Part shown: piece after piece, positions 1 to 64,000 of the stretch
Numbering within the stretch: the first letter of the stretch is position 1
Layout of the letters: each line of letters opens with the position of its first letter
IMG/VR virus record: IMGVR_UViG_3300027896_000023
Coordinates: 1 to 64,000 of that record
DNA from: a virus
DNA length: 64,000 nt
Strand: one strand, 5' to 3'
Notes under the pieces: model-generated
Seen by the model: the letters and a program-made list of their open reading frames with translations, nothing else
Databases searched by the model: none
Told to the model about the DNA's origin: nothing
Made by a program: the position numbers and the translations under genes

Positions 1-166
1 TTATTTATAGAATAGCCTATCCGCCGTAACATTACGCAGGCAGCAGCTTCCCGTCGCAACCTCGGAACATGCAACCAGCAAACCTCGTGGGGCTTGCTCA
101 CTCGGCTCTAGGACTATAAAAAACACTTAGTCTAAAAAAGTGGGCCTAACAGTCTAAACTTTTGTA

Positions 167-799
167 TTAGTACCATGCATAATCGACGTGTTTACTTGAC
201 GGAGGACTAATCTCGTTTTCTTTCAGTAACTTCAATCTGTATTCTTCTCCGTCTGGGCTTTCAGAATATTTGTAGTAAATTGCTTCGTACATAACAAGTA
301 AACCATTCCAGCCTCGTAGTTTCCAGGGGAACCAGCTGCGGTAGTAAAGTTTCCAGCCCCAAGGCAGAAACCATTTATGGCCGCCAAACGCTGTGTCTTT
401 TTGTCCATGTAACCTGCTGTAGAGTCGAAGAAGGTGACCGAGGGTTTGCCAGGCGGGTTTGAATCGTTTACGTTTTATGTCACGGGCTATGATAAAGGGG
501 ATACATGTTAACTCATTCAGGATGATTTTCAGGTTTCCTGTGGGAGAGAGAACGTGGATTATGCCCCTTAATTTGCAAACGAAAGCAAACTCGTTTAATG
601 CATCATAGGGGTGCACTGAGAGATGTTCCATAACGTTTGAAGCGTAGATGTAACTGAATGTTCCAGCTTGAAACGGCAGGCAGCTGGCGTCTGCAATCAC
701 GTATGCAGTATTGCGTTTGTGATCGAAGGCTGCCCGGCGGATGTCGACGTTAACATCTGAGAACCGTGTGCCTGCGGATCCAACGTTGAGAGTTACCAA
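167..799 (-). CDS. Class I SAM-dependent methyltransferase (Methyltransf_11-like)
   Basis: LNVGSAG motif I, NVDI, ADASCLPF and NVMEHL motifs. Confidence 0.7.
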   Translation of the reverse strand: MVTLNVGSAGTRFSDVNVDIRRAAFDHKRNTAYVIADASCLPFQAGTFSYIYASNVMEHLSVHPYDALNEFAFVCKLRGIIHVLSPTGNLKIILNELTCIPFIIARDIKRKRFKPAWQTLGHLLRLYSRLHGQKDTAFGGHKWFLPWGWKLYYRSWFPWKLRGWNGLLVMYEAIYYKYSESPDGEEYRLKLLKENEISPPSSKHVDYAWY

Positions 800-1605
800 T
801 ATTTCTTCTCCAACAACATATCGATTATTATGTTACGGGCTTTCCAGTTTAAGTGCACGTCATCCAGGAGGTACTCGGATGCAATAAGGCCATCTGGACC
901 CGCTGTTCTGGACAAGATGTCTATGTAGGGAAAGTTTTTTGCTTTACAATACGCTTTCATTTTCTCGTTAAATTCCCGGAAGATCTCAGCCATAACTACA
1001 GGTGTAGGATAATCTGGGTAGCCATATCCATTGTCTTGGTAACCAGCAGGCGGAATCCCCAGAACAATAAAGCCAACTTTTTTGGCGGCTAGATCCTCAA
1101 GCAGCAACCCGTATCTCTTAACGGTCTCATCAACCAATTCGGATATTGGTCTGTTCTGTTTCTTGCTTTGATAGTAGATATGTATACGGCAGTCGACTTC
1201 TCCAAACACCAGGATAACATTTTGTCCGTCAGTGCACTGGAGAAATGCATAGAAGATATTCCTGGAGTCAGTGGTGCTTCGTTCTGCAACTAGGTTGTAG
1301 GCGGTAGGCGCCTTCATCTGAAACACATAGAAGCCAGATGTATTGTTGAAGATCCTGGCGTGGCTATCGCCTATAACGAAGAAATGCATCCCTTTTTGTT
1401 TTTGGTACATTTCTAATTCACCTTTACTCAACGGCTTTATCAATGCTTCTTCGCAGATCTTTTCAGCTTCTGCAGGTGTAGCTGCTGAGAAAGCAGCATA
1501 AAGGGCTGCCACGTGGCTTTCAGTTAGAAAAATCTCCGTTGCTTCACCGCAGCGGTTGCAAGTGGTGGTAACGCGTACTGCTTTTTCTTTCGGTTCAACA
1601 GCCAT
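793..1605 (-). CDS. SGNH/GDSL hydrolase-like protein with an N-terminal CxxC segment
   Basis: IGDSHA block I, FGEVDCR block III, DDVHLN block V. Confidence 0.7.
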   Translation of the reverse strand: MAVEPKEKAVRVTTTCNRCGEATEIFLTESHVAALYAAFSAATPAEAEKICEEALIKPLSKGELEMYQKQKGMHFFVIGDSHARIFNNTSGFYVFQMKAPTAYNLVAERSTTDSRNIFYAFLQCTDGQNVILVFGEVDCRIHIYYQSKKQNRPISELVDETVKRYGLLLEDLAAKKVGFIVLGIPPAGYQDNGYGYPDYPTPVVMAEIFREFNEKMKAYCKAKNFPYIDILSRTAGPDGLIASEYLLDDVHLNWKARNIIIDMLLEKKYW

Positions 1606-1607
1606 AA

Positions 1608-1931
1608 TTATCCTCTCCGGTAGCTACCATGTATACCTTGAAACCCCATATATGCACGTTTGTCAAAACGATGAGACACAAACTTATGCTTAAGACTAAT
1701 CGTAAGCTTAACTTTAGGCGTAAACTTAAGTTTGCCTTTCACTCTACCATGGATACTTTTCTCTGTTGGAAACAGATCTACGCGGCCAAGAGTGTCAACC
1801 CAGAACAGAGGAAAAAGATGATGCCCTTCCGCCGGGACAGAGTAGTTGAAATAAAATGATATATCGGTAGCAGCTGAGATCCAATAGTGTGATAAGGGAC
1901 TACTCGTGGCCGCGCTTGTGGTTGACTGCAT
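1608..1931 (-). CDS. Hypothetical protein
   Basis: ORF tiles within the minus-strand operon. Confidence 0.4.
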   Translation of the reverse strand: MQSTTSAATSSPLSHYWISAATDISFYFNYSVPAEGHHLFPLFWVDTLGRVDLFPTEKSIHGRVKGKLKFTPKVKLTISLKHKFVSHRFDKRAYMGFQGIHGSYRRG

Positions 1932-2130
1932 GTTCTCTCACTTTAGCGGCTTCTATTAGATTAATTTTCAGGACATCCCCAGTTGTTAAGTTGTACCTAT
2001 TGATTACTGTGGGATCTATGGTAACGTAGTAGATGCCGCCTGAGTGCTTTACTTTCTTCAAAACAATAAGTCCGATCCGTTCTACAGAGTTAATTATCTC
2101 CGTTTCCGAATTATTTTGACCATGAGACAA
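1900..2130 (-). CDS. AbrB/SpoVT-like DNA-binding protein
   Basis: KKVKHSGGIYYVTIDPTVINRYNLTTGDVLKI pattern; TATA-like TTTATATA upstream. Confidence 0.6.
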   Translation of the reverse strand: MSHGQNNSETEIINSVERIGLIVLKKVKHSGGIYYVTIDPTVINRYNLTTGDVLKINLIEAAKVREHAVNHKRGHE

Positions 2131-2344
2131 GGGTTATCGCCAGATTGCTTATTGCGTCTTTTATATATAAAACAATCCATATCGCAGGTATCTATACATG
2201 GATAAAACATCCAACCTATACATTAACATGCACATAAGCAGGGCTAATTAGTAGAGACCAGTGGCATCGTGAATGCATGGGAAAATCAGGCTATTGGCCC
2301 AAGAATTTCCTTACGACGTTCTTGTAGACGTTTCTTTTGGTTTT

Positions 2345-2548
2345 TCATCCAGGTACCTGTTTTTTCTTTTTGAAACGAATAATTATGTCGACAAATTGTT
2401 CGGTCTCTGTAACTGTAGAGATCACGTATGGATCGTGGGCTTTAACAAAAAATAGTTGATTCTGCCGAAGTTTCTCCGGGAGAAGACAATAGAGGCTGTT
2501 GTTTGTTTTGTAAACGGATCCTGGAAGATCCGGGTGAGTTTCGTTCAT
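2345..2548 (-). CDS. Small hypothetical protein, possibly AbrB-like
   Basis: GSVYKTNNSLYCLLP resembles the AbrB N-terminal hairpin. Confidence 0.4.
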   Translation of the reverse strand: MNETHPDLPGSVYKTNNSLYCLLPEKLRQNQLFFVKAHDPYVISTVTETEQFVDIIIRFKKKKQVPG

Positions 2549-2613
2549 AGTGATCTAAAAAGGTATCAGCTAACGTAATATATATATTTTCAGTTCAATA
2601 AGAAAATAGGGGT

Positions 2614-3240
2614 TTAAGTGGTTATAGTCACAGACATAGGTCCACTTAAGATCGAGTTCAACCCAACAACACACGCGCTGGATTGACCGCCCGTCTTGTT
2701 CTTCGCCCATAAGCGTACTCGGTCGTAGACTCCGGTGAAAACAACTGCAACTGAAGTTCCTTTAGTAACGTTGATGTCTGTTTGCGCTACACCTGCAGTA
2801 TTCGAGATCGGTGACCAGGCGTCGACGTCAGCGTTATATCCTTCAATTTTATATGTGATGTCGTTTTGGGCAGCTGCTAAAATCGTGATCGTATGCAACG
2901 CGTATCCAGGAACATCTTCATCGAAGACTTCAGTGTAGGCGTTAAGTGTTTTGATAGAGTTCGATAGGCTTTTCTCTGTTACCCAGTTGTTGATGCGGGC
3001 CACTTTGTACTTGAAGTTAGATGCAACATACAAGCTTGAAGACATATCATTTGAAACAGATTCTCGGACGTCAAAGCTTGATTGCAGATTTTTGGTGCTG
3101 ACTTTACGAACTTGGAAACTGGAACTAAGATTTTTACTGGTTGACTTTCTGCAAGTAAAACTACTGGTTAATTCTTTGCTACCTTCTTTTTCAATTGAAA
3201 AATCTGAAGATAGATCATACGAATCGTCTGATAGGCTCAT
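2614..3240 (-). CDS. Putative virion protein with about five 15-aa xLSSSFxxRK repeats and a beta-rich C-terminus
   Basis: Same repeat type as 57388-61986; lies downstream of MCP. Confidence 0.6.
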   Translation of the reverse strand: MSLSDDSYDLSSDFSIEKEGSKELTSSFTCRKSTSKNLSSSFQVRKVSTKNLQSSFDVRESVSNDMSSSLYVASNFKYKVARINNWVTEKSLSNSIKTLNAYTEVFDEDVPGYALHTITILAAAQNDITYKIEGYNADVDAWSPISNTAGVAQTDINVTKGTSVAVVFTGVYDRVRLWAKNKTGGQSSACVVGLNSILSGPMSVTITT

Positions 3241-3285
3241 ACGGTTACTTCTCCTGTCTTAACTTTTATGCTTTATTACTTAGCG

Positions 3286-3308
3286 AAACAAAAAAAAGAA
3301 AATGGGGG
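3286..3308 (-). terminator. Archaeal oligo-T terminator after the capsid operon
   Basis: Minus strand reads CCCCCATTTTCTTTTTTTTGTTT just after the stop of 3332-3574. Confidence 0.5.
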
Positions 3309-3331
3309 TAGTGGTTATTTTTGAAGGAACA

Positions 3332-3574
3332 CTATTTTGGTGGTTCAACCCACATTGGTTTGCCATCCACTACCTGGAAAGGTGTATCTGGCATTGGGTT
3401 AACTGACCGGTTGCCGAACGCAAGATGCTGTGATCCTAAAGGATCCATTACGGGTTGCTTTGCTGGTTCAAGCTGTGCTTCACCGAAGGCATGGTTGCGA
3501 TCGCCTTTTGGCATCGGTTTCATGCCTGTGGTTTTGCCTGGGTTGCCAAAGAACAGACGCGTTGACTCTGGCAT
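3332..3574 (-). CDS. Small Pro-rich hypothetical protein in the head operon
   Basis: Tightly coupled to 3576-3962. Confidence 0.5.
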   Translation of the reverse strand: MPESTRLFFGNPGKTTGMKPMPKGDRNHAFGEAQLEPAKQPVMDPLGSQHLAFGNRSVNPMPDTPFQVVDGKPMWVEPPK

Positions 3575-3575
3575 T

Positions 3576-3962
3576 TTATTCGCCTACCGCCATGAACGGA
3601 AAGATTATCGCTGAGACGTTAGTGAGGTTTGCGATTTCAGATCCAATTCCTGTGTACATCAGTATCTTCTTTGTTGAGTGGTTGAATACAGCGTAGTATG
3701 TGCCTGTTGTGTCTAATTGAACGACCACACGGTAGTTTCCAAGTGGAAACTTGCCTGGGCTAGTGAGTTTTGTAAGATCACATTTCACTCCGCCAGTTTT
3801 GTACATGTGCCCTTTGACTGTTCCGTAGATTACGGTTTGTGCGCGACCGTTTATTCTATCGGATAGTTCACATGGAAAAGCTTGGTCGTCAATGGCTAAC
3901 GTTGCTTGTCGTAGAACAATGAAGGCTTCAGAAAGATTAGTGCTGTCGGCGATTGCTGGCAT
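3576..3962 (-). CDS. Putative capsid decoration/minor head protein (paralog 2)
   Basis: Follows MCP; shares CDL..FP.G.YRV...KK.L..T..G.E and terminal F.A.GE with 3968-4306. Confidence 0.55.
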   Translation of the reverse strand: MPAIADSTNLSEAFIVLRQATLAIDDQAFPCELSDRINGRAQTVIYGTVKGHMYKTGGVKCDLTKLTSPGKFPLGNYRVVVQLDTTGTYYAVFNHSTKKILMYTGIGSEIANLTNVSAIIFPFMAVGE

Positions 3963-3967
3963 TTTGG

Positions 3968-4306
3968 TTATTCCCCTATGGCTATGAAGCTAAAGATTCC
4001 GTTGGTTGATTGGTCACTTGCGCCTGCTTCTGTTCCAAGCGATGTGAATACTAGTAGTTTCTTGTTGTCTGCATCGTAGAGTCCAAGTCTATTTCCAGTG
4101 TTGCTGACCGGGTTTAAAATAACCCGATATTTGCCAGCTGGGAAATAGCTACTTAGGTCACATGAATCTCCACCGCTGTCTGCTGCATGGCTACTTGACG
4201 CCGTTAAGGTTCCACGTATGACCCGTTGACCACGTTGTTGCACTCGACCGCCGGACTCTTCTCCTGCGAAGGCCGTGTTGTCAAGTGATACCGTACAGTT
4301 ACCCAA
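3968..4306 (-). CDS. Putative capsid decoration/minor head protein (paralog 1)
   Basis: Immediately after MCP; paralog of 3576-3962. Confidence 0.55.
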   Translation of the reverse strand: MGNCTVSLDNTAFAGEESGGRVQQRGQRVIRGTLTASSSHAADSGGDSCDLSSYFPAGKYRVILNPVSNTGNRLGLYDADNKKLLVFTSLGTEAGASDQSTNGIFSFIAIGE

Positions 4307-4312
4307 AGGTGA

Positions 4313-5539
4313 TTACTCCTTTAGGTCTCTGATCTTGCATTGTACGTTGAAACGGGTGCAGATCTCGTCGGCCATAGTTCTGTATAGACCCTTGTCGCCT
4401 AACGCGTTCACTGCGAATGGGTTGCCTGTGCTGATACCTGCTTCGAAGTATTGTGTTGGCTTTGCAATCTTCATGAGTAGGTAGTCTGTGTCTTCAAGAT
4501 AGAATCTGCTTAAGCCTACTGGAGTTCCACTTGGTTGGTCTGCGAGTGCGTCCTTGGTTGGAATCATTGGGACACCGTTGTAGGTTGCAACTATGAAGCC
4601 TGCTGCCATGCCTTCTACGCCTTTGACTCCGCCGTATGTTGGTACAACTGTCTTGTATTCAACAAAGCGTTGCTGGGCCTGTAGAAGTCTCTGGACTGCT
4701 TTCAATCCGTCGAAACCTGTTTGGATTACTTTTGGTGTTCCGCCTGCTTGCCAAACGTCTTTGAATGCGCCATCCATGATGTCTAAGGTTAAGCTTCTGA
4801 GTGTTGGGTTGCTTCCACTGTACTCGATGATTGCGTCTGCCCAAGAATAGTTTGAAGCATCTGATCGGTTGACTGTTGATCCGTTAACGTAAACGTCGTT
4901 GCTTGCTGCATGAGGTGACAGTGATCCATCTGCGCCTTTGAGTGTGCCATCAGATTCAACTTTTGCGCTAAAGATGCGGTCTAAGCTTTGTACGTCGTAA
5001 CCTTCCTGGGTTGCGCCAACAGCTACTCCTTCAGCGTTCAACATACGGTTGATGTGTTCTGCATGATGAAGACCCATGATCTCTCTCATTTGTCTCATGT
5101 AGTCTCCAAGAGAATCATCAATCGTGCCGAGGAATTGGGCTGCTTCTGACGCGTTGAAGCTGTGACCAACAGTTTTTGGTTTGCTGTAGAGTTGCATCCA
5201 TGTGGGCTTTAGAGTATCTGGAATTCCACTGTTGTCTACTAGTCCGCCTGGTACAACTGTGTATCCGCCTGAGATACCATACGTGGTGAATGCTGGTTTC
5301 TTTGTCAGTACACGGAAACCACTGTGATCCCATACTGCTTTAGGCTGCATTGCAAAAGTGTTGGCTTCAAGGTTCAATTGACTCCAAATCTTAGCGCCGT
5401 AAATCGGGTTGTAAATTCCGGTTGTCGTGGTTAAAATTGGTGCATCTGCTTTCATTATGTTGTCGGCTAAGCCGAGTCCGTAGTAGTAACGTTCCATGTC
5501 TTCCATGGTTCTAATTTGGAAAATACTTTGTCCTGACAT
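4313..5539 (-). CDS. Major capsid protein (HK97 fold, magrovirus/halovirus-like)
   Basis: RTMEDMERYYYG, KADAPIL, IYGAKIWSQLN, VATYNGVPMIP and GLYRTM motifs; position after the protease. Confidence 0.9.
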   Translation of the reverse strand: MSGQSIFQIRTMEDMERYYYGLGLADNIMKADAPILTTTTGIYNPIYGAKIWSQLNLEANTFAMQPKAVWDHSGFRVLTKKPAFTTYGISGGYTVVPGGLVDNSGIPDTLKPTWMQLYSKPKTVGHSFNASEAAQFLGTIDDSLGDYMRQMREIMGLHHAEHINRMLNAEGVAVGATQEGYDVQSLDRIFSAKVESDGTLKGADGSLSPHAASNDVYVNGSTVNRSDASNYSWADAIIEYSGSNPTLRSLTLDIMDGAFKDVWQAGGTPKVIQTGFDGLKAVQRLLQAQQRFVEYKTVVPTYGGVKGVEGMAAGFIVATYNGVPMIPTKDALADQPSGTPVGLSRFYLEDTDYLLMKIAKPTQYFEAGISTGNPFAVNALGDKGLYRTMADEICTRFNVQCKIRDLKE

Positions 5540-5540
5540 T

Positions 5541-6350
5541 TTAACTCGCTCCTGAGTTCATTATTTGGTTTCTACGATCGTTGAGGTTGTGTACTTGACC
5601 GAATGGAGTCTTGTACATTTCTTGCAGAGTTCTTGGACCTGTTACGGTTGGTGCTGGTGCCCCGATTTCTTCTGGGCCTGCGCCTGGTGTGGATGCTGAT
5701 TTCCTGATGGTTGATGCTTGGTGCTTGAGATTCTCAGCAACTTCAGCTGCTGTTGGTAGATGCGCTGATTTCTGGATTGTTAGTGAGTCCTGGACCAGTT
5801 TCGTTAGGTTTTCAACTGCTTTCTCAAGTTTCTCCATTTTGAGATCCGACTTCGAGATGTGGGCTTTCTCAGCCATCTTCTGAACCATCTTGGACATTTC
5901 AGCGGGAAGTAGTCCTTTAGCGTCAAGGTCTAGTAAACTTTTGAGTGCAGCTTCATCCATGACTTCTTTGCTGGCTGCTTCTTTCGCGGCTGCTTCTTTA
6001 GCTGCGGCTTCCTTGGCTGCGGCTTCAGCATCTTTCTCTGGTGCTTCTGCAGCTGCTGGTGGAAACGCGGCTTCTTTTTGTGGGGCTACTGGTGCGGCTG
6101 CGGCTGGTGGAAATGCAGCTTCCTTCTCTGGTGCGGGTGGGCAAGCGGCTTCTTTTTCTGGCGGGTCATCAGTTATGGCTGCTGGATCCATACCTGCTTT
6201 TTTCAGTAATTCTTCCATTTTGGCTACGCGGGTTTTTCGTGAGGCGATTGCTGGTCCTGTGGTGCTGGTTCCAACTTTGTTGCCTTCGCTGGGGCCAGTA
6301 CCTGTTCCAACAATTTCTTGTGTTCCTATTGTTTTAGCTATATTTGACAA
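5541..6350 (-). CDS. Putative nested in-frame scaffolding protein (internal TTG start)
   Basis: Internal copy of the late promoter at 6383-6402, GAGGA RBS, in-frame TTG at 6350. Confidence 0.5.
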   Translation of the reverse strand: MSNIAKTIGTQEIVGTGTGPSEGNKVGTSTTGPAIASRKTRVAKMEELLKKAGMDPAAITDDPPEKEAACPPAPEKEAAFPPAAAAPVAPQKEAAFPPAAAEAPEKDAEAAAKEAAAKEAAAKEAASKEVMDEAALKSLLDLDAKGLLPAEMSKMVQKMAEKAHISKSDLKMEKLEKAVENLTKLVQDSLTIQKSAHLPTAAEVAENLKHQASTIRKSASTPGAGPEEIGAPAPTVTGPRTLQEMYKTPFGQVHNLNDRRNQIMNSGAS

Positions 6351-7772
6351 ATTCTCGTCCTCTGTTGATCTCTCTCGGCTATCTATGTTTTTAAGCGTTC
6401 TGTCAACGTTACTCTCTAGCGTAACTGTTGACTGTTCGGTTGAGGCTTTTTCTTGTTCTTCAGCTACTTCATGACCAAATTTTTTCATGGCAGCCTTAGC
6501 TTTTCCTTTCATTTCAGACCACTCGGCTTCTGAGTATCCGCCTGCTTCGCGGTTCTTGTCAACGTGAAGATAGTTCCAGGCAGCTTGCACGTGTTCCTCA
6601 TCGAGAGGATACTTGAAGTTCGCTGGATCTGCAAACTGGTCATCTGGGATATGCACGTATTCTTTCGGCTTAGACTTGTGGCCTTCTGGCTTCTGTTCGA
6701 TCAATGCGATGGCGCCGTCGACTCCTGCTGCAGCAGGCACTGGATCTGCTTTAGCTACAGGAATTAACGCCAGGTGAAACAGCGGTGTTGCATCCGGGTA
6801 AGCTGAAGCGTCTGTGCCAAAGACGTAGCCTAGATCTGGCCAGCATTCTGCAGGTATAGCTTTGCTGAATTGTGTTTGGATCTGTCGACGCAGCGGATTC
6901 TCTGCATCCATCTTCACAATCAAGTCTACTGAGTGGCTATCTCCTTTCGCTATGATGTCTGCCTGGCACACAAAGTTCTCCCGGAGAATGAATGTTTTAT
7001 TCAGGATGTTTGGCATGATGCTGAGTTCTTTGAGGATCTGTTCGCCTTTGGAAAGTTCTGCGCTTTTCGCTATGAATGTGGCTTCATCTATGAGTCCCAT
7101 GTCTTTGTAGCTTTTGAGAACCTCAAATCCTGACAGCGTGTTCTTGCCACGTTTGCAGATGGTAACTTCGTAGAGTTCAATGTCGTCAATCTGCCAGAAC
7201 GGCCCCATGGATCCTTTCGCTACTGGACGTCGTTTGAGGCATCTTCCGCCTATGCTGAAAGCATTCAGTTCGCCCTTGCAAGCCATATCCCAAACGCGAT
7301 TTGCAATCTCTAAGTCATCTCGTAATTCGCAGAGAACGTAGAGTCCGCGATCATCCACATGGGTGTAGTGGTCTTTGCCCTGGCTGTCTTTGATGTGTTC
7401 ACCCAGGAGAATTTTACCAAGAGTTATGTTGCTATGTTCGAGGTTTACATTGGCGTATTTTTCTCCTGCAGCAACCATTTTTGTGAGGGCATTCTGCAGG
7501 GCTGGAAGCGTGATAAGTTCGTTTTGTTTATCGATTACTTCCACACTGGCGTATCCGCCGATTAAGCGGCGTTTGCCGTCTTTGAATATGTTGTCAGAAG
7601 TGAACCGTGCATCTATTCTAATGTAAGATGGATACGGTTTTTCGACAAGTTCTTTCAACAGATAATTTGTAATTGGGTGTTCAAGCACCATTTTCGCCGT
7701 TGGATCTCCGGCAAAAGCGCTTTTCTCCAGGTCAGAAAGTAAGGTAGTTACGTCTGTTCGCATCTTAATCAA
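5541..7772 (-). CDS. HK97-family prohead protease fused to a DUF6582-like domain and a scaffold region
   Basis: IGGYASVEVIDKQNELI, NLEHSN (His), LNAFSIGG (Ser), LYEVTIC; FADPANFKYPLDEEHVQAAW; Ala/Pro/Glu-rich C-terminus. Confidence 0.88.
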   Translation of the reverse strand: MIKMRTDVTTLLSDLEKSAFAGDPTAKMVLEHPITNYLLKELVEKPYPSYIRIDARFTSDNIFKDGKRRLIGGYASVEVIDKQNELITLPALQNALTKMVAAGEKYANVNLEHSNITLGKILLGEHIKDSQGKDHYTHVDDRGLYVLCELRDDLEIANRVWDMACKGELNAFSIGGRCLKRRPVAKGSMGPFWQIDDIELYEVTICKRGKNTLSGFEVLKSYKDMGLIDEATFIAKSAELSKGEQILKELSIMPNILNKTFILRENFVCQADIIAKGDSHSVDLIVKMDAENPLRRQIQTQFSKAIPAECWPDLGYVFGTDASAYPDATPLFHLALIPVAKADPVPAAAGVDGAIALIEQKPEGHKSKPKEYVHIPDDQFADPANFKYPLDEEHVQAAWNYLHVDKNREAGGYSEAEWSEMKGKAKAAMKKFGHEVAEEQEKASTEQSTVTLESNVDRTLKNIDSRERSTEDENLSNIAKTIGTQEIVGTGTGPSEGNKVGTSTTGPAIASRKTRVAKMEELLKKAGMDPAAITDDPPEKEAACPPAPEKEAAFPPAAAAPVAPQKEAAFPPAAAEAPEKDAEAAAKEAAAKEAAAKEAASKEVMDEAALKSLLDLDAKGLLPAEMSKMVQKMAEKAHISKSDLKMEKLEKAVENLTKLVQDSLTIQKSAHLPTAAEVAENLKHQASTIRKSASTPGAGPEEIGAPAPTVTGPRTLQEMYKTPFGQVHNLNDRRNQIMNSGAS
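5960..6170 (-). repeat. Coding repeats EKEAA(F/C)PPA and AAAKE in the scaffold region
   Basis: Visible in the translation. Confidence 0.7.
6383..6402 (-). promoter_or_regulatory. Putative late promoter CAGAACGCTTAAAAACATAG (internal copy)
   Basis: 20/20 identical to 7791-7810; contains TATA-like CTTAAAAA. Confidence 0.7.
7400..7455. repeat. 56-bp segment duplicated exactly at 37080-37135
   Basis: CACCCAGGAGAATTTTACCAAGAGTTATGTTGCTATGTTCGAGGTTTACATTGGCG at both loci. Confidence 0.95.
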
Positions 7773-7790
7773 CAGAGACCGTTCGGTTAA

Positions 7791-7810
7791 CTATGTTTTT
7801 AAGCGTTCTG
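7791..7810 (-). promoter_or_regulatory. Putative late promoter of the protease-MCP operon
   Basis: TATA-like element about 25 nt upstream of the start; motif repeated elsewhere. Confidence 0.75.
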
Positions 7811-7852
7811 TTGAACAGAAAACGTAAATACTTATACCTCTAACGTAGATGC

Positions 7853-8710
7853 ATGACAGCCAAAGATAGTTTTCCTTTGAAACTTGGGTTAAATCCTTCA
7901 CGTATTGATGTACGGAACCTACAGTTTGCAGAAATGCTTTCTCCAACTGTGCCATTGCCGCCGATCCCAGAATCTTTTGACATAGACCAAATTTCTTTCA
8001 AGGAAAACATGTTTGGCAACGACATGTGGGGCGACTGTGTAATGGCTTGGCGTGCCAACCAAACCCTGCGGTTTGAGTATTGTTCTCAGAAAAAACAAAT
8101 CCCGATCACAACAAACGAGGTTCTCAACGAATATTGGATTGAACAGGGATACAAACCATCAAGCTGTTTTCTCAAGAACGCTGTCTCTCCAAAGCCAGAC
8201 GGCGGCTTAAGCATGCTGGATTCTCTCACAGCCTGGAGAAAAAATGGTTGGCAGGCAGCTGGAAAACATTACGACATTTACGCTTTCCTACAGCTTCCAG
8301 TTGCAAACGATTGGTGGGGGCAGGCACCTACAAATCCAACTCTTGCTGCAGAAATGGCCAAAGCCGACATGCTTCTAGGACAAGCAATGTATTTGCTGAA
8401 TGGTGCTGGTATTGCAGTCAATATGACTAACACCACTATGAAACAGTTTAAAGCAAATAAAAACTGGGATCTCACAGATCCAATAGACCGAACAATAATA
8501 GGCGGGCACGCGATCTACTTTACTGGCAAAAATACAACTGGTCCAGTTGCGATCAGCTGGGGCAAAAAAGTTCAGTTAACCTGGGCATGGTGGCACGTTT
8601 ACTCCAGTGAAGCATTCTGCATAGTCGACAACAAAGACAACTTCTTACCAAGTGATCCAATCAATATACCACTTCTGGAAAGCTACATGAACGCAATCGG
8701 GGCACAATAA
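7853..8710 (+). CDS. Papain-like (C1-related) cysteine peptidase
   Basis: NDMWGDCV (Cys), GGHAI (His), ISWG. Confidence 0.7.
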   Translation: MTAKDSFPLKLGLNPSRIDVRNLQFAEMLSPTVPLPPIPESFDIDQISFKENMFGNDMWGDCVMAWRANQTLRFEYCSQKKQIPITTNEVLNEYWIEQGYKPSSCFLKNAVSPKPDGGLSMLDSLTAWRKNGWQAAGKHYDIYAFLQLPVANDWWGQAPTNPTLAAEMAKADMLLGQAMYLLNGAGIAVNMTNTTMKQFKANKNWDLTDPIDRTIIGGHAIYFTGKNTTGPVAISWGKKVQLTWAWWHVYSSEAFCIVDNKDNFLPSDPINIPLLESYMNAIGAQ

Positions 8711-8898
8711 TGAACTGGTTAGCTTTGATCGTTTTAATCATAGGTGTCTGCGTTATAGCTGACGGCCTTGGAAGCGCCTGGGTAAAAGATGGACAATACC
8801 ACAACGTATGGTTTGATTCAGAAAGATATTTGCGGGCATTTGCCGGCGCCGTTTTATTTGTGATCGCCGTAATATGGATGCTTAATCTACACCTGTAG
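8710..8898 (+). CDS. Small 2-TM membrane protein (holin-like candidate)
   Basis: Two hydrophobic segments; TAATG coupling to the peptidase gene. Confidence 0.55.
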   Translation: MNWLALIVLIIGVCVIADGLGSAWVKDGQYHNVWFDSERYLRAFAGAVLFVIAVIWMLNLHL

Positions 8899-9168
8899 TT
8901 TTGGAACAGAAGGCAATGCTTGACCGCGCAATCCGTTAAGTGTAAAACGTACACTTTTGTTCCAGCGATACTCCATAACTACGCTTATGCTAATCTTCTG
9001 AACTTTGTTGCCGCCGCACACTGGGCATTTGTTTCCTCTTTGTGCACGGTGAAAAAGATAGTTACTTGCGTGTCCACGATCAGCCTGGTCTTCACAGTCT
9101 AGACACTTGTAGATGCTTTGCTTATCCCGCATTCTACGATCTACATATTCCGGTGTTTCTTCGCCCAT
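8887..9168 (-). CDS. Zn-ribbon protein
   Basis: YKCLDC...KCPVCGG. Confidence 0.6.
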   Translation of the reverse strand: MGEETPEYVDRRMRDKQSIYKCLDCEDQADRGHASNYLFHRAQRGNKCPVCGGNKVQKISISVVMEYRWNKSVRFTLNGLRGQALPSVPKLQV

Positions 9169-9366
9169 GCTGGACTCTCCATTTTTCTTTTACCGACAAC
9201 GTACATTGGCCAACCAATCAACCAAATTGCTGCAATTTCTACAATTGTAAATATCATTAACCAAAGTGGTGCACGCCTCATTTTTTCTTCGCCTCAATCT
9301 GTTCTTTTGATAACGCGATCTCTTGGCAATGGCGATGAACCAAATGGTAAAACCGTTTGAAGACAC

Positions 9367-11670
9367 TCATCCCTGGAGTCCTCCTGGAAGAACAAAGCCG
9401 TCTCCTGCACCTAAAACGTCGCCTGTGTACCCAGCTTGCAACGCCAAATTTGCAAGTAAAGTTGGCAGGTTCTCCTGGGAGATCTTGTCGTTCTGCACAC
9501 TGAAGTGCGTAACAACTACTCGTGGAACCTTCATGCGCTGCGCCTGCTTAAGAGAAGTAAGCACGCTTTGATGTCCACTGTGAAGTTGTGGGCCGTCAAC
9601 GATTGTTACTCCTGCTGCAGGTGTAGGTTCTTCATCCTTCATCATGACGTTGCCATCAATGATCCAGGTGCCTATGTTTTTCAAGTAATCATCTGGAAGA
9701 GAAGAAAAGTCTGGGCTGTAGAGAACGTCTTCCTGGAAGCTGATAGCGTATGTTTTGAATTCCTCGTGATGTTCAACTGGCAGCCAAACAACATGGCAAA
9801 CTCCGATCGCTATTGGATTCTGTGTATCAACTAGAATGATTTCGCGGTCTTTGATTTTATCAGCGATCTCAGGCAGATGCATCAGTAGATCCCGCCAGGT
9901 TTCACGATGCATGTAGATGGGCACTGCAGGATCCAGCAGGGGCAACGCCGCTGTATGATCTGGGTGACCATGGGTGATTACTGCAGCTTCAAGTTTCGTC
10001 ATGATTTTGTCGACGACAATTTGGCTGCCTAAGTCAACAAGAATATCTGTTCCAGATTCCTGGAAGATTATGCTGCTGTTATGACGGTTCTCTGTCTCGT
10101 GGCTGCCAGCTGTTCCAAGAAATCTTATGTTCCAATCATCCTGCTTACGCATTGGATTCACAGGCGGTCTATCTGAAGGAAGAACATTACCGGTCTTTGG
10201 GTCTTTGCGGTGGCCTGGCCAGAAGAACCCTTCCTTCTCAGCTGGCTTCTTTTCTGGTGCATAACCATACTGCAAAGGGCTAGGTTCTTTCATGTTTTGT
10301 TCCAGCGAAGGCGGCAACAGTTCGCCTCCGCCCATATTGTTTACGCCGATGATTCCTCCTGGCGCTAAACTGTAGCCTCCGGACTTCATGATCTCGGACT
10401 TATGCAGCGGTAGCCCTCGGCTATCAAGTTCACGCACGATCGCGTCATGCAGTTCCTTGATTGTTGCACGGTCAAAACGAAACGGCTGCCCCTGTTTTGT
10501 AGCGTTCCACCATTGATGAACCGTTATATGGTCTTCCATAAGAGTAAGACTTGACAACTTATGCGGATCATAGTTGTCGACGTTGGCCATGTGTTCTAGA
10601 CTTGCAGGTGCAGATTCAGGACTATAGACGTTTGTCATAACGCCTTCAGATGTTCGCCCTGGAAAAAAATTGCCGGGAAAATCCGCTGCGTCAGAAGAAT
10701 ATTTTTTGATAAAGCTTTTCTGGAATGCTATATCCTGCAGCACAGTTGGTTCAAACGTAGATGTGTCAGCTAAGATTATGTCTGCAGGTATCTTTCCAAC
10801 GATGAAAGCAGCATGTGGAATCTCGTTCTTGTGGATCCAGTTGACTGTCATCTCATAATAGCGGCTGTCTCGATCAGTAAACAAGATAAGTGTACCTGCC
10901 TTGCTGATTTCATGGAGAGTTTCTCGGACTCCAGGTGCAACTTCAGCTTTTAAGTAGGACTCTGGCAGTGAAAGAGACGTGTCTCTCTTAGCTACAGCTG
11001 TATCTATGTTGACTGCTATGGTTAATTCAGATGAGTTGTTAACCCATTTAGGCGTTGGAAAGAAAACTTTGACGCCTCTTGGGTACTCATACTCCAAAGG
11101 TACATCAAATTTACATAGAATCTGAAAGGCGTAGGCGTAAAGCACTGTGTTTTCTGGCCAGAACTTCTTTCTTTCATCCATTGTTAGGCAATGTTTACCT
11201 ATGCTTTTCTGGAAGTCATTGTCAGTTATGGTGTGCACATCAGTTAATTTGATTACACCATAGATGTAGTTGACGTCTCCGTAGTATAATGCCTTGTTTA
11301 GCATGCCAGTATAGCTTCTACCCTTAACTATGAGGGTTTTTTCACCCTTCCAGATGCGTTCTGCAGCAGGCGCAGGCAGATAAAGACTCTTCGCAGCGAT
11401 CTGTTCAGCACTATTTCGCAGTCCCTGGACCGTTACAGCGTTCACTGGAATGCCATCTAAGTCGTCTTTTACCTCATGTAACATGCCTCTATGGCCTATT
11501 TCGGATACCAAAAGGCTGTGGTAATCCACTAAATCCACTATACTCCAGTCTGAAACCGCCTCCGGAGTCTCCCTTTTACGCATAAAAAGGGCATGTGCCA
11601 GTGCATGATCGAACACAAGTTGCTTATCATCCAATCTTCCTGGCACGGAAGACTGAGTAGAGGCGGTCAA
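9367..11670 (-). CDS. Multidomain protein: ASCH/PUA-like, degenerate HAD-like and metallo-beta-lactamase-fold (RNase Z/PhnP-like) domains
   Basis: AERIWKGEKTLIVK...IYGVIKL; PGVRETL..ILFTDR..NWI.KNEIP; FLGTAGS, THGHPDH, YSPD, GH, THFS. Confidence 0.75.
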   Translation of the reverse strand: MTASTQSSVPGRLDDKQLVFDHALAHALFMRKRETPEAVSDWSIVDLVDYHSLLVSEIGHRGMLHEVKDDLDGIPVNAVTVQGLRNSAEQIAAKSLYLPAPAAERIWKGEKTLIVKGRSYTGMLNKALYYGDVNYIYGVIKLTDVHTITDNDFQKSIGKHCLTMDERKKFWPENTVLYAYAFQILCKFDVPLEYEYPRGVKVFFPTPKWVNNSSELTIAVNIDTAVAKRDTSLSLPESYLKAEVAPGVRETLHEISKAGTLILFTDRDSRYYEMTVNWIHKNEIPHAAFIVGKIPADIILADTSTFEPTVLQDIAFQKSFIKKYSSDAADFPGNFFPGRTSEGVMTNVYSPESAPASLEHMANVDNYDPHKLSSLTLMEDHITVHQWWNATKQGQPFRFDRATIKELHDAIVRELDSRGLPLHKSEIMKSGGYSLAPGGIIGVNNMGGGELLPPSLEQNMKEPSPLQYGYAPEKKPAEKEGFFWPGHRKDPKTGNVLPSDRPPVNPMRKQDDWNIRFLGTAGSHETENRHNSSIIFQESGTDILVDLGSQIVVDKIMTKLEAAVITHGHPDHTAALPLLDPAVPIYMHRETWRDLLMHLPEIADKIKDREIILVDTQNPIAIGVCHVVWLPVEHHEEFKTYAISFQEDVLYSPDFSSLPDDYLKNIGTWIIDGNVMMKDEEPTPAAGVTIVDGPQLHSGHQSVLTSLKQAQRMKVPRVVVTHFSVQNDKISQENLPTLLANLALQAGYTGDVLGAGDGFVLPGGLQG

Positions 11671-11674
11671 AAGA

Positions 11675-13426
11675 CTATGCCCTCCGGCTTAAGTCCTCTT
11701 TTTCCGTAGAATCCAGTGGGTTGATCCATTTGTTTGTGTGCATTAAGCCGTATACCCTGGATACATCTGACTTGTATGCTTCTCCCTGGTCTCCAGCTGG
11801 CTTCGGCGCATACGCACCTGTTCTTTCCCGCAGCATTCCTGTAGCTTCAGACTCAATCGGCATGCCTTCTGCTTTACTGGGCGGCCCAAAACCCTTCGGG
11901 CTGGTTGCTTGAGGGGCACGTCCCATGCCAGAAACCTCAATATCCCCATGATCGTTGAGGCGCACGTCGAATCCTGCTTTAAGCCAGGTGAAAGCTGTAT
12001 TTGCTTTGACCTGTCCAATCTGTGCCAGGCGTACATCGTCTCGTAGCTCGAGTGTATTGAAGTGTAGATGCCAGTCTGTGATTGTGAAAGCTGGGAAAAC
12101 TCTGTGGTTCATGAGGTCTTCGCGGTTTTTATGGTGTTCCCGGATGGCGCGGTCTTGCACAGTGACCTGCATCATTGGTGTAGTGCCTGATTTTCCGTCG
12201 ACTGATCCTGTGAATATGGGCATAACGCTGTAGACACTGGCAATTGCCGCCTGCCAGATCTTGTAGTAGTCAATTGACTGCATCCGTTTGAAGTCTTCCA
12301 TGACTTTTGTAACTTGAATCTTCTCTTTGCTGCCAATCATCATGGTGCGAACTTTCTTTGTGGTGCGGAAACGCCGTAGAACAGGGTCATAAACGCGTTT
12401 CTTCATTGCCTCGTTCTCGAATTGATCCATGATTTCGTTTACTTCTTCCTGTTCATGCCCAGGGAAGTTCACTATGCTGCCCAATTTGCCTTCAGTATAG
12501 AGATCCAAGTTGAAGTCATCCATTGCCTGGATGGTTATGAGGATCTTCCAGAGGCTGATGATCTTGCTTTCAGCGTAGATGTTGGGTAAAATGCGGTCTT
12601 CACCTGCATGAATGATCTCGTCTTTGGTGAAGCGTGCTTTGATGGCGCCACCGATGCGTTGAACGTAAGCTGTTTTCTCCAAGGCTTTACCGCAGATCGG
12701 GCAATCTACCTGTGGCGCCGTGTACACCAGATCAGGCCGCCAGCAATCTGGACAAAAAAGCTGCTTTGGATCACCCAGGTGCCCTTTGTCATCTGCAACA
12801 GCACGCATGTACCGGGGATCTTCAACGTTCAGTTCCGATGGAATCTTGATGAAATCGTTAGGAAACTCCGGGTCTGAAACATACTTATAACTTATACTTA
12901 GAAAGTAGTTGCTAAGCGCCAGGTCATAGGCTAAAGTTGAATACATCAATTGATAGAATGTGATGTCTTCTGCAGGACGCGTAATCAACTGCAGGGCGCG
13001 ATCGTATTGTTCGGGGCTGGGACGCCGCAGCGGTCCACCGCAGACTACAGGTGTAGCTAATGGATTAGAAGGATCCTGGATCTCCTGGGTGCATTTGCCT
13101 TCACTTTTAACTGGCCAATCTCTGTATTCTTTGCCGCAGGACATACATTTGCCAGCGAACGCAGGTTCAATAGTCCAACCTGGACTCAGCGTCTCCCGGA
13201 TGATTGCGTTAAAAGTACGTTTCAAAACCCAGTTTGTACGTGCAACAAGCATCAATTCCTCAAAATTGTAGAGGGGTTCACGTATCATGTACTGGGGCAT
13301 CCACGAGAATTCGGGGATGACCGTGCGATCATGCTTCTGTATTGACTGCATAAAAGGATCTATTCTTTCGAATGCAGTTTCCGATTTTCTTATGACCTGA
13401 GTTTCTTGTCCTATATCCCACGGCAT
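11675..13426 (-). CDS. Portal protein with Zn-ribbon insertions
   Basis: Between TerL and protease; FTKDEIIH and IASVYSVMPIF portal-like motifs; extra CxxC pairs. Confidence 0.85.
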   Translation of the reverse strand: MPWDIGQETQVIRKSETAFERIDPFMQSIQKHDRTVIPEFSWMPQYMIREPLYNFEELMLVARTNWVLKRTFNAIIRETLSPGWTIEPAFAGKCMSCGKEYRDWPVKSEGKCTQEIQDPSNPLATPVVCGGPLRRPSPEQYDRALQLITRPAEDITFYQLMYSTLAYDLALSNYFLSISYKYVSDPEFPNDFIKIPSELNVEDPRYMRAVADDKGHLGDPKQLFCPDCWRPDLVYTAPQVDCPICGKALEKTAYVQRIGGAIKARFTKDEIIHAGEDRILPNIYAESKIISLWKILITIQAMDDFNLDLYTEGKLGSIVNFPGHEQEEVNEIMDQFENEAMKKRVYDPVLRRFRTTKKVRTMMIGSKEKIQVTKVMEDFKRMQSIDYYKIWQAAIASVYSVMPIFTGSVDGKSGTTPMMQVTVQDRAIREHHKNREDLMNHRVFPAFTITDWHLHFNTLELRDDVRLAQIGQVKANTAFTWLKAGFDVRLNDHGDIEVSGMGRAPQATSPKGFGPPSKAEGMPIESEATGMLRERTGAYAPKPAGDQGEAYKSDVSRVYGLMHTNKWINPLDSTEKEDLSRRA

Positions 13427-13431
13427 TTAGT

Positions 13432-13611
13432 TTACGCTCCTGGTTTTACTTCTGGTTTGTCAACGGTGATTTTGACTTCTTGGAGATCTATGGTGTCGGA
13501 GATGTCTTTACCGTTGATGTAAATGTGAAGTCTTGTTCCTTTCACGTTGCTGCCTAACACACGGATTTGCTTGAGTGTACTGTTAGCGTAGAAAATTTCG
13601 TCCTCAATCAT
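13432..13611 (-). CDS. Small hypothetical protein (MIEDEIFYANST..., 59 aa)
   Basis: ATGA overlap with 13608-14054; fills the gap to the portal gene. Confidence 0.55.
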   Translation of the reverse strand: MIEDEIFYANSTLKQIRVLGSNVKGTRLHIYINGKDISDTIDLQEVKITVDKPEVKPGA

Positions 13612-14054
13612 ATTCTACTCACCTTCACTAGCCGTTTGGCTGCTTCAATTTTTGCCTCGGCATGTTGTCTCTCGACACTGCTGCGCCGGGCATTATCAAT
13701 CTGAGTCATTTGTTCAACTATCTTCTCTAGATCCTTCAATGGGTTAGGCCGTGGATCATCATTGCCAAGCATCATGCGTTTGTTTGCTGCTTGCTGCCTG
13801 CCGTCCAGTCGACGTGGCTGCCGATTAAAAACCATGCATAAACCGCAAACAGGGCACTTGTGTTCGAATTCGCTTTGCATGTCCCTGGTACCGATTCCCT
13901 GCAGGGTACCACAGTTTTGGCATCGAAAGTTAGCTACTCTGTTGTCTTTTTTGCTTGGGGCAAGAATGTTCCAACCGCCAGTTTGGGACAACGCGTTACT
14001 TAAACGTAAGTCATGCTGAATTGGCTTTGGCCCTTTTATGTAAATTTCTTTCAA
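13608..14054 (-). CDS. Zn-ribbon protein
   Basis: FRCQNCG...KCPVCG. Confidence 0.65.
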   Translation of the reverse strand: MKEIYIKGPKPIQHDLRLSNALSQTGGWNILAPSKKDNRVANFRCQNCGTLQGIGTRDMQSEFEHKCPVCGLCMVFNRQPRRLDGRQQAANKRMMLGNDDPRPNPLKDLEKIVEQMTQIDNARRSSVERQHAEAKIEAAKRLVKVSRI

Positions 14055-15610
14055 TAGTCAACAGCTCGTATGCTTATTTTAACAGGAGGCTTAAGTAAGC
14101 ATCGGAGAAGTAAACCTAAACTTTTGGGGAAGTCATCATGGCGGTCTTGTCCTTTAGGCGCTTTTGTCTTTAGCATGTTGCCGTTCCAATGTTTCTCCAG
14201 GTCGCAACATTCTGATAGGAACATGTCTCGGTACTTGCGCATTTGCACGCCGCCCATAGCTTCGCATTCTTCTTTGCTTGGGAAATCAAAGAGGCCCTCT
14301 TTAACTGCGGTAACCAAGAGTTTGCTGTTTATGTCGTCTTCCATAGCCAGGTTTGTTTTTACTCCGTCGATTTTCACACGGACTCCGCCTTCTTTCTCCC
14401 GGAGGCTTTTACGTAGAAGATCCATTGTGGGGTCACCTACACCTGCAGAATCCATAAGAACTGAAGATGCGCCGTTGTCAATCAGTGCCTGGGCGATTGC
14501 GTCAACTTGGTCAGTGTAGTCGTCGCCTTCAAACACGATCCACTTGACCACGTGGATAACTTCGCCTTCTCTCCAGCCAAGTGTGAAGACACTGCGGTCA
14601 AGAGATTTCGCTACGTCCCAGCCGCCGCCGACGACAAACATTGGTCTGCCATCTACGATTGGAAGAATAACAGGGTGCTTACGTGACAGATCAACTAGGT
14701 CTTCCAGGATGCAGAGTTTGTCAACTCCCAAACGCCATTCGCAACCATACTGTGTACGGAAGGCAATGCTGTCTATGCCAAGCTTGTCAATCATTTCTTC
14801 GCAGTAAGCCTTGTACTTTGGATTGAACTCTTGGGCTTCAGTGTAGACCACACGAAGATACCTTGGGCCTTCTTCACGTTTGGTGCAGGCATCATAGAAG
14901 TATGTGTTGATAACTTCGTTCTTAGGTGTGCCATCCAATATCCTGGCGCCACCTACTGCGGCAGCCATAGGAAAAACGTCGTTAGTCATCTTCATAGGAT
15001 CCACGTCTTCTGACTGTTCGATAATGATAAGGTTCAAAGTTTCCGACGTGATGTTTGCGTCTGGGCTGATGCTGAAGCAGCGGACCCGAAAATCATATTC
15101 GTCTCCTTCCCTGGTACGGTGTTGCAGAATGAAAAGTTCAGAACCTAATCCTTCACCGACAACAAGGCGAACACCAAAGATCTGGAGAACGCGCCTGGCG
15201 CCATTGCAACGTTTCCGCAGCCGTTCCTTCACCGTGAGGATTGTTTGGGTTGCTGCAGGCGCAAAAATTCCTACACGAAAATTCTTCTTTTTAACTCGGC
15301 AGTAATAGATGGCCAGAACGATTAAGCTGATGACAACTGCTTCTGTTTTGCCGCTTTGCCTGCACTGGTTTACTATGCCTTCTTCGCCTTTCATGGCAGT
15401 GGCTAATTCCAAAATAAGATCGGAAACTCGGTTTTGATAAGGATACAAGCCGTCAGGTAAATCATTGCGGAGGAAAGTTAAAACTACGTACCGAATGGCC
15501 CTGCAGCATTCGGTAGGCGATATTCCGCTGTTGTCAAGTATTGACTGCAGGTTGTTCAACAGTACAGTTTGTTGTTGACTCAGCTGGTTTTTTCTCCTTG
15601 GTCGTTTCAA
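14051..15610 (-). CDS. terL: Terminase large subunit
   Basis: LYPYQ, Walker A RQSGKT, atypical Walker B LIIIEQSE, RNase H GWDVAKSLD, HDD. Confidence 0.9.
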   Translation of the reverse strand: MKRPRRKNQLSQQQTVLLNNLQSILDNSGISPTECCRAIRYVVLTFLRNDLPDGLYPYQNRVSDLILELATAMKGEEGIVNQCRQSGKTEAVVISLIVLAIYYCRVKKKNFRVGIFAPAATQTILTVKERLRKRCNGARRVLQIFGVRLVVGEGLGSELFILQHRTREGDEYDFRVRCFSISPDANITSETLNLIIIEQSEDVDPMKMTNDVFPMAAAVGGARILDGTPKNEVINTYFYDACTKREEGPRYLRVVYTEAQEFNPKYKAYCEEMIDKLGIDSIAFRTQYGCEWRLGVDKLCILEDLVDLSRKHPVILPIVDGRPMFVVGGGWDVAKSLDRSVFTLGWREGEVIHVVKWIVFEGDDYTDQVDAIAQALIDNGASSVLMDSAGVGDPTMDLLRKSLREKEGGVRVKIDGVKTNLAMEDDINSKLLVTAVKEGLFDFPSKEECEAMGGVQMRKYRDMFLSECCDLEKHWNGNMLKTKAPKGQDRHDDFPKSLGLLLRCLLKPPVKISIRAVDY

Positions 15611-16124
15611 CTATTGTGCCAATCATCTTGGCTATGTCTTCGTCACTGCCTCCAGCAACGCCGCCGCTGTTTGGTGCTACACATTTACGTATGCCCATGC
15701 GCATTTCAAGTTCAGCCAGGTCGCTGGCTAATTCACGAAGAACTTCAAGCGCTTTATCTGTGGAAGTGAATGTTTTCTCAGAAGACTTCTCTTTATTCAC
15801 CATCATGCCAAGACGCGCTTTCTGCATGACAATGCCTTCAGCTAAAGTTTTGAGGGCATCCACTTGTTCAGGTAAATCTTTCAAGAAATTTCTGTATTGA
15901 TTAAGTCCCTGATGGATGTTTTTCGTTAACAAACGCCGCATATACCTGCGAACTGAATCATCTGAGATCTTAATTTTCTCTTCTGCGCGGAGTAACGACG
16001 CAATTTTTTCAGCTGACTCCCCTCTTTCTGCAGCCTGATCGATCAAATCACGTACAATCTGGGGCAAAAGTTCAATTTTGCTGTGACGTTTAGGCTTTTT
16101 TGTTAGAGTGGACACAAGAATCAC
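15534..16124 (-). CDS. Putative terminase small subunit (DUF3486/Mu gp27-like HTH)
   Basis: RHSKIELLPQIVRDLID...ISDDSVRRY; directly upstream of TerL. Confidence 0.7.
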   Translation of the reverse strand: MILVSTLTKKPKRHSKIELLPQIVRDLIDQAAERGESAEKIASLLRAEEKIKISDDSVRRYMRRLLTKNIHQGLNQYRNFLKDLPEQVDALKTLAEGIVMQKARLGMMVNKEKSSEKTFTSTDKALEVLRELASDLAELEMRMGIRKCVAPNSGGVAGGSDEDIAKMIGTIVETTKEKKPAESTTNCTVEQPAVNT

Positions 16125-16237
16125 TATTTATAAACCTACTTAGTGGGAGACATCATAAAACTTTTGCGGTGTAACAAACAGTCAAACGTACGTTTCAGCA
16201 TAAAACTCAAAAGCAAAAGTACACATAACTGAGTTGA

Positions 16238-16303
16238 GGCTGGTCTAGTTGGGCATTTAAGCCATGAAATACCCCTCCGAGTTGTTAACGCCCTAGACCA
16301 GCC
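16238..16303. repeat. Long inverted repeat/hairpin upstream of TerS
   Basis: GGCTGGTCTAG (16238) pairs with CTAGACCAGCC (to 16303); inner GGGC/GCCC and TTAA arms. Confidence 0.75.
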
Positions 16304-16341
16304 GTAAAAAAACTTATAAACACAGACAAACCATTACTGAA

Positions 16342-16676
16342 TTGGCTTAACCATCCACTCCTGGAGAGAGGAGAAGGTCGAGACACTTACACAAGCCGAC
16401 AAGCAATTGTTGGTACAGGGAAGTTGGACACCGATGAGTGTCCCTCAACAACGACTTGTGTCATGATTGCACCTTTGGGGGGCTGGATCGATTGAGACCA
16501 CGTGTTCAAGCGCACTTCCGCCAGTATGCCGCAAGGCAAACAGGTCTGGCCAACGCTAACTTCGGCGTAAATGAGTTGCAGACACGCGGCGCAGCAGCGA
16601 TCAGTTCAACTACGGCCGCCAGAACTATCGACTCTGGCAACTCGTCAGCTGAGTCATAAGCTGCAAACAGCCCCCC
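16342..16676 (+). ncRNA. Candidate structured ncRNA (~340 nt), family unknown
   Basis: TATA-like CTTATAAA at ~16313; many nested helices, a GCAA tetraloop, GGGGGGCTG/CAGCCCCCC closing stem. Confidence 0.55.
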
Positions 16677-16732
16677 TAACTATCAATACGTTCTGAAGCA
16701 ACACGTAAAAGCAGAGTTCCATTGTGATTTGT

Positions 16733-16873
16733 ATGGATCAAAGATTAGTAAAATGCACCCGATGTTTGAGGCTATATATTTTTCCGGAGACAACCGCAGG
16801 TGTATGCCCCAGTTGTGGACACCCAGGGTTTATAGTATCATATCCTAAATCTACAGCTGTAGATAAGCCATAA
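16733..16873 (+). CDS. CPxCG Zn-finger microprotein (46 aa)
   Basis: MDQRLVKCTRC...VCPSCGHPG. Confidence 0.55.
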   Translation: MDQRLVKCTRCLRLYIFPETTAGVCPSCGHPGFIVSYPKSTAVDKP

Positions 16874-17023
16874 AGCATTTAAACGTAAAAGTACATATTT
16901 TACGTTATGAACTGCCATGAACAAACCACGCAAGAGAATCAAGAAAGAACAGTTCACTCCGCCAATCCGGGAATTGGAAGAGTCAAGTTTTGAAGAAGTA
17001 GCCCTGATGATCGGCTTCGACCA

Positions 17024-17386
17024 TTAGCTTGGACGTCGCAGCAACCATTTTCCGTTTGTACTTAACTTGTAATCGTATCCCCCACACTGCGTCCATTCAC
17101 CGCAATGTTCAGCCACAATCTTCGTTAACTTCGGATCCGACTCTGCTAGGCATATTTCATCGCCGTAAGTTCCACGGCGCCACTCAGGCTTCGCATCCTC
17201 AACGGGTGCGCCACTATCCAGTTTTTCATGAAACTTTCTCCATTTATCTTCATGCAAAGTACCAAAAGTATCCAGGTGCTTCTTAAGATCATGAGGCGTC
17301 AAAAAAAGGCAGGGGCAACCTGGACACTTATAAAACACTGGCGGACCATTCTTTTCATCATTTGTCACAGTCAGGCTTAGGCACAT
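17024..17386 (-). CDS. C2H2 Zn-finger protein
   Basis: YKCPGCPCLFLTPHDLKKH. Confidence 0.65.
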   Translation of the reverse strand: MCLSLTVTNDEKNGPPVFYKCPGCPCLFLTPHDLKKHLDTFGTLHEDKWRKFHEKLDSGAPVEDAKPEWRRGTYGDEICLAESDPKLTKIVAEHCGEWTQCGGYDYKLSTNGKWLLRRPS

Positions 17387-17852
17387 CCAAAGTTCTCATG
17401 AAAGTATCCATCGGGTCTCCTTCATCTACAGATGCAGTCCTTGGGCGATGCGCCTCTTCGATGTGGCGCTGAAGTAACTCGTCTGCATGACGCTGCATCT
17501 CCCATTTATTGTATCCCAGTACAGTTTTTTTCCAGCTACATTCAGGGCACGACACCGTAAGATCCTCCAGTTTAGGAATTACCTGTTGAGGTCTACGTGC
17601 TGCTTCTTGCTGTTCGGCTGCGCCAGGACGATAAGGTGGTGGTGTATAGGCAGTTGAAGGATTAAATCGACGTGGATCTATAGCGGTAGATCCGAACTGT
17701 GCGCCTTCAAACATTTCAGCCCAGGATCCTCTTTGGAAAGGCTGCCGTACACGAGAGATTCCCCTTTCTTCGTCATGTATCTGTTGTTCCCTAAGTCGAC
17801 GCAGCCGTTCAGCATTATCTTCGCGCACACGTGAATAATCGGGATAACTCAT
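17358..17852 (-). CDS. C2H2-like Zn-finger protein
   Basis: CPEC...LQRHIEEAH. Confidence 0.6.
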   Translation of the reverse strand: MSYPDYSRVREDNAERLRRLREQQIHDEERGISRVRQPFQRGSWAEMFEGAQFGSTAIDPRRFNPSTAYTPPPYRPGAAEQQEAARRPQQVIPKLEDLTVSCPECSWKKTVLGYNKWEMQRHADELLQRHIEEAHRPRTASVDEGDPMDTFMRTLDVPKPDCDK

Positions 17853-17920
17853 AGCGGTTGTAATATGTCAGAGAAGATAAAAGATTTTTGGTTAAACCGC
17901 AAAGTACATACTTTCACTTG

Positions 17921-17940
17921 CAGAACACTTAAAAACATAG
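17921..17940 (+). promoter_or_regulatory. Late-promoter copy CAGAACACTTAAAAACATAG
   Basis: 19/20 match to 7791-7810; 30 nt upstream of 17970. Confidence 0.7.
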
Positions 17941-17969
17941 CGCATCGAGTAGTTTTTCAGTGAACAAAC

Positions 17970-18809
17970 ATGGACACGCTAATATACTATGTTTTAGCTG
18001 GCCTCTACCTCGGCGGATTATTCTTCACTTTCGGCAAATACCTATTCAAACTGAAAAATACTCCAGACATCAAGTTCAACCACACCTACCTCTTAACCAT
18101 GTTGCTAAGCATGGTTGCCACCGTTGGCTTAACTCCACTGTTCTTTGTCCCTGGACTACACATGATTGACAACACACTCGGCGTCGGCGCCATAGCTTTA
18201 AGCGGAATCGTTGGGTTCTGCGCAGGCTTCACAGCAAACGCCATACTCAACATACCAGTAGCATACTTCGTCAACAAAATGGCACAGTACGAAGACACAC
18301 TCAAAACAGCTAACCTACCATCGCCGCTACCAGTAAAAATCAAGTCACCGATCGGAACAGTCGACGTACACAAATTCATCGAAGCCATCGTCATCGTAGT
18401 TTTAATCATCGCGTTATGCGGAGTTTCAGTTTTTGCAGCAGTCACCTACCAAGCATCAATATCTGGTTCAGGAAGCATCACAGGCGTTGGAGTCACAGTG
18501 TACTCGGATGCAGCGGGACAAGTAAACTTGAACTCAATAAGCTGGGGCAACATAAACCCAGGCGGATCAGTCTCAACAACAATCTACATAAAAAGCACAT
18601 CAAACACGCCAGTCGTACTGTCACTATCAAGCAACGGATGGACACCTGCAGCAGCATCAGGATACCTAACACTCAGCTGGGATTACAACAGCGTAGCAGT
18701 ACAACCAGGACAAATCGTGAAAGTAGTCTTAACATTAGCAGCTTCAAGCACAGCAACACCGGGAACAAACTTCAGCTTCAACTGCGTCATAACCGCGACG
18801 TCAGGCTAA
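17970..18809 (+). CDS. Membrane protein with a C-terminal Bathyarchaeia-type Ig-like (TasA/pilin-like) domain
   Basis: Four hydrophobic segments; ISWGNINPGG...YIKSTSNTPVVLSL...LTLSWDY...FSFNCVITA resembles a family I recall from Bathyarchaeia. Confidence 0.65.
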   Translation: MDTLIYYVLAGLYLGGLFFTFGKYLFKLKNTPDIKFNHTYLLTMLLSMVATVGLTPLFFVPGLHMIDNTLGVGAIALSGIVGFCAGFTANAILNIPVAYFVNKMAQYEDTLKTANLPSPLPVKIKSPIGTVDVHKFIEAIVIVVLIIALCGVSVFAAVTYQASISGSGSITGVGVTVYSDAAGQVNLNSISWGNINPGGSVSTTIYIKSTSNTPVVLSLSSNGWTPAAASGYLTLSWDYNSVAVQPGQIVKVVLTLAASSTATPGTNFSFNCVITATSG

Positions 18810-18810
18810 A

Positions 18811-19248
18811 TCAGAGGAAACTAAAGAAAACTTTCCTTCCTCTTCTTTCTTTTTTTAAGAACCCCATCACACGAAGATTGTTCAGATACATACTTTCTAC
18901 AGCACGTGCCCGGCGAGTAACCTCAGCGATCTCCTCTGCATCTGCTTCTCCCTTCAATTTATGCAGGGCCACAAGTGTAGTCTGCATGTGCTTAGGCAAA
19001 CTGAGAACATCATTTATGCTGAGAGGCAAATCAGTAAGTGACACACCAGCCAACTCCATTGGCGGACGCATAACATTTACAGGAGGAAGATTCTTATTGA
19101 ATTCTTCTAGTCTGGTTACGCGTTCAACAATCTTATCCACTCGGCTGGCCATAATGGTTATTCGATTGTTGATTCGTTCCAAAGCTACTTCAACCGGCAG
19201 CGGCATCTTCAAGACTCCTGTATTTTCCACAGTATCTGCCGCCATCAT
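18811..19248 (-). CDS. Coiled-coil + winged-HTH regulator (Bathyarchaeia-like)
   Basis: LSLPKHMQTT...ADAEEIAEVTRRARAVESMYLNNL..MGFLKKERRGRKVFF. Confidence 0.75.
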   Translation of the reverse strand: MMAADTVENTGVLKMPLPVEVALERINNRITIMASRVDKIVERVTRLEEFNKNLPPVNVMRPPMELAGVSLTDLPLSINDVLSLPKHMQTTLVALHKLKGEADAEEIAEVTRRARAVESMYLNNLRVMGFLKKERRGRKVFFSFL

Positions 19249-19337
19249 GGGTGCACATGTAACTTTGGCTGCTGGATGTTTTGCAACGTTTAAAAAATCT
19301 GCAGCGGTTCAGCCTAAAAATTTTTTTGATGTACTCT

Positions 19338-19451
19338 TTAAACGCCTGAATCTTTCGGGACAACAGTTCTTCGGACCTCAATTACAACATCGTACTCTTC
19401 ATGTTCTGTAGTGTGAACCTCGTATGTAGACTCAAATTTCTTCGCTGACAA
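19338..19451 (-). CDS. 37-aa microprotein MSAKKFESTYEV...
   Basis: TTG start after GAGAGGA, downstream of the promoter-like motif at 19481-19500. Confidence 0.45.
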   Translation of the reverse strand: MSAKKFESTYEVHTTEHEEYDVVIEVRRTVVPKDSGV

Positions 19452-19480
19452 GTTCCTCTCTCCAAGATGCATGGTGTTAG

Positions 19481-19500
19481 TCTACGGTTTTAAGCGTTCT
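19481..19500 (-). promoter_or_regulatory. Divergent late-promoter copy AGAACGCTTAAAACCGTAG
   Basis: Shares AGAACGCTTAAAA with the other three copies. Confidence 0.55.
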
Positions 19501-19767
19501 TAAATACGTATTATTAAGACACCATCAATAAATTATGATAGTCACATCTACAGAACCAAAGTGCCTGCCAATCTATTTTAAAATCAACGTTCATTTAACG
19601 GAGCTGATTTTTTGGTTACGCCAAAGGGGCATTCGAAAATAGGTAAAGCCACAAATATTTTGCTGTTTTGTGTTGGCAGGTCTGTTTCAGGTTTCAATTT
19701 TATTTCAACGACAACAGTAGCCATCGAAATCATCAATAGGTTTCTGTAGTAACAAGTCAGATATAAA

Positions 19768-20013
19768 TTGATGCGTCACCAAATATTTGCTATGTACGAA
19801 ATCCTATTTTTTCTGGGCGGAATCGCAATCGGAGTCATGATACAACGCATCTACGTTGCACGTGCAGGCCCAATGTTTGAACAGGGATCAAGTTGGCGAT
19901 GGGGCAAAAGCAGATTCTTCCGTTGGCTACACCGGCTTTACTGTGAAACATGTCCACGTCGACAGCATTGCCCAGAATACGATCAACGCGTAGCAGCTGA
20001 CAACACCCTCTAA
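19768..20013 (+). CDS. Small membrane-anchored Cys-rich protein
   Basis: N-terminal TM; CETC...HC. Confidence 0.5.
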   Translation: MMRHQIFAMYEILFFLGGIAIGVMIQRIYVARAGPMFEQGSSWRWGKSRFFRWLHRLYCETCPRRQHCPEYDQRVAADNTL

Positions 20014-20102
20014 GTACAAGAGGTGTGTAGTACACTACACAGTTACGGAAGCCATTGGAGTCCTCAGCTCGATGAAGATGGCAGTAACCTTGGGATGGTA
20101 CC

Positions 20103-20324
20103 TTGAAAAAAATAAACATGTCCCTCCACGTCATAGGATTATCAACTGTTGTGGCAGCCGCTTTTTTCTTGGCCTGGGTGTTCTTGATGATTGTTCTGCA
20201 GGGCCACTTCACTGTTGGAGAAGACAACCTGTGGATCCGTTACTGCGAAGTTGCCTTGGTAATCTATGGGGCTTGCTACGCAGTTTTTCTCTGGGTATCT
20301 TTCATGCGTTATTATTCGGCGTAA
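20103..20324 (+). CDS. Small 2-TM protein
   Basis: Two hydrophobic segments. Confidence 0.5.
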   Translation: MKKINMSLHVIGLSTVVAAAFFLAWVFLMIVLQGHFTVGEDNLWIRYCEVALVIYGACYAVFLWVSFMRYYSA

Positions 20325-20769
20325 AAAAAATTTTTAGGTTACAGGTGCTTGTAGATCCATTTGCCAAACAAGTACCCAAGAACAGCAATCCACAACGCGA
20401 TACCTGTCCACCCGGCTAAATCATTATAGTAGTTTGCCCCAACCATAAACAGCAAAGTGCCTACAAGCAACAGCAGAATCAACACAGCATTCAATTTATC
20501 CATACGGTATGGTACCTACAAACAAAATATATATTTTGCGTCGACCAAAAAAATTGCAGCAGGGGCGAAGCATACCATCCGTTGCGATAGGACAGTTACT
20601 CCGATAGCCTGCTGCATCCACATTCCGCCATATCCAGTGGGGGACCAGACGGACTTCAAAAGTTATTTACCTAAAAGAAAGCTATATACTTATTTCAAAG
20701 TTATTTACACCAAAAAAAAGTATATACGTCAAAAAAATTTTATAAAGGCATCGATCACGCCCATCGATT

Positions 20770-21060
20770 TTACGTTCAACAACAAAATCTCAAGCAGTGT
20801 ACAACACCAACAACAAACAAAACAGGCAGACAACAACAAACAACAACAAAGGCGCCCCAACCAGAACCCGCAAGGTTCTCCAAAGAGAACCAAAACCCCC
20901 AAACACACACACCCCAAACAAAGTGCCATGTATCTTATGTGATTTTGGCTTTATTTGACTGTTTGATTTTTGTTTATTGGGTGAACTGTTGGATTTTTGC
21001 GCGCGCTAGATTTTTGTTTATTGGTTGTTTTTTTATGGTTTTTGTGGTTATTATAATGTT
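20770..21060. other. CA-rich to GT-rich skew switch; candidate replication origin or genome-end region
   Basis: CAACAA/CACAC tract to ~20920, then TTTGTT/TTGG tract; non-coding, at the boundary of the main gene blocks. Confidence 0.45.
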
Positions 21061-21097
21061 ATATTATTTTAAAGGCTAATTTAGGCTTATTTTAACG

Positions 21098-21134
21098 TGT
21101 TACGCATAACACTTATTAAGGTGTATGCGTAACA
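21098..21134 (+). promoter_or_regulatory. Palindromic operator enclosing a TATA-like box
   Basis: TGTTACGCAT-AACAC-TTATTAAG-GTGT-ATGCGTAACA. Confidence 0.65.
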
Positions 21135-21139
21135 TGGAT

Positions 21140-21912
21140 TAACGAAAAAGGTGTGTGATCCAAAAAAGACAACTAAAAAAGCGTTGGGCGCGCGCGCGCG
21201 CCCAAACCAGCCTTAAAGGCTTGGTGAACGGAACAGCACCGTTTAATCAACTGCCAAACATCCCAATACCATTACGGGAACGGATGGATGCTAAACTGAA
21301 TGGCAAGGTCTACATGGTTAAACGGTGAAATAAAAATCTGTGGTGCTTCATCAAAAGATTTAGGACGGTTGACGATTGCCTATCGTACCTTAACATATAG
21401 CTCCTGCTAGGTGTGTTGCCTCCAGATTAAGCTGGACGGTGCTAGTTAACCTGATGTACAAATAAGGGTTAATTTGAGAGACTGAGACAACAAAAAATCC
21501 GCTAATTATGAGTCCCAACTTTTACGGTTGCCTGCGGTATGTTAAGGAAAAACTGCGCAGAAATGGCAAAAGACTGATGCCAAAGGAACTTCAATGTTTC
21601 AATAAACCGCCCTAAATCGAGTAGGCAATCGGGACGGGCTAGCACCGTAACCCAACAACATAACTGCAAGTGAAACACGTACATAAATTTGAAAGGTAAA
21701 TTGCAATAAACCGAGTATGGACACCCGCAAGATAGTCACGAAAGGGAGATTTACCGATTAAAGTTAAAACAGTTATGGCTTGGTAACGGTGCACCCGCAC
21801 TACTGAAATTCTACAACACTTGCGTTATGGCTTAACAAGTCATGGCGCAGACACACACACGCAGGCTAATACTCGCCTGCCGACCGCAAGGTCGTACCCC
21901 TAGATCTTTTTT
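21140..21912 (+). ncRNA. Candidate large ornate ncRNA (~770 nt)
   Basis: No plus-strand ORF; long-range helices, a G-U-containing stem, a GNRA loop; upstream TATA and downstream T6. Confidence 0.65.
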
Positions 21913-21972
21913 CTACGCAGTTATGCGCTCGAGTCGTTGCAAATTACGACGAGAGAACTAGGAGGATTAGTT

Positions 21973-22362
21973 ATGTCAACCAGTATTGAACGACTTTTAG
22001 ATAGAAACGCCGATAAAATCTACTATCACCCTCGCACAGGCGAGAAGATGTCAACCTGCACCTGTGGAGACAAGGTACATTCAATGCCACCAATCTCCAA
22101 CCTGCACACGAACGGATGCCCACGCACTACGTACCACCGAATGGTCAACGCCCAGTGGATAGGCGACACGCCGATTCCGACAGGGCAACTCAAGACATTC
22201 TGGGGAGAACGTAAGCATGGATACGTCAGCAAGCACCAACACGCACAGCATGGCGCAGGCAGATTCCTACCTCCGCAGATGCCAGAACGCAAAGTGAGGA
22301 TACTCTGCAGACACATAGACCGCGCAATCAAAGAGACCAAGACCACTGTACAAGTTGCCTAA
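21973..22362 (+). CDS. Hypothetical His/Cys-rich protein, first gene of the plus-strand block
   Basis: GGAGG RBS at 21961, ATG at 21973. Confidence 0.65.
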   Translation: MSTSIERLLDRNADKIYYHPRTGEKMSTCTCGDKVHSMPPISNLHTNGCPRTTYHRMVNAQWIGDTPIPTGQLKTFWGERKHGYVSKHQHAQHGAGRFLPPQMPERKVRILCRHIDRAIKETKTTVQVA

Positions 22363-22526
22363 TCCTCCCAGTAATAACGTAAAAGGAGTGTGAAAGAAAA
22401 ATGGAACATCAACCATCCATCCAACAGCGAGTACAAACCGTCTACGACTCTCTACAGGGAAGTAGCAAAACCGTGACCTCAGACATCAGAACAGCACTAT
22501 ACATAGTGCGAACGGTGGGAGTCTAA

Positions 22527-22745
22527 ATGGGACACATGCACTCACCATGCGAAAACTGCTTGGGAGTCGGGTGTGAATCATGCCCGAAATACATCCAAGC
22601 CAAGCAACTAGCAGAGTTCGAAGCCAAGCAGTGTGAGGATCAGCTCAAATGGGAACAAGCCCAAGATGTACTCGTCGATCCAATCCAGCGGTCTGATTCA
22701 CCTAAAGGTTGGAAACAATATACAGAAAGGCTACGTCATCAGTAG
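22527..22745 (+). CDS. Small Cys-rich protein
   Basis: CENC...CESC. Confidence 0.5.
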   Translation: MGHMHSPCENCLGVGCESCPKYIQAKQLAEFEAKQCEDQLKWEQAQDVLVDPIQRSDSPKGWKQYTERLRHQ

Positions 22746-22891
22746 CCTCTTTTTCTCAGTGACCAATATGACTCAATTACTAAATCTCGGAGAAGATGGG
22801 CGGTCTAACAAGACTCGTGCTATCACTGAGTCGGTGCAGAAATGCACCGTTTTTCTCAGTCACAGAATGACAAACCTATGGAGGTGTATTT

Positions 22892-23209
22892 ATGGATGAA
22901 AATGAAGATGAACGGCGACTTATCGCTTTTCTCAACAACACAGGATTAGGAGTAAAGATTGAATCCACTGACGTCATTAACTCAGCACTCTACGCTTGGT
23001 CCACATTGCCAGTCTCGCATAACCCAACAATGACTCGATGTTTCATACAGGACTTCGCAGCATCACTTGATCGGAAACACTTCTTTCAAAGCTACGAACA
23101 ACTTCAGGAGTTCTGGGATCTCGCTGGCAAAAGAGTCCAGGGCATGCATGAACTCAGCAAAGTTGGCGCAGCACTCACTGTTAGTCGCAGGGAGGTGAAA
23201 GAAATATGA
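22892..23209 (+). CDS. Hypothetical protein
   Basis: GGAGGTG RBS. Confidence 0.6.
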   Translation: MDENEDERRLIAFLNNTGLGVKIESTDVINSALYAWSTLPVSHNPTMTRCFIQDFAASLDRKHFFQSYEQLQEFWDLAGKRVQGMHELSKVGAALTVSRREVKEI

Positions 23210-23453
23210 TAAGCACAGTATCACGTAAAGAAGCGTTGAAAGCAATCTGCACTTTATGCAAGCCACATGCTTGCAGTGTATGTTATGATCCGCTTGAAAC
23301 TTCAGGCGTTACAATGGAACAGTTACAAAAATACTTCAATCCTTAATCTCCGTTTCTTTGGAGACAAACCATGTTTAGCAGCGAAGGGTTACACAACGGC
23401 TGCACCTGTAGCTTCCACAATTGACAGGCCCATGGCGATGTAACCTATAAAAA

Positions 23454-23819
23454 TTGGAGGAAAAATCTTTGCGAAAACCCGCAAACATAGAACTGCTCGA
23501 ACACTTCAAGCTTGATGACCTTGGGTCTCAGTTTGAAATGGTCGAACGTAAATCTCCCGTGATAGAGAAAAGTAAAAGGAAAGTCGAATGGCACGCTGTT
23601 TTTCCAATGCATATTCCACAACAGGACTACATGGATAAAATGGCTTCAACAGCAATCGCTAAAGACAACTGCATCAGACTCGAACCAGGACACACACATG
23701 TCTTAGACGTCGCAATATGCTTCAGATGCACTCCACAGGAATGCCTCAGCAACCATGCATGTGTTCGCAAGCAAGCGGTACACTCAACCCTTGCACACAT
23801 GAACAGGGCTAAGTGGTAG
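23454..23819 (+). CDS. Hypothetical Cys-containing protein
   Basis: Coupled to the AAA gene. Confidence 0.5.
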   Translation: MEEKSLRKPANIELLEHFKLDDLGSQFEMVERKSPVIEKSKRKVEWHAVFPMHIPQQDYMDKMASTAIAKDNCIRLEPGHTHVLDVAICFRCTPQECLSNHACVRKQAVHSTLAHMNRAKW

Positions 23820-25537
23820 ATATGACAGCTTCAGATATAACCGGCGCAAGCAACAACTGGCTTGTCGAAGATGCAATCCGAAGACGTGCACAGTGGACCT
23901 GCAGCCCAATCAAAGTAACTGAAGACAAGAAACGCATCGACCAACTCATAGACAGCGCAGCAACAGGCGGCCAAGCATTACTCCTTGGACAAGTCAAAGG
24001 ATACCGCAAGATCTTAGAGTGGAATCTCCAACGCAATGAACTAAAAGAAATCAGCAAGCCAGGCAGAGAAATCATAAGAGTACCAGTCGCAGATCAAGAC
24101 CAGCCAGTAATACAATTGATCGACAAGGAACTACATAACACGAGTCCATTAGGATCCGACGGCTTACCAACACAACCGCAGTCAGCACTTGTAATCATCC
24201 ACAACGTAATGACTAAACCGCAGGCAGATGCAATCGCTAATTGGTTAGTGGCATGGAGTAAAGACAACAGCTTATTCGTCAACCAAGGAACAGTCTATAC
24301 TTTCACTACAGACGAATCATTGTTCATTGAACCAGTGCGACGCGCATGCAACGTCCAGTATATACCAACAGGATCAGTAGAGGAAATCCGTGCGCAGATA
24401 CAAAACCTCGTTGACAAAATCAACAAGAACAACAGGGAAATGCGGCTACGAGTAGACGAACAGGAAGTCCAAGCAGCTAAAGGATTAGATCTCACACAGA
24501 CAGTCACATCATATCTCTATGGCCTATCAATCTCAAAGACAACGCCGAAACGATGTGGAGTTGAACCCTTCACAGAGATGAAGATTCAACAGTTGAAGAC
24601 TATCGGATTGAACTTGAAGACACCAGAGATTGGCCCCGACGACTTAGGCGGATACCAAAGTCTCAAAGCAGAAATCAACTTCATCGCATCGCTAGTGCAA
24701 GATCCAGCGAAGACAGCTCATTATGGCCTATCATTGCCAAGAGGATTCTTGCTGGATGGCCCACCTGGAACCGGCAAGACAAGGATCGCTGAAGTATTAG
24801 CTTGGATATTGAAGATGCCGTTTGTGAAGCTGGAGAACAACAACTTGTACAAAGGAATCGTTGGAGAGTCAGAAGCAACTGTCAACAAGATCTTCCGCGC
24901 ATTAGAAGCCCTAAGCCCACTGGTGCTGTTCATAGATGAAGCAGATGCAGTGTTTCCACGCAGAGACAAACAGGTCTCTACAGATTCAGGTGTAGGACGA
25001 CGTGTATTCAACGACATGCTGGATAAACTGGCAAGTCCAAAGAGAGGCTACCTTGTGATGATGGCTACCAATCTCGTAGAAGACATAGATGAAGCAGCAA
25101 TCAGACCTGGAAGAATTGGCGCATGTTACTACGTTCCATATCCCGATATGGCAGCGAGACAACAGATATTCCAAGTGCAATGCACACGTCTGCATCATTA
25201 CTTGATGGATCCACAGATCGACTACAGCTATCTTGCAAAGCAATCATGTATGATGAGTGGCGCTGAAATAGAGAAGTGGTGCGAACTTGCATCCCAACAA
25301 GCATTGAGACAAAACAGCGAACCAGTAACACAAGGGCACTTCGAAGACGTAGAAGAACAAGTCACAGTTAACATCGACGAACGCATCGCAGACATGCGTA
25401 AGAAAATCGAAGTACGCAAACACATCATGAACTTCAACGTACCACAGATGGATCGTGACATCCAAGGATTAATGGCGGAGATCACAGGCAGACAAGGCAG
25501 CAGCATCGACACCTTCACACAAAATCTAGGAAAATAA
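23813..25537 (+). CDS. AAA+ ATPase (Ycf46-like)
   Basis: DLGG, GPPGTGKT, VGESE, LFIDEAD, ATN, RPGR; inactive N-terminal domain. Confidence 0.88.
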   Translation: MVDMTASDITGASNNWLVEDAIRRRAQWTCSPIKVTEDKKRIDQLIDSAATGGQALLLGQVKGYRKILEWNLQRNELKEISKPGREIIRVPVADQDQPVIQLIDKELHNTSPLGSDGLPTQPQSALVIIHNVMTKPQADAIANWLVAWSKDNSLFVNQGTVYTFTTDESLFIEPVRRACNVQYIPTGSVEEIRAQIQNLVDKINKNNREMRLRVDEQEVQAAKGLDLTQTVTSYLYGLSISKTTPKRCGVEPFTEMKIQQLKTIGLNLKTPEIGPDDLGGYQSLKAEINFIASLVQDPAKTAHYGLSLPRGFLLDGPPGTGKTRIAEVLAWILKMPFVKLENNNLYKGIVGESEATVNKIFRALEALSPLVLFIDEADAVFPRRDKQVSTDSGVGRRVFNDMLDKLASPKRGYLVMMATNLVEDIDEAAIRPGRIGACYYVPYPDMAARQQIFQVQCTRLHHYLMDPQIDYSYLAKQSCMMSGAEIEKWCELASQQALRQNSEPVTQGHFEDVEEQVTVNIDERIADMRKKIEVRKHIMNFNVPQMDRDIQGLMAEITGRQGSSIDTFTQNLGK

Positions 25538-25562
25538 AAGAAAGAAAACCGGAGGAAAATGT

Positions 25563-25961
25563 ATGAGTCATTTCACCGTGTATAGAATATGTAAAATCAA
25601 TGGCCTTACAGAAGGCTTTTTGATCCGTGCTGTAGAGTTCTGGGCTAAACAGTTAGGTGCCCAGATCTTCTATGGCAAAATCCCCTTCGCCTTTGGCGAA
25701 GCACAGAAAGTTGTTGTTGGTTTCCAAACCGAAGACATGCGGTCTCCCATCGGCTTCAAAGTAACGGCTGATGGAGGATTGCAGGTCTGTGGAGACAGCT
25801 ACATGCAGCAAGACGAGTTTGCTAAATACAAGATGATGGCTGAGTCAGGCGTCTTAACGAACAGCTATCTCGTTGCACAGAAGGCAAAGTCTGAAGGCAT
25901 GACCTTCACGCTGCAGGTACAGGAGACCCAAGTGCACATGGAAGTGGATTATAATGCCTAA
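25563..25961 (+). CDS. DUF1257 (Ycf35)-like protein
   Basis: MSHF start, IGFK...GDSY, Y....AK.EG pattern; context. Confidence 0.65.
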   Translation: MSHFTVYRICKINGLTEGFLIRAVEFWAKQLGAQIFYGKIPFAFGEAQKVVVGFQTEDMRSPIGFKVTADGGLQVCGDSYMQQDEFAKYKMMAESGVLTNSYLVAQKAKSEGMTFTLQVQETQVHMEVDYNA

Positions 25962-26139
25962 AGTTAAAATCGATTTCAAGTTCGATGGAACAATGAAGAC
26001 TGAAGCTGAAGGATTCGAAGGCGGCAAATGCGTGACAGCAACCAACAACCTGATTGAAGCTATAGCTAAACGTCAGACCGATCAACGATTCAAGACTGAT
26101 TATTATGTCAACGAAAACGCGGTTAATATTGGTAATTAA
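25954..26139 (+). CDS. DUF2997-like protein
   Basis: DGTMKTEAEGFEGGKCVTAT...KTDYY. Confidence 0.75.
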   Translation: MPKVKIDFKFDGTMKTEAEGFEGGKCVTATNNLIEAIAKRQTDQRFKTDYYVNENAVNIGN

Positions 26140-26281
26140 AACCGATGGCACGATCGAGACTGGACAGAAGGAAAGCGGAGAAGCTTTCCATTTTCCATGT
26201 GTAGATCAACCTCAAGATGACGCAGCTGATAAGTTACTCTCAGACATAGCGAAAACTAAGCAGTCAAGTTGGTGTGGATAA

Positions 26282-27538
26282 ATGCCAAGTAAAAGAGAAG
26301 TAGATATTCCCGATGCTTTAGACATCGCATTGCAAGGTATCAACTTTAGCAGTCCTACTGTAGATATAGATATTCCAACGCCATGCATTGAAGATGACAG
26401 GAAAATTCAAAGCTTCACGCAAAGCCTACCTGAACCTGAAGAAACTGAACTGCAACTGCTTATGTCCAGTAAACCCGTAGTGTTGCAGGGCTTCTTGTTC
26501 TCCATGCATTTCAGTGGAGATGACTTGCTGAAGCTACAGGTGAATAATCTGGATGACAGCCACTTCAACGAGATGAAAGATTGGCTTGAAGATACTATGC
26601 TGGAGATTGACAAGTCACATACCGAACGACATAACAGCGGTGCATCCAGCTGGGAAGGATCAGGTACTCGTCTCAAAGACTTTGTTGATACAGGTGAAGC
26701 AGAGAATACGCCTGATAGATCACGCAGCATCAAGATCAGAATGTTTCCGCGTTCATTCAGCAACAGCTTAGCACGCATCAAAGAAGACTTAGTGTATGAA
26801 CGACTCCGCAAATGCATCAGCATCACCACGTATAGCAGTGGCAGATTCAAACAGATGATCTTCGTCTTGCCCTTCAGCAAAGCAACTGAGATGGTAACAA
26901 AGATCGCTGAAGCCAACGTGAAAGTAGATGCAGTCAACGCAGAAATCAAAGAGTATGTGCAAAGCAAAGACTACACTAAGCTACATGAAATCCTAGAGAA
27001 CTACAAACTTGAGAAGCTTGCAGACGAACGCAGCTGGAAGATACCTCACATCAGATATGAATTGCAACCCTTCAACCTAGACACCAAAGCAGTTATGGAC
27101 ATCATGAAAGTTGGAAACAAAAACGTCAAAGAAGAACTGAAAGAAAAGTACAACGCTGGCTTAAAAGAAATCGAGGCAACTCTCAACGAGAAAAACAAAA
27201 CCATGAGTACACAAATCATGCAGGTATTCAAATCTGAAATCGACAAGCAAGTAGGGCAGATCGTAGCACGTGCAAAGATGGAGACTAAAACTGCAGCTGA
27301 AACTTCTGAGTCTCTGAAGCAGGAACTAGATGACCTCAAAGAGAAAGCAACATCGATTGGTATGGAAGCGTTAGCTGGCACAGTGATTGATCCCTTGACA
27401 GCACTTATAGATAATCCAAGTAAGGCAGCTGAACTCTTCGGTGTCTCTGTGATGAGTGACTTGCAATATGAAGTAGACGATAGGATCGTAGCGTTCCTAC
27501 GTACTCAAGCTACAGGTGTAGAAGATGCCAAGCTGTGA
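26282..27538 (+). CDS. Coiled-coil hypothetical protein linked to the AAA module
   Basis: 418-aa ORF, helical K/E-rich C-terminal half. Confidence 0.7.
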   Translation: MPSKREVDIPDALDIALQGINFSSPTVDIDIPTPCIEDDRKIQSFTQSLPEPEETELQLLMSSKPVVLQGFLFSMHFSGDDLLKLQVNNLDDSHFNEMKDWLEDTMLEIDKSHTERHNSGASSWEGSGTRLKDFVDTGEAENTPDRSRSIKIRMFPRSFSNSLARIKEDLVYERLRKCISITTYSSGRFKQMIFVLPFSKATEMVTKIAEANVKVDAVNAEIKEYVQSKDYTKLHEILENYKLEKLADERSWKIPHIRYELQPFNLDTKAVMDIMKVGNKNVKEELKEKYNAGLKEIEATLNEKNKTMSTQIMQVFKSEIDKQVGQIVARAKMETKTAAETSESLKQELDDLKEKATSIGMEALAGTVIDPLTALIDNPSKAAELFGVSVMSDLQYEVDDRIVAFLRTQATGVEDAKL

Positions 27539-27788
27539 GTGCGGATGGGAAGGAACATGGTACGAGACAGAGAAGTCTTGTTGCCCAGTATGTAGCAAAC
27601 CGTTAGGAGATAAGAAACATGAATCGTAAAGTGCAGATCACCCGCAAATATAATCTTGGCTGTATCGGCAAGCAGTACGAGTCAGTTGAATTCTGCGTAA
27701 GTGGATGCAATACAGCTGAAGTAATTGCGGAAATTGAACACGCCTATGTAGATTACATAGCTTCAATCACGTCAGGGGTGATACATTA

Positions 27789-28010
27789 ATGGCAACTAAA
27801 CAACTGCCTAAGAAGTTTAGTGAGTGGACAGATGAACAACTCATCAACTACTACAAGGAATTGCATAGCTGCATCAACATCTCAGAATGCTTCAGCACTT
27901 CAGACCTTATGAACTATGATAACATGGAGATTGAACTCATTAAACGAGGCTACGAAGTAAAAGAAACCACGCATATAACAGTGCAGAAAAAGATTGAAGA
28001 GGAGGGATAG
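27789..28010 (+). CDS. Hypothetical protein
   Basis: GGGGTGA RBS. Confidence 0.6.
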   Translation: MATKQLPKKFSEWTDEQLINYYKELHSCINISECFSTSDLMNYDNMEIELIKRGYEVKETTHITVQKKIEEEG

Positions 28011-28011
28011 T

Positions 28012-28410
28012 ATGGCAAGATACTACATACGTCAAGTAAACGTTGCGTCTCAGACGGATCGCCTAGATGAAGACGGAAATCCACAGGTGTACAAAGTTTC
28101 TCAAGCGCAGGATGGACATTGGGAGTGCAGTTGTAAGGCATGGATATTCCAACGGGCACATCTACTCGATGGACGACGAGCTGATGAATGGGAGACTCCA
28201 AATGGAGTATGTAAGCACGCTTGGTGGGTGATCCAGAACGAAGGACGCATGGCTACAGCTGTAGCTGCTGGTGGAACACACAGGATCGAATCAGAAGGAC
28301 TCTTCGTGGACATAGCAGATGGACAGATCATTGGATTCCTTGCGCATCTTGGTGCGCCACCTCAAGTACCCACGGTTGCCCGTGATGTTTTCCATCCACG
28401 GCGCCGCTAA
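28012..28410 (+). CDS. SWIM Zn-finger protein
   Basis: YKVS....WECSCKAW...CKH. Confidence 0.75.
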   Translation: MARYYIRQVNVASQTDRLDEDGNPQVYKVSQAQDGHWECSCKAWIFQRAHLLDGRRADEWETPNGVCKHAWWVIQNEGRMATAVAAGGTHRIESEGLFVDIADGQIIGFLAHLGAPPQVPTVARDVFHPRRR

Positions 28411-28436
28411 ATAAACGATCTACAGGTGAAGTTTCT

Positions 28437-30157
28437 ATGGGAACAATAGACATCTTAGCTTTAGCTTCGGGCTTGATCCCGATGACTGCCTTGCAAGCTT
28501 GTGACAAGATGCAAAGCAGCGGCAAATGCGAGAACAATTGCCGTACATGTGCCATTATAATACAGTTAAGTGGACAAACTCTGCTTGGCAAAGGACAGAA
28601 AACACTTGAACCATGATGACGGGTGCTTTAACTGCGACAACTGTAGTGCATCTACACCTACAGCTTGGATGAAGGTAGAGAACAACCATAAACTCTGCCC
28701 CAAATGCGCTCAACATCTAGGTTGCCACTGTACTACACGTAGATGTGTACCTTACGAAGCTTGGCTCAACAGTAGTTCCTTATGTGGAGCATGCACTAGC
28801 GTTTGCATCTGGATAAAACTACAGGTGAAGCAGTAATGCCAACATTAACATGTGCTCGCTGCAAAGCCACAGAAGAATATGATGAGCCGAAAACTCTACA
28901 GGATTTGCCTGATGGTTTATGGATGAATGGTAAATGGTACTGTAGCAGATGCGCTAACAGAGTAGCCATTCAACATCCTCCCCACTAAACTACAGGTGAA
29001 GAAGATGAAGAAGACCAAGCGGATCAGAGGACACCTCTACAATGATGGGACTCCAAGCGAAGTTGGACCCGATGGTGAACGTTACTATGGGTAAACTACA
29101 GGTACAGTTAGAAGGAAACTTTGAAGATATGAGTCGCATCTACGAATTCATGAAACTCCATACCAAATCTGCCTCGAAAGCAACGTGGCTAAGCAAACCA
29201 GATGACGCACTCGTCTCCGCCGTCTCCTTCTCCGTCACAATCTAAACTACAGGTGCAACCTCAATGGAGAATCCCTTCTGGTTCTACGATGGCGGCGTCG
29301 GCATGTGCAAATGGATATGGTTCTGGGTGGAGATGGCTGGTATCCCAACCAGAGATTGTCCCCGTGACTACTAACTACAGGTGTAGATGATGCCGAAGAT
29401 AGATTCGCTGCAAGTTTTCATGCAAAACAATGGACTGCTGAAGCCCAAGCCCCCTCAACCTCCACGTAAAAAACGTGAACCTACACCTGAACTTAGCTGG
29501 GAAGGCGGAAGCGAAGATGGAGACTCAGCGGAGTGGGAATGGGAAGACCTCATGACGAATCTTTCAGCTGTACTTAAGCAACTTCAGAAGCGCAACAACC
29601 ATGAAGGCTACTGGAAAGCCAGCGTCACAGGCTTCGGATGGAGAAAGCAGGATGGAACGAAGGACTTCAAAGCATATACAGCTGTAGAATTCCTCCGTAC
29701 AATCCTGCCAGATACCGATTGCCACTTCGACATCTACGTAGACAAAGTAAAACATCAGCTTCGCATCCACAACTTCCACCATGATGCACCAACAGGCGAA
29801 TGGCACACGGTCAAGCCCATGACGTACCGTGAAGCAGACAAGTTCTACTCCACTGACAACTAAAACAGGGGAGGGGTGAGTGAAAGTGAACAAACGAATT
29901 AAATGTCCAGCTTGCAAAGGCACAGGAAACGGCGCGTCTACAGATGTAGATTGCGATGAATGTAGAGGAAGCGGGTACATCTATATACCCGTGACCATAA
30001 CACCATCAAGGATGTGAGTAACATGGTAACAGAAACAAGAAGAATAACAAACCGCAGAAACCAAGCAGTCATCAGAAAGAAACGCAAACAACTTGGCTTA
30101 TGCCAACGATGCGGACAACCCCTACCAAAGAAACCTACAGGTGAAGCCACATCATAA
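28437..30157 (+). other. Array of micro-ORFs, several Cys/Zn-finger (including DnaJ-type CxxCxGxG at 29880-30017), separated by CTACAGGTG motifs
   Basis: Motif at 28420, 28819, 28990, 29247 and 29375 lies at successive gene junctions. Confidence 0.6.
29387..29863 (+). CDS. Hypothetical protein
   Basis: 158-aa ORF preceded by the motif RBS. Confidence 0.65.
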   Translation: MMPKIDSLQVFMQNNGLLKPKPPQPPRKKREPTPELSWEGGSEDGDSAEWEWEDLMTNLSAVLKQLQKRNNHEGYWKASVTGFGWRKQDGTKDFKAYTAVEFLRTILPDTDCHFDIYVDKVKHQLRIHNFHHDAPTGEWHTVKPMTYREADKFYSTDN

Positions 30158-30448
30158 CCTACGTTGACTCCTACAATCTACACATCGCCCAAGCGAATCA
30201 AACTTTACAGCATCAGAAGATTTGCCACAGTACAGGCAACGCTTCAACACTACTACAGGTGAAACCTGACTTGCTGTCGCCGCCACAGCAACTGCAGCAG
30301 CACGCCCCCGTCGAACAGGCGAAAGCTTCTTCTTTTCTACAGGTGCAGATGACTCGCCCAAAGAGTGCCCGCATTTTGTACAACAGTTCCTCGCTTTCCT
30401 TTCAGCGTACAAACGACGCATCAATTCAGCCTTAGTAAGCCTTACCAT
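30152..30448 (-). CDS. Basic Zn-finger protein, opposite strand to its neighbours
   Basis: CCTKCG, CLYC, CVDC; the start codon lies inside the first tandem repeat. Confidence 0.6.
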   Translation of the reverse strand: MVRLTKAELMRRLYAERKARNCCTKCGHSLGESSAPVEKKKLSPVRRGRAAAVAVAATASQVSPVVVLKRCLYCGKSSDAVKFDSLGRCVDCRSQRRL

Positions 30449-30519
30449 ACAGCATCAATTCAGCCTTAGTAAGCCTTACCATACAGCATCAATTCAGCCT
30501 TAGTAAGCCTTACCATACA
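30418..30519. repeat. Three exact 34-bp tandem repeats GCATCAATTCAGCCTTAGTAAGCCTTACCATACA
   Basis: Copies at 30418, 30452 and 30486; further GTAA..TTAC palindromes to ~30578. Confidence 0.95.
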
Positions 30520-31509
30520 ACAGAGTAAGCCTTACCACAAGATAAGAGTAACGTTACCGCCAATAGTAACAGTTACTACACCTATAGAAAGAACCAAACC
30601 CCCAACCAACCACCCACCCAAACATCAACGGCACTTTTTTGTATGTTGTTTTTGGTTGTGCGGATTGTTTGTTTGTTGTTTGTTGTTGGAGTGGGTTGTT
30701 GATGGGCACGGCTGGTATATGTTGGGGTTCTCTGGGCATATTGTTCTTGTTGTTACAGGTGTAGATGTCATAGCATCATTTGGCACTGCTGAATTTGCTG
30801 GTGTCTATCATTCAAGAAAAAATGTTGAAGCATCAATGCGTACTCCGTTTCAAGCGGCATCACCATGACAACATACATACTTTACGTTTGACAACACGTT
30901 TAAAAGACGGTTGCTCTTGTACAGTACAGGTGTAAGTGAGTGATATGCGGATGGATAGATGGGGTTGCAAGGGGAAGGAAGGAAAAGTTACAGGTGAAAT
31001 TGTATGGGTAAGTACGGTAGAAAACCTGAACAGGTAAAGCAAGACACGCATCCACGTCTCTGCCGAAAATGTGGAAAGCGAACCTACAGTTGGAGTTGTT
31101 GCGGTCAACAGACTGCACGAGTTAATGACAAAGCGTTTACCAAGAACAGGCTTAGCCAAAATCTCGGTGACAAAGCAGATTACAGGTGAAGAGGTGAAAA
31201 TGAAATGAGTGAACCAAAGATTTACTGGCGAGACATCGGGGAACATGGTGCAATAACACAGCGCGACGGATGCTACTACTGGGAGGCATGGCGAAGAAGC
31301 TACACCTGCACAACAATACCTGATGGGTGAAGCTAAAGTAAAGAATCGGTAACCACGTGTGCCATTTGGCAAACATGGATGCAAGCCATACTCCCGCCGA
31401 GTGTGGAAGAGTAACTCTCTTGTTCCGAAGGTTCGTCGGAAGACATTCACCGAACTGCAAAGCGGTCTGGTGACAAAGAGTTTACATGAAAAATACAGGT
31501 GAAGAATGA

Positions 31510-32373
31510 ATGCGAATAGCATTAGCAGGATTTGAAGCCGACGTTTCCACTGAGTTAGTGAAGTCGGCTAAGCTGATTGATGAACCATTGATTGTTGAAC
31601 TCATCAACGGCTACCAAGAAGTGTGTAAGTCATGCGTTTCTTGCGCTGGCTGCACGAAATATCCGTTCTGTTCCTCCATCGAGGTTAAGGAACGGAGTGT
31701 ACCCTTGTATCCTACAGGTGAAACTTTTGTGGATGACGAGGGCGAAACCAAACCCGTCATGCGACAGGGCGAACCCTACAAGCAAAGCATGAAAACCAAA
31801 GGCGTAGAAGATTGCAACGGCGTGTTTCGACAGGTGAAGAAAGGCGAGTACAAAGGATACGAAGTAGTAGCAGACCCATCTGACCCCACCAAGATACTGC
31901 TTGAAGAACGAGTCATGTTCGAGGAAGGCACAAAGATTCTTGACATCACTGAAGAAGACCTGTTCCCTGCAGGTGTAGAAACAAACTTCTTAATTGAGAA
32001 GCTCTACGAAATCTATCCGCACCATGACAAAAGCATCGAGAAGGATAACCGCAACAAACAGAAACTCTACGAGATACATCAGCTACTCTCCGAGAAAAAG
32101 AAAGTAGCAATCAAGAATGGATTCGTGTGGCGTGGAGGCACGTATCAAGCGTGGGCTGCAATCATTGAAGCTATGACTTTTGAAGATGGCAAATGGTTAC
32201 TCACGTTGAAGACCACCCAAGCACAGCTTAGTTGGATTCATCCACAGGAAGTACCCGTTGTGTTGACTGAACTACAGGTGAAGAAAGCGCCAACCGTGAA
32301 CAACCTGACGGCGATTACAAGTTTCCTCAGCAAAGTAAAGGCTGAACAGAAGCCGCAACTGCAGGTGAAGTAA
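31510..32373 (+). CDS. Divergent Ku-like DNA end-binding protein
   Basis: Order of YQEVC..C, KGYE, ILDI, IEKLYEIYP, LY..L...KKVAI...VWRG, LLTL parallels prokaryotic Ku. Confidence 0.5.
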   Translation: MRIALAGFEADVSTELVKSAKLIDEPLIVELINGYQEVCKSCVSCAGCTKYPFCSSIEVKERSVPLYPTGETFVDDEGETKPVMRQGEPYKQSMKTKGVEDCNGVFRQVKKGEYKGYEVVADPSDPTKILLEERVMFEEGTKILDITEEDLFPAGVETNFLIEKLYEIYPHHDKSIEKDNRNKQKLYEIHQLLSEKKKVAIKNGFVWRGGTYQAWAAIIEAMTFEDGKWLLTLKTTQAQLSWIHPQEVPVVLTELQVKKAPTVNNLTAITSFLSKVKAEQKPQLQVK

Positions 32374-32597
32374 GTTGGCTGACGACTTTCAGTTGATTGA
32401 ACTGCGCAACCAACGACATGGATGAGGAAGAGTATGACCCCGAAGGAAAGAAAGTTAACTAGAGAATTCGATGCCATCCTCAGAAATACAGCTGAAGATT
32501 TAGAGACAGGCGCAGAATCCATCAAGAATCTTCGGGATGCACATGGCAAATACTCTGTGGATATACAGGAATCAAAACTTATGGAACGTGTTCAAAC

Positions 32598-35500
32598 ATG
32601 ATGTATGAATCAGATGACTTCAAAGTTACACGCAACAAAGCTACACCTGAAAACCCCTTCAGCTTTACAACCAAAAGCAAATGCAAGAAGGGTTGGGTTT
32701 CAGCTAACTTCTTTTGGAAACCAAGCAACGTGACCATGCGAATCATCGGCGACAAGATACCATGCATGGAGATAGCGTATCCATTCGTGAACCACAACGG
32801 CGGCGGAGTGCTGGCGGACATGGCACCGCAGGAACTCCTACGTACGCTGGTTAATCGACTGAACATACAGGTGAAGAATCAATGAGTGAACAAGACGAAT
32901 GTGAAGATTGCAACGGCACAGGCTACGAGAAACATGGTAGCGCAGATGAGAAGAAATGTACCACGTGTAAAGGCACAGGCAAAGTACCCCACACCTACAC
33001 TGAAGAAGAGATAAACAAAATCATAAACTTCCATGGCGCCAACGGAAAACTCATCGACATCTTCTCCTTGCATGGCGTACTCTTTGTTGGCAATACTACA
33101 CCTATAGTTACCTTAGAGAATGGACAAATCAAACACTGCAATGGATGGGACTTGAGTCACGAGGGACAGTACACACGGTTCAGCACAGGCAACCTTGCAG
33201 TTTCCATAGATGACTTTTGGGATTGCCATACACCTGAAGAAGTACATGATACGTTCGGCGAACTGCTGGAAGAACGAGTCAAGGAGAATCTAGTATGAGT
33301 TGCCCTAATTGTGGAACTAAAGTAGTAGACGTCTTCGTCACCAGCAACTACACGTTAACCAAAGATGGTGATGATTGGGTGCGAACAGACATCGAGAACC
33401 CAGTTGACGATTCAACCTACAGGTGTACCAAATGCCGTAAGGTGTTACCACCTGAACTGCTGGAAGAATTAGGAGTGACCTAAGATGAAAGAGTACACCG
33501 TGTACCTGAAAGAAATCATGGATGAAACCAGCGTGGATGCAGATGACGAGGCACAAGCGAAACGTACAGCTGCAGATTTGTTTCTGGATTTTCACCCTGA
33601 CCTGACCAGAGAATTTGTTGAGGCGCACATGGAGATAATCGAGACACGAGAACTGACAGCAGAGGAGGAGAAGGAAATTGGGTGACCATAGAACAAACGG
33701 TGAGAAACTTTACGATGAGTTCGACGGCTTGATTGACAGCGCCGAAGCGTATGGATTCCATGTGATTGCAGAAAAGCTACGCAAGATTCGAGACCACACA
33801 CCGAAGTATCCTACAGCTGTAGATGAAGGCATCAGTATGTTGAGGAAAGGAAAGAAGCCTCCTGCATGGATAGAGAAGCTGGATGATGATGCATTGAAGG
33901 AGACACTTCAAGATTGTAAAGAAGCATTGAAGTCACAGAAGTGTGGGTGGGATACGCATACTGTTGAGGAACTGCAGCAGCTTGAGGCAGAAACTACAAG
34001 GCGCAAAGGCTTACGGTTCTTAGACCCAGCAGCCTACGACCAAGAACAGCTAAAGAAATACTTCGTGCAACCTACAGCTGCAGAGAATCCGAAGTGCCCC
34101 AACTGCAAGAACATCATGGTGATAGATACCACAGGTAAGTCACACTGCGAATACTGTGAGAAGGAGGCGAAGCAAGATGGCAGAACCTAAACAAAAATTT
34201 GTCATAAGAGTTCACTTCACCAACAACGATACCTACGCAGACTGGAGTACAATCTACATCAAAGGCAAGATACCTGACAAAGCATGGCTGAAGAGTTTGT
34301 ACGATGGAGTGAATGAACCCAAAGACATGACGGTGCTGGGAACTATTCTTCCGCGACACCCGAAGATTCCAGTTGTTAGTCTTGACAACATTGCAGGAAC
34401 ATACGACGACCCGTATGATGCAGCGAATTGTATACAAGACCTGTCTTCAGCTGAAGATAGAAAGCTAGGACAGTACACGAATGGACAAGGAGTCATTGTA
34501 GTTTACTACAAAGATTGAGGAATGAAAGTTGAGTAAGAAAAAGCAAGGACAAGTCATCGCCAATGGCGTACCTGTGTATGGCTTCGACGAATACAACGAG
34601 GCGGGTGCACGTATGGTAGCTGGCGGCGAGTTGAAAAAGATACTCCGTTTGAAGCGGAGTCTTGGAGAAATCCGAGTACAGTATCCATCGGGGCGAGAAG
34701 TCCTGATAAAAATATCAGAGGTAAACGAGTAATGAAAGTGTTTAGTTTTGACAAGGAAACATTGTTGGAAGAATTGAAGACTAACCCGAAGTGGAGTAAG
34801 TACCTCAGCATCTACAACAAAGAAGATGGAGACGGAGACCTGTCACAAAAGTTCAATGAAGACTGTACGGGCTGCTGCAACCCAAGCACATTGATGTTTG
34901 TGTTGGCTGACACAGAAGAGGAAGCAAAAGAAATGACCTTCAAAAACGAAGCTGGAATGTGCGGCGACTGCATGGCAACTGAACTGGCTAACACTGAAGG
35001 CGGGACCTACGAACTTCATTACCATAAAGATACAACTGCACCTGCAGGAAAAATCTACAAAGTCCCAGCGTGCGAATCCTGTGGGGAACCTTTAGAGAAA
35101 GTTCAGTTCAACGACTACACCACGTACACATTCAACGCGAAGATAGGACAGTATGAGAACACAGGCGGCGATGCTGAAAGCAAATGCAACGAGTGTGAAG
35201 CAAAACTGGGAGATGAAGTGGGCGACTTCGTTGGCGACTACCAAGCTACCAAGCTAATTAAAGAAAAGAAACCTACAGGTGAAACCAAATGAACAACAGC
35301 ATTGTCACATCAATCATGGCAGAGATAACTCCTGATGACATCGACCCAACAACTGAAGCTATAATCTTCCTTATCGATAATCGCTACAAAGAACTAGGCA
35401 TCGAAACAAAATACGGCAAAACCATCACACTTGACACAACACCTAAACCTGAACGGCATGGCTACAGCAGTTACTTTGAACCTCTTAACAAACAAGTTGC

Positions 35501-36793
35501 AACCTTAGACATCCGTAAGAAAGGAGCTATCAATGGCAAAGCTGAACTGCAATTCACAGCCCGCCCTGAAACCATTGGAGACGAAGACAATGAAGAGGAA
35601 GTATTCATTGTCACTGTGGAAGAACGAGGGATGCTAGATGCAACTGGAAACTACAAGCAGTTCAAGACGCCACGTGGAACCTACACAATCAAGGGTACAG
35701 AGAAAGCTGAGTTCAAAATTATCAACGAGGTGCTACCATGACCGAACTACAGGTGAAGAAACAGAACCTCCGCCAACAGTTTGAACATTTCCTACTGACC
35801 GACTATCCTTCTGATGCAGGAGAAACATTGAAGGAAGCCCAGAAGTACGCTAAAGAAATGTACTTCAGTGACCCAGACGGCAGCATACCTGACCAATACA
35901 TAGGCGAAGATATACTGAATGACATCAACAGCAAATTCTACCGTGTGCTTTCATTCATCCGCAGCCTATTCGAAGCGAAGCATCCAGAAGCTAAAGACGT
36001 CTTTATCAACGTAGACCCAAGCTACGAAGACCACACCTGCTATGTGGTACATCAATACAGCAGCCACAAAGTTCTACTCAGTGGCAACGACAAAGCATGG
36101 AACTTCTGGTGGCGTAACGTGTATGAATTCAAACGGTTCGTAACGTCTACGCTTGAGGCGATGGAAGAAATCTACAAGCCCCAAACATTGCACGTAGTCA
36201 TCAACAACTACGGCGGAGTTCTGAATGACATTGACCCATTCGTTGATGAAGCAGATGCATTGAAACAGTTTGAAGTGTACGCTGAAATTCCCTATGCTAC
36301 ATACGCCAAACGCAAAGCAGCTTACGACAAAGGCAAACGCGGCAACCTCTGGGATGATGAAGACACAGATGTACAGGTGTGGGAAATCAAAGTGATACCC
36401 AAAGGAGGCAAGCCTGAGTAATGCCGTACCTTGTGAAAGCTAAGATAACAGGAGAGAGACAAAAGGTGAAGCGTCTTCTGGAAGAAGTAGACTTGCTTGC
36501 CCAACAACTACACGTGAAGGTTGAGTACGATGCCGTTGAATGATAACCTGCAAGAGTGGTACAACGAACACATGAAGACACTCGTTGACCAAGCATCTAA
36601 AGAACAGCCCCTTCCCAAAGGAAGCAACATGTTAGAGATGGTGAACCGCCTGATAGCACGAAACAAAATCCATGCCAAGACACTGATACTCAAAGACCTA
36701 CAGGTGCAGTTCAACCTGACACCTTACCCTGAAGAAGTGAAACTTGTCTGTCCCATTTGTGACAGAGAAATATCGGAGGAACATCCAGTATGA
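32598..36793 (+). other. Run of about 12 small, mostly acidic or Cys-rich hypothetical ORFs
   Basis: Coupled ORFs starting at 32598, 32882, 33295, 33485, 33678, ~34177, 34529, 34732, 35289, 35738, 36521. Confidence 0.65.
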
Positions 36794-37070
36794 AAGTTGA
36801 GATGAAAGAACAGAAACATTTGTGGATAGTCTTTGGAGACCAAGCTACCCGCAACCAAGCAGAGGTCATCATAGACCTTGAACACAACGATGTACGCATT
36901 TGCGATTATCGTAGCCAAGTAGTCAAGGTGCGGCTGAAACCAGACCTACAGGTGAAGGACATCTTAGTCAACGACGTATTCCAAGCAGTCGAACAGCCAT
37001 CAACGCTTTTATTGCATTGCGTGGTGGCGGATTGTCGCCGCCGAGTAACAAGAAGTATTCGCAGCCATAA
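36790..37070 (+). pseudogene. Possibly frameshifted hypothetical gene
   Basis: After FQAVE a shifted frame reads TAINAFIALRGGGLSPPSNKKYSQP-stop; the annotated frame instead runs through the foreign 56-bp copy. Confidence 0.35.
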
Positions 37071-37079
37071 AAATGGGTA

Positions 37080-37135
37080 CACCCAGGAGAATTTTACCAA
37101 GAGTTATGTTGCTATGTTCGAGGTTTACATTGGCG
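37080..37135 (+). repeat. Exact copy of 7400-7455, antisense to the prohead protease mRNA
   Basis: 56/56 identity, 60/61 with extension. Confidence 0.95.
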
Positions 37136-37144
37136 GATTTCGAT

Positions 37145-37450
37145 ATGAAAAGAAAACCGAAAAGACCTAGATGCTTTCAGAAAGCGCACAGTGGAACAGA
37201 AGAGTTTGAGAAATGCCAACTGTGTCTTTGGCAAGATTGCTGTGAAGCACATTACCAACTCACTTAGGCTCTCTTAAGTTGGTTTACGATTAAAGATGCA
37301 TCAGTTGTTATCCGCTTCCGCATCGACGGCAAAGTGCACCAAGAAATTGTGGACTATCCAATGATCGAAGTCTCTGCAGACATATCCGCATTGAAGACGT
37401 ACCTGCACAAAGCAGTAGCAGACTTCAACAGCAGGGGGAACAAGCAATGA
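37145..37450 (+). pseudogene. 101-codon gene interrupted by an in-frame TAG at 37265-37267
   Basis: ...HYQLT*ALLSWFTIKDASVVIRF...NKQ stop; the final stop overlaps the next ATG (ATGA). Confidence 0.55.
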
Positions 37451-38058
37451 CTGAAGCTACAGCTGCAGTTAAACCAAGCCGCTGCGACAACTGCACCGTT
37501 GATCCAGAAGTCAGACGCAACACCCATTGTTGTGAACAGTGCACTCCAGAGAATCCGCAAAGCCAAACAGAAAACAGCAGAGTCTTCCTCGTCGGCAGCC
37601 ATTCAACAACAATACCAAACCTATCTTCATACCGCGTAACCAAGTATCCGAACGGAACCTACAGGTGCACCTGCAGAAACTTCATCTTCAACCGTGACAA
37701 ACCAGACCAACCTGAAGACAAACACATCGCAGACGCCAAAGCCAAATCAGATAACGTATCTGAAATCACCAACCTCGACATGAAAGCTGTACTGATTCAT
37801 CTAGAGAACGTAGCCTCCATCATTGAGAAACATGCTGACTTACCAGACCAGCCGACAGTATGGTTTGGCCACGTGCGTGATACCCTGCGTGCCCACGAGT
37901 ACAAACTTACAGGTGCAGATCAAGCGTACCTGATGACGGAGATCACCGGCGCCGAAACTTTCTGGATGCGATTCGATCAGAAGCGCAGGCAAATAGACCA
38001 TCCTGAAGTGAAAGCTTCAGGTGAAGAAAAGAAGAAGACAGGAGTGTATTTCTTATGA
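37447..38058 (+). CDS. SWIM Zn-finger protein
   Basis: YRVT....YRCTCRNF...DKHI. Confidence 0.7.
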   Translation: MTEATAAVKPSRCDNCTVDPEVRRNTHCCEQCTPENPQSQTENSRVFLVGSHSTTIPNLSSYRVTKYPNGTYRCTCRNFIFNRDKPDQPEDKHIADAKAKSDNVSEITNLDMKAVLIHLENVASIIEKHADLPDQPTVWFGHVRDTLRAHEYKLTGADQAYLMTEITGAETFWMRFDQKRRQIDHPEVKASGEEKKKTGVYFL

Positions 38059-38191
38059 CCGAGAGAACAGCACACACCCAGTTACCTGGAGACAACCTTC
38101 TTCCAAAGAAGAAAGTAAAGTGCCCCTTCTGTCCCAAAGAGTTTGACACCGTTATAGAAATGATAAAGCATGATGATGAGGCGCATGAGTA

Positions 38192-39193
38192 ATGCCTAAA
38201 GAAAGATGTATGTTAGGATATGACAGCGACTTATCTGCACTCCACATGGAGAACATCCATGAGTATCTCGTGCAGGTAAAGTGGGATGGCAACCGTGCCG
38301 TAACAGAATTCAACAGAGGCACAGTGCACATCGTTGGCAGAAGCGGAGAAGATTGGACAGACCGCCTGCCTGAAATGGTAGAGGCCCTTCAGCAATTAGC
38401 CAAAGCTACAGCTGCAACTTACTTCAAAATTGACGGAGAGATTGTAGTGTTCAAGGATGGACACAGCCACCTGCCAAGCGCCAACGCACGAGTCCACACT
38501 AAAGATAGGCAACGCATCAAGCTGATCCTGCGACGCACCCTCCCCGTAACCTACATGATATTCGACGTACTCAACTGGAACGGCAACGATTTTACAGGTG
38601 CATCTTTAACAAGACGCGACGAAATCCTGGAGAACATCTTCCAAATTCCACACATGTTACCAGACGGAACCCGCCTAGACGGTCGCAGCCTACAGCTGCA
38701 GATTCCCGGCTTACAGAAAGTTCCAACGTACAGCAACCCTGACGAATGCTGGGAAGAGTGGGTAATGAAACGTAAAGAAGAAGGAGTTATGCTGAAGAAA
38801 AAGGACAGCATCTACATGTTCGACCGCAGCAGAGATTGGTTGAAAATCAAAGCACGAGACAAAGGAACATTCAAAGTAGTAGGATACACTGCTGGCAATG
38901 GCAACCGAGAAGAACTCTATGGTGCACTGGTGATTGCTAATCCAACTACAGGTGCGTACTGTGGACGGTGTGGTGGCGGCTTTTCACAGGAGATGGCTGA
39001 AGACATAATTACAGTTCTAAAGCATGAACCGCAAACGGGGTTACCTTTTACGGAGAGTGAAGTGGGTAGACCATACACTGCAGTTGATACACATATGTTG
39101 GTTGAGGTTGCTTTTCAAGCTACGGACAATTATAGTACAACTGGAAAGCTTCGAAGCCCACAATTAATACGCTGGTGGATACCTGAATCCTAA
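38192..39193 (+). CDS. lig: ATP-dependent DNA ligase (minimal NTase + OB)
   Basis: KWDG, IDGEIV, YMIFDVL, EGVMLK, WLKIK, LRSP. Confidence 0.92.
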   Translation: MPKERCMLGYDSDLSALHMENIHEYLVQVKWDGNRAVTEFNRGTVHIVGRSGEDWTDRLPEMVEALQQLAKATAATYFKIDGEIVVFKDGHSHLPSANARVHTKDRQRIKLILRRTLPVTYMIFDVLNWNGNDFTGASLTRRDEILENIFQIPHMLPDGTRLDGRSLQLQIPGLQKVPTYSNPDECWEEWVMKRKEEGVMLKKKDSIYMFDRSRDWLKIKARDKGTFKVVGYTAGNGNREELYGALVIANPTTGAYCGRCGGGFSQEMAEDIITVLKHEPQTGLPFTESEVGRPYTAVDTHMLVEVAFQATDNYSTTGKLRSPQLIRWWIPES

Positions 39194-40035
39194 AACCAAA
39201 TACTTCACAAACCTTATTAATGGATTCAACCATTAGGAAAACGATGTGAAATAACAATGTCAACTCATAAGTATAGCAAAAGGCGAACAGAAAATAAACG
39301 AAAGCAAGATACAGAAAAAGCAATTTCGTTATTCGATGATGGCTTTACTCTTAGAGAGATAGCGAAGAAACTTGGGTTAACATTCAATCAGTTGTATGAA
39401 GACTTATCCCAGAATTACCCAGACAAAACAATGTGGCAAATACTTAGACGCAATTCCTACACCTGCAGAATACACACAGAACTTAGAGTGACAAAAGAAA
39501 AAGTGTTGCGTGCAAGAAAGCTTCTGGAAAAATATCCTGTACAAACTGTTGCTAACATTATTGGCATTCCGCATGGCAGATTGAAACACCTTCCAGAAGG
39601 AAAACGTAGTATGGAACTTGGATACAACTGCAACCTGTTACTGTTTGCATTGGCAGGTGAACATCTTCTTGGACGATACCTATACGAAATAAAACCGCAA
39701 CAATGGCACATTAGAGAGAACTTACCTAACTCAAATCTTGCACCCGACTTCTGGACTGAAGAAGAATTCTGGGATTCAAAAGCTAGATGTTACGGAACAA
39801 GCGCACACAAACGTATAGTCAAAACGGAACTAGCAAAGTATTCGAAGCTATTCAAGAAAGGCTACGTTGTCTACTGGTTTGGCGTACCTGATAATGTAAA
39901 ATCAAGTTTGTCCAACATAGAACTAATAGATGGACGAAAACTGAAACCGACAAGCGTTACGTTACAAAAAGACATACAAGATTTTCTAAATGGTAACATA
40001 ACCAAAATCATAACACAGATGTTCACAGGTGAAAT
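38945..40035 (+). mobile_element. Putative homing-type cassette: replacement ligase C-terminus + nuclease
   Basis: ACAGGTG at both ends; followed by a second ligase C-terminus. Confidence 0.55.
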
Positions 40036-40042
40036 GGTATGA
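39257..40042 (+). CDS. HTH + PD-(D/E)xK nuclease (TPD/CDIN1-like)
   Basis: FTLREIAKKLG HTH; GEHLL, APDF, WDSKA, VVYWFG. Confidence 0.7.
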   Translation: MSTHKYSKRRTENKRKQDTEKAISLFDDGFTLREIAKKLGLTFNQLYEDLSQNYPDKTMWQILRRNSYTCRIHTELRVTKEKVLRARKLLEKYPVQTVANIIGIPHGRLKHLPEGKRSMELGYNCNLLLFALAGEHLLGRYLYEIKPQQWHIRENLPNSNLAPDFWTEEEFWDSKARCYGTSAHKRIVKTELAKYSKLFKKGYVVYWFGVPDNVKSSLSNIELIDGRKLKPTSVTLQKDIQDFLNGNITKIITQMFTGEMV

Positions 40043-40269
40043 TAGGCAGAGTAGGCGGAGGATTCACGTTGGAGACAGCACAGCAGATCATAGATGTGTT
40101 GGAGAATGAACCGCGCACAGGCTTGCCTTATCCAGAAAGCGAAGTAGGTAGACCGTATACAGCTGTAGATACCAAGATGATTGTTGACGTAGCATTCCAG
40201 GCGACAGACAACTATAGCACAACAGGCAAGCTGCGGAGTCCCCAGTTGATAGGATGGCGAATGGCATGA
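40039..40269 (+). CDS. Duplicate ligase OB-domain C-terminus
   Basis: GRVGGGF...ESEVGRPYTAVDT...AFQATDNYSTTGKLRSPQLI nearly identical in protein to the ligase end. Confidence 0.85.
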   Translation: MIGRVGGGFTLETAQQIIDVLENEPRTGLPYPESEVGRPYTAVDTKMIVDVAFQATDNYSTTGKLRSPQLIGWRMA

Positions 40270-41218
40270 GTGAAGTTAAGCAGCCAGAGAACAGATACAC
40301 CATATACATTGAACCGCAACGTGGACTCTTCGGTCTCATCAAGGGAGACAACATGGGCGTAGCATTACACAACGGGCACGACTCAACACCATACGACAGT
40401 GATCCAAAACATCGGACACTTGAGTTTCAACTGTTCGGAGAAACAGGAGAACATTGGAAGGTCACCAAGCTGACGCTTACCGAGTTATCTTTGGATGTTG
40501 AAGTAGAACTACAGGTGAAGAAGTAATGCCAAAGATAATAGCTGAACTTGAAAAGCATGGGGCATTAGATCGCTTACGCAAATGGCTTGAGGATCACCCA
40601 GCACAATCATCACTAACGCTTGCAGCACGAGAAACATTCCTATCCGTAACCAACACCAAAGCAGCCCTGCGATACTTAGGCTACACAATTTCTAAAGACA
40701 ACAGTTACAGGTGGAGTGACCGCAATGACAGATGAAGAAACAATCAAGAAAGCAATCCATGATTACGCCTCCATGTGGCACAGCGACCGCGCAAAACGAA
40801 CCACAGTAGAGAAAGCATTAGACCGCAAAGTATCCCGACACGGCTACGGATTAGAGAATGCACATGATAAAGTAGAAGCACTCATCAAGGCCGGCATCCT
40901 GGTCCACGATCCAACAGGCAAGTTTCTCTTAGATACAGCTGTAGCTTCACCATCAAAGCTGGGGCCTGGATTCAGATGACTGAACCTACAGGTGAAGTAA
41001 AGATTTACATGCGCCTTAAGCTCGAGGGATTCACAAAGGAAGAACTCAAATCAATCTTGGCCAACATCAAATCTACGGAAGGCGGACGCAAAGACCGATT
41101 GATTCTAGTGGATATTGGAACTGCACCGGAACTGAAACGTGAAGAAGCAACAGCGCTACTCAAAGAACTGATGCCTGGACTCAAGGTTCGGGATCAGCGG
41201 CCAGTGTACGCAAGCTAA
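40266..41218 (+). other. Four small hypothetical ORFs (40266, 40526, ~40725, ~40977)
   Basis: Coupled ORFs, several with the motif RBS. Confidence 0.55.
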
Positions 41219-41225
41219 GATACAG

Positions 41226-41636
41226 GTGAAGAACATGACAAGCGGTAGACAAGGATTCCTTAAAGGCAATCTACACCAGTATCTTCTGGCGCATAAGCGA
41301 CCGATGCGACCACGAGATTTAATCCGCGCAGGCTTCGCAGCAAGTAATGTAGCAACATATCTAAAGCAGCTAGTGCAAGAAGGCAAAGTCACACGTAAAG
41401 AGATGCCGAAAGAAACAAACGGATTAGGGCGCAAGCACAAGGGAAATGGCCGTCCACCAGTTTTCTATCAAGCAGTACCTACAGGTGAAGCTATGATTAG
41501 TTTGGGGAACAATATGTTGATTCCTGAAAGCGTTTGGAATAATGCCTGGGCAGAAGCAGCCAAGAAACAATTACCTGTTACTGATGGTAGAGGCAGAGTT
41601 ATTGGTAGACTACTTGAGGGAGGAGAACGTGGGTAG
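41226..41636 (+). CDS. Winged-HTH protein
   Basis: NVATYLKQLVQEGKVTR...GRPPVFY. Confidence 0.7.
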   Translation: MKNMTSGRQGFLKGNLHQYLLAHKRPMRPRDLIRAGFAASNVATYLKQLVQEGKVTRKEMPKETNGLGRKHKGNGRPPVFYQAVPTGEAMISLGNNMLIPESVWNNAWAEAAKKQLPVTDGRGRVIGRLLEGGERG

Positions 41637-41830
41637 CATGGATAAAATGGATGTTAGAATCTTAGAGGAATATGACCGAATCAAAGGTAGTTATGAAGTG
41701 TTGGGAAAGAAGTACCGGGCTGCTGTGAAGCGTGGCGATGAAGTTGCAGCTGCAGAAATAGAGAAGCAGATGATGGCTATTGATAAAAAGAATGCTGCTA
41801 TTTCCAGCGGTGAAGGTTTTCGACAAGCGT

Positions 41831-41873
41831 AAAATATATATGTTCAAAGGTACAGTACAAAGTACGGAGATTA
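41831..41873 (+). promoter_or_regulatory. Promoter with a GGTACAGTACAA box
   Basis: AAAATATATA + GGTACAGTACAA + GGAGATTA; same elements at 57048-57097 on the minus strand. Confidence 0.55.
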
Positions 41874-41883
41874 ATTATGGAGA

Positions 41884-42435
41884 GTGAAAGAAACGTCAAG
41901 CCAAAACTTGACCTACCTTATAGACCCGCAACCTGACACAGCTAAATGTGTCATGTGTGGGAGCCAAGTACCCACTGGTAATGCGCTGCATTCTTGCAGT
42001 GACGGCCAGCTTAGAGATAGTTTAGGAAGATTGCCATTACCTACACCTGCAGAAGAACCAGAACAGATAGGTGGATCCATTGACCTTAGCCCGAAACATA
42101 GATCAGGTGACCAACCGCTACGTGCAGCAGCACTTATTTTTTCGCTTGTGATCTGCCTACCAGGATTTCTAATCTGTGCTGCAATGATCTCATTAACAGA
42201 CTACTTCAACTGGTGGTGGCCATCGTTGGGCTTCGGCATCTTAGGATGGTTCAGTTTCTGGTATGCATTAGGCGGACTCAAACAATCAAACACCATCTCA
42301 AGAATCCTTGGCGCCAAACATATCTCAACAAGTAAACCATCTCAAAGTTCTCCATGGTATATTCAAAATCAACAAGTCCAGCAAAACTGGCGAGAGAACT
42401 ATAGACGTAGTTTAAAATCAAAAGGAGGAAAATAA
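41884..42435 (+). CDS. 2-TM membrane protein with an N-terminal CxxC
   Basis: Hydrophobic segments. Confidence 0.6.
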   Translation: MKETSSQNLTYLIDPQPDTAKCVMCGSQVPTGNALHSCSDGQLRDSLGRLPLPTPAEEPEQIGGSIDLSPKHRSGDQPLRAAALIFSLVICLPGFLICAAMISLTDYFNWWWPSLGFGILGWFSFWYALGGLKQSNTISRILGAKHISTSKPSQSSPWYIQNQQVQQNWRENYRRSLKSKGGK

Positions 42436-42437
42436 AA

Positions 42438-42845
42438 TTGAGTGAGAAAACATTTGTAGACAACATAGAAGGCAAACCCGTTTACTATCTCAAAGGCAAA
42501 TTTATAGTGGAAGTAGATGGTGTTTGGCAAGAAGCCACATCCATAGCAAACTTGAAAGCTAAGATGCAGGGCTTAACAGGCAAACCAACAAAAGTCATAG
42601 ACTATAACCTATGGATTGCAGGCGACTACGGCAACGGCAAACTGAAGATTTTAACTGTTGTTGCCCCAAACAAAAAAATGGTTTACAAAATAACGGATGC
42701 TGGCAAGAAGGAACGTTACAGCAGCGATCACCTATACATCTACACGCCTGAAATAGAACAGAAACTTATCGCAATCAGCAAGAAAGCAAACGACCTACGA
42801 ACAGAATTAACGGAAGCTATGAAAACAGCGAGGGTTTTTCCATGA
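42438..42845 (+). CDS. Hypothetical protein
   Basis: GGAGG RBS. Confidence 0.6.
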   Translation: MSEKTFVDNIEGKPVYYLKGKFIVEVDGVWQEATSIANLKAKMQGLTGKPTKVIDYNLWIAGDYGNGKLKILTVVAPNKKMVYKITDAGKKERYSSDHLYIYTPEIEQKLIAISKKANDLRTELTEAMKTARVFP

Positions 42846-44422
42846 GTCAAAACCAAATTGTTTTAGGACATATAGCAGAAGGCCCACACAGAGGCGAACG
42901 TTTCTGTATCCCATTGGAACATACAGTTTTCACCGGCATGAGTCACATCTCAGGGAAAACTACAGCTGAAGAAGCAGCGTTCAGTCGACTACCTGCAGCG
43001 GATCCACCGTACCGCATCCTCGTGTTCTTAACGAAACGTGGGGAGAAAACATTCCACAACAGCCACAACATCCAACCCTACTTCAAAGTGAACTTCAGCT
43101 GGGAATACCTTGCATCTCTGATGGAGTCAGCTATGAAGGAGAAGCTGAAGTTTGAACGCGCATGGATCATCAAACTGGCAAAGATGACACAGCAAGACAT
43201 GGCACTACGCAAAGCACCAGAAGACGCAGCGCTTCCGATCGCACGAGAAATCCTTGGCAAGATGATAGCAGACAAGAAGACACGAGACTACGATCGCAAC
43301 GTCTACATTGTTTTAGCAGCGTACCTGGACAAAGTATTACCAACGTTACGTGCAACCCAGTGGAGTAAAGAACTACAGCTGCAGCCAGGCATCAACGTCA
43401 TGGACCTAACCGCATGGTACACCAAAGAAGAAATCCAAATGCTAATCATCCGCAGCTGCATGGAACAAATCCTTGAACACGAGAACAACGTCATCGTTGG
43501 CTTGCCTGAATGCTGGAAGATGCTACCTCAGAACCGCAACACCCCAGTGAAACTATACTTCGAGAAGTACGTTCGAGAAGGTGCAACCAACGGCAACTAT
43601 CTAGATCTGGATGCACAAGACTTAGGCGGCATGGACAAGACAGAACTACGACAAGTAAGCGTCTGGGTTATGGGCAGAATGCAAGAAGCCAACGAAGTGC
43701 AGCGACTCTTGAAGTCAATGCTTGGCGCAGACATCGAAGCAAGCACCATTCAAACGTTACCGCTTGGACACTTTATGGTAGCAGCGGGAACAGCAGTCAC
43801 TAAAGTTTACGTGTGGCCGTACCGGGTGCCAGAGGAAATGAGTATCGCTGTAGCTAAAGGAGAAATCCCACCTGAAGAAGTCAAGGAGTATCTGAAGAAC
43901 CTGGACAAGACAACAACAACTATTACTATAATTGATGAAGCAGCAAACTTTCCTCCTACACCTACAGAACTAACCAAAGAGGATGCCGATTTACTGTGTA
44001 TAGAATATGCGAGGAAAGCTCATGCGCGTATGCTGGACTTTGAGTTACGCCTCAAGGCAATCGAAGACAAGATGAATACACCTGTAGCTTTTCCAGAACT
44101 GCCACAAGAAGAAGTTGAGAAGATCCGCCTGGCACGTCTTGACCAAACAATAACGCAAGTACGGATTAATCCTATGGTCAAAACATACGTGATGAACACT
44201 AATAACGCAGACGGCAAGCTGATGTGGCTGGCGAAGGAAGACTTCTTCAACACATGGCACACCCAAACCGAGATCGAGAAGGCACTGCAAGCTTATCACT
44301 GGACGATGCCCCGCATCACATTATACAAAGCACTGGAAAGACTAGAGAAGATGGGATACCTGGGCAAGCAAGAAGGCAAACCAGTACGGTATGCACTGGC
44401 AAAGTTTGTGGAGGTGCGATAA
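42842..44422 (+). CDS. HerA/FtsK-like P-loop ATPase with a C-terminal wHTH
   Basis: TGMSHISGKTT, INVMDL, VGLPECW (atypical Walker B), REG, AQ, LPLGHF. Confidence 0.7.
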   Translation: MSQNQIVLGHIAEGPHRGERFCIPLEHTVFTGMSHISGKTTAEEAAFSRLPAADPPYRILVFLTKRGEKTFHNSHNIQPYFKVNFSWEYLASLMESAMKEKLKFERAWIIKLAKMTQQDMALRKAPEDAALPIAREILGKMIADKKTRDYDRNVYIVLAAYLDKVLPTLRATQWSKELQLQPGINVMDLTAWYTKEEIQMLIIRSCMEQILEHENNVIVGLPECWKMLPQNRNTPVKLYFEKYVREGATNGNYLDLDAQDLGGMDKTELRQVSVWVMGRMQEANEVQRLLKSMLGADIEASTIQTLPLGHFMVAAGTAVTKVYVWPYRVPEEMSIAVAKGEIPPEEVKEYLKNLDKTTTTITIIDEAANFPPTPTELTKEDADLLCIEYARKAHARMLDFELRLKAIEDKMNTPVAFPELPQEEVEKIRLARLDQTITQVRINPMVKTYVMNTNNADGKLMWLAKEDFFNTWHTQTEIEKALQAYHWTMPRITLYKALERLEKMGYLGKQEGKPVRYALAKFVEVR

Positions 44423-44425
44423 ACT

Positions 44426-45940
44426 TTGAGTCACAACATAACTTTAACTCCAGAAGATCACGGCTACACTATACGACTTGAAAAACGCACATTCACAGAC
44501 GGAGGCAAAAAGGAAGTCTCAGAAACAGTTGCCACATTAGCTATCATTTGGGACTACAAAGAAGCACACGCTGCATTCGACGCATTAAATACATTAGTAA
44601 GTGTTTGCGTTGAAAACAAAATTTTAGCTAAAGACCAATTCAGATACAGGAAGTCAAAGTAAATGTACGTAATTACTATACTTGACAACAAACTCGTGCT
44701 GTTAGATTTCTCGTTACCCTGGCCAAAAGAAGAGTTCTCTTTCACAGATACTCAAGCAGTAAAGTTCGGCGATGAATGTAGACAAAAAATGTTGGATCAC
44801 CTGAAGGAGTTACACCTGCAGTTTATTGTGTTACCCTGGATAGGCGATGCTGGTATGATGGAACCAGTGAAGATCCGCATGGACGATTGGGTGAAACAGA
44901 TGGGGCGTGAGTGGTAATGGAGATTTCTTTAGATGAGTTTCTTAAACGGGCAAAGGCACTCTATGGCGAAGATCTTACACAAATCAAATTCAAATGTCCG
45001 CACTGTAAGCAAATCCAAACAGGACAAAGCGTCTACGCTAAAGTCAAAACAAAAGAGAAGACAGCACGCTACGGAATCTTACATGACCACGTACATTACT
45101 TCATAGAATCGGAATGTTACTCAGCAACATGCGACTGGGTTGCCTATGGATTATTCACCAGCAACATCCTACTCATACGTGATCCAACGAAGCCACATAA
45201 CAAAGACACCAAAGAAAACTGCATGTACATTTTCCCATTAGCTGATGACAAAGAAATGCTTGCTGCAGCAGGAGTCTAAACATGAAGAAGCCGTTTCGTT
45301 GGACAGGTAAAAGAAAGAACCCACAGACCTACGTCGACGTACGTGTGGACTCCGATCGCTTCGACGGCAAGCCCGATCGCTACCACATAACAGTCTGGGC
45401 AGGGTTCATCTTCAAAGTTTTAACCTATGAACTGGAGGGCTTCAATGGTAAAGATCATAGTTCAAGTTGAACCCAAAGACGTCTACGAACAGTTCCCACC
45501 TAAACTCAAAGAAGCATGTGACTCCCTCGTCAAATCACTCATGGAGTTCGAATGCTTCGACACTGAACAGCAAGCACGAGACTGGGCAACAATTCAATTC
45601 TGGAATACAATGAAGAAGTTAGCTGAGGATGAAAAGAAAAATGGGCGAACCTAAGTGCACATCGTACACTGAAGATGATGACTATTCAGATAGACCATGC
45701 AGTTGCCCTGTCTGCGGCGGCTGGATCAAATGGGATGAGAACGGAGAACCGACCTGCAACAAATGTGGTGCTGAGTTAGCTAAACTCCCAGACGTCGACG
45801 AGGAAACCAAAGAACCGCTTGAGTACGAAAAGATCTGCGCTTTGTCCGGACGCAAGAAAACAAAGGAAACTACAGCTGAAGAAAGAAAAACAAATCGCTT
45901 AGTGAAAGCAGGCCGCAAAGCCTGGAAGGGATGGTTATGA
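44426..45940 (+). other. Six small hypothetical ORFs, two with Zn-finger motifs (44911-45279, 45629-45940)
   Basis: FKCPHC; CPVCG..CNKCG. Confidence 0.6.
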
Positions 45941-46222
45941 ATATGGATATAGCAGACCCGCATAGAGGAAGAAAAATGCAAACAGATGAAGTCTTCGATA
46001 TTCTCTGGATGACTAATAATGAGTGTGCTTTGAACTTAACTTTGCTGCATCATTTTGAATCATTAGGTTGGAGGTTTAGTGATTGAAAACACCTGAACAA
46101 TTAGCTAAAGAACATGCCGATTGGGAAACGGAATTAATACAAACTATTATAATTCCCATAATCCGCAAGGTAGCCTACGACAATTTCCTTCACGGATACA
46201 AACATGGAAAGGAGGCAAAGCA

Positions 46223-46906
46223 ATGAACGCTACAAAGATCGAGTATCTACATTTTACCTGGAGTCCATGTGTTGGATGTACAGGTGCAGGTTGCGCTGTT
46301 TGGGCGAAGTGCTGGGCAAAGTACCAAGCAAAACGACGTCTTCATAAATGCGAGAAATGCTACGCCTTCAAACCTCACACACACTTTGAACGATTAACTC
46401 AACCACTTGCTGTGAAGTCTACGAAACGGATCGGTGCTTGTTTCTCAGCTGACTTCTGGGATAAGGGCTTCAACGACTTCGATCATCAATCAGTAATGCA
46501 TTATGCATCCTTAGCAAATTGGCATTGGTTCATCAACTTAACAAAGCAGCCACATAATATCCCTAAAGACTTTACGTTCCCAAAGAACTGGGTGCAAGGG
46601 GTAAGCGTCAACAAACAAATAGACTTATGGAGAATAGACAAACTTAGAGAACACCCATTGGTTCTGAAGATGATCTCGTTCGAACCACTCTACGAACACT
46701 TAGGTAACGTGAACCTGGAAGGCATCAACTGGATAATCATTGGTGCACAAACACATCCACTTCTACATGTTAACCCTGATGCTGTTCTGTCGCTTATTAT
46801 GCAGGCACGGCTACTGAAAATTCCAATCTTTGTCAAGAACAACATACCGAACCCAGCCTTCCAAATCAAAGAGTTCCCAGCGTTTCTACAGGTGAAACCA
46901 ACATGA
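46223..46906 (+). CDS. DUF5131 (phage Gp37/Gp68) radical-SAM-like protein
   Basis: TKIEY..TWSP..GC...C...CWA, LTK, GVSV, ISFEPL, WIIIGA; GGAGG RBS before 46223. Confidence 0.85.
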   Translation: MNATKIEYLHFTWSPCVGCTGAGCAVWAKCWAKYQAKRRLHKCEKCYAFKPHTHFERLTQPLAVKSTKRIGACFSADFWDKGFNDFDHQSVMHYASLANWHWFINLTKQPHNIPKDFTFPKNWVQGVSVNKQIDLWRIDKLREHPLVLKMISFEPLYEHLGNVNLEGINWIIIGAQTHPLLHVNPDAVLSLIMQARLLKIPIFVKNNIPNPAFQIKEFPAFLQVKPT

Positions 46907-47506
46907 GTGAACTCCCACGCAGAGACTTAATTGTAGATGCCACAAGACCACGTGTTTCACAAGAAGACCTTGACCAATGGCATAAGGATATGCAAGAACG
47001 CGCTGACGCTATTGAAGGACCAGCTGGATGGCAAGATGAACATGGAGAATGGCATTGGAAACAAACCATGAAAGAACCGCAAATTGGAGACATCCGAAAC
47101 CACAATGGAAAAACTCAGCGCCTAAAAACAATCGATCGCATCATCAACAAAGATGGCACAACTATAACGTATGGATGGGAAGATTGGCCTGACCTACTTG
47201 CGCTTGCTTGGCAATCAAGACAGGTTGATGTAGACCCCATAGATGTTTTCGTTAGAACGTTGAAAGAGGAAAAGAAAGATGAGTGAAGGCGAATTTAAAA
47301 AGCGGTTAGTTTTCTTAAAACCACAATCTGATATTGAAGCAATGATAGGCCATGCTTTAAGAGTAAACGTAAGCACCGTTGAACAGGTTTTGGATGAAGC
47401 CGAAGCAAAGATTCCATCAGCGTTTACAGGGGCTATGTGGTATTCTGATAGTGACGTTCAAGAGATGCGCGAATGGGTTAGAAAATATTTTGGTGAAAAG
47501 AAATGA
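46903..47506 (+). other. Two hypothetical ORFs (46903-47286, 47279-47506)
   Basis: Overlapping start/stop codons. Confidence 0.55.
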
Positions 47507-47672
47507 ATGAACAACTTCACCCCAGGTTTTTCTGCAGAAAAGTCCAGCATGACATCACAGCTGACGATGTACGAAACCATCATTGCCGCAGCCTAAGACG
47601 AAGAAACAGTAAGAGAACCTACAGGTGTAACATGCTAATCATTCTTCCGCCAGCAGCACAGGAGATAAAGAA

Positions 47673-48089
47673 ATGACAGAACCATTGCCTACAGAAGAAG
47701 AGTTGGTTGAAGCTTTGAACTTTCTACGTGTACATGGTGTCCTGCTTCGTGACGGAGAAATCGATGGAAAACCTGCTTACATCTTTGGCAAAGGCGTTAG
47801 GCAAAGCTTCCTGAAAATATACGACTTACTATCCAAAGTTGAGGAACGCCCCAAGCAACCATTGATTGGTGCATTGATGTTGATTGTTATGGGCTACACA
47901 AAGTCACAGTTGACAGTTGAACAGCTGCGTGCAGCATGTGTTGTGCTGAAAGGTTTCGCTGAACGAACCGTGTTAGATAGAGATGGCTTGGAGAGAAAAG
48001 CATCTTTCAAAAGAAGTATGGTTGCCTCAACGCTGAGACCTGGCCTCATGATATTCAAAGCGGCGCCAAGGAACTTTGGCGTACATTGA
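47673..48089 (+). CDS. Hypothetical protein whose C-terminus overprints the MTase remnant
   Basis: GGAG RBS. Confidence 0.5.
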   Translation: MTEPLPTEEELVEALNFLRVHGVLLRDGEIDGKPAYIFGKGVRQSFLKIYDLLSKVEERPKQPLIGALMLIVMGYTKSQLTVEQLRAACVVLKGFAERTVLDRDGLERKASFKRSMVASTLRPGLMIFKAAPRNFGVH

Positions 48090-48298
48090 AACCTGGAGGG
48101 ATATTGTTGTTTAAATGGAATGAACATGACATCGGTTGGAGAAAAGTAATCAAACTGTTTCCTCATCCGCCGATTATCTGTAACGTAAGCAGTGGTGCTA
48201 AGCGAGATAAACATGGCAAAGCCAGTACCACACGTTGGTTCTGCTTCTACAAACCAGAAAAAAGATCTGAGAACTACGCGGAGATGCAGGATAAGTGA
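47981..48298 (+). pseudogene. 5'-truncated DNA methyltransferase, paralog of 51444-51956
   Basis: WLGEKSIFQKKYGCLNAETWPHDI...WRTLKPGGILLFKWNE...WFCFYK; no DPPH half or start upstream. Confidence 0.7.
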
Positions 48299-48911
48299 GC
48301 CACGTTAGCCCGAAAAAACAAGGTTGGATTCCGTGTGAGTTTGCAGCTATGCACGACTGTAATAACTCAGACGATGAAGAGTTCTGTCGAACTTACAAAG
48401 ACCCTGGAGATTGTGAGAAGTATCACCGCAAGATGGTTCTTGAAGGTGAAGAAACAGCTGAAGAATTTAAGACCTGGCAACGTAACAGAGTGCTACATTA
48501 TTACAGCGGACGCCGCTATAGCCACGCTTCAAAAGAAGATCCTGAACAAGCAGGGCAGAAAACATTATGCGGAATGTCTGTAGGCTTCGCAAATCATAAC
48601 GATGGTAGAATTTGGAATGAGATCACAAAAGAAGGTTTCGAGTACAACCCATGCCCAAAATGTAAACAATTAGCCGTTAGTGTAAACACAAACATTACTG
48701 GTAAACAGGTGACGCTATGACAGGATGTGTTGAAGCAGATCTAGAACGCACCAAAGAAATGTTACTATCCATCGCTAAGCGCCCCGACTGTGTAGCCCTT
48801 CTAGGTTATGATAGTTGGCAAGTGAAGCATTTCATTGAAGGCGGCATCGACCGGGCACTTATTCACTACCGCAAAGAAGCAAACAGAAAAAAGAAGAAGG
48901 CGAACCGATAA
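48295..48911 (+). other. Two hypothetical ORFs (48295-48720 Cys-rich; 48717-48911)
   Basis: Coupled ORFs. Confidence 0.55.
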
Positions 48912-49366
48912 TGCCACTGCTTGGATTCTCGGTCTTCATTGACAAGGTAGAAGCTGGCTTACGTGGTGAACCTGCACCTGTAGGCAAACGCCAAACTATA
49001 CGAAAAGTAAGAAAACTCAAAGGTAAATTTCACCCAATCAAAGTCTGCGACAAACTCTACCTATACACAGGATTACGCACCAAACACTGCCGTAAACTAG
49101 GCGAAGCTGTCTGTAATGAAGCATACTTTATTTTCATAGACTGCAATGGCCCAGGCATGGAAACCAAAGTTTTCGAAGTAAACAAAAAATCGCTACCAGA
49201 AATGGTGTACAGCACACCAAGGTTCCATAAGCTTACAGCAGCAGAAGGCAACAGCTTAGCAATACGAGATGGCTTCAAAGATGCATGTGAAATGCTTACC
49301 TGGTTCATGCGAACTCATGGCAATCATGGGGCATTACATGAAGTCTTTCAGGTGATCCGGTGGTAA
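48911..49366 (+). CDS. ASCH domain protein
   Basis: GKRQTIR, LYLYTGLRTK.CRKLG, AIRDGF. Confidence 0.75.
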   Translation: MPLLGFSVFIDKVEAGLRGEPAPVGKRQTIRKVRKLKGKFHPIKVCDKLYLYTGLRTKHCRKLGEAVCNEAYFIFIDCNGPGMETKVFEVNKKSLPEMVYSTPRFHKLTAAEGNSLAIRDGFKDACEMLTWFMRTHGNHGALHEVFQVIRW

Positions 49367-49507
49367 ACTGTGAGTGGTTCATCACAGCTGGAGAAGAGAA
49401 AGGTGGATGCAACGAACCCGACGTTCGCGGAGGGCTACATGCCCCGCTTTGCGGCGTCGTTAAACCAACAGATTGTGGCGTGTATAAAGTAAAAGAGAAG
49501 AAAAAGA

Positions 49508-50521
49508 ATGAACGAAAAAGAAACAAAACCAGATCCCAAACAAGAAACACTACAGACAGTAGTGGCACCCGAAAAGAAAGAGGAGACCGCAGCACTGTCA
49601 AGCAGTGCAACAGTAAAGGAAAAAGAAAGAGAAGTACCACCAAAAATGCTGCAGCCAAAGATGACGCCCACAAGAATCATAGTGACCATGGGAAGAACCA
49701 TACCGGGACCAAGCCAGTACACCAGCGAAAGAATAGATTACACTGTAGAAGTAGACCTAGACCCGCCAAGATACGCAGTCATCGGACACCCGCTTCCAGA
49801 CATGATGGCGTTCCTGGAAGAAGCACGCAAGCAACTAACCGAAAGAATGGCAACATGGCTACCGAAGCTACCCGATCCACCAAAGCAACCAGAAGCACCC
49901 AAGCCTGCATCAACAGCTACACCTGCAGCAACAACAGCTTTCCTAGACCAAACCCTTCCATTCGCAGACGCAGTAAAACAAAGAGTCATAGCTGACCTCG
50001 TAGGCACGGACGTCGCAGAAAAGATACAGTTTGAATTAGACAGACAAGGAAACGTACTCATAGAACCAACAGCATTTCTCGGCAGCGAACGGTTCAAATC
50101 AATAGTAAACATCGTGAATGCATTCAAGAACAAAGACTTCAAAACAGATTACGTCGGCGAAGGACAGAAGAAACATTGGATCATCTTCAACCCGAAACCA
50201 ACCAATGGACAGACAGCATCGTCAACACAAGGACAACCTACAGGTGCATCTACGCCACCGGGCACGCTTGATCCGGAGGAACTAAACAAGCTACCCTGGA
50301 AAGCCTATCATGGCAGTGACGCATCTAAAGCAGGTTGGATCTTCGTTAATGCCCCAGGAGCTGAATCACTCTACACAATGTTGAAGCAGCAACGTGATGA
50401 ACAACATATCGAAGAAGTCCCTGTGCTTATGGGTGCAACAATGTATGACTGCAAAATCGGCAAAGATAAAGAGAAGATTACTGAAGACAAATTCATCAGC
50501 CGCACCATCCAGAAGAAGTAA
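49508..50521 (+). CDS. Hypothetical multidomain protein with Pro/Thr linkers
   Basis: 337-aa ORF. Confidence 0.65.
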   Translation: MNEKETKPDPKQETLQTVVAPEKKEETAALSSSATVKEKEREVPPKMLQPKMTPTRIIVTMGRTIPGPSQYTSERIDYTVEVDLDPPRYAVIGHPLPDMMAFLEEARKQLTERMATWLPKLPDPPKQPEAPKPASTATPAATTAFLDQTLPFADAVKQRVIADLVGTDVAEKIQFELDRQGNVLIEPTAFLGSERFKSIVNIVNAFKNKDFKTDYVGEGQKKHWIIFNPKPTNGQTASSTQGQPTGASTPPGTLDPEELNKLPWKAYHGSDASKAGWIFVNAPGAESLYTMLKQQRDEQHIEEVPVLMGATMYDCKIGKDKEKITEDKFISRTIQKK

Positions 50522-50669
50522 ACTTGAAACAATCTGACTTCTACAAGCCATGCTTTGGCAAATATAAATGCTGGAACCAAGTGAAAGCAAAATGCCCGGA
50601 TGCAGTTGCATGTCGACTGAAACGTATAGCTGAAGATCAGAAGTTAATAGGAGCAGGGCAGCAACACCC

Positions 50670-51101
50670 GTGTTGCAAAAAACTGCGGATGTTGCCGCTG
50701 GAACTGGGGAGACTCGGATGCCCCTACCCTTTTTTATTACAGAGAATAATTTGGTGACTGAAATGAAGCTGTATGCGTTTATGTATCGTTCTGTGGGTTG
50801 GAAGCCTCTGGTTATTTTGGCTACAGCTGTAGCTTTTCTGCAGTTTGCTGATATGGTAAGCACCGCAATCGGGTTGTCTCGTGGTGCTGTTGAACTGAAT
50901 CCTTTAGGATTTATTCCGTTGTTAAAACTGGCTTCAGCTTTCGTTCTGTTTGCAGCAGTTGTTCTGCTTTATCATGAATCTGAAAAGGAAAAGAAGTATT
51001 GGGCACAATGGGTGATGCTAATTTTTTTGGTAACAATAATTGTGTGCCTGGTCTTTGTTGTGATTAATAATTTACTCGTGATACATAGTTACAGTATATA
51101 G
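50670..51101 (+). CDS. DUF5658-like membrane protein (start probably later)
   Basis: LQFADMVST..GL..GAVELNPL followed by TM helices. Confidence 0.6.
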   Translation: MLQKTADVAAGTGETRMPLPFFITENNLVTEMKLYAFMYRSVGWKPLVILATAVAFLQFADMVSTAIGLSRGAVELNPLGFIPLLKLASAFVLFAAVVLLYHESEKEKKYWAQWVMLIFLVTIIVCLVFVVINNLLVIHSYSI

Positions 51102-51129
51102 ATAAAATATCTATTTTACGTATATATTA

Positions 51130-51447
51130 TCAATCTCTAAGGATACCAGTCCAGACTGGTTGATTGAAAATTGCGCTTATTCTGTTGAGTTTATTGCATT
51201 TGTACTGTCGACATAGAGTCGGTTGATGCTTGTAATTTGTGCAGTATCCAAAAGCTGAGAAGCTGCAGCAGCCGTGACCGTATTGTCTCCAGGGTTTATC
51301 TATGATTGCAGTGTTGGTTTTCACACCGTCTTTTAGTAGGCGTTTGAAACGGAACATGTAAACGTAGTTGGTGCTTCCGCAGCAGGCGCCTCGGCAGATC
51401 CCAACACACAGCAATATGGAGATACAGCTGTAGATAAAACGCTTCAA
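51130..51447 (-). CDS. YkgJ-like Cys-cluster protein
   Basis: CVGICRGACC...C.....C..Y...P..CRQY.C. Confidence 0.65.
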   Translation of the reverse strand: MKRFIYSCISILLCVGICRGACCGSTNYVYMFRFKRLLKDGVKTNTAIIDKPWRQYGHGCCSFSAFGYCTNYKHQPTLCRQYKCNKLNRISAIFNQPVWTGILRD

Positions 51448-51956
51448 GTGTCGTCACCTTTCTGGAAGCAGAACCACCATGTTTGGCTACGTGGCTGTGT
51501 GGATCCGCGTCGACGTACTCCTCGTGAACCGCCAACGATGGATCCGAACTTGTATTGTACCGGGAACAACGCCAGCACTTTCTTAGCTGGTATGTGGTTG
51601 TCGTTCCATTTGAAGAGTAATACACCTGTAGGTTTCAGCACCCTCCAGATCTCCAGGAACGCCAGGGCGAGATCACGTGGCCAGGTTTCACGCTGCAGCA
51701 GCCCGAACTTTTCTGTCATGAAACTGGGTTTACCTTCTACCGTGTAGACCATGTGAGGCGGATCCCAGTTTACCGTTTGGAAGGTTCCAGATGCAAAAGG
51801 CAGATAGGCCCACACGGCAACAATGTCCGGGTGCACCTCTCGGCGTTGATCCATGAACACTGCAGCAGGATCATGTTTGTCACGCCACATTGCCCTGTAA
51901 CTACAGGCGCAGTCTAGGATCTTGGGGTTAGCGCCAAAAGACGCTGAGTCACCCAG
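51444..51956 (-). CDS. Phage-type SAM-dependent (probably amino) DNA methyltransferase
   Basis: Frame extends upstream to ILDCACSYR (probable CTG start after GGAG); WDPPH; WRVLKPTGVLLFKWN. Confidence 0.75.
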   Translation of the reverse strand: MGDSASFGANPKILDCACSYRAMWRDKHDPAAVFMDQRREVHPDIVAVWAYLPFASGTFQTVNWDPPHMVYTVEGKPSFMTEKFGLLQRETWPRDLALAFLEIWRVLKPTGVLLFKWNDNHIPAKKVLALFPVQYKFGSIVGGSRGVRRRGSTQPRSQTWWFCFQKGDDT

Positions 51957-52152
51957 GGGTGTGCAACTCCTGTTTTTCGTTTTCTTTCAGCCGTTGCAAA
52001 CCATATTCAACTGCATGTGTTAAGCTTGCAAATCGTTTCAGATCAACCATTTTATCTACCCATACAATCAATTCTGAATCTAAGGCAATGCTGGTTTTCT
52101 TTTTACTCATTGAACTCAACCTTGTCAAAAACTTGTAGATCCCAGCGAACAA
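51949..52152 (-). CDS. Ribbon-helix-helix protein (start probably at MSKKK)
   Basis: KTSIALDSELIVWVDKMV..KRFASLTHAVE. Confidence 0.7.
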   Translation of the reverse strand: MFAGIYKFLTRLSSMSKKKTSIALDSELIVWVDKMVDLKRFASLTHAVEYGLQRLKENEKQELHTPG

Positions 52153-52485
52153 CTATCATGCCGCCGAAGCGAGATACTCCAGTTGACTTGAAGCCTTTAG
52201 ATCGTAGCTTCCGGGCTTTCACTGCGAAGATGTCTTTTGTTGGTTTGCAGGTTATGTCGTAACGTAGAAGCTTCATGAATCTACTCATCATTCTTCACCT
52301 GTAGCAAACTCTATGTCTCCGTCTTCACATGGGCTTGGGCAGGTTCTGCAGTCCTCAATTTTATAGGTATCCATATCGTCACAGGGAACCTTCACTGGCT
52401 GGTCACCATACACGTTTGTTCGTGCTTTTCGTAGGGCCTGAACTCGCTTGAGTAAGTTATCTTTCTCAGTCCAGAAGTTACTCAT
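52103..52485 (-). other. Two small hypothetical ORFs
   Basis: ATGA coupling; the minus-strand motif at 52293 acts as RBS. Confidence 0.5.
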
Positions 52486-53084
52486 TGTGGTTTCCTCTCA
52501 AAAATTACAGCGAAGTTAGTTATGCCGTCTGTTTCTTTTTTTATTTGAGACCCAAAGATTTTGAATTTATGCATGGTGAATTGGGTTTTCCACCAGGAGT
52601 CAGGTAGAATACTAACATGTGATCCATCTCGACCGTTGTCGATTATTGGAACTTGCACCAATATATTGCGCTTAGCTATCCTGCAGATATGATCTATTGT
52701 TTTTGGGAGTTTCGTTTTCTCAATGTGTTCCAGAACATCTACAGCTGTAACTAAATCAAACTCGCGGTCTTTGTAGTCGCCCAGGCAAACTGTGATGTCA
52801 CCCTGTTTTAGAAACTGCTTGACCTGTGAATCACCATGTTCAATTGCCCATGTGCTGATGTCAATACCGTATGACTCTATTCCCAGATTGCGGAGTGCAC
52901 GTGTGAAGTATCCTCTGGCGCAGCCAAGTTCAAGTGTTGTTTTAGGATGTAACCAATTGAATGTTGTTTTAGCCATTGGTTCAAGACGAAGCATCTGTAT
53001 ATCTGTATATGGAAAGTATACTCCACCGTAACCGCTTTTGTTGCCAGTCATGTAGTAGTCTTCATCGTAGTAACTCATCGCCAT
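52482..53084 (-). CDS. Class I SAM-dependent methyltransferase
   Basis: LELGCARG, GIDIS, FDLV...DVLEHI. Confidence 0.85.
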   Translation of the reverse strand: MAMSYYDEDYYMTGNKSGYGGVYFPYTDIQMLRLEPMAKTTFNWLHPKTTLELGCARGYFTRALRNLGIESYGIDISTWAIEHGDSQVKQFLKQGDITVCLGDYKDREFDLVTAVDVLEHIEKTKLPKTIDHICRIAKRNILVQVPIIDNGRDGSHVSILPDSWWKTQFTMHKFKIFGSQIKKETDGITNFAVIFERKPQ

Positions 53085-53686
53085 CCATACCTCGCAAAAC
53101 TATCTATCGATCGACTGCCTTCATTCATTCCAGTTAACCAGGATCTAGGAACAAGTATGAATGGATCACCACTTGCTTCAGGACGCGGCTGCAGAGATAC
53201 AGTCTCGAATGGCACTCGTGGAAAATTCAAATGAAGCGTCTGCATCATTTGCCTTTCAAAGTAAATCTCATGGTTTTTCGGTACAAGTATTTTGCAGAGA
53301 TCACAGAACGGTTGGCGATCGGGCCTGATTAGGAACATGCCAAGTTTCGGATCGTCAACAACGTAGAGGTAACGCACATTGATTTTTTGAAGATGCCTAG
53401 CGATAAACCAGGGGATTGCTTCAACAGAGAAGTTGCCTGTTGAGTCTGCTGTTCTCGTGCAGTCTTTACATTCTAGAAGGTAGCATTCAGCGCCGCCTCG
53501 TGTGGCCAAGTAATCTGGTCTGGTTCGCACGTATAAGCTGGTGCTGTCGTAGACGCCTTGTAATGCTTCAACTACAGGTGTAGGATAATGTTCAACTCCG
53601 AATGGAGTTATGGTCCACCCGGCATCTGATAAGGCGTGAACCAGTTTGTCAGCTGTCGACGTGAAGTCTTCAGGTCTAAACGTCAA
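53075..53686 (-). CDS. PD-(D/E)xK restriction-like nuclease
   Basis: RPDYL...LLECK. Confidence 0.65.
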   Translation of the reverse strand: MTFRPEDFTSTADKLVHALSDAGWTITPFGVEHYPTPVVEALQGVYDSTSLYVRTRPDYLATRGGAECYLLECKDCTRTADSTGNFSVEAIPWFIARHLQKINVRYLYVVDDPKLGMFLIRPDRQPFCDLCKILVPKNHEIYFERQMMQTLHLNFPRVPFETVSLQPRPEASGDPFILVPRSWLTGMNEGSRSIDSFARYGWR

Positions 53687-54887
53687 GATTACTCAGCCTC
53701 TGCTGCATTGTTTTGAATGTGTCAGAGTTCTGTTCGATACCTATAGATTTGCGTTTCAATCGTTTAGCTGCAGCAAGTGTTGTACCTGATCCAGCGCATG
53801 GATCTAAGATTACTCCGTTGGGTGGACAAAAGGTTCTGATGATGTGGTCAAGTTCTGCTTCTGCCTGTTGCCATTCATGGTGATTCTTTTCTAAGCCTGC
53901 ACCGTTGATGACGTCGCCGAAGTAATCTGGCAAACTCAATGGCGGTTTATAGAACACTATGATAGGTTTCCAATCGCAGAATACGTGTCTCGAATGAACC
54001 AGAACATGTTGTTGCTGTGTGAGGGCAATGATCCAGAAATACTCCAGGTGTTTCTTCATCATCTCCAGAACAGTTGGCAAATAAAAGTGACCGCAATACG
54101 TCACTAAATATCCACCTGGTACCAAGACTCGTTTAGCAAACACCGCCAGGTCTTCCCACAGAGACAGGTATTCTCCCATATATGGTGGGTCTGTTAAGAC
54201 CAGCTGCACGCTATCGTCTGCTACCCCGGCTGTTCGGAAGTCTCCCAGCATCAAACTTATGTCATCAGGCATCTTTTTTTTAATTTCTGCTAAGGAGTCA
54301 TTTTTGGTTTCTTGTCGTTCTTTTTCGGTAACTATGTTGTATGCTGATCCGATAGTTCGTTTGCCATTCTCAAGTTCTTTTATAGTGTGGGCATCGGCGT
54401 TCTTTCGGATCTTGATAACTCGTGCTACTGTTCGTGGGCTAACACCTGATTGCTGGGCTATGATCTCGTTAACTTGGAAGTTACCATCTTTGCCATTTGG
54501 CACACGTGGTTTAAACTGTCCTGTACCGTCGTCTCTTTCATGTTGTAACCGGGCTTTTTCCCGGTAGATCTCCAACCTTAAACATTCCAAGCTGACTCTT
54601 TGGAAATCATTTAGATGCCGACGTTTCAAGTTGACGTCAAGAATATACAGCTTGGTGTCAAGTTCACTGTCGAAATGTTTGACGGTGATTTTGTCGTCAG
54701 GGATAGTTTGGTTTAGTTCACTGCAGATTTGCAATCGTGTGTGACCATCGATAACCGTCCCATCTTCCAACGCTTCCAAGTTAGACATCAAACCGTCGAT
54801 CATTACGCTTAGTTTCAAAGCGTCATACTGTTCTTTTACTGGACGTGGCACAAGCGCCAAGTATTCGGGGTTTACTTTAAGTTGCAT
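53676..54887 (-). CDS. ParB-N domain + N4/N6 DNA methyltransferase
   Basis: IDGHTRL, NL.RRHL; LTDPPY; ILDPCAGSGTT; IGIE. Confidence 0.88.
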   Translation of the reverse strand: MQLKVNPEYLALVPRPVKEQYDALKLSVMIDGLMSNLEALEDGTVIDGHTRLQICSELNQTIPDDKITVKHFDSELDTKLYILDVNLKRRHLNDFQRVSLECLRLEIYREKARLQHERDDGTGQFKPRVPNGKDGNFQVNEIIAQQSGVSPRTVARVIKIRKNADAHTIKELENGKRTIGSAYNIVTEKERQETKNDSLAEIKKKMPDDISLMLGDFRTAGVADDSVQLVLTDPPYMGEYLSLWEDLAVFAKRVLVPGGYLVTYCGHFYLPTVLEMMKKHLEYFWIIALTQQQHVLVHSRHVFCDWKPIIVFYKPPLSLPDYFGDVINGAGLEKNHHEWQQAEAELDHIIRTFCPPNGVILDPCAGSGTTLAAAKRLKRKSIGIEQNSDTFKTMQQRLSNLDV

Positions 54888-55226
54888 CTACATTTCTCCT
54901 ACAAAGTCTTGTATTTGATTTGTTACTTTCTCCAGTTCCGCTTCAGTAAGCGGAGGATTATATGTTATACGCAATACACTCCAGCCTCTTATCTCAAGCA
55001 AATTCTTGATTTCTTCATCATACTCCTGCTTCTGCTGGTGCACCTGTTGACCATCAAGGTAAACAACTTTACGTTTTTCATTCCACATAAAATCAGGGAT
55101 AGTTAATTTAAGAACCACCGGCTGCTGAGTCACCATGCCTTTCGTTAATCCACGTTTGCTAAGTTCCTGGAACACTTGGATCTCTGCCTTGCTTACCGAA
55201 GGATGCATGTTTTTCTTATAGGACAT
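54888..55226 (-). CDS. DUF559/Vsr-like nuclease
   Basis: IPDF...VVYLDG..H...L..RGWSVLRI. Confidence 0.8.
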   Translation of the reverse strand: MSYKKNMHPSVSKAEIQVFQELSKRGLTKGMVTQQPVVLKLTIPDFMWNEKRKVVYLDGQQVHQQKQEYDEEIKNLLEIRGWSVLRITYNPPLTEAELEKVTNQIQDFVGEM

Positions 55227-56916
55227 TTAATACATTTGTCCTGGCTGTGGGTTCTGGATGTTCCAACGTTTCTGCCTGGCAGATTCAACTACTCGACGTA
55301 GTTGTTCTGTGAACTCTGCATCTTTCAGCAAAGCAGCTGTATCTTCCAGTTTCTTTAGGTAAGGCTGCACCCAGTCGACGTCAATGATAACATTTGGAGG
55401 AGTAACAAGCACAACGTATTGTGGTTCGTTGCCTGTACTTTTCAAAGCATCCTCCAGTTTTTGCACCAGCTTGTTGGCTTCTTCTTGCTGCAGTGTATCG
55501 TTTAGAATGCGTACGTGGATAACTCGTATGTCTTTACGAATTACGCCAGTGTTTGGATCTCGAAGAGAATGCCCTTTGTTGTTGTCACTCATCTTGATCT
55601 ATTCTCCATCGAACAAAAGTTGATTCAGACAAGTCTTTGTAGACGTCTTTCGCCTGGTCGCCTGTGATTCCGTTACCTTTTTCATCACTCATTATTTCTG
55701 CACCTGTAGTTATCTTGCCCCTACAACAGAGGCGCTCGTCAACACCTTGATGTATCAGAGTAAGCCTCGTATTTGCAGAGGTTTCAAGACTAAGTTAAAG
55801 TTGTACTTGTTTACCGCCTTTCTCAGCAACATACTCTTCTTCTTTCACAGCTGGAGTTGCTGGTACAGAGGGCTCAAGGATTGTAGTTTTCTTCTTGATA
55901 ATGACCGTTTGTCCGCAGCTGGGGCATTTGACATCGCAGATGTATTTTTCTCTTTTTATTGGTTTATCCGGCATTACTTCACCCCCTGTCTTTTCTTAAG
56001 AAAAGTGTTCACAAGATCCGCTGCTTTAGTGCGTAATGTGTTGGGTGGAGAATGAACGTACGCTTTAGAGACCACTACCTGTTCTGTCAGTAACCCGCCT
56101 GTTTCGCTTTTCTCCATTATAAATACAGCGACGTCGCCCTCCTGCATACCCAGGGCTTCAGACAACTCGATTGTAGCTTTGTTCTTCTTATCTACAGGTG
56201 GAGGATTGTTGTCTTCGAAGAAGTTTGGTTTAGGATACTTTGCTTCAACCATTAAGTTGGCCCCCGCAATGCCTTCATTTTCATAGCTGTCAGCTGGCAC
56301 ACTATTGTGTCGCCGATTGTTGGTCTACCCATAGTTTCGTACTCGTCAGGCGGCATGTTAAAAACTATTGTAGACGTCATGCATTCACGTCGCATCATAC
56401 CTGGTCCGAAACTCAATATGCCCGGCGGCAACATTTTCTCAAAGGATTTTCCAATTTTTTCGGCTACGAGGTCTTCATCAGTTTTAAAATTATCTTCTAA
56501 AGAATTTTTCTTTTCAAGTCCATTTTGAAGATGGCAATGAAGCATTATTTTTCCACAGTCGTTGCAGATGCCTGATCCTTTAACAGTGAATCGCATTGTT
56601 ACTTTCATGGGCGTTTTCCTCCCATAGCTACATACTCTTGCCATTCAGCCTCAGTCTGTGGGCCCGCTGGTCCGAAGCGTTCAATTGCTTTTCTTGCAAC
56701 CTCAAAAGGATTTGGTTTCTCTGGTGCAGCTGCTACGATTTCTCGTTCCATGTTAACGTAGAAACTTATGGTTGTCTCGATTGTTCGGTCGTTTTCAATA
56801 GCTAGTTCTTTGCGGCATGGCCATTGACCTATAACAGCGTAGCCTTCTCGTGCACGCAAGTTCAGGTACTCTTCCAGTTTGGAAGCTTCAACAGATATGA
56901 ATGAGTAGCCTTTCAC
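55227..56916 (-). other. Hypothetical ORFs (55227-55592, 55974-56300, 56252-56644, 56605-56916)
   Basis: Tiled minus-strand ORFs. Confidence 0.55.
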
Positions 56917-56918
56917 GT

Positions 56919-57047
56919 TTACCCCTCCTTTGTAACTAAAATAACAAGGTATTCAGGGATAGCAACGTTCATTGCTTTCGCCTTTTTCTTGATTTGTTCA
57001 AAGAATTCTTGGCGAACTGTTATTGCTTTATAGCCTTTTCTTGGCAT
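56919..57047 (-). CDS. 42-aa ribbon-helix-helix repressor (MPRKGYKAITVRQEFFEQIKKKA...IPEYL)
   Basis: RHH pattern, GGAG RBS, first gene after a TATA box. Confidence 0.65.
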   Translation of the reverse strand: MPRKGYKAITVRQEFFEQIKKKAKAMNVAIPEYLVILVTKEG

Positions 57048-57097
57048 AATCTCCCTCGTTGTACTGTACCGTTGTACAGTTCGCCTTATATATTTTT
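57048..57097 (-). promoter_or_regulatory. Promoter with a GGTACAGTACAA box
   Basis: Minus strand AAAAATATATAAGGCGAACTGTACAACGGTACAGTACAACGAGGGAGATT. Confidence 0.6.
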
Positions 57098-57100
57098 GGC

Positions 57101-57391
57101 TTAAGCAGTAACAAGCACGAATGAACCATCTTGTTTAGATGGACGACTTTCAAAAAGGGCAGAAAAAATATAGAAATACGTTCCTTTGGGTAACCCGCTT
57201 GTATCGAAATATGCTTGAAACGTGCCTGTCCGTATTTTTTCCACGATCAGATTTGTTTGAATTACACGTCCACGATTATCATGGACTTCGCATAAAGGTG
57301 TAGTGTCTGGATCCATAAGCTGGTTGCCTTCACTGAAGTATTGTGCTTCCAGAACTACGGTATCTCCAACTAAATAATCTGTCACATTCAT
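57101..57391 (-). CDS. Small Ig-like virion protein
   Basis: GDTVVL...DP....GTF.AYFDT...GTYFY. Confidence 0.55.
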   Translation of the reverse strand: MNVTDYLVGDTVVLEAQYFSEGNQLMDPDTTPLCEVHDNRGRVIQTNLIVEKIRTGTFQAYFDTSGLPKGTYFYIFSALFESRPSKQDGSFVLVTA

Positions 57392-60300
57392 CGCCTCTTA
57401 GTATGAAGCTTAGCCTTTACAAGTCTCTCCGTATGTGTCCGTTTGTATTTAACTATTCTCCTGATGTGAAAACTGCAAGGCATGTTACTCCAAGGTGGGC
57501 TAAGTTTAAAGATGTTAGATAGATCTGCGGACCCGACGTTTCGAACAGTAAATTCTTCCAGGAGATCTTCAGCTGCAGATTTACGGATAGTGAAGCTACT
57601 GTGGACTTCAGCCTGGTTACTGTTTTGGATTGTTAGGCTGGATTGCAAGTTGCGTTGACCAATGTTTCGTACAATGAATTCTTCTTCCAGGTCAACTGCA
57701 CTGTGGTATCTTGGCAGGAAACTACCGCTGAGGTCTCGGCTGGCTGGATGCCGCACAATAAACTTGCATGATTCGTTCTTGCTGGAAGCTTTCTGTATAG
57801 TAAAGCTCGAGGAGGCGTCTTTGGTTTTTTGAGTTCTGACTGCGAAGCTACAGCTGAAGTTCACGCTTGCGGATCTGCGGATCGTAAAGTTAGCTGACCT
57901 GTCTTTGCTGCTGGATTTCCGTAGAGTTATGGATGATGATAAGTTTTTGATGCCTTTGTTCTGTACTGTTATGTTGCTGGAACAATCTTTGCTGCTGCTG
58001 CAGCGTATGGTGAAACTAGAGGACAAGTCTTTGGTTGATGTTTTGCGTATTGTGTAGCTGCAAGATAGCTGTTTTGTAGCTACTTTACGGATGGTGCAGC
58101 TCGAGGAGAGATCCTTACTAACGGCTTTTCTACAGGTGAAGCTTGATGAAAGGTCTAAGCTTGCGGATCTGCGGATTGTGAAACTTACTGAGTGATCTTT
58201 GCTGGTTGATTTTCTAATTGTCCAGGATGATGAAAGCTTCTTGCTGCTGTTGTTCTTGACTGTAACTGATGTGTGTACGCCGTCTGCGTATGATGTTCCG
58301 CCTAACGTGAAGTTACAGCTTAAGTCTATGCTGATGATGCGTAGGTTGAAGCTGCTTGATAGATTCTTAGTAGCCGGTGTTCGTATGGTGAAGCTACTGT
58401 GGAGATCTTTGCTGGTGGCTTTACGTAATGTTACGTTTGACGATAAGTCTTTAGCGGTAGATTTTCTAATTGTGAAACTGCTGGAGAGATCTTGGAGACT
58501 TGTTCTTCTGAGAGTAACGCTTGTACTGACATCAGTGTATGTGGATTTACGTAAAGTCCACGACGATGATAGGTCTCGGTTGGATGGTTGGCGAACTGTG
58601 AAGCTTGAAGATATGTCCTGGCCAACTGCTTCTCTGACGTCGAATGAAGCGCTTAAGTTTCTGCTTGCTGAACGCTGAATTGTGAAGGAACAGCTTGCAT
58701 TTGCAAGTGATTGTTTTCTGCAGGTGAAACTTGAGATAAGGTTAATGCCGGCTGGGATGGCAACTTCGAAGCTTGACTGCAGGTCTCGTGATCCGTGATT
58801 ACGGATTGTAACTGAGGTGTGTTCATCTTGGCTACTGGTTTTGCGGATAGAAAAGCTGGAGTGCAATTGGGCGATGGTTGATTTTCTACAGGTGAAGCTA
58901 CAGCTTAGTTCTCGGCTGGAGTTGTTGCGGACTGTAACTGATGCAGACAGATCAGCGGTTGAGAATTTGCGGATAGTAAATGAAGAAGAAATATCACAGG
59001 TAGAGGATTTTTCGATAGCGAATGATGAGGAAAGGTCTTCGTATATTCCGACTTTTTCAATGGTGAATGATGAGAACACATCGACGTAGCTGGTTTTTCT
59101 TATAGTGCAGTTGGAGGAAAAATCTTGGCTGCTTGATTTGAGAAGGGTAACACTGGAGGAGAGATCAATTGAAGATGCCTTACGTATAGTAAACGAAGAT
59201 GATAATTCCCAGGAGGAGAACCAGTAAACTCCGAACGAGCTACCAAGGTTTGTGCTTGAGGTCTTTCTACATATAAAGGATGATGGCATGTTCATGCTGT
59301 TCGGGCTGGTAACGAACATGCTGGATGAGAGGGCTTTGGATCCACGGTTACGGATAGTGACTGATGATGAGAGATAGATTGCTGCAGATTTACGGAGAGT
59401 AACACTTGCACTGATGTCCGCATATACTGATTTACGTATAGTAACTGAAGATGATAGATTAGCAGACGTAGCTTTTCTTACGGTGAAAGATGATGAGACC
59501 GCTTTCGCTGAGGATTTACGCAGAGTTACTGAACTGGAACAATCTATACCGGCTATTTTGCGAAGAGTAAATGATGATGAAACGTCAGCTGTCTTCTCTT
59601 TCTCCAGGGTAAAGCTTGATGAAAGATCTACAGTCGCGGATTTTCTTAAAGTAACCGAGACACTAAGCTGTTTAGAGGATACTTTCCGTATTGTGAAGCT
59701 ACCAGATAAATCGGTTGATGCTGGTTTTCTACAGGTGAAGCTACCAGATAAGTCTCGGCTGGCTGATCGACGAATTACAAACGAAGAAGTCAGATTTTGA
59801 GATGATGATTTCTCTATAGTGAATGATGAGGACAGATCTAATAGGCTTGATTTTCTTACAGTAAAGCTGGATGATAGGTTTTTGCTGTTTACTTTACGAA
59901 TTGTGAAACTGGAAGACAGAACAGTAGTTGATTTGTTGCGTATGGTGACGCTGCTTTGTTGGTCGCAGCTGGTTGCTTTTCGCAGTGTGATGCTGCCGCT
60001 GAGGTCTATAGTTGACGTTTTTCGAATTGTGCATGAAGCAGATAATCTAACGTAAGCAGATTTCCTGATGGTGAAAGACGAGGATACGTCTACAGCTGCA
60101 GCTTTCAGTATTGTGAAGATCGAAGAAAGATCAGCGATAGTTGATTTTCTAATTGTCCAGGAAGACGACAAGTCTACACTGGCAGCCTTGCGAATCGTGA
60201 AGCTTGATGAAAGATTCACACTGCTGCTTTTTCTAATGGTGAATGATGTAGAGAGGTCTTTGAGACTGGTTTTGCGGATGGAAAAGCTTGAGGATAAGTC

Positions 60301-61986
60301 GCTGATTGATTTGTTCCGTATAATTGTGCTACACGATAAGTTACTAACACTGACGTTACGAATGGTTACACTACAAGAGAGGTCTTTAGATGTTGATTTC
60401 CTAATAGTAAATGATGAAGAAAGCGGTGTTGAGGATGATCGTCTGATTGTGGAGCTGGATGAAAGATCTTTGCTGTTGACCTTACGAATTGAGAAAGATG
60501 ATGGCAACTCGATGGAAGATGTTTTTCTGCAGGTGAAGGAAATAGAGAGGTTGATGCTGCTGCTGTTCTGTATGGTTGTGCTTGATGACAGATCGTGTGT
60601 AGAGGATTTGCGAACTGTAAAGCTGCAGGATAAATTCTGGCTGCTGGATCGACGGATAGTGAATGATGATGAAAGGTTCTGTGGTGATCCAACTTTGCGG
60701 ATAGTGAATGAGACTGACAGGTCTTTGGTAGTTGATTTTCTAATTGTGAAACTGGAACTAAGGTCTTTTGTACCCTTATTGCGGACTATAACTGATCCAG
60801 AGAGATCTCTGGGAGTTCCCGTTCGGCGGATCGTGAAACTAGACGACGCATCTTTTGGCGTTCCAACTTTTCTGATTGTGAAACTGGAGGAGAGTGCTTT
60901 TGTGCCCTTTTTCTCGACAGTGACGCTGCTTGACAGGTCTTTAGCTACAACCGCTTGCAGTTGATACCAGGTGAAGTTACTGATTTGACTAAGGTTAGTT
61001 GAGGAACCATAGCTGAAACGCATACGAGTAGCCGTAGAGTTCACGTTGAAAGCATATCGATAGTTGAATGTCCACGTGTCTGTTCCGATAGATTTAGCGT
61101 TGGTAAATGCAGCAGTGATCCATGCAGCGTTGACGAAGGTTGCTGCAGCATTCACTTTTACGTTAGTGATGATGGCGTCGTTTAGGTTTAAGGTAGTTGT
61201 TCCAGCAGGCGTCCACGTTGCTGTATAATACGCGATCGCAGCGTTAGCGGCAATGCCGGAAGCGCCAACGTTTGTGCCTATCTGAGTGTTCGCGCCAACT
61301 CCACCTGTGTTGCTTCGTACAAAAATGTTAACGCAGATGTTTCCTGTGTTGGTGCCTGATGCGGCGTTAGCGTTCATGTAGCAGACCGTTGTTGCAGGAG
61401 ATGTGGTTGAAAGGTTCGGGAGAGTTAAACCGTGAGTTACTACAGTGGTGCCGTTGTTTGAGAAGTACCGGGTTTCAACTGGATCATGTATATCGAAGCC
61501 AAAGTCAGATGTTGCTTTCACGTCATATTCACGTGTGTCCTCTGGGTCCACAAGCAATGAACGCATGATCTCGTCGAATTCAACGTCGTCGTTCACCATG
61601 GATTTCTGAATCATTTTCTTGTGGAGAATTGGGTGTTCCTGGAAGAGACTTTCCCATTTCCAGTCATCATCCATAAACTCTTGGACACCAGCTGAATCAA
61701 TTATGATTGGTTCGTCTGAGTCTACTCGAACAATGCAGAATTCGTATGGGCTTGGACCGTATTGATCTCGGTTTTTGTCTAGTTCGTAAACTATGCTGAA
61801 TGACGCATTATATTTTGGTACACCTGTAGCTTTGTCCCATTCTTCGTTTACACGTGCGATTGATGGGCGGTAGGGTTCTTCGTAGCCGTTGCCAACTACA
61901 GCGCATTTTATCCATTGAGAGTATTTTCTGTCGACTGCTTGGCGCCATGGAATAATCAGTGATGAAGTTAACAGTAAATCAGACAT
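57388..61986 (-). CDS. 1532-aa protein with roughly 75 tandem 15-aa repeats (consensus ~SKDLSSSFTIRKxxx); putative fibre
   Basis: Repeats evident from residue ~345 to the end. Confidence 0.8.
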   Translation of the reverse strand: MSDLLLTSSLIIPWRQAVDRKYSQWIKCAVVGNGYEEPYRPSIARVNEEWDKATGVPKYNASFSIVYELDKNRDQYGPSPYEFCIVRVDSDEPIIIDSAGVQEFMDDDWKWESLFQEHPILHKKMIQKSMVNDDVEFDEIMRSLLVDPEDTREYDVKATSDFGFDIHDPVETRYFSNNGTTVVTHGLTLPNLSTTSPATTVCYMNANAASGTNTGNICVNIFVRSNTGGVGANTQIGTNVGASGIAANAAIAYYTATWTPAGTTTLNLNDAIITNVKVNAAATFVNAAWITAAFTNAKSIGTDTWTFNYRYAFNVNSTATRMRFSYGSSTNLSQISNFTWYQLQAVVAKDLSSSVTVEKKGTKALSSSFTIRKVGTPKDASSSFTIRRTGTPRDLSGSVIVRNKGTKDLSSSFTIRKSTTKDLSVSFTIRKVGSPQNLSSSFTIRRSSSQNLSCSFTVRKSSTHDLSSSTTIQNSSSINLSISFTCRKTSSIELPSSFSIRKVNSKDLSSSSTIRRSSSTPLSSSFTIRKSTSKDLSCSVTIRNVSVSNLSCSTIIRNKSISDLSSSFSIRKTSLKDLSTSFTIRKSSSVNLSSSFTIRKAASVDLSSSWTIRKSTIADLSSIFTILKAAAVDVSSSFTIRKSAYVRLSASCTIRKTSTIDLSGSITLRKATSCDQQSSVTIRNKSTTVLSSSFTIRKVNSKNLSSSFTVRKSSLLDLSSSFTIEKSSSQNLTSSFVIRRSASRDLSGSFTCRKPASTDLSGSFTIRKVSSKQLSVSVTLRKSATVDLSSSFTLEKEKTADVSSSFTLRKIAGIDCSSSVTLRKSSAKAVSSSFTVRKATSANLSSSVTIRKSVYADISASVTLRKSAAIYLSSSVTIRNRGSKALSSSMFVTSPNSMNMPSSFICRKTSSTNLGSSFGVYWFSSWELSSSFTIRKASSIDLSSSVTLLKSSSQDFSSNCTIRKTSYVDVFSSFTIEKVGIYEDLSSSFAIEKSSTCDISSSFTIRKFSTADLSASVTVRNNSSRELSCSFTCRKSTIAQLHSSFSIRKTSSQDEHTSVTIRNHGSRDLQSSFEVAIPAGINLISSFTCRKQSLANASCSFTIQRSASRNLSASFDVREAVGQDISSSFTVRQPSNRDLSSSWTLRKSTYTDVSTSVTLRRTSLQDLSSSFTIRKSTAKDLSSNVTLRKATSKDLHSSFTIRTPATKNLSSSFNLRIISIDLSCNFTLGGTSYADGVHTSVTVKNNSSKKLSSSWTIRKSTSKDHSVSFTIRRSASLDLSSSFTCRKAVSKDLSSSCTIRKVATKQLSCSYTIRKTSTKDLSSSFTIRCSSSKDCSSNITVQNKGIKNLSSSITLRKSSSKDRSANFTIRRSASVNFSCSFAVRTQKTKDASSSFTIQKASSKNESCKFIVRHPASRDLSGSFLPRYHSAVDLEEEFIVRNIGQRNLQSSLTIQNSNQAEVHSSFTIRKSAAEDLLEEFTVRNVGSADLSNIFKLSPPWSNMPCSFHIRRIVKYKRTHTERLVKAKLHTKRR

Positions 61987-62683
61987 TTTTTGGCACCTGC
62001 AAATTCAAGACTTTACCGCCGAAGTTTCTCAGGTGCTTACATTTTACTCGCCTGTCAACCCACAGCATATAATTTCGGCGCAACGCGTTGTAACAGAAGC
62101 CGTGGTCTTCACTTAGGGCAAAGGGGGTGCCGTCAGGCATAGGGATATTCCAAATTTTAAAGGATACTTTTTTGTCATTCATCACCTGTTTTGTTAAGAA
62201 CATGCAAGCTGTGTTTACAGCGTGCACTGAAAACAACTGTTCAGTCGGTAGCACATTGCTGAAGTCGTAGTATGGTTTAAAGTAGCCAAAGCCCAGGCGA
62301 ATATTCATTTTATTGTCTGGAACTAACACGATACCGCCAACGATGTCCACTTCATCTTCCAAGAAGTTGTTTATGGTTTCAGGCGGTGGGCACACGTCGC
62401 TGTCTAGGAACCAGGCGTAATCATAGTTTCGTCCGTACTCCATGAGAAGATCGCGGATTTTACCTATTTCGAAAAAACGGTTCTGTGTTGGCGTTGTGAA
62501 GTCTATGTCGACTGCTATTATCTGGTGTTTCAACTTGAAGTTCTGCATAACGTAGCTGCGTTTAGGAGATTTCGTGGGGATTGCAAAGAAGAACTTCAGC
62601 TTATCTTTTGGGTAATTGAGATGATACCAGCTGGCCCAGACGCTTTTAAGTGTACGTTCTGGATGTTCATGCATTGGAACCAT
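61979..62683 (-). CDS. GT-A (family 2-like) glycosyltransferase
   Basis: WFLDSDV, SEDHGFC, WVD..VKCKH. Confidence 0.8.
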   Translation of the reverse strand: MVPMHEHPERTLKSVWASWYHLNYPKDKLKFFFAIPTKSPKRSYVMQNFKLKHQIIAVDIDFTTPTQNRFFEIGKIRDLLMEYGRNYDYAWFLDSDVCPPPETINNFLEDEVDIVGGIVLVPDNKMNIRLGFGYFKPYYDFSNVLPTEQLFSVHAVNTACMFLTKQVMNDKKVSFKIWNIPMPDGTPFALSEDHGFCYNALRRNYMLWVDRRVKCKHLRNFGGKVLNLQVPKNV

Positions 62684-62706
62684 AACAGCTATGTTGGGTG
62701 TGTCTG

Positions 62707-64000
62707 TCAGTTTCGGTAGACCTCCGCTTTCACTGTGTATGCGCCTAGTTCTACGTTGTCATCTGGGTTCCAATCGTAAGCAGCATGGTAAGTTCCGGTT
62801 GAATCCTTCGTAACGATACCTATGTATGGACCATAGAGTACGCTGCTTGGGCTTACAGCGAATAATCTGCAGGTGTAGCCGGAGGCATCGAGGTCGTTTG
62901 GATCTGTGAAGTCGCATCGCAAAGTCGACGTAGCTGATCCTGAACGCTGCACAGAAGAAGGACTATTAGAAACAGAAGTAATTGTGAAAGCAACGATAGC
63001 TTTTAAAGTTATAATACAGCCTGAACCAAACATCCAACTGGCGGTTGATGAAGTAACATGTGTTTCAGCGGTACCAACACTTGAAACAATCTTTGTTAAC
63101 AAACCTTGTATCTGGTATCCTTGTCCACTAGATGTGAATTGGATTACTGGACTATTTGTTAAAATGAAACCATTCGTTGGGTTAGACAAAGTGCAGGATG
63201 TTGGAGTGAGGCAACCAGCTACACCTATCCATAATTCATTAGGCACAGTTGTGGTAGCTGTAGTTCCAGTATTCACTGGATTAGCTTCAGCGTCGGCTGT
63301 GGCAATTTTATCAACATAATTAATAGAGGCAATACCTGAATATTCAACAACTCCAAGTATCGCAACAACGTTTCCATTATTTACCCAAGCAACAGAAGCT
63401 GTTACAGTTTTACTTGGGGTAGAGATAACTTTGCCAACCCAGATTTCTGATGTTCCAGTTGTGAATTCGCCGCCTGACTCTGCCTTAGTCCATGAAACAC
63501 CAGATTGAGTTATGTTGTCTATTTTTCCATTGTCTGTGTTACCGCCAGATAAAGAAAAAGTGGCAATCAAAGTGTTGCCGACTACAGGTGTAGCGTTTAA
63601 AGTGACAGGCAGATCGAATGCCATGTCATCAGCATTTCCTTCAGCTGTAGCAAAAACTGGCCCTTGCACAGGCAAAATACCTGTTGGCAGATCAATGTCT
63701 ACATCAGATAAAACAGCACCGTCGACATACAGGTCTGCTGCGTATGCGTTGTCAGCACTGAAATCAATCAAAGAATATTCAATGGATCCTGTTGCAGTGT
63801 TATCGAAGTCTTTACTCATAACGGATAATCCATCTATCCATGCTTCTACATGTCCTTCAACCGCTACAGTGCAGCGAACTTTGATTATGTACCAACGATT
63901 AATGTCGATGCTTGACGGAGTATAGGTGATAACATGTTCAGCGTCATATCCCAGATACCAACTTAATATGCCACCGTCGTTGCGTATGCCAATAGCTGCC
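62707..64000 (-). CDS. Beta-rich virion/tail protein, 5' end beyond the window (LamG-like segment)
   Basis: Frame of 62707-63819 stays open to the window end (...NRWYIIKVRC...EAWIDG...). Confidence 0.65.
   Translation of the reverse strand, partial: AAIGIRNDGGILSWYLGYDAEHVITYTPSSIDINRWYIIKVRCTVAVEGHVEAWIDGLSVMSKDFDNTATGSIEYSLIDFSADNAYAADLYVDGAVLSDVDIDLPTGILPVQGPVFATAEGNADDMAFDLPVTLNATPVVGNTLIATFSLSGGNTDNGKIDNITQSGVSWTKAESGGEFTTGTSEIWVGKVISTPSKTVTASVAWVNNGNVVAILGVVEYSGIASINYVDKIATADAEANPVNTGTTATTTVPNELWIGVAGCLTPTSCTLSNPTNGFILTNSPVIQFTSSGQGYQIQGLLTKIVSSVGTAETHVTSSTASWMFGSGCIITLKAIVAFTITSVSNSPSSVQRSGSATSTLRCDFTDPNDLDASGYTCRLFAVSPSSVLYGPYIGIVTKDSTGTYHAAYDWNPDDNVELGAYTVKAEVYRN

Follow-up and report, generated by a model that had tools for sequence, protein, structure and literature searches.

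T4-type phages carry boundary sequences or PeSL elements. A 13-bp start-associated sequence (SAS) in Cluster K mycobacteriophages provides a precedent for a viral word tied to gene starts (PMC3203893). For HIP1, one-mismatch copies are reported to deviate mainly at the outer positions (PMC4390886). The word reported here resembles HIP1 in being iterated genome-wide and in having most of its one-mismatch copies deviate there. The initial annotation knew of no comparable motif in archaeal viruses, and searches of the literature turned up none. The window is the first 64 kb of an 84,165-bp contig (G000) from an uncultured, freshwater, tailed virus of archaeal type, whose assignment as an archaeal virus is supported. 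A divergent relative, G001, has about 44 of 142 ORFs in common with it at 30-75% amino-acid identity, and both records are incomplete (CheckV: 68% and 78%). ORFs are heuristic, greedy longest-ORF calls, of which the ones made on the minus strand at 29938-31522 are doubtful.

Exact matches to the 12-bp word CTDCASSTGHAG number 55 in the window and 62 in the whole contig (0.74 strict copies per kb); 100 dinucleotide-preserving shuffles of the window averaged 0.18 and never exceeded 2. More than 50 strict copies had been claimed; the 21 coordinates named at that time are all among the 55, and the figure of about 0.14 quoted as the equal-base expectation follows from the arithmetic (36 variants / 4^12 x 64,000). 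Of 72 one-mismatch copies in the whole contig, 49 have the mismatch at the two outer positions, and the 10-bp core TDCASSTGHA is therefore a better-defined unit than the 12-mer. The core occurs 103 times in the window (3.26 +/- 1.9 expected, maximum 9) and 117 times in the contig, against 9 for the reversed control. Unbiased k-mer ranking recovered the same word, with TACAGGTG at 64 versus 2.3 and CTACAGGTG at 49 versus 0.54. The enrichment is not compositional. After removal of 5 codons from the start and 11 from the end of each ORF, 44 intragenic strict copies were found versus 1.88 +/- 1.41 (maximum 7) in synonymous-codon shuffles and 0.27 in codon-order shuffles. In pooled exact di-codon-preserving shuffles, where loss of the enrichment had been named beforehand as the refuting outcome, it persisted at 45 versus 2.29 +/- 1.51 (maximum 6). 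The array and its copies are as follows (RBS, ribosome-binding site).

996..63650, array of the word: 55 strict 12-mers, 0.86 per kb; 103 TDCASSTGHA cores, 1.6 per kb
27510..43384, dense block: 29 of the 55 strict copies within 16 kb, small plus-strand early genes
996..1007, CTACAGGTGTAG: within ORF 793-1605 (minus), frame 1, PTPVV
1470..1481, CTGCAGGTGTAG: within ORF 793-1605 (minus), frame 1, ATPAE
2787..2798, CTACACCTGCAG: within ORF 2614-3240 (minus), frame 1, TAGVA
8887..8898, CTACACCTGTAG: at ends of ORFs 8710-8898 (plus) and 8887-9168 (minus)
9615..9626, CTGCAGGTGTAG: within ORF 9367-11583 (minus), MBL-fold protein, frame 1, PTPAA
13045..13056, CTACAGGTGTAG: within portal gene 11675-13426 (minus), frame 1, ATPVV
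14437..14448, CTACACCTGCAG: within TerL gene 14051-15394 (minus), frame 1, SAGVG
16851..16862, CTACAGCTGTAG: perfect palindrome, divergent region upstream of terS
23400..23411, CTGCACCTGTAG: 3' end of ORF 23267-23443 (plus)
27510..27521, plus strand, CTACAGGTGTAG: 3' end of ORF 26282-27538; ATG 3 nt on, 34 codons, RBS class
28253..28264, CTACAGCTGTAG: within ORF 28012-28410 (plus), frame 1, ATAVA
28420..28431, plus strand, CTACAGGTGAAG: intergenic; ATG 5 nt on, 59 codons, RBS class
28819..28830, plus strand, CTACAGGTGAAG: ATG 5 nt on, 50 codons, RBS class
28990..29001, plus strand, CTACAGGTGAAG: ATG 3 nt on, 29 codons, RBS class
29375..29386, plus strand, CTACAGGTGTAG: ATGATG at once, 158 codons, RBS class
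30135..30146, CTACAGGTGAAG: PTGEA, close to end of 47-codon ORF 30014-30157 (plus)
30337..30348, plus strand, CTACAGGTGCAG: ATG at once, 28 codons; local gene calls doubtful
31967..31978, CTGCAGGTGTAG: within ORF 31510-32373 (plus), frame 1, PAGVE
32272..32283, CTACAGGTGAAG: within ORF 31510-32373 (plus), frame 0, LQVKK
32359..32370, CTGCAGGTGAAG: last codons of ORF 31510-32373 (plus), LQVK, then stop
33811..33822, CTACAGCTGTAG: within ORF 33678-34190 (plus), frame 1, PTAVD
34072..34083, CTACAGCTGCAG: within ORF 33678-34190 (plus), frame 1, PTAAE
34445..34456, CTTCAGCTGAAG: within ORF 34177-34518 (plus), frame 1, SSAED
35036..35047, CTGCACCTGCAG: within ORF 34732-35292 (plus), frame 1, TAPAG
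35747..35758, CTACAGGTGAAG: ORF 35738-36421 (plus), codons 4-7, LQVK
36508..36519, CTACACGTGAAG: sole CG-centred copy; ATG 10 nt on, 87 codons
36698..36709, CTACAGGTGCAG: within ORF 36530-36793 (plus), frame 0, LQVQF
36946..36957, CTACAGGTGAAG: within ORF 36790-37170 (plus), frame 0, LQVKD
37457..37468, CTACAGCTGCAG: 5' end of ORF 37447-38058 (plus)
38015..38026, CTTCAGGTGAAG: 3' end of ORF 37447-38058 (plus)
38690..38701, CTACAGCTGCAG: within ATP-dependent DNA ligase gene 38192-39193 (plus), frame 0, LQLQI
39457..39468, CTACACCTGCAG: within ORF 39257-40042 (plus), TPD domain, frame 2, SYTCR
40509..40520, plus strand, CTACAGGTGAAG: ATG 5 nt on, 69 codons, RBS class
40986..40997, CTACAGGTGAAG: 5' end of ORF 40976-41218 (plus); in-frame ATG 11 nt on, 69 codons
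41479..41490, CTACAGGTGAAG: within ORF 41235-41636 (plus), frame 1, PTGEA; other-frame ATG 2 nt on, 47 codons
42041..42052, CTACACCTGCAG: within ORF 41953-42435 (plus), frame 1, PTPAE
42960..42971, CTACAGCTGAAG: within ORF 42842-44422 (plus), frame 1, TTAEE
43373..43384, CTACAGCTGCAG: within ORF 42842-44422 (plus), frame 0, LQLQP
45870..45881, CTACAGCTGAAG: within ORF 45629-45940 (plus), frame 1, TTAEE
48972..48983, CTGCACCTGTAG: within ORF 48911-49366 (plus), frame 1, PAPVG
49917..49928, CTACACCTGCAG: within ORF 49508-50521 (plus), frame 1, ATPAA
50821..50832, CTACAGCTGTAG: within ORF 50718-51101 (plus), frame 1, ATAVA
52293..52304, minus strand, CTACAGGTGAAG: ATG 1 nt on, 62 codons, RBS class, ORF 52103-52291
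53572..53583, CTACAGGTGTAG: within ORF 53075-53686 (minus), frame 1, PTPVV
55698..55709, minus strand, CTACAGGTGCAG: intergenic; ATG 5 nt on, 35 codons, RBS class
57567..57578, CTTCAGCTGCAG: within 1532-codon ORF 57388-61986 (minus), frame 1, SAAED
57848..57859, CTACAGCTGAAG: same ORF, frame 2, NFSCS
58130..58141, CTACAGGTGAAG: same ORF, frame 2, SFTCR, repeated protein unit
58886..58897, CTACAGGTGAAG: same ORF, frame 2, SFTCR, repeated protein unit
59729..59740, CTACAGGTGAAG: same ORF, frame 2, SFTCR, repeated protein unit
60090..60101, CTACAGCTGCAG: same ORF, frame 1, AAAVD
60527..60538, CTGCAGGTGAAG: same ORF, frame 2, SFTCR
62867..62878, CTGCAGGTGTAG: within ORF 62707-64908 (minus), frame 2, GYTCR
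63582..63593, CTACAGGTGTAG: within ORF 62707-64908 (minus), frame 1, ATPVV
63639..63650, CTTCAGCTGTAG: within ORF 62707-64908 (minus), frame 1, ATAEG

The full form of the word is (W-N-)C-T-D-C-A-S-S-T-G-H-A-G(-N-W), with T2, C4, A5, T8 and A11 near-invariant; G9 comes close, with 8 G-to-A variants. C does not occur at position 3, and only one copy has G at position 10, even though CCA (Pro) and GGA (Gly) would do as linker codons. The half-sites are rigidly spaced, T[AG]CA-N2-TG[TC]A occurring 84 times against about 10 for each other spacing from 0 to 15. The centre is S-S only, and the 62 contig copies comprise 44 with CAGGTG/CACCTG, 17 with CAGCTG and one with CACGTG, an asymmetry unlike that predicted for two independent identical half-sites, which CpG depletion (o/e 0.83) may explain in part. 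Copies lie in genes on both strands and use all three frames, as had been reported, and encode LQV(K/Q), [PATS]-[TA]-[GAP]-[VEA] and (F/Y)(T/S)C(R/S); the peptides previously given as YRC/YSC are actually YTC, FTC and FSC. Inside genes the sense-strand centre is CC in 17, GG in 12 and GC in 15 copies. The lack of sense-strand bias and the use of every frame point to double-stranded DNA rather than mRNA or peptide as the target. The base specificity is sharp, enzyme-like or protein-like, and together with the rigid dyad it fits a reader that recognises double-stranded DNA symmetrically and site-specifically, consistent with the dimeric protein suggested in the initial annotation.

A word present at more than one copy per kb, both within and upstream of genes and in two viruses, implies that something reads it on viral DNA, presumably a protein. 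Our tentative reading, which we hold possible, is that the word is a selected recognition site for a symmetric DNA reader, HIP1-like in its behaviour and in part taken over as a start signal. One sequence-specific, two-fold-symmetric protein would read TDCASSTGHA on double-stranded DNA and would work along the entire viral chromosome. Selection on the number of sites, rather than on particular positions, would maintain more than one per kb, and point substitution would write sites wherever coding tolerates them, mainly in ribosome-binding sites and in linker-like peptides (frame xCT-DCA-SST-GHA-G, giving [PATS]-[TAS]-[GAP]-[EAV]). CTACAGGTGAAG, with its Shine-Dalgarno core AGGTGA, would have been co-opted as the ribosome-binding site of about 20 small early genes. 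The reader would be conserved, encoded either among the roughly 44 common ORFs or by a host common to both viruses. Our best guess is that reading serves to label or coat the viral DNA as 'self', or to silence and time transcription genome-wide.

The relatives bear on how sites arise. G001 contains 27 copies versus 2 for the control, with 23 inside its ORFs versus 0.94 in synonymous shuffles and the same specificity profile as in G000, and G003 has 4 copies in 9.5 kb versus 0 for the control. In protein-aligned columns, G001 has the identical word in place at 2 of 16 G000 sites, and nucleotide alignment adds a third conserved site (G000 77198 / G001 19180); other aligned sites are 1-2 substitutions apart, one of these being C/T at position 4. 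The copy at 31967..31978 has an identical 12-mer at the aligned position of its G001 orthologue (41% amino-acid identity), that at 32272..32283 has a G001 copy within a few nucleotides, and at the position aligned with 60527..60538 G001 has CTACAGGTGAAG. In the TerL gene, the copy at 14437..14448 is identical and at the same position in G003 and is missing in G001, while the portal copy at 13045..13056 falls in an indel region and is not conserved in G003. No 12-bp insertions were seen in these alignments. Both turnover and conservation of sites thus occur, with spread by point substitution, although the sites that can be aligned (about 6 at the nucleotide level, 25 in protein-aligned columns) are too few to part selection from a mutational or repair drive.

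That exactly the same degenerate specificity occurs in two viruses whose gene sets are largely different is easier to explain by a slowly evolving host factor as reader, and the searches revealed no conserved viral DNA-binding protein. The word might then be owned by the host, as an uptake-, Chi-, nucleoid-type or regulator site that the viruses mirror because a host machine favours such DNA. We nevertheless regard this as unlikely, as no sampled genome approaches the viral density: in 401 genomes of 1-5.5 Mb from the phylum of a Poseidoniales SAG there are at most 34 copies per genome, and among 151 genomes from another archaeal phylum none has more than 8 copies of CTACAGGTG. A host-wide word is excluded for these 552 genomes only, a sample that may miss the true host lineage. 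The word is rare in other viruses as well: 78 capsid relatives from marine samples (920 kb) contain 7 copies versus 4 for the control, five near-complete marine relatives (420 kb) contain one copy, and seven viruses that share the HerA-like ATPase with G000 contain no strict copy. This ATPase and the partners proposed in the initial annotation are as follows.

42842..44422, plus strand, HerA/FtsK-superfamily (DUF87-like) ATPase with C-terminal winged helix, conserved in G001
52482..55226, minus strand, the four ORFs proposed earlier as candidate partners
52482-53084, minus strand, SAM methyltransferase
53075-53686, minus strand, ORF with a PD...ExK-like motif (by eye only)
53676-54887, minus strand, ParB-like and N6/N4 DNA methyltransferase (N6_N4_Mtase match, 3.3e-19)
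54888-55226, minus strand, DUF559 protein (match 5.7e-11), adjoining the DNA methyltransferase

Elhai's HIP model offers an improbable alternative, in which a methyltransferase would mark the inner core and a very-short-patch-type endonuclease, methylation-dependent and mismatch-acting, would convert near-cognates, the word accumulating without being of any benefit. The direct adjacency in G000 of a DNA methyltransferase and a DUF559 protein, which we take to have a Vsr-like fold, agrees with such a drive, as do the clustering of mismatches at the first and last positions and the changes by point substitution. Homologues of the four ORFs are, however, absent from G001, although its word and profile are the same; G001 gave no match to PF01555, DUF559 or Vsr and encodes a methyltransferase of another class, C5, that G000 lacks. 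As both records are incomplete, this absence weighs against the named partners (ParB-N6/N4 methyltransferase, DUF559 nuclease and SAM methyltransferase) rather than excluding them. A specificity of 10-12 bp is moreover longer than usual for such methyltransferase and repair enzymes, and the G000 methyltransferase aligns with its nearest solved relatives, DpnA and CcrM, over the C-terminal part only, too little to infer its specificity. Some sites identical in place across orthologues at about 41% identity are as expected under selection and so argue against drive.

A sizeable subset of the copies does serve in ribosome binding. About 20 of 76 ACAGGTG cores lie 2-14 nt upstream of a start opening at least 35 codons, and with AGGTGA inside CTACAGGTGAAG about 20 small early genes take the word itself as ribosome-binding site. 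At gene boundaries, 11 of 18 copies carry AGGTG on the same strand as the gene that follows; a G001 ATG is preceded by an identical 12-mer, and copy density is highest in the micro-gene block of both viruses. That the word is mainly an extended ribosome-binding site or 'start-associated sequence' of early genes, with intragenic copies as by-products, is nonetheless quite doubtful. Well within ORFs lie 44 of the 62 contig copies, in both orientations and with perfect palindromes such as CTACAGCTGTAG that have no Shine-Dalgarno core, and their enrichment persists in all three intragenic shuffles. Upstream of 142 gene starts TACAGGTG is found at only 10 and GGAG/GAGG at about 50, and CTAC and the final AG should be unable to lengthen pairing with the canonical anti-Shine-Dalgarno sequence of the 16S 3' end. 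The initial annotation was thus right that ribosome binding is not the sole explanation, although it underrated this function, and the shuffles and these counts agree with its HIP-like, genome-wide quasi-palindrome that arises from neither codon usage nor ribosome binding alone. Copies at junctions of the micro-gene array in G000 and G001, where the micro-genes are mostly unrelated, could suggest a micro-homology linker, resembling the T4-type elements, with whose help co-infecting relatives would swap small gene cassettes, but most copies lie within large conserved structural and tail genes and 12 bp offers very little length for homologous exchange, making this highly improbable.

For a symmetric reader of viral origin, Pfam detected no HTH or RHH domains in 40 small early ORFs scanned, and six-frame searches gave no RHH_1. 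Among conserved proteins, the HerA-like ATPase alone has a domain of the DNA-binding type; it is only a weak candidate, because G000 and G001 differ in its putative recognition helix and seven viruses have the ATPase without the word. The distribution of copies does not support the parS/matS-type organisation considered initially, spacing being Poisson-like apart from one dense block (CV 1.08). In G001, the block in synteny with it, at 74.8-81.3 kb, is likewise the densest word region.

In the window, the near-palindromic 12-mer CTDCASSTGHAG (here called the word) occurs 55 times, whereas 100 dinucleotide-preserving shuffles averaged 0.18 copies and never exceeded 2, and every copy located in the initial annotation is among these 55 pattern matches. 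The whole 84,165-bp record of the virus (G000), of which the window forms the first 64 kb, contains 62 strict copies, i.e., matches to the full pattern. A ranking of k-mers on both strands without prior knowledge gave TACAGGTG (64 vs. 2.3), CTACAGGTG (49 vs. 0.54), and CTACAGCTG (28 vs. 0.73). When each position was replaced in turn, T2, C4, A5, T8, and A11 proved near-invariant and G9 nearly so (eight G-to-A variants). Position 3 is A, G, T, or C in 42, 14, 6, and 0 cases, position 10 is T, A, C, or G in 26, 21, 15, and 1 cases, and the two central bases are G or C only. The outer C/G is preferred, not required (C62/A14/T8/G5), with 49 of the 72 one-mismatch copies deviating at positions 1 and 12, and the base two outside the word is A/T in 105 of 124 symmetrised flanks. 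Since the outer bases are optional and the inner ones near-fixed, the natural unit is the 10-bp core TDCASSTGHA, which was counted 103 times in the window against 3.26 +/- 1.9 (maximum 9), and 117 times across the contig against 9 for the reversed control. The HIP-like character proposed initially is borne out by these counts, for which an over-representation of at least 15-fold across the genome was taken as the mark of a HIP-type palindrome. The half-sites T[AG]CA and TG[TC]A form 84 pairs at a gap of exactly two bases, compared to about 10 at each other spacing from 0 to 15. Along the genome the copies are spaced with a CV of 1.08 and form one dense block; an even, ParB/KorB-like spacing was rejected on this value.

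For the analysis of coding regions, 142 ORFs were obtained by greedy calling, and for interior counts each was trimmed by 5 codons at its start and 11 at its end. The interiors contain 44 copies, against 1.88 +/- 1.41 (maximum 7) when synonymous codons were shuffled within each gene and 0.27 when codon order was shuffled. The initial annotation had allowed that the enrichment might disappear under di-codon-preserving shuffles; using exact Euler shuffles of pooled codons, the excess stays, with 45 observed against 2.29 +/- 1.51 (maximum 6) for the word and 94 against 16.4 +/- 4.0 for the core. The excess beats all three interior shuffles, in agreement with the earlier statement that codon usage and ribosome binding alone do not explain the word, and the codon-order control falls seven-fold below the synonymous one, which indicates that amino-acid sequences are also bent towards it. 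As in HIP-like systems, copies lie in ORFs in all frames as well as between ORFs, and neither codon nor di-codon usage accounts for them. The interior copies are distributed over frames 0, 1, and 2 as 7, 30, and 7; the frame xCT-DCA-SST-GHA-G, found in 30 of the 44, encodes small linker-like peptides (PTPVV, ATAVA, PTGEA), and the remainder encode LQV(K/Q) (7 copies) or (F/Y)(T/S)C(R/S) (7 copies). The barred bases would give Pro (CCA) or Gly (GGA), both tolerable in linkers, and the exclusions thus reflect not coding but the reader, the putative factor recognising the word on DNA. On the sense strand, the centre of interior copies is CC in 17, GG in 12, and GC in 15, and this absence of a sense-strand preference points to a signal acting on double-stranded DNA. 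With sense bias absent and three frames in use, a motif at the mRNA or peptide level was rejected for the bulk of the copies. An alternative genetic code was also rejected, as ORFs of up to 2729 codons stay open under table 11. In a 1532-residue protein (window 57388-61986, minus strand), four repeat units each contain the word, at 58130, 58886, 59729, and 60527; all four copies are in the same frame and encode SFTCR, whereas the DNA around them differs from unit to unit, and in the orthologue of the divergent relative G001 the word is found at just one of these four positions when aligned.

The following products were assigned in G000:
Major capsid protein (phrog_24667, 4.6e-40)
Prohead protease, portal, large terminase, and small terminase
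Cdc48-like AAA ATPase, ATP-dependent ligase, and DUF5131
ParB-like plus N6/N4 methyltransferase, DUF559 protein, and SAM methyltransferase

Searched against the GenBank phage collection, this capsid protein matched archaeal tailed viruses only (9 of 9 records, 26-30% identity), namely Haloarcula and Methanofastidiosa viruses, and a capsid relative at 46% was identified on a 106-kb contig of a Poseidoniales single-cell genome. G000 is an archaeal-type tailed virus. One freshwater metagenome run contains DNA of the window and, as it may be the source of the record, provides no independent evidence of habitat or host.

The word is shared by G001 (84,303 bp, capsid 75% identical), with 27 copies against 2 for the reversed control, and by the shorter relatives G002 (23 kb; 3 vs. 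0) and G003 (9.5 kb; 4 vs. 0). G002 is close to G001, two of its three sites being the same sites, and is therefore not independent. The position profile in G001 is the same as in G000, its density peak lies in the syntenic block, and its ORF interiors contain 23 copies against 0.94 +/- 0.87 in synonymous shuffles. About 44 of the 142 ORFs are common to G000 and G001, at 30-75% amino-acid identity. Shared sequence ancestry was rejected as the cause, since only about 5.3 kb of DNA aligns between the two (67-78% identity) and yet both are enriched. Beyond these viruses, 78 capsid relatives at 46-52% identity (920 kb) gave 7 copies against 4 for the control, and five near-complete ones (420 kb) gave 1; G000 and its distant capsid relatives have only capsid, protease, and portal in common. 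Three whole records of capsid relatives contained no comparable word of their own, and the top word of the record G410 was an ordinary ribosome-binding site (RBS), GGAGGAATGA. Queries with the capsid protein, the large terminase, a 418-residue protein, and the HerA-like ATPase of G000 returned only G001-G003 or distant viruses as candidates for further clade members. A block consisting of the Cdc48-like AAA ATPase, a 132-residue ORF, and a DUF2997 ORF (window 23822-26139) is kept in G001 at 33-43% identity.

Nucleotide alignments show word sites that are one to two substitutions from the relative (G003 CTACAGCTGCAG vs. G000 CTACTGCGGCAG; G002 CTACAGGTGCAG vs. G001 CTATAGGTGCAG) together with sites that are unchanged (14437 in G003 at 6473, and 77198 in G001 at 19180). 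As relatives differ by substitutions, and 12-bp indels were not seen in the alignments, an origin by insertion of a 12-bp mobile mini-element was rejected. In protein-aligned columns of G000 and G001, which hold 16 sites of G000 and 9 of G001, two sites coincide exactly (31967/78392, in a 41%-identical orthologue, and 60527/9284), two further G001 sites oppose near-copies, and the others are not common to both. In total, G000 has two to three identically placed sites in common with G001 and one with G003, among about 25 sites in aligned columns. Judged from these alignments, strong turnover combined with some positional conservation would fit selection for how many sites there are better than for where they lie; in a sample of this size, a drive may account for it as well.

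Based on these observations, we tentatively favour a reading, at somewhat less than an even chance, in which the word provides dense sites on double-stranded DNA, all recognised by a single reader that is symmetric and sequence-specific. Selection for the number of sites would keep the array, which would have been co-opted for ribosome binding wherever its spelling allows. As the density of the word in the virus exceeds that in every archaeal genome sampled by several hundred-fold, such an array could mark viral DNA as 'self', so that it is protected, organised, or chosen for packaging. Alternatively, it could time transcription across the genome, by analogy with stoperators.

A first rival is a drive linked to methylation and repair, which we consider unlikely, as no cognate methyltransferase is common to both word-rich viruses. 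The partners suggested in the initial annotation (the ParB-methyltransferase, the DUF559 protein, and the SAM methyltransferase) were not retained, as they are not conserved in G001, which has the word. In G001, an incomplete record, no matches to N6/N4 methyltransferase, DUF559, or Vsr were found, and its only assigned enzyme of this kind is the following:
C5 cytosine methyltransferase, 317 residues, G001 82559-83512 (L086 2559-3512), near the contig end

This 317-codon ORF looks intact and has, by eye, the usual PC, ENV, and QxRxR motifs, and no C5 methyltransferase was found in the recovered part of G000. The G000 and G001 records (68% and 78% complete) thus have no methyltransferase in common, and the host could supply one; partners missing from incomplete records are evidence against their role, not proof. 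A parS/ParB array, named as an analogue earlier, was likewise set aside: G001 lacks the ParB-like domain, which in G000 exists only as a fusion with the methyltransferase, and the copies form one dense block. On the minus strand at window 53075-53686, an ORF with a PD...ExK-like motif (by eye) overlaps the 3' end of the methyltransferase gene and has no family or solved-structure match; with the methyltransferase and the DUF559 protein on the far side of it, this ORF may form a restriction-modification-like or repair-like cassette.

Turning to the reader itself, Pfam scans of 60 ORFs, including 40 small early ones, revealed no HTH or RHH regulator that could act as a repressor through the word and gave weak zinc-ribbon hints only, and a six-frame search with RHH_1 gave no match. 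An ORF with a TPD domain and HTH hints is present at window 39257-40042, just downstream of the complete ligase gene, and is followed by a 76-codon ORF (to 40269) matching the C-terminal domain of ATP-dependent ligase (PF04679, 8.9e-06). Compared by sequence with solved structures, the conserved 526-, 418-, and 287-residue proteins had no useful match, nor was anything found for the 203-residue ORF beside the methyltransferase. The conserved protein encoded at 42842-44422 belongs to the HerA/FtsK superfamily of ATPases and has a winged helix at its C-terminus (score of 0.90 to DUF87 clusters by Atlas features; structure TM 0.52-0.62; TrmB/PadR weakly by Pfam). FtsK reads KOPS through its winged helix, and by analogy the HerA-like ATPase would be a lead as reader. 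Its candidacy is weakened by a putative recognition helix that differs between G000 and G001 and by carriers of the ATPase that lack the word: seven viruses having the HerA-like ATPase, in 33-45%-identical copies, contain 0 strict copies.

A word belonging to the host is a second improbable explanation, its density being high in none of the 552 genomes of archaea that were sampled. In an even sample of 401 genomes from the phylum that includes the Poseidoniales single-cell genome, the maximum was 34 copies, in a 3.8-Mb genome, and the reversed control often exceeds the word. Across 151 small genomes (0.5-1.5 Mb) from the phylum to which a second archaeal MAG belongs, no genome has more than 8 copies of CTACAGGTG, compared to 49 in the 84-kb virus. 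A host-wide word was thus not found in this sample, outside which the host lineage itself may lie, and a search for tRNA genes as a clue to the host found none. G007, a 5.2-Mb MAG labelled Bacillota bacterium, has 35 strict copies against 2 for the reversed control, spread over many contigs; its sampled contigs (e.g., L112) have a GC of 0.38-0.39 and one to three copies per 7-20 kb, and another of its contigs, 6.4 kb long, encodes a capsid protein that has 38% identity with that of the window. The bin is possibly mixed, and G007 was judged too weak as host evidence.

Part of the array coincides with translation starts. The variant CTACAGGTGAAG contains AGGTGA, a 3'-shifted Shine-Dalgarno core. 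AGGTGA pairs with the canonical 16S 3' end. About 20 of 76 ACAGGTG cores lie 2-14 nt ahead of a start codon opening at least 35 codons, for example:
28420, 28819, 29375, 40509, 41221, and 46887, plus strand, and 52293 and 73865, minus strand: ACAGGTG ahead of a start codon

The centre is GG in 11 of 18 boundary copies, and the same 12-mer stands ahead of ATG in the micro-gene block of G001. What lies 5' of the start-preceding copies is the preceding gene, and a TATA-like box was not seen there, which identifies them as internal RBSs of operons. GGAG/GAGG is found at about 50 of 142 gene starts, and TACAGGTG within 22 nt of the start at only 10 of 142. We read the subclass as two overlapping constraints, the RBS already giving half of the word; alternatively, the flanks themselves may matter in translation, as proposed for the SAS of Cluster K mycobacteriophages. 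These gene-start copies speak for a primarily translational signal, which is nevertheless very unlikely for the word as a whole, as 44 of the 62 copies are inside ORFs and in both orientations. That the copies are linkers of cassette exchange is the least probable explanation weighed, and we give it hardly any credence.

The behaviour of the word is closest to that of cyanobacterial HIP1 (GCGATCGC) and the alternate highly iterated palindromes of cyanobacteria (PMC4390886, PMC5861425), failing the chromosomal setting and the conserved methyltransferase. HIP1 is likewise a palindromic word at about one copy per kb, far above expectation, with a lineage-specific identity and with sites changing by substitution; its single-nucleotide deviations crowd the first and last base, as they do here (49/72; PMC4390886), and no function is known for either. 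Conservation of HIP1 sites between genomes above control words was attributed to selection by Xu, Lawrence & Durand (2018; PMC5861425), and Elhai (2015; PMC4390886) describes a methyltransferase cognate to the inner core wherever the word is abundant. In contrast to HIP1, the present word is found in a virus genome rather than a cellular chromosome, is 10-12 bp long, is degenerate at three pairs of positions, prefers an asymmetric centre (CAGGTG), is AT/GC-mixed instead of GC-rich, and has one variant that doubles as RBS, and a conserved cognate methyltransferase was not found for it. HIP1 is reported to have a periodicity of 10-90 kb, whereas the word forms one dense block in 84 kb, too short for periodicity.

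The SAS (GGGATAGGAGCCC) of Cluster K mycobacteriophages is, according to Pope et al. (2011; PMC3203893), a conserved 12-13-bp word with a Shine-Dalgarno core located 3-7 nt ahead of the ATG of many non-structural genes, kept across subclusters before unrelated genes, missing in the known host genomes, and with no known partner. It is asymmetric, in a single orientation, and virtually always at gene starts (PMC3203893), whereas the word is a dyad, 71% intragenic (44/62), and in both orientations. Only the RBS subclass occupies the start position of SAS. Copies of SAS reportedly number 11-19 per genome in Cluster K mycobacteriophages. Stoperators, the L5-type repressor sites of Cluster A mycobacteriophages (PMC9283540; mentioned in PMC3203893), resemble the word in that dozens of sites of one 13-bp class are spread genome-wide, where one phage protein acts on transcription. 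Stoperators are asymmetric, oriented with transcription, mostly intergenic, and bound by a monomeric repressor, whereas the word follows no orientation rule. Unlike DUS, Chi, and KOPS, the word is a dyad, and its enrichment was not found in the 552 sampled archaeal genomes. DUS/USS, Chi, and KOPS are over-represented 8-12-nt words across coding DNA that mark 'own' DNA for a DNA-processing machine, and they are cellular, mostly asymmetric, and orientation-biased. The earlier statement that no such word had been described for archaeal viruses agrees with full-text literature searches on archaeal viruses, magroviruses, and HIPs in archaea, with supplements outside their scope. The main text of Philosof 2017 (PMC5434244) has 0 occurrences of motif, palindrome, promoter, Shine-Dalgarno, or repeat, and its supplements, like those of Pope 2011, might hold motif tables.

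A different word was observed in three viruses with a HerA-like ATPase about 35% identical (G414-G416), in which the TDCASSTGHA type is absent. TACTACGAG occurs 10 times on both strands of G414 (L117), a 36,291-bp record with direct terminal repeats, against an equal-base expectation of about 0.28 and 1 copy of the reversed control; it is present 4 times in G415 and 2 times in G416, and is usually followed by Y-A. Lineage 'dialects' of iterated words were thereby partly found. A wider proposal is that archaeal tailed viruses of one family each write into their DNA a 'self' word that is private to the lineage, is read by one conserved factor, and is used doubly, as a dense mark on double-stranded DNA and, in one spelling, as RBS of early micro-genes. 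We consider this unlikely; if true, the same sequence would tie the marking of the genome to the translation of early genes.

Iterated words such as HIP1, uptake sequences, and Chi, which have given insight into DNA-handling machines, are described almost only for cellular chromosomes. Here, an archaeal-type virus pays a visible price for more than one dyad copy per kb, in biased amino acids, synonymous codons, and RBSs. That G001, 30-75% identical in shared ORFs, keeps the same word and specificity implies a long-lived sequence-specific reader; domain searches revealed none, and in so small a system (84 kb, about 44 conserved ORFs) it should be experimentally findable. The word would bear on how archaeal viruses mark, organise, or time their genomes, on the general role of HIP-like words, and on the co-option of a DNA-level word as a translation start signal.

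The commonest inner deviation, with eight copies, is G-to-A at position 9:
Window 6848, 15836, 25911, 28652, 29096, 30576, 33096, and 43956, plus-strand orientation: CTDCASSTAHAG

All eight share this orientation, the complementary form being counted 0 times, and some look like a direct repeat of the half-site (CTACACCTACAG). Window 30440-30760 contains three tandem units of about 34 nt (at about 30447-30520), followed by a strand-asymmetric stretch, at first C/A-rich and further on G/T-rich, without a convincing ORF. Copies of the word lie on both sides of this region, which could be an origin or another non-coding control region.

What the first reader, a model, noticed from the sequence alone, without database searches (positions are those of the whole stretch)
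21140..21912. ~770-nt ornate non-coding RNA candidate heading the early region
Seen: CACCGTTTAATCA 21238/TGGTTAAACGGTG 21315; CGATTGCCTA 21373/TAGGCAATCG 21622; CCTTAACATA 21388/TATGTTAAGG 21538; ACGGTGCTAG 21436/CTAGCACCGT 21639 (crosses the former pairs, with an alternative partner at 21780-21792); CATAACTG 21659/CAGTTATG 21770; GGTAAAT/ATTTACC; a 13-bp stem 21821-21849 complete only with G-U pairs; ATACTCG 21869 in a loop complementary to CGAGTAT 21712; CGACC-GCAA-GGTCG; then T6. Size and complexity recall the phage-associated ROOL and GOLLD RNAs, but I cannot assign a family. A large structured RNA in an archaeal virus would be notable.
Basis: partly seen in the sequence, partly recalled or inferred. 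Interest (0 to 1): 0.85.

Follow-up and report, generated by a model that had tools for sequence, protein, structure and literature searches.

The report
Orphan folded RNA candidate, archaeal virus
The gene-free 0.8 kb in front of the early genes of this archaeal tailed virus folds far better than chance and is probably a large structured RNA of no known family, but no relative with a similar sequence was found, so its structure and function remain unproven.

Summary
Window 21140-21912 lies in the longest ORF-free stretch of the 64 kb (994 nt). The + strand MFE is z -5.98 against 60 shuffles, the - strand -2.81. Twenty-one background windows range from -3.82 to +2.20. Inverted 8-mer pairs number 16 against 4.0 expected, p 0.002.

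It matches no Rfam family, so ROOL or GOLLD membership fails.

The only close relative recovered, L005 (neighbouring protein 55% identical), also has an ORF-free, over-folded stretch of at least 0.7 kb in the same place. That stretch has no sequence similarity to this one. Similarity resumes at the T-run, in a 50-nt three-way-junction element that is 90% identical.

A more distant relative, L004, has no such spacer. So no covariation test was possible, and no RNA run was listed.

The capsid and portal proteins match only archaeal tailed viruses.

Four long helices cross one another and cannot all form in a simple fold.

My best reading is a real rightward structured leader or ncRNA, confidence 0.5. 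This scan has noted similar early-region RNAs in other archaeal viruses; those notes are unchecked leads.

The parts
21045..21095 (+). AT-rich stretch with TATA-like runs just right of the GT-rich block. Candidate promoter of the RNA (inferred only).
   Evidence: Sequence. No promoter could be established. The sigma-70 scan shows nothing on the + strand here, and an 8-nt TATA-type motif is not enriched in the window (40 matches against 45.5 expected). L004 and L005 have a TATA-like run in the matching place.
21098..21134 (+). 37-nt near-perfect hairpin. Possibly the 5' end of the transcript.
   Evidence: -18.8 kcal/mol, z -6.10, 0 of 200 shuffles as good. Listed as I2.
21140..21912 (+).
   Evidence: z -5.98 on +, -2.81 on -. 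224 predicted pairs, 21 of them G-U. No T5+ run on + until 21907, but six A5+ runs. A 258 against T 172, like the sense strand of the + genes.
21184..21205 (.). 22-nt GC palindrome. It is a 9-bp hairpin in the RNA. On the - strand it is followed by T6, which is terminator-like for leftward transcription.
   Evidence: I7; pair probability 0.93.
21222..21353 (+). Domain 1, closed by 21222-28 / 21347-53. It holds the 13-bp helix 21237-49 / 21315-27.
   Evidence: Pair probability 0.99 for the 13-bp helix. The domain is closed in the MFE.
21357..21648 (+). Central domain with four long complementary pairs in the order A B C D ... C' A' B' D'. A encloses C. B and D cross A and each other.
   Evidence: Forcing A+C gives -233.1 kcal/mol, B -230.7, B+C -227.5 and D -226.9, against an MFE of -234.4. 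Helix energies: B -14.4, C -10.6, D -16.5 kcal/mol.
21621..21814 (+). Domain 3. It holds 21642-48 / 21786-92 (the alternative partner of D'), 21659-66 / 21770-77 and 21695-702 / 21748-55.
   Evidence: Pair probabilities 0.97-1.00. The domain is closed in the MFE.
21820..21894 (+). Three consecutive 3' hairpins: 14 bp with 4 G-U, 6 bp, and 5 bp with a GCAA loop.
   Evidence: 21815-21900 gives z -5.56, 0 of 200 shuffles as good. Pair probabilities 0.93-1.00.
21907..21957 (+). T6 plus a conserved 50-nt element: a stem, a 4-bp hairpin with a GNNA loop, and a hairpin with a GA/GA internal loop. This is the only part conserved in L005.
   Evidence: 90% identity over 51 nt, while the gene behind it is 68% identical. 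Consensus three-way junction of 17 pairs; 4 pairs are kept through one-sided changes to G-U and there are 0 double changes. The 22 nt at 21931-21952 equal stem II of type III hammerheads in L006-L009, but the element itself gets no Rfam hit.
21973..22362 (+). First early gene (129 aa, unknown function, Cys/His-rich) behind a GGAGG site.
   Evidence: No Pfam family. Nothing usable in the Atlas.

Best explanation
A rightward transcript of about 0.8 kb (roughly 21098-21912) that codes for no protein and folds into several stable domains. It heads the early gene block of an archaeal tailed virus.

Inferred, not shown: it is made from an AT-rich promoter just right of the CA-to-GT composition switch. 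Part of it stops at the T6 run, which in archaea can end transcription without a hairpin; that is established knowledge, not tested here. The rest reads through the conserved 50-nt three-way-junction element into the first early gene. It would then act as a long structured leader, or as a stable early non-coding RNA.

Its sequence is free to change as long as it stays densely paired. This would explain why the relative L005 keeps an ORF-free, over-folded stretch of like size in the same place with no sequence in common.

The mutually crossing 10-14-bp helices are best read as alternative pairings, or as tertiary or intermolecular pairs, rather than as one nested fold.
For: - Longest ORF-free gap of the window. 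Its ORFs have no Pfam match, and the only PHROG match is weak (E 0.0028). There is no peptide-level conservation with L005.
- Folding: z -5.98 on +, against -2.81 on -. Background windows range from -3.82 to +2.20.
- Inverted k-mer excess, p 0.002-0.01, while direct repeats are only p 0.07. The stretch is second of 90 windows.
- Strand: imperfections in strong helices are mostly G-U on +, for example 4 in the 14-bp hairpin. There are no T5+ runs on + inside the stretch, six on -, and then T6 at the end. AT skew matches the + sense genes.
- L005 has the same layout: a GT-rich block, an ORF-free stretch, a hairpin, T5, the conserved element and the gene. There, inverted 8-mers are 16 against 5.6 expected (p below 0.002) and direct repeats are not enriched. 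Its z is -3.96 on + and -2.11 on -.
- In the conserved element, 4 pairs differ between the two genomes and stay paired only through G-U on the + strand.
Against: - No homologue of the 0.8 kb was found, so there is no covariation evidence: phages blastn, L005, whole records of L003 and L004, three exact probes in IMG/VR, a structure model of domain 1 (L005 best E 8), and vir519 plus the first half of HVTV-1.
- The more distant relatives L003 and L004 have no such spacer.
- No promoter could be shown.
- The central 300 nt has no local folding signal. Its perfect long helices cross, and the nested ensemble mostly does not use them.
- GC content is not raised (0.444 against 0.449).
- A terminator-like hairpin plus T6 on the - strand at 21175-21205 hints at leftward transcription into the 5' part.
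- The L005 coding control also gives z -2.66, so moderate z-scores are common here.
Confidence: 0.5

Rival explanations
1. DNA-level element. The stretch belongs to the replication origin, genome end or packaging region next to the CA-to-GT switch. The complementary segments and the repeated ACGGTG-type motif would be protein-binding sites or single-strand DNA hairpins, not RNA.
For: - It adjoins a composition switch with palindromes that recurs in L004 and partly in L005.
- ACGGTG or its complement occurs 5 times in 21237-21792, in both orientations. By my arithmetic about 0.4 are expected.
- Direct 8-mers are mildly enriched, 11 against 5.5, p 0.07.
- The 22-nt GC palindrome.
- G-T wobble also stabilises single-stranded DNA, so the strand bias does not exclude a single-strand DNA form.
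Against: - Most complementary pairs are unique sequences seen exactly once in each orientation. In L005 direct repeats are not enriched at all, 6 against 7.1.
- Pairs span 140-240 nt and are nested or crossing, which is unlike iterons.
- L004 has the switch without the 0.8 kb, so the switch region does not need it.
Confidence: 0.15
2. Mobile non-coding cargo. On this reading the stretch is a non-autonomous element carrying its own ncRNA, of the PATE or MITE type, that landed in a hotspot in front of the first early gene. L005 would carry a different insert.
For: - The left part is not alignable to L005 and homology resumes abruptly at the T-run.
- L004 lacks any insert.
- Precedent read in passages of PMC10544981: a 489-bp PATE between ORF2 and ORF3 of the archaeal tailed virus HRTV-DL1. 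Its ORF3 region is the most transcribed of the virus, and the element is 99% identical to a host copy.
Against: - It is single-copy in the 84-kb record.
- In the source metagenome's contigs only one record covers 21071-22900 at 80% likeness or more.
- No TnpB-type gene is in the record.
- No exact probe match in IMG/VR.
- No terminal inverted repeats or target duplication were seen.
- Synonymous sites are saturated at 68% nt identity, so loss of alignment is expected without any insertion.
Confidence: 0.1
3. Non-functional spacer, or decayed genes whose folding excess is incidental.
For: There is no conservation, no expression data and no known family. Some coding windows also reach z -2.5 to -3.8.
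Against: - z -5.98 lies outside all 21 background windows.
- Three exact 10-nt complements lie within 292 nt (by my arithmetic about 0.04 expected).
- A second genome keeps an ORF-free stretch of like size with the same inverted-repeat excess.
- The rest of the genome is tightly packed.
Confidence: 0.15

Closest known systems
GOLLD and ROOL RNAs (large 'ornate' RNAs of bacteria and phages). I saw the abstract start of preprint 10.1101/2024.12.08.627333 in the listing. The rest is recalled.
   Same: Several hundred nucleotides long, multi-domain, virus-borne, function unknown, with long-range and crossing pairings.
   Different: No match to any Rfam model. No conserved sequence in relatives. 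No tRNA nearby (0 in 64 kb). An archaeal rather than a bacterial virus. It sits as a leader directly in front of an early gene. Multimer formation was not tested.
PATE in archaeal tailed virus HRTV-DL1 (PMC10544981, passages read)
   Same: A non-coding element of some hundred bases near the start of an archaeal tailed virus genome. The published case is the most transcribed region of that virus.
   Different: That element is 99% identical to a host copy and is transcribed antisense. Here no second copy was found, the fold favours the + strand, and the host is unknown.
Type III hammerhead ribozyme (Rfam RF00008), as found in L006-L009. HF1-group haloviruses are also said to carry a hammerhead (PMC7230728, one passage).
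   Same: This comparison applies to the conserved 3' element only. It is a three-way junction open at one stem. 22 nt, covering the stem II hairpin and its loop plus the flanking GA and GA, are identical to those hammerheads.
   Different: The strand between the two hairpins is 5-6 nt (CUCGA, and CCUUGA in L005) instead of the 7-nt core shown. The 3' core is also altered. There is no Rfam hit even in a 131-nt search at E 10. It may be a relic, a look-alike or chance.
Non-coding left end with early promoters and processing hairpins in front of the first early gene of T7-type phages (recalled). PMC8707807 passages compare HF2's inward early transcription with T7.
   Same: About 0.8-0.9 kb without genes heading the early block, beside a presumed genome end.
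   Different: No promoters or processing sites were shown here. A long-range complementary architecture is not a described feature of that region.

Membership tests
GOLLD, ROOL, OLE and other large RNAs in Rfam, group I/II introns, RNase P | Match to the family covariance model at or near the gathering score | tested here: not met
   0 matches at gathering in 64 kb. In 20400-22400 at E up to 10 there are only 6 weak matches to unrelated small families. The best is RUF4, 25.2 bits against 55, at 21010-21214.
GOLLD / ROOL | Frequent neighbourhood of tRNA genes in phage or prophage (recalled feature) | tested here: not met
   ARAGORN finds 0 tRNA genes in the window.
GOLLD / ROOL | Homo-oligomeric RNA-only assembly | not testable with these tools
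   Only a hint: long helices that cross with 2-3 nt linkers, and a 22-nt self-complementary tract.
Any structured RNA family | Compensatory base changes among homologues | not testable with these tools
Type III hammerhead (conserved element 21907-21957) | Conserved catalytic core between stems I and II and after stem II | tested here: not met
   The core strand is 5 nt in the window and 6 nt in L005, against 7 in the model consensus. No hit at E up to 10.
Type III hammerhead (conserved element) | Three helices around a junction, open at stem III | tested here: inconclusive
   RNAalifold gives a three-way junction from 2 sequences, with 17 pairs and no double change. Single-sequence z is -1.95 and -1.12.
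Bacterial intrinsic terminator | GC-rich hairpin immediately followed by a T-run | tested here: not met
   12 nt lie between the stem end (21894) and T6 (21907). No + strand site is listed.
Archaeal oligo-T termination signal | Run of 5 or more T on the non-template strand | tested here: met
   T6 at 21907-21912 is the only T5+ run in 21098-21975. L005 has T5 at the same place. Function was not tested.
PATE / IS200-IS605-derived non-autonomous element | Several copies, including in the host; related TnpB or TnpA element | tested here: not met
   One copy in the record. One covering contig in the source run. No PF07282 or PF01385 match in the record. Host genomes could not be searched.
Replication origin with iterons or ORB boxes | One motif repeated several times, in direct as well as inverted orientation | tested here: inconclusive
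   ACGGTG-type motif 5 times. Direct 8-mers 11 against 5.5, p 0.07, in the window but 6 against 7.1 in L005.

The most novel reading that the evidence does not exclude
This may be one case of a class of large early RNAs of archaeal tailed viruses that is defined by position rather than by sequence. In such a class the sequence would turn over completely between relatives, while a dense fold of some 0.7-0.8 kb and a short conserved 3' junction element are kept. The perfect 10-14-bp helices cross each other with only 2-3 nt linkers. They would then be pairs between copies, giving an RNA-only multimer in the manner of ROOL and GOLLD. Alternatively they would be the arms of a conformational switch that times entry into the early genes.
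Probability: 0.12. Interest if true: 0.85.

Novelty: new variant of a known kind. Interest (0 to 1): 0.5.

Why it matters
Large structured RNAs of unknown function are known from bacteria and their phages. My three full-text searches turned up no report of one in an archaeal tailed virus, apart from the PATE of HRTV-DL1.

If this stretch is transcribed and folded as predicted, it would show that archaeal viruses invest about 1% of a tightly packed genome in an early RNA. That RNA's sequence evolves freely while its pairing density is kept.

That would be an unusual selective regime. It points to a function that depends on bulk structure, for example a decoy, a stabiliser, a timing device or a scaffold, rather than on specific motifs.

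The short conserved junction element, with a hammerhead-identical hairpin, gives a concrete handle for tests of RNA processing or regulation at the start of the early operon.

Tried and rejected
- Rfam membership: rejected.
- Coding: rejected. The ORFs have no Pfam match and only one weak PHROG match, and there is no peptide similarity to L005.
- tRNA or tmRNA: none.
- Search for relatives by single proteins in IMG/VR: none.
- Search by protein alignment A1: L003 and L004 in IMG/VR, L005 in metagenomes, none in GTDB genomes.
- The pattern from the conserved element gave 0 hits in IMG/VR. It gave 12 hits in GTDB genomes, none of which continues into the element, so they are chance.
- Three probes from the RNA body found nothing in IMG/VR.
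- A covariance model of domain 1, built from the window and its own genome copy and so effectively one sequence, found nothing in L005 (best E 8). It gave one weak hit, L004 9707-9837, 19 bits, rough E 0.0067. This is AT-rich and I treat it as noise.
- Pairing between the conserved hairpin and the RNA body: not better than shuffled probes.
- No RNA holder was listed among sequencing runs. Only the probable source DNA run X1 holds the stretch.
- Laying X1's contigs showed one identical contig and no variants, so there is no microdiversity to use.
- The neighbouring protein gave nothing in the Atlas.
- HVTV-1 (first 50 kb only, of 102 kb) has no comparable gap apart from nt 1-540.
- vir519 has gaps of 508 and 668 nt with z -2.3 and -2.8 and no similarity.
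- forced crossing helices together, so its two constrained energies are invalid. One search replaces them.
- Supplementary files of papers were not opened.

Full report
What is there.

The window is the first 64 kb of an 84,165-base IMG/VR virus record. Leftward structural genes end near 17.9 kb. Rightward genes run from 21973 to about 50.5 kb.

Between the two blocks lie, in order:
- a CA-rich then GT-rich composition switch (20770-21060);
- an AT-rich stretch;
- a 37-nt hairpin (21098-21134);

No ORF of 70 aa or more in any frame covers 20943-21936. That 994-nt gap is the longest in the window. The short ORFs inside have no Pfam match and only one weak PHROG match, E 0.0028.

Is the folding more than chance?

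| Test | Result |
|---|---|
| + strand MFE | -234.4 kcal/mol |
| + strand z, 20 shuffles | -5.30 |
| + strand z, 60 shuffles | -5.98 |
| - strand z | -3.13 and -2.81 |
| 21 other 773-nt windows, sense strand | z -3.82 to +2.20 |
| Inverted 8-mer pairs, 21206-21912 | 16 against 3.99 expected, p 0.002 |
| Inverted 10-mer pairs | 4 against 0.23 expected, p 0.01 |
| Direct 8-mer pairs | 11 against 5.5 expected, p 0.07 |

Among 90 non-overlapping windows the stretch ranks second for inverted pairs. Its low-complexity neighbour ranks first.

The signal is uneven. Local 200-nt z-scores are strong at both ends and about zero in 21400-21699. The centre therefore depends on pairs that span 140-240 nt.

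Anatomy.

The MFE gives these parts:
- a closing helix between 21144-57 and 21854-60 plus 21906-12;
- two 5' hairpins, one of them the 22-nt GC palindrome;
- domain 1 (21222-21353), with a 13-bp helix at pair probability 0.99;
- a multibranch domain 2 (21357-21618);
- domain 3 (21621-21814);
- three 3' hairpins.

The four longest complements lie in the order A B C D ... C' A' B' D'. A encloses C. B and D cross A and cross each other, and the A-B and A'-B' linkers are only 2-3 nt.

Nested folds that use A+C, B, B+C or D lie only 1.3 to 7.5 kcal/mol above the MFE. The RNA would therefore have several near-equal alternative pairings, or pseudoknots, or pairs between copies. The nested ensemble gives B, C and D pair probabilities of 0.01, 0.13 and 0.

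Strand.

Four observations favour the + strand:
- the larger z-score;
- G-U pairs in strong helices, for example 4 in the 14-bp hairpin;
- an A-over-T skew like that of the + sense genes;
- no T5+ run on + until T6 at 21907, while the - strand has six.

Two observations point the other way. Helix A has one A-C mismatch on +. The GC palindrome is followed on the - strand by T6, which looks like a terminator for leftward transcription.

T6 lies 12 nt after the last hairpin, so it is not a classical intrinsic terminator. It would serve as an archaeal oligo-T signal, which is established knowledge and was not tested here.

Known families.

Rfam 15 gives nothing at gathering in 64 kb. It gives nothing meaningful at E up to 10 in 2 kb or in the last 131 nt. 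ARAGORN finds no tRNA. Membership in ROOL, GOLLD, OLE, introns or RNase P is therefore not supported.

Relatives.

The downstream 129-aa protein has two relatives among 5.8 billion proteins, at 56% and 50% identity.

Scans with the protein alignment recovered three loci:
- L005, a 1678-nt metagenome contig, 55% aa identity;
- L003 and L004, IMG/VR, 34% aa identity.

In L005 the 880 nt upstream of the gene are also ORF-free and begin with a GT-rich block. They end in a hairpin, a T5 run and a 50-nt block that is 90% identical to window 21907-21957. The gene itself is only 68% identical.

Upstream of the T-run there is no similarity by blastn, nhmmer, MAFFT or six-frame tblastn, or with a covariance model of domain 1.

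L005's stretch nevertheless shows the same statistical signature:
- inverted 8-mers 16 against 5.6 expected, p below 0.002;
- direct repeats 6 against 7.1 expected;
- z -3.96 on + against -2.11 on -, although its coding control also reaches -2.66.

L004 goes from the CA-to-GT switch through a TATA-like run and a small ORF straight into the gene. It has no spacer, and the RNA is nowhere else in those records.

No other copy was found in the phage collection, in IMG/VR by three exact probes, or in the source run's contigs.

The conserved element.

Window 21907-21957 folds in both genomes as a three-way junction. It has a stem that includes the T-run, a 4-bp hairpin whose loop differs but stays GNNA, and a hairpin with a GA/GA internal loop. 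Four pairs are kept only through G-U, and there are no double changes.

Its 18-mer occurs in four IMG/VR contigs. There it is stem II of type III hammerheads: 49.8 bits in L007 and L009, and 45.9 bits in L006 and L008, against a gathering score of 48.5. The identity runs for 22 nt.

The window copy lacks the hammerhead core and gets no Rfam hit. I report this as an unexplained resemblance, not as a ribozyme.

Host.

The major capsid protein matches 9 of 9 records from haloarchaeal tailed viruses or a Methanofastidiosa virus. The portal's only match is that Methanofastidiosa virus. The terminase matches Streptomyces and Bacillus phages at about 24% identity.

Sigma-70-like sites are below expectation (17 against 27.1) and intrinsic terminators are at expectation (20 against 20.1). 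An archaeal host is well supported, but which archaeon is not shown.

Interpretation.

The best reading is a real + strand structured RNA, either a long leader of the early operon or a stable early ncRNA. Its pairing density, not its sequence, would be under selection. I give this 0.5.

Rivals:
- a DNA-level origin or terminus element, 0.15;
- mobile non-coding cargo of the PATE type, 0.1, with the published precedent in HRTV-DL1 (PMC10544981, passages);
- a non-functional spacer, 0.15.

No expression data exist. No RNA holder was listed, and that blank says nothing either way.

Literature.

- The search listings show no report of a large structured RNA in an archaeal tailed virus.
- PMC7230728 (passages) mentions a hammerhead in HF1-group viruses.
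- PMC8707807 (passages) describes early inward transcription in HF2 and the antisense Tant RNA of phiH1.
- Supplementary files were not seen.

Earlier scan notes describe similar gene-free, folded stretches at the head of the early genes in several other archaeal viruses. I could not test these notes and do not count them as evidence. A sequence look-up found no look-alike of this stretch outside its own genome.

Noticed in passing
window 21907-21957; L005 877-927; L006-L009: A 50-nt element is 90% conserved between window and L005 while the gene behind it is 68% identical. 22 nt of it are identical to stem II (with loop) of canonical type III hammerheads in four bacterial-phage-like IMG/VR contigs. 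The window copy lacks the catalytic core and gets no Rfam hit.
   Followed up: partly
window 20770-21060; L004 9180-9700; L005 1-60: A CA-rich then GT-rich composition switch between the divergent gene blocks recurs in the distant relative L004 and in part in L005. It may be a genome end or an origin.
   Followed up: partly
window 21175-21205, - strand: The 22-nt GC palindrome is followed on the - strand by T6. Two more T5+ runs on the - strand follow, at 21145-21149 and 21162-21167. This looks like a stop for leftward (antisense) transcription.
   Followed up: no
window 34101-34873 and 31001-31773: Among the background windows these two coding-region windows fold unusually well on the + strand (z -3.82 and -2.48 with 14 shuffles).
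   Followed up: no
window 16125-17023: The second longest ORF-poor stretch of the window, 899 nt without an ORF of 80 aa or more, lies beside the terminase region.
   Followed up: no
window 4313-5539 and 11675-13426: The capsid protein matches only archaeal tailed viruses (HVTV-1, HCTV-1, HCTV-5 and HCTV-16 at about 30% identity; vir519 at 26%). The portal matches only vir519, whose host is given as Methanofastidiosa.
   Followed up: yes
L008 1834-2386 and 9406-9462, 11291-11349: This unrelated IMG/VR contig carries two tRNAs, a permuted tmRNA (54.9 bits) and two type III hammerhead matches (45.9 bits each, below the gathering score of 48.5).
   Followed up: no
window 21237-21792: ACGGTG or its complement occurs five times (21237, 21322, 21436, 21643, 21786). 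This gives one strand (21642-48) two alternative partners. It could be a switch or a repeated binding site.
   Followed up: partly
L029 (vir519) 35076-35583 and 36178-36845: There are two unannotated gaps of 508 and 668 nt in the nearest annotated relative, with modest folding excess (z -2.3 and -2.8 on +). They show no similarity to the window stretch.
   Followed up: partly

Follow-up and report, generated by a model that had tools for sequence, protein, structure and literature searches.

Templated insertions arise by serial template switching, in FoSTeS/MMBIR and in synthesis-dependent microhomology-mediated end joining, and they have been described mainly in eukaryotic and bacterial chromosomes and among the outcomes of genome editing. 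In programmed bypass of the T4 gene 60 type, the take-off and landing codons match, a stop codon immediately follows the take-off site, and the gap measures about 50 nt. For antisense control, the part of the phage P1 account drawn on here describes the C4 RNA of the immI region as a discrete RNA with its own promoter and a defined binding site in its own operon (PMC8198154). The mini-CRISPR arrays of the archaeal viruses SPV1 and SPV2, as presented in the corresponding part of their report, consist of host-type repeats and a leader, with spacers directed against related viruses and not against the carrier (PMC6858448).

We describe here a short ectopic gene copy in an uncultivated freshwater virus that can be compared with each of these systems. 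The window analyzed, 64,000 nt in length, is the first part of an 84,165-nt IMG/VR virus record that is linear and estimated to be 68% complete. A 56-nt segment of its early region (37080-37135) is identical at all 56 positions to a segment of the head-protease gene (7400-7455) on the same DNA strand, as the preliminary description had reported, and the similarity continues without gaps to 68 nt (7393-7460 and 37073-37140, 96%), with three mismatches that all lie at the edges (7396/37076 T>G, 7399/37079 T>A, and 7456/37136 T>G). By our own arithmetic, some 7e-25 exact 56-mers would be expected by chance in 84 kb. A self-search of the whole record, which the preliminary description had called for, recovered these two copies and no more, and in the list of all exact repeats of at least 16 nt the 56-mer is the sole long dispersed repeat, the remainder belonging either to a 34-nt tandem array at 30418 or to the repeat-protein genes (57-61 and 65-69 kb). 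Neither the vicinity of the copy nor the rest of the record contains other dispersed gene fragments; captured pieces thus form no array or system here, and the notion that the copy is one member of such an array was dropped. The 56-nt copy is a real duplication that is probably accidental and recent, and we lean, with some confidence, towards a one-off templated insertion, in which template switching during replication or break repair produced an ectopic duplication, and not towards a dedicated genetic element. The features on which the comparison depends are collected in Table 1.

Table 1. Positions in the window of the early-region copy, the neighboring genes, the donor, and the junction features.
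Feature	Positions	Strand	Remarks
Exact ectopic 56-nt protease-gene copy	37080..37135	+	Would be antisense to protease mRNA in a transcript shared with the local plus-strand genes
Extended 68-nt similarity (96%)	37073..37140	+	All 3 mismatches within the outer 12 nt; edges interpreted as microhomologies at the junctions (left 5/7, right ATTT)
126-aa ORF	36790..37170	+	Residues 1-~65 (to ~36984) conserved; tail crosses the copy and overlaps the start of the next gene
40-aa Cys-rich micro-gene	37145..37267	+	43-aa stand-alone homolog, 68-72% identity
Left 9-nt direct repeat TGGCGGATT	37025..37033	+	5' arm of a GC-rich hairpin, about 37022-37043
46 nt without a match in the record or the phage collection	37034..37079	+	Between the left 9-mer and the copy; best match in the record 12 nt
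Right 9-nt direct repeat	37131..37139	+	First 5 nt within the protease copy; donor TGGCGTATTT, 9/10 match to target
Prohead protease-scaffold fusion gene, 743 aa	5541..7772	-	Pfam Peptidase_S78 and DUF6582; PHROG head maturation protease
Donor segment, codons ~106-125 (ANVNLEHSNITLGKILLG), including H113	7400..7455	-	Inside the protease gene

The assignment of the donor gene comes from several profile matches. Pfam Peptidase_S78 matches at 23 bits (cut-off 21) over residues 138-216 only, DUF6582 is also matched, and PHROG head-maturation-protease profiles cover residues 65-223 of the 743-aa protein. The 7400 copy encodes (Y)ANVNLEHSNITLGKILLG, residues 106-125 of this gene. Protease relatives are present in three viral contigs, two with 66-68% amino acid identity and one with 37%, and all three retain this peptide block in frame; H113, S114, N115, and I116 are invariant in four of four aligned proteases. 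Because the relatives keep this block in frame in the protease, the early copy is the derived one and the protease gene is its source; the same conservation leads us to reject copying in the reverse direction, from the early locus to the protease. Within this essential gene, the alignment shows the strongest conservation over the copied segment, and the proteases of the nearest relatives vary at many synonymous sites within it. The preliminary description had placed the copied region around the predicted catalytic His. The invariant H113 is a candidate for this residue; the S78 match starts only at residue 138, and a PDB profile search for the catalytic His returned nothing usable (best E=0.51). 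A scan of genome contigs with the protease alignment gave one weak relative from 53 pattern matches, and this lies in a 'MAG: bacterium'.

A 20-21-nt A/T-rich element is found near the same gene and elsewhere. It occurs exactly at 6383-6402 and 7791-7810 in the same orientation, at 17921-17940 in inverted orientation, and at ~74370 of the full record, and its 13-nt core is present at seven sites with two mismatches or fewer against 2.1 expected. Read along the coding strand, one copy precedes the protease start by 19 nt and another precedes the first plus-strand gene (17970) by 30 nt, while a further copy falls within the protease-scaffold gene, around codon 460. The element looks like a promoter, and the internal copy could possibly drive the scaffold part separately.

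At the early locus, the 126-aa ORF (36790..37170, translation table 11) reads through the copy. Its relatives are shorter, at 78, 71, and 69 aa, align to residues 1-~65 only, and stop 4-12 aa past ..NDVF, and DNA similarity ends near 36984. The last ~60 codons are unconserved and read the protease fragment backwards, and judged by sequence alone, a small conserved early protein would now bear an unconserved tail of ~60 aa derived from a reversed protease fragment. Downstream, the exact copy ends 9 nt ahead of the micro-gene ATG at 37145. An exhaustive HMMER search with the 64-aa ORF 37073..37267 gave four matches, to proteins of 2229, 43, 415, and 1011 aa. The 43-aa protein stands alone, with 72% identity over residues 31-62 of the 64-aa ORF and 68% over the aligned micro-protein, and because such a stand-alone homolog exists we take the 40-aa micro-gene to be real. 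Given the unconserved tail on one side and a real micro-gene on the other, the copy lies in effect within a spacer between two small early genes. The earlier statement that it fills an intergenic gap is therefore correct in effect and not by the letter: an ORF in table 11 spans the copy, but only its first ~65 codons are conserved.

Two other readings of the coding potential were considered and rejected. If the small ORF and the micro-gene had been fused in an ancestor, in one frame without the 106 nt that now separate them, a protein of about 123 aa would be expected; HMMER found no match of that size, and the 43-aa protein is the only one that aligns to most of the micro-protein in one piece. 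A protein mimic read from the minus strand of the early locus, in the protease frame, has no start giving at least 30 aa. We also note that the 2229-aa protein matches the micro-protein in 17 separate stretches, so that the motif may occur as a module in repeats as well.

The surrounding region contains other features of interest in their own right. Between 38192 and 40269, a 261-aa ORF with a TPD-family match stands between two versions of the last ~72 residues of an ATP-dependent DNA ligase, of which 55/72 are identical, an arrangement that looks like the insertion of a homing-type nuclease bringing a replacement 3' end. A motif around CTACAGGTGAAG, with a CTACAGCTG variant, is present in dozens of copies on both strands (e.g. 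28819, 28990, 32272, 35747, 36946, and 40509), often just ahead of start codons and also within genes, with one in the 126-aa ORF at 36944-36957. A perfect 22-nt GC-rich palindrome lies at 21184-21205, in an ORF-poor stretch between gene blocks.

A repeat of this kind could also be produced by assembly, through a repeat-induced misjoin or a chimera. The contig is metagenomic, and the stretch was found in the public data of one run only, a 2017 freshwater metagenome that may be the contig's own source, so that the support it gives is not independent. In the Logan k=31 contigs of that run, the 56-mer forms its own unitig, into which four contig ends run: a 36.8-kb contig terminates in the protease copy, a 29.6-kb contig begins in the protease copy and stops 30 nt inside the early copy, and a 29.0-kb contig picks up within the early copy, 30 nt short of its end. 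The two early-region flanks each reach 30 nt into the repeat with no other letters and at a depth of 21-24, and since the contigs enter the repeat from both flanks, both early-region junctions are present in reads at flank depth. The protease is unbroken and aligns along its length to its relatives, which fixes the pairing of contig 2 through the repeat to contig 1, and this in turn leaves contig 1 through the repeat to contig 4, as assembled. An identical 126-aa product spanning the whole copy is moreover on record from two contigs, the longer of them 96,511 nt. The depth of the repeat unitig is 32.5, which is 1.3-1.7 times that of the four flanking contigs (19.5-24.3) and short of the approximately 44, or twice the flanks, expected if every genome has both copies. 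Notwithstanding this shortfall, we regard an artefact as highly unlikely, and the chimeric assembly that the preliminary description had held up against the copy does not apply, both junctions being found in the Logan contigs of the freshwater run.

One further difference between the two assemblies concerns the array of three tandem 34-nt units at 30418-30522. The Logan contig between the two 56-mers is 29,616 nt long and the corresponding interval in the window is 29,684 nt; the 68-nt gap equals two units, and the difference would be consistent with collapse or copy-number variation of the array.

The junctions of the copy have an anatomy that is unusually legible. On the right, donor TGGCGTATTT and target TGGCGGATTT agree at 9 of 10 positions, and at the left end of the copy five of seven bases are common to donor and target. 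The 9-mer TGGCGGATT occurs at 37025 and 37131, as had been noted, and nowhere else on either strand of the 84-kb record, with ~5e-4 occurrences expected within 150 nt, and its two copies bracket a block of 106 nt. The three mismatches of the extended similarity all fall in its outer 12 nt, for which the probability under random decay is 220/50116 = 0.004, and this confinement suggests that the edges are microhomologies through which the event took place, and not sites of later divergence. Nothing else in the 84-kb record matches the 46-nt part of the block (best 12 nt), and the 67 nt covering it have no match in the phage collection.

In all these respects the locus resembles described templated insertions. 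The inserted stretch is a short ectopic copy of the same genome, identical at 56 of 56 positions to its donor site, there is microhomology at both junctions, and a short direct repeat brackets the insert, as would be left by a return to the point of departure. The insert is also composite, as templated insertions are, with 46 nt followed by 56 nt derived from the protease. It differs from the examples known from chromosomes and editing in that it lies in a viral genome and in that one of its templates was not matched in the searches. The repair-mediated capture raised as one option in the preliminary description thus draws support from the two junction microhomologies, from the unique 9-nt repeat around 106 nt, and from a conserved donor in the virus's own protease gene. 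Among the papers listed by our literature search on templated insertions in bacteriophages, there was genome-editing and repair work only and nothing on phage genomes.

If we assume that template switching operates in this virus or its host, the following series of steps is plausible. A growing DNA strand would leave the early locus just after TGGCGGATT (37033) and take up 46 nt from another template. A short microhomology would then let it move 29.7 kb to the virus's own protease gene and copy 56 nt there, and it would return to its departure point through annealing of donor TGGCGTATTT to target TGGCGGATTT. The outcome would be an insertion of 106 nt bracketed by a 9-nt direct repeat. The order of the switches is that suggested by the junctions, and the event may well be recent and without function.

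Several considerations speak against a simple accident. The undecayed identity of the core suits recency but would equally suit selection for perfect pairing, and the copy ends exactly 9 nt before the start codon of the conserved micro-gene, a position at which pairing between RNAs might have an effect. Among the 106 bases of the insertion, 46 match nothing in the record or the phage collection. The two 56-bp direct repeats, which stand 29,680 bp apart, could recombine; they should cost the virus some deletions, so their retention at full depth may point to an advantage. The comparison of conservation, furthermore, covers distant relatives only, and about 12 kb of the genome lies outside the record, the sizes of the Logan contigs and the 96,511-nt contig pointing to a map of about 96.5 kb.

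A different route to the same block would be the capture of a DNA fragment at a staggered double-strand break, possibly cut by the virus's own nuclease, followed by end joining and sealing by its ATP-dependent ligase, with the 9-nt repeat as a filled-in target-site duplication. Such an event would explain the direct repeat that brackets the block, and the region shows signs of break-and-repair activity, with the ligase 1 kb downstream and the TPD-family nuclease ORF between the duplicated ligase 3' ends (55/72). However, the donor identity enters the right repeat by 5 nt and the match across it is 9/10, which break capture would have to attribute to a coincidence of about 3e-5 by our own arithmetic, and it is this that makes it the weaker variant compared with a template switch. 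There are no terminal inverted repeats, and the proposed Ku-like protein lacks sequence support from Pfam or PDB: the candidate had no Pfam match at E<=0.001 (an unrelated family appears at E=0.1) and gave only CutA-like chance matches in PDB, and it was set aside. We consider capture at a staggered break improbable.

Mobile-element readings fare no better. Terminal inverted repeats are absent, no reverse transcriptase was found (there is no RVT_1 match in the record, and control genomes did match), and 18 of 18 core adenines are unchanged, which together exclude transposons and retro-elements. In particular, a miniature transposable element was rejected because its ends share inverted matches of at most 4 nt and no additional copies exist. 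The three edge mismatches do fall at minus-strand adenines, as in a diversity-generating retroelement, yet none of the core adenines is altered, and this candidate was also discarded.

The matched 9-mers also recall the take-off and landing codons of T4 gene 60, and omission of the 106 nt would preserve the micro-gene frame. A bypass of this type was rejected nonetheless: the ORF continues to 37170 with no stop after the first 9-mer, the gap would be double that of the known case, and the relatives encode the two parts separately.

The preliminary description had also offered a role in CRISPR immunity, in which the copy would act as a virus-borne guide against related viruses or as a decoy or shield against a host crRNA targeting the protease gene. 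The copied block, as the most conserved of an essential gene, is the type of site favored by host or virus-borne spacers, and virus-borne mini-arrays are known in archaeal viruses (PMC6858448). Like the SPV1 and SPV2 arrays described in that part of the report, the copy is a short viral-gene match in an intergenic-like position of a virus genome; unlike them it has neither host-type repeats nor a leader, and it is a perfect self-match. The only flanking repeat is 9 nt long and overlaps the copy, with no CRISPR-type repeats alongside, and a leader-like promoter was not found. The match is to the virus's own genome, whereas the mini-array spacers in the portion of the source used here target related viruses and not the carrier (PMC6858448). 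The nearest relatives differ at many synonymous sites in the segment, so they would not be matched. The guide, shield, and decoy proposals thus fail on the features that the sequence can address, and a connection with CRISPR is very improbable.

Related genomes were examined for a second copy and for the flanking early genes. The protease comparison used the closest large relative (84,303 nt, 78% complete) and a fragment of 23,178 nt. Each contains only the native copy of its own 151-nt protease segment, save for a 15-nt chance match (E=0.04), and the large relative has no homolog of the flanking early 126-aa or 203-aa proteins. Two loci that do contain the small ORF have neither the tail nor a protease fragment. 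A blastn search of 35700-38200 against 50,697 phage records gave no match. In scans of viral contigs, the confirmed relatives among the pattern matches were 0 of 2 for the 126-aa ORF, 0 of 0 for the 203-aa protein, 0 of 3 for the 227-aa protein, and 0 of 92 for the micro-gene alignment, and the exact 56-mer is absent from the viral contigs searched. A metagenome scan yielded two relatives from 497 pattern matches, both too distant to define the pre-insertion allele. At one of the loci with the small ORF (L004), a 497-aa protein encoded at 3191-4684, directly upstream of the small-ORF homolog, by eye resembles topoisomerase VI A/Spo11-type proteins, a resemblance that could hint at an archaeal host.

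The most interesting alternative to an accident without function is that the copy acts through RNA. RNA transcribed from the plus strand at 37080 is complementary to the protease mRNA, and the perfect complementarity claimed at the outset was borne out by computation, with a 56-bp duplex of -103.6 kcal/mol. The local plus-strand genes are tightly packed, with overlapping stop and start codons, and this dense block makes plus-strand transcription through the copy likely, the more so as no terminator-like site lies near the copy; the sole one is 700 nt away and on the other strand. An early plus-strand RNA would bear 56 nt matching the protease mRNA in antisense, directly upstream of the micro-gene start. 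Two variants of a functional trans mRNA-mRNA switch are plausible to consider. In the first, the early plus-strand RNA would pair with stray protease mRNA and destabilize it. In the second, which we find the more plausible, abundant late protease mRNA would pair with the leader just upstream of the micro-gene and stop its translation late; on the early RNA, 9 nt separate the end of the paired stretch from the micro-gene ATG, and the identity is undecayed.

There is a phage precedent for antisense control in the C4 RNA of P1 (PMC8198154), and the copy resembles C4, as set out in the part of that account used here, in being a phage-encoded RNA segment complementary to another phage message that could exert control by pairing. 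It differs from C4 in that no discrete RNA, promoter, defined end, or processing site is predicted, and in that it pairs with internal codons 29.7 kb away. The target in the protease mRNA is the interior of the gene, codons 106-125, and not the ribosome-binding site or another control region. Nor is the pairing conserved in the relatives searched, since neither of two related records, one large and one small, holds a second copy of the protease segment (0/2; both distant, at 66-68% amino acid identity), and the relatives of the flanking ORF lack the tail altogether.

Searches for signals of a regulatory RNA were likewise negative. Consensus scans, which do not extend to archaeal-type promoters, gave no promoter-like sites in 36000-38200 against a shuffle mean of 2.7, and there was no Rfam match at gathering score across the window, nor at E up to 10 locally. 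Folds around the copy are no better than those of shuffled sequences (z -0.5 and -1.4). If the copy has been co-opted, an A/T-rich octamer at 37066-37073 might even be an archaeal-type TATA box, with a transcript beginning within the copy. Among the papers listed by a literature search on trans-acting antisense between early and late phage genes, none describes an antisense protease-gene copy in an early operon. The antisense or guide RNA envisaged earlier is thus physically possible, with perfect pairing and a dense plus-strand block, but is not accompanied by a promoter-like site, an Rfam match, a significant fold, or a copy in the large relative. As this is a single instance in a single genome, and the junction anatomy alone accounts for the presence of the copy without any function, we think a functional switch unlikely.

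An accident and a function need not be exclusive, and the insertion could have been co-opted after the event. The antisense leader of the micro-gene would then let late protease mRNA switch the micro-gene off, by pairing up to 9 nt from its start codon; this specific scenario is suggested by the position of the copy, and we hold it to be slightly less likely still than a functional switch in general. Co-opted antisense pairing taken broadly, most plausibly as silencing of the adjacent micro-gene by late protease mRNA, is similarly doubtful, lying at or just below the level of the switch.

Mutations of this kind are known, and the copy in this virus is one such event, seen in a single metagenomic genome; the case warns against inferring function from a single perfect antisense match when neither conservation nor expression data accompany it. 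If it is an accident, the locus offers a clean instance from nature of a composite templated insertion within a viral genome, in which the donor, the microhomologies, and the repeat at the departure point can all be read. If co-option were true, it would represent an mRNA-mRNA timing switch born of a templated insertion, a regulatory RNA pairing caught at birth. An accident would also show how a new antisense complementarity and a new protein tail can arise in one step.
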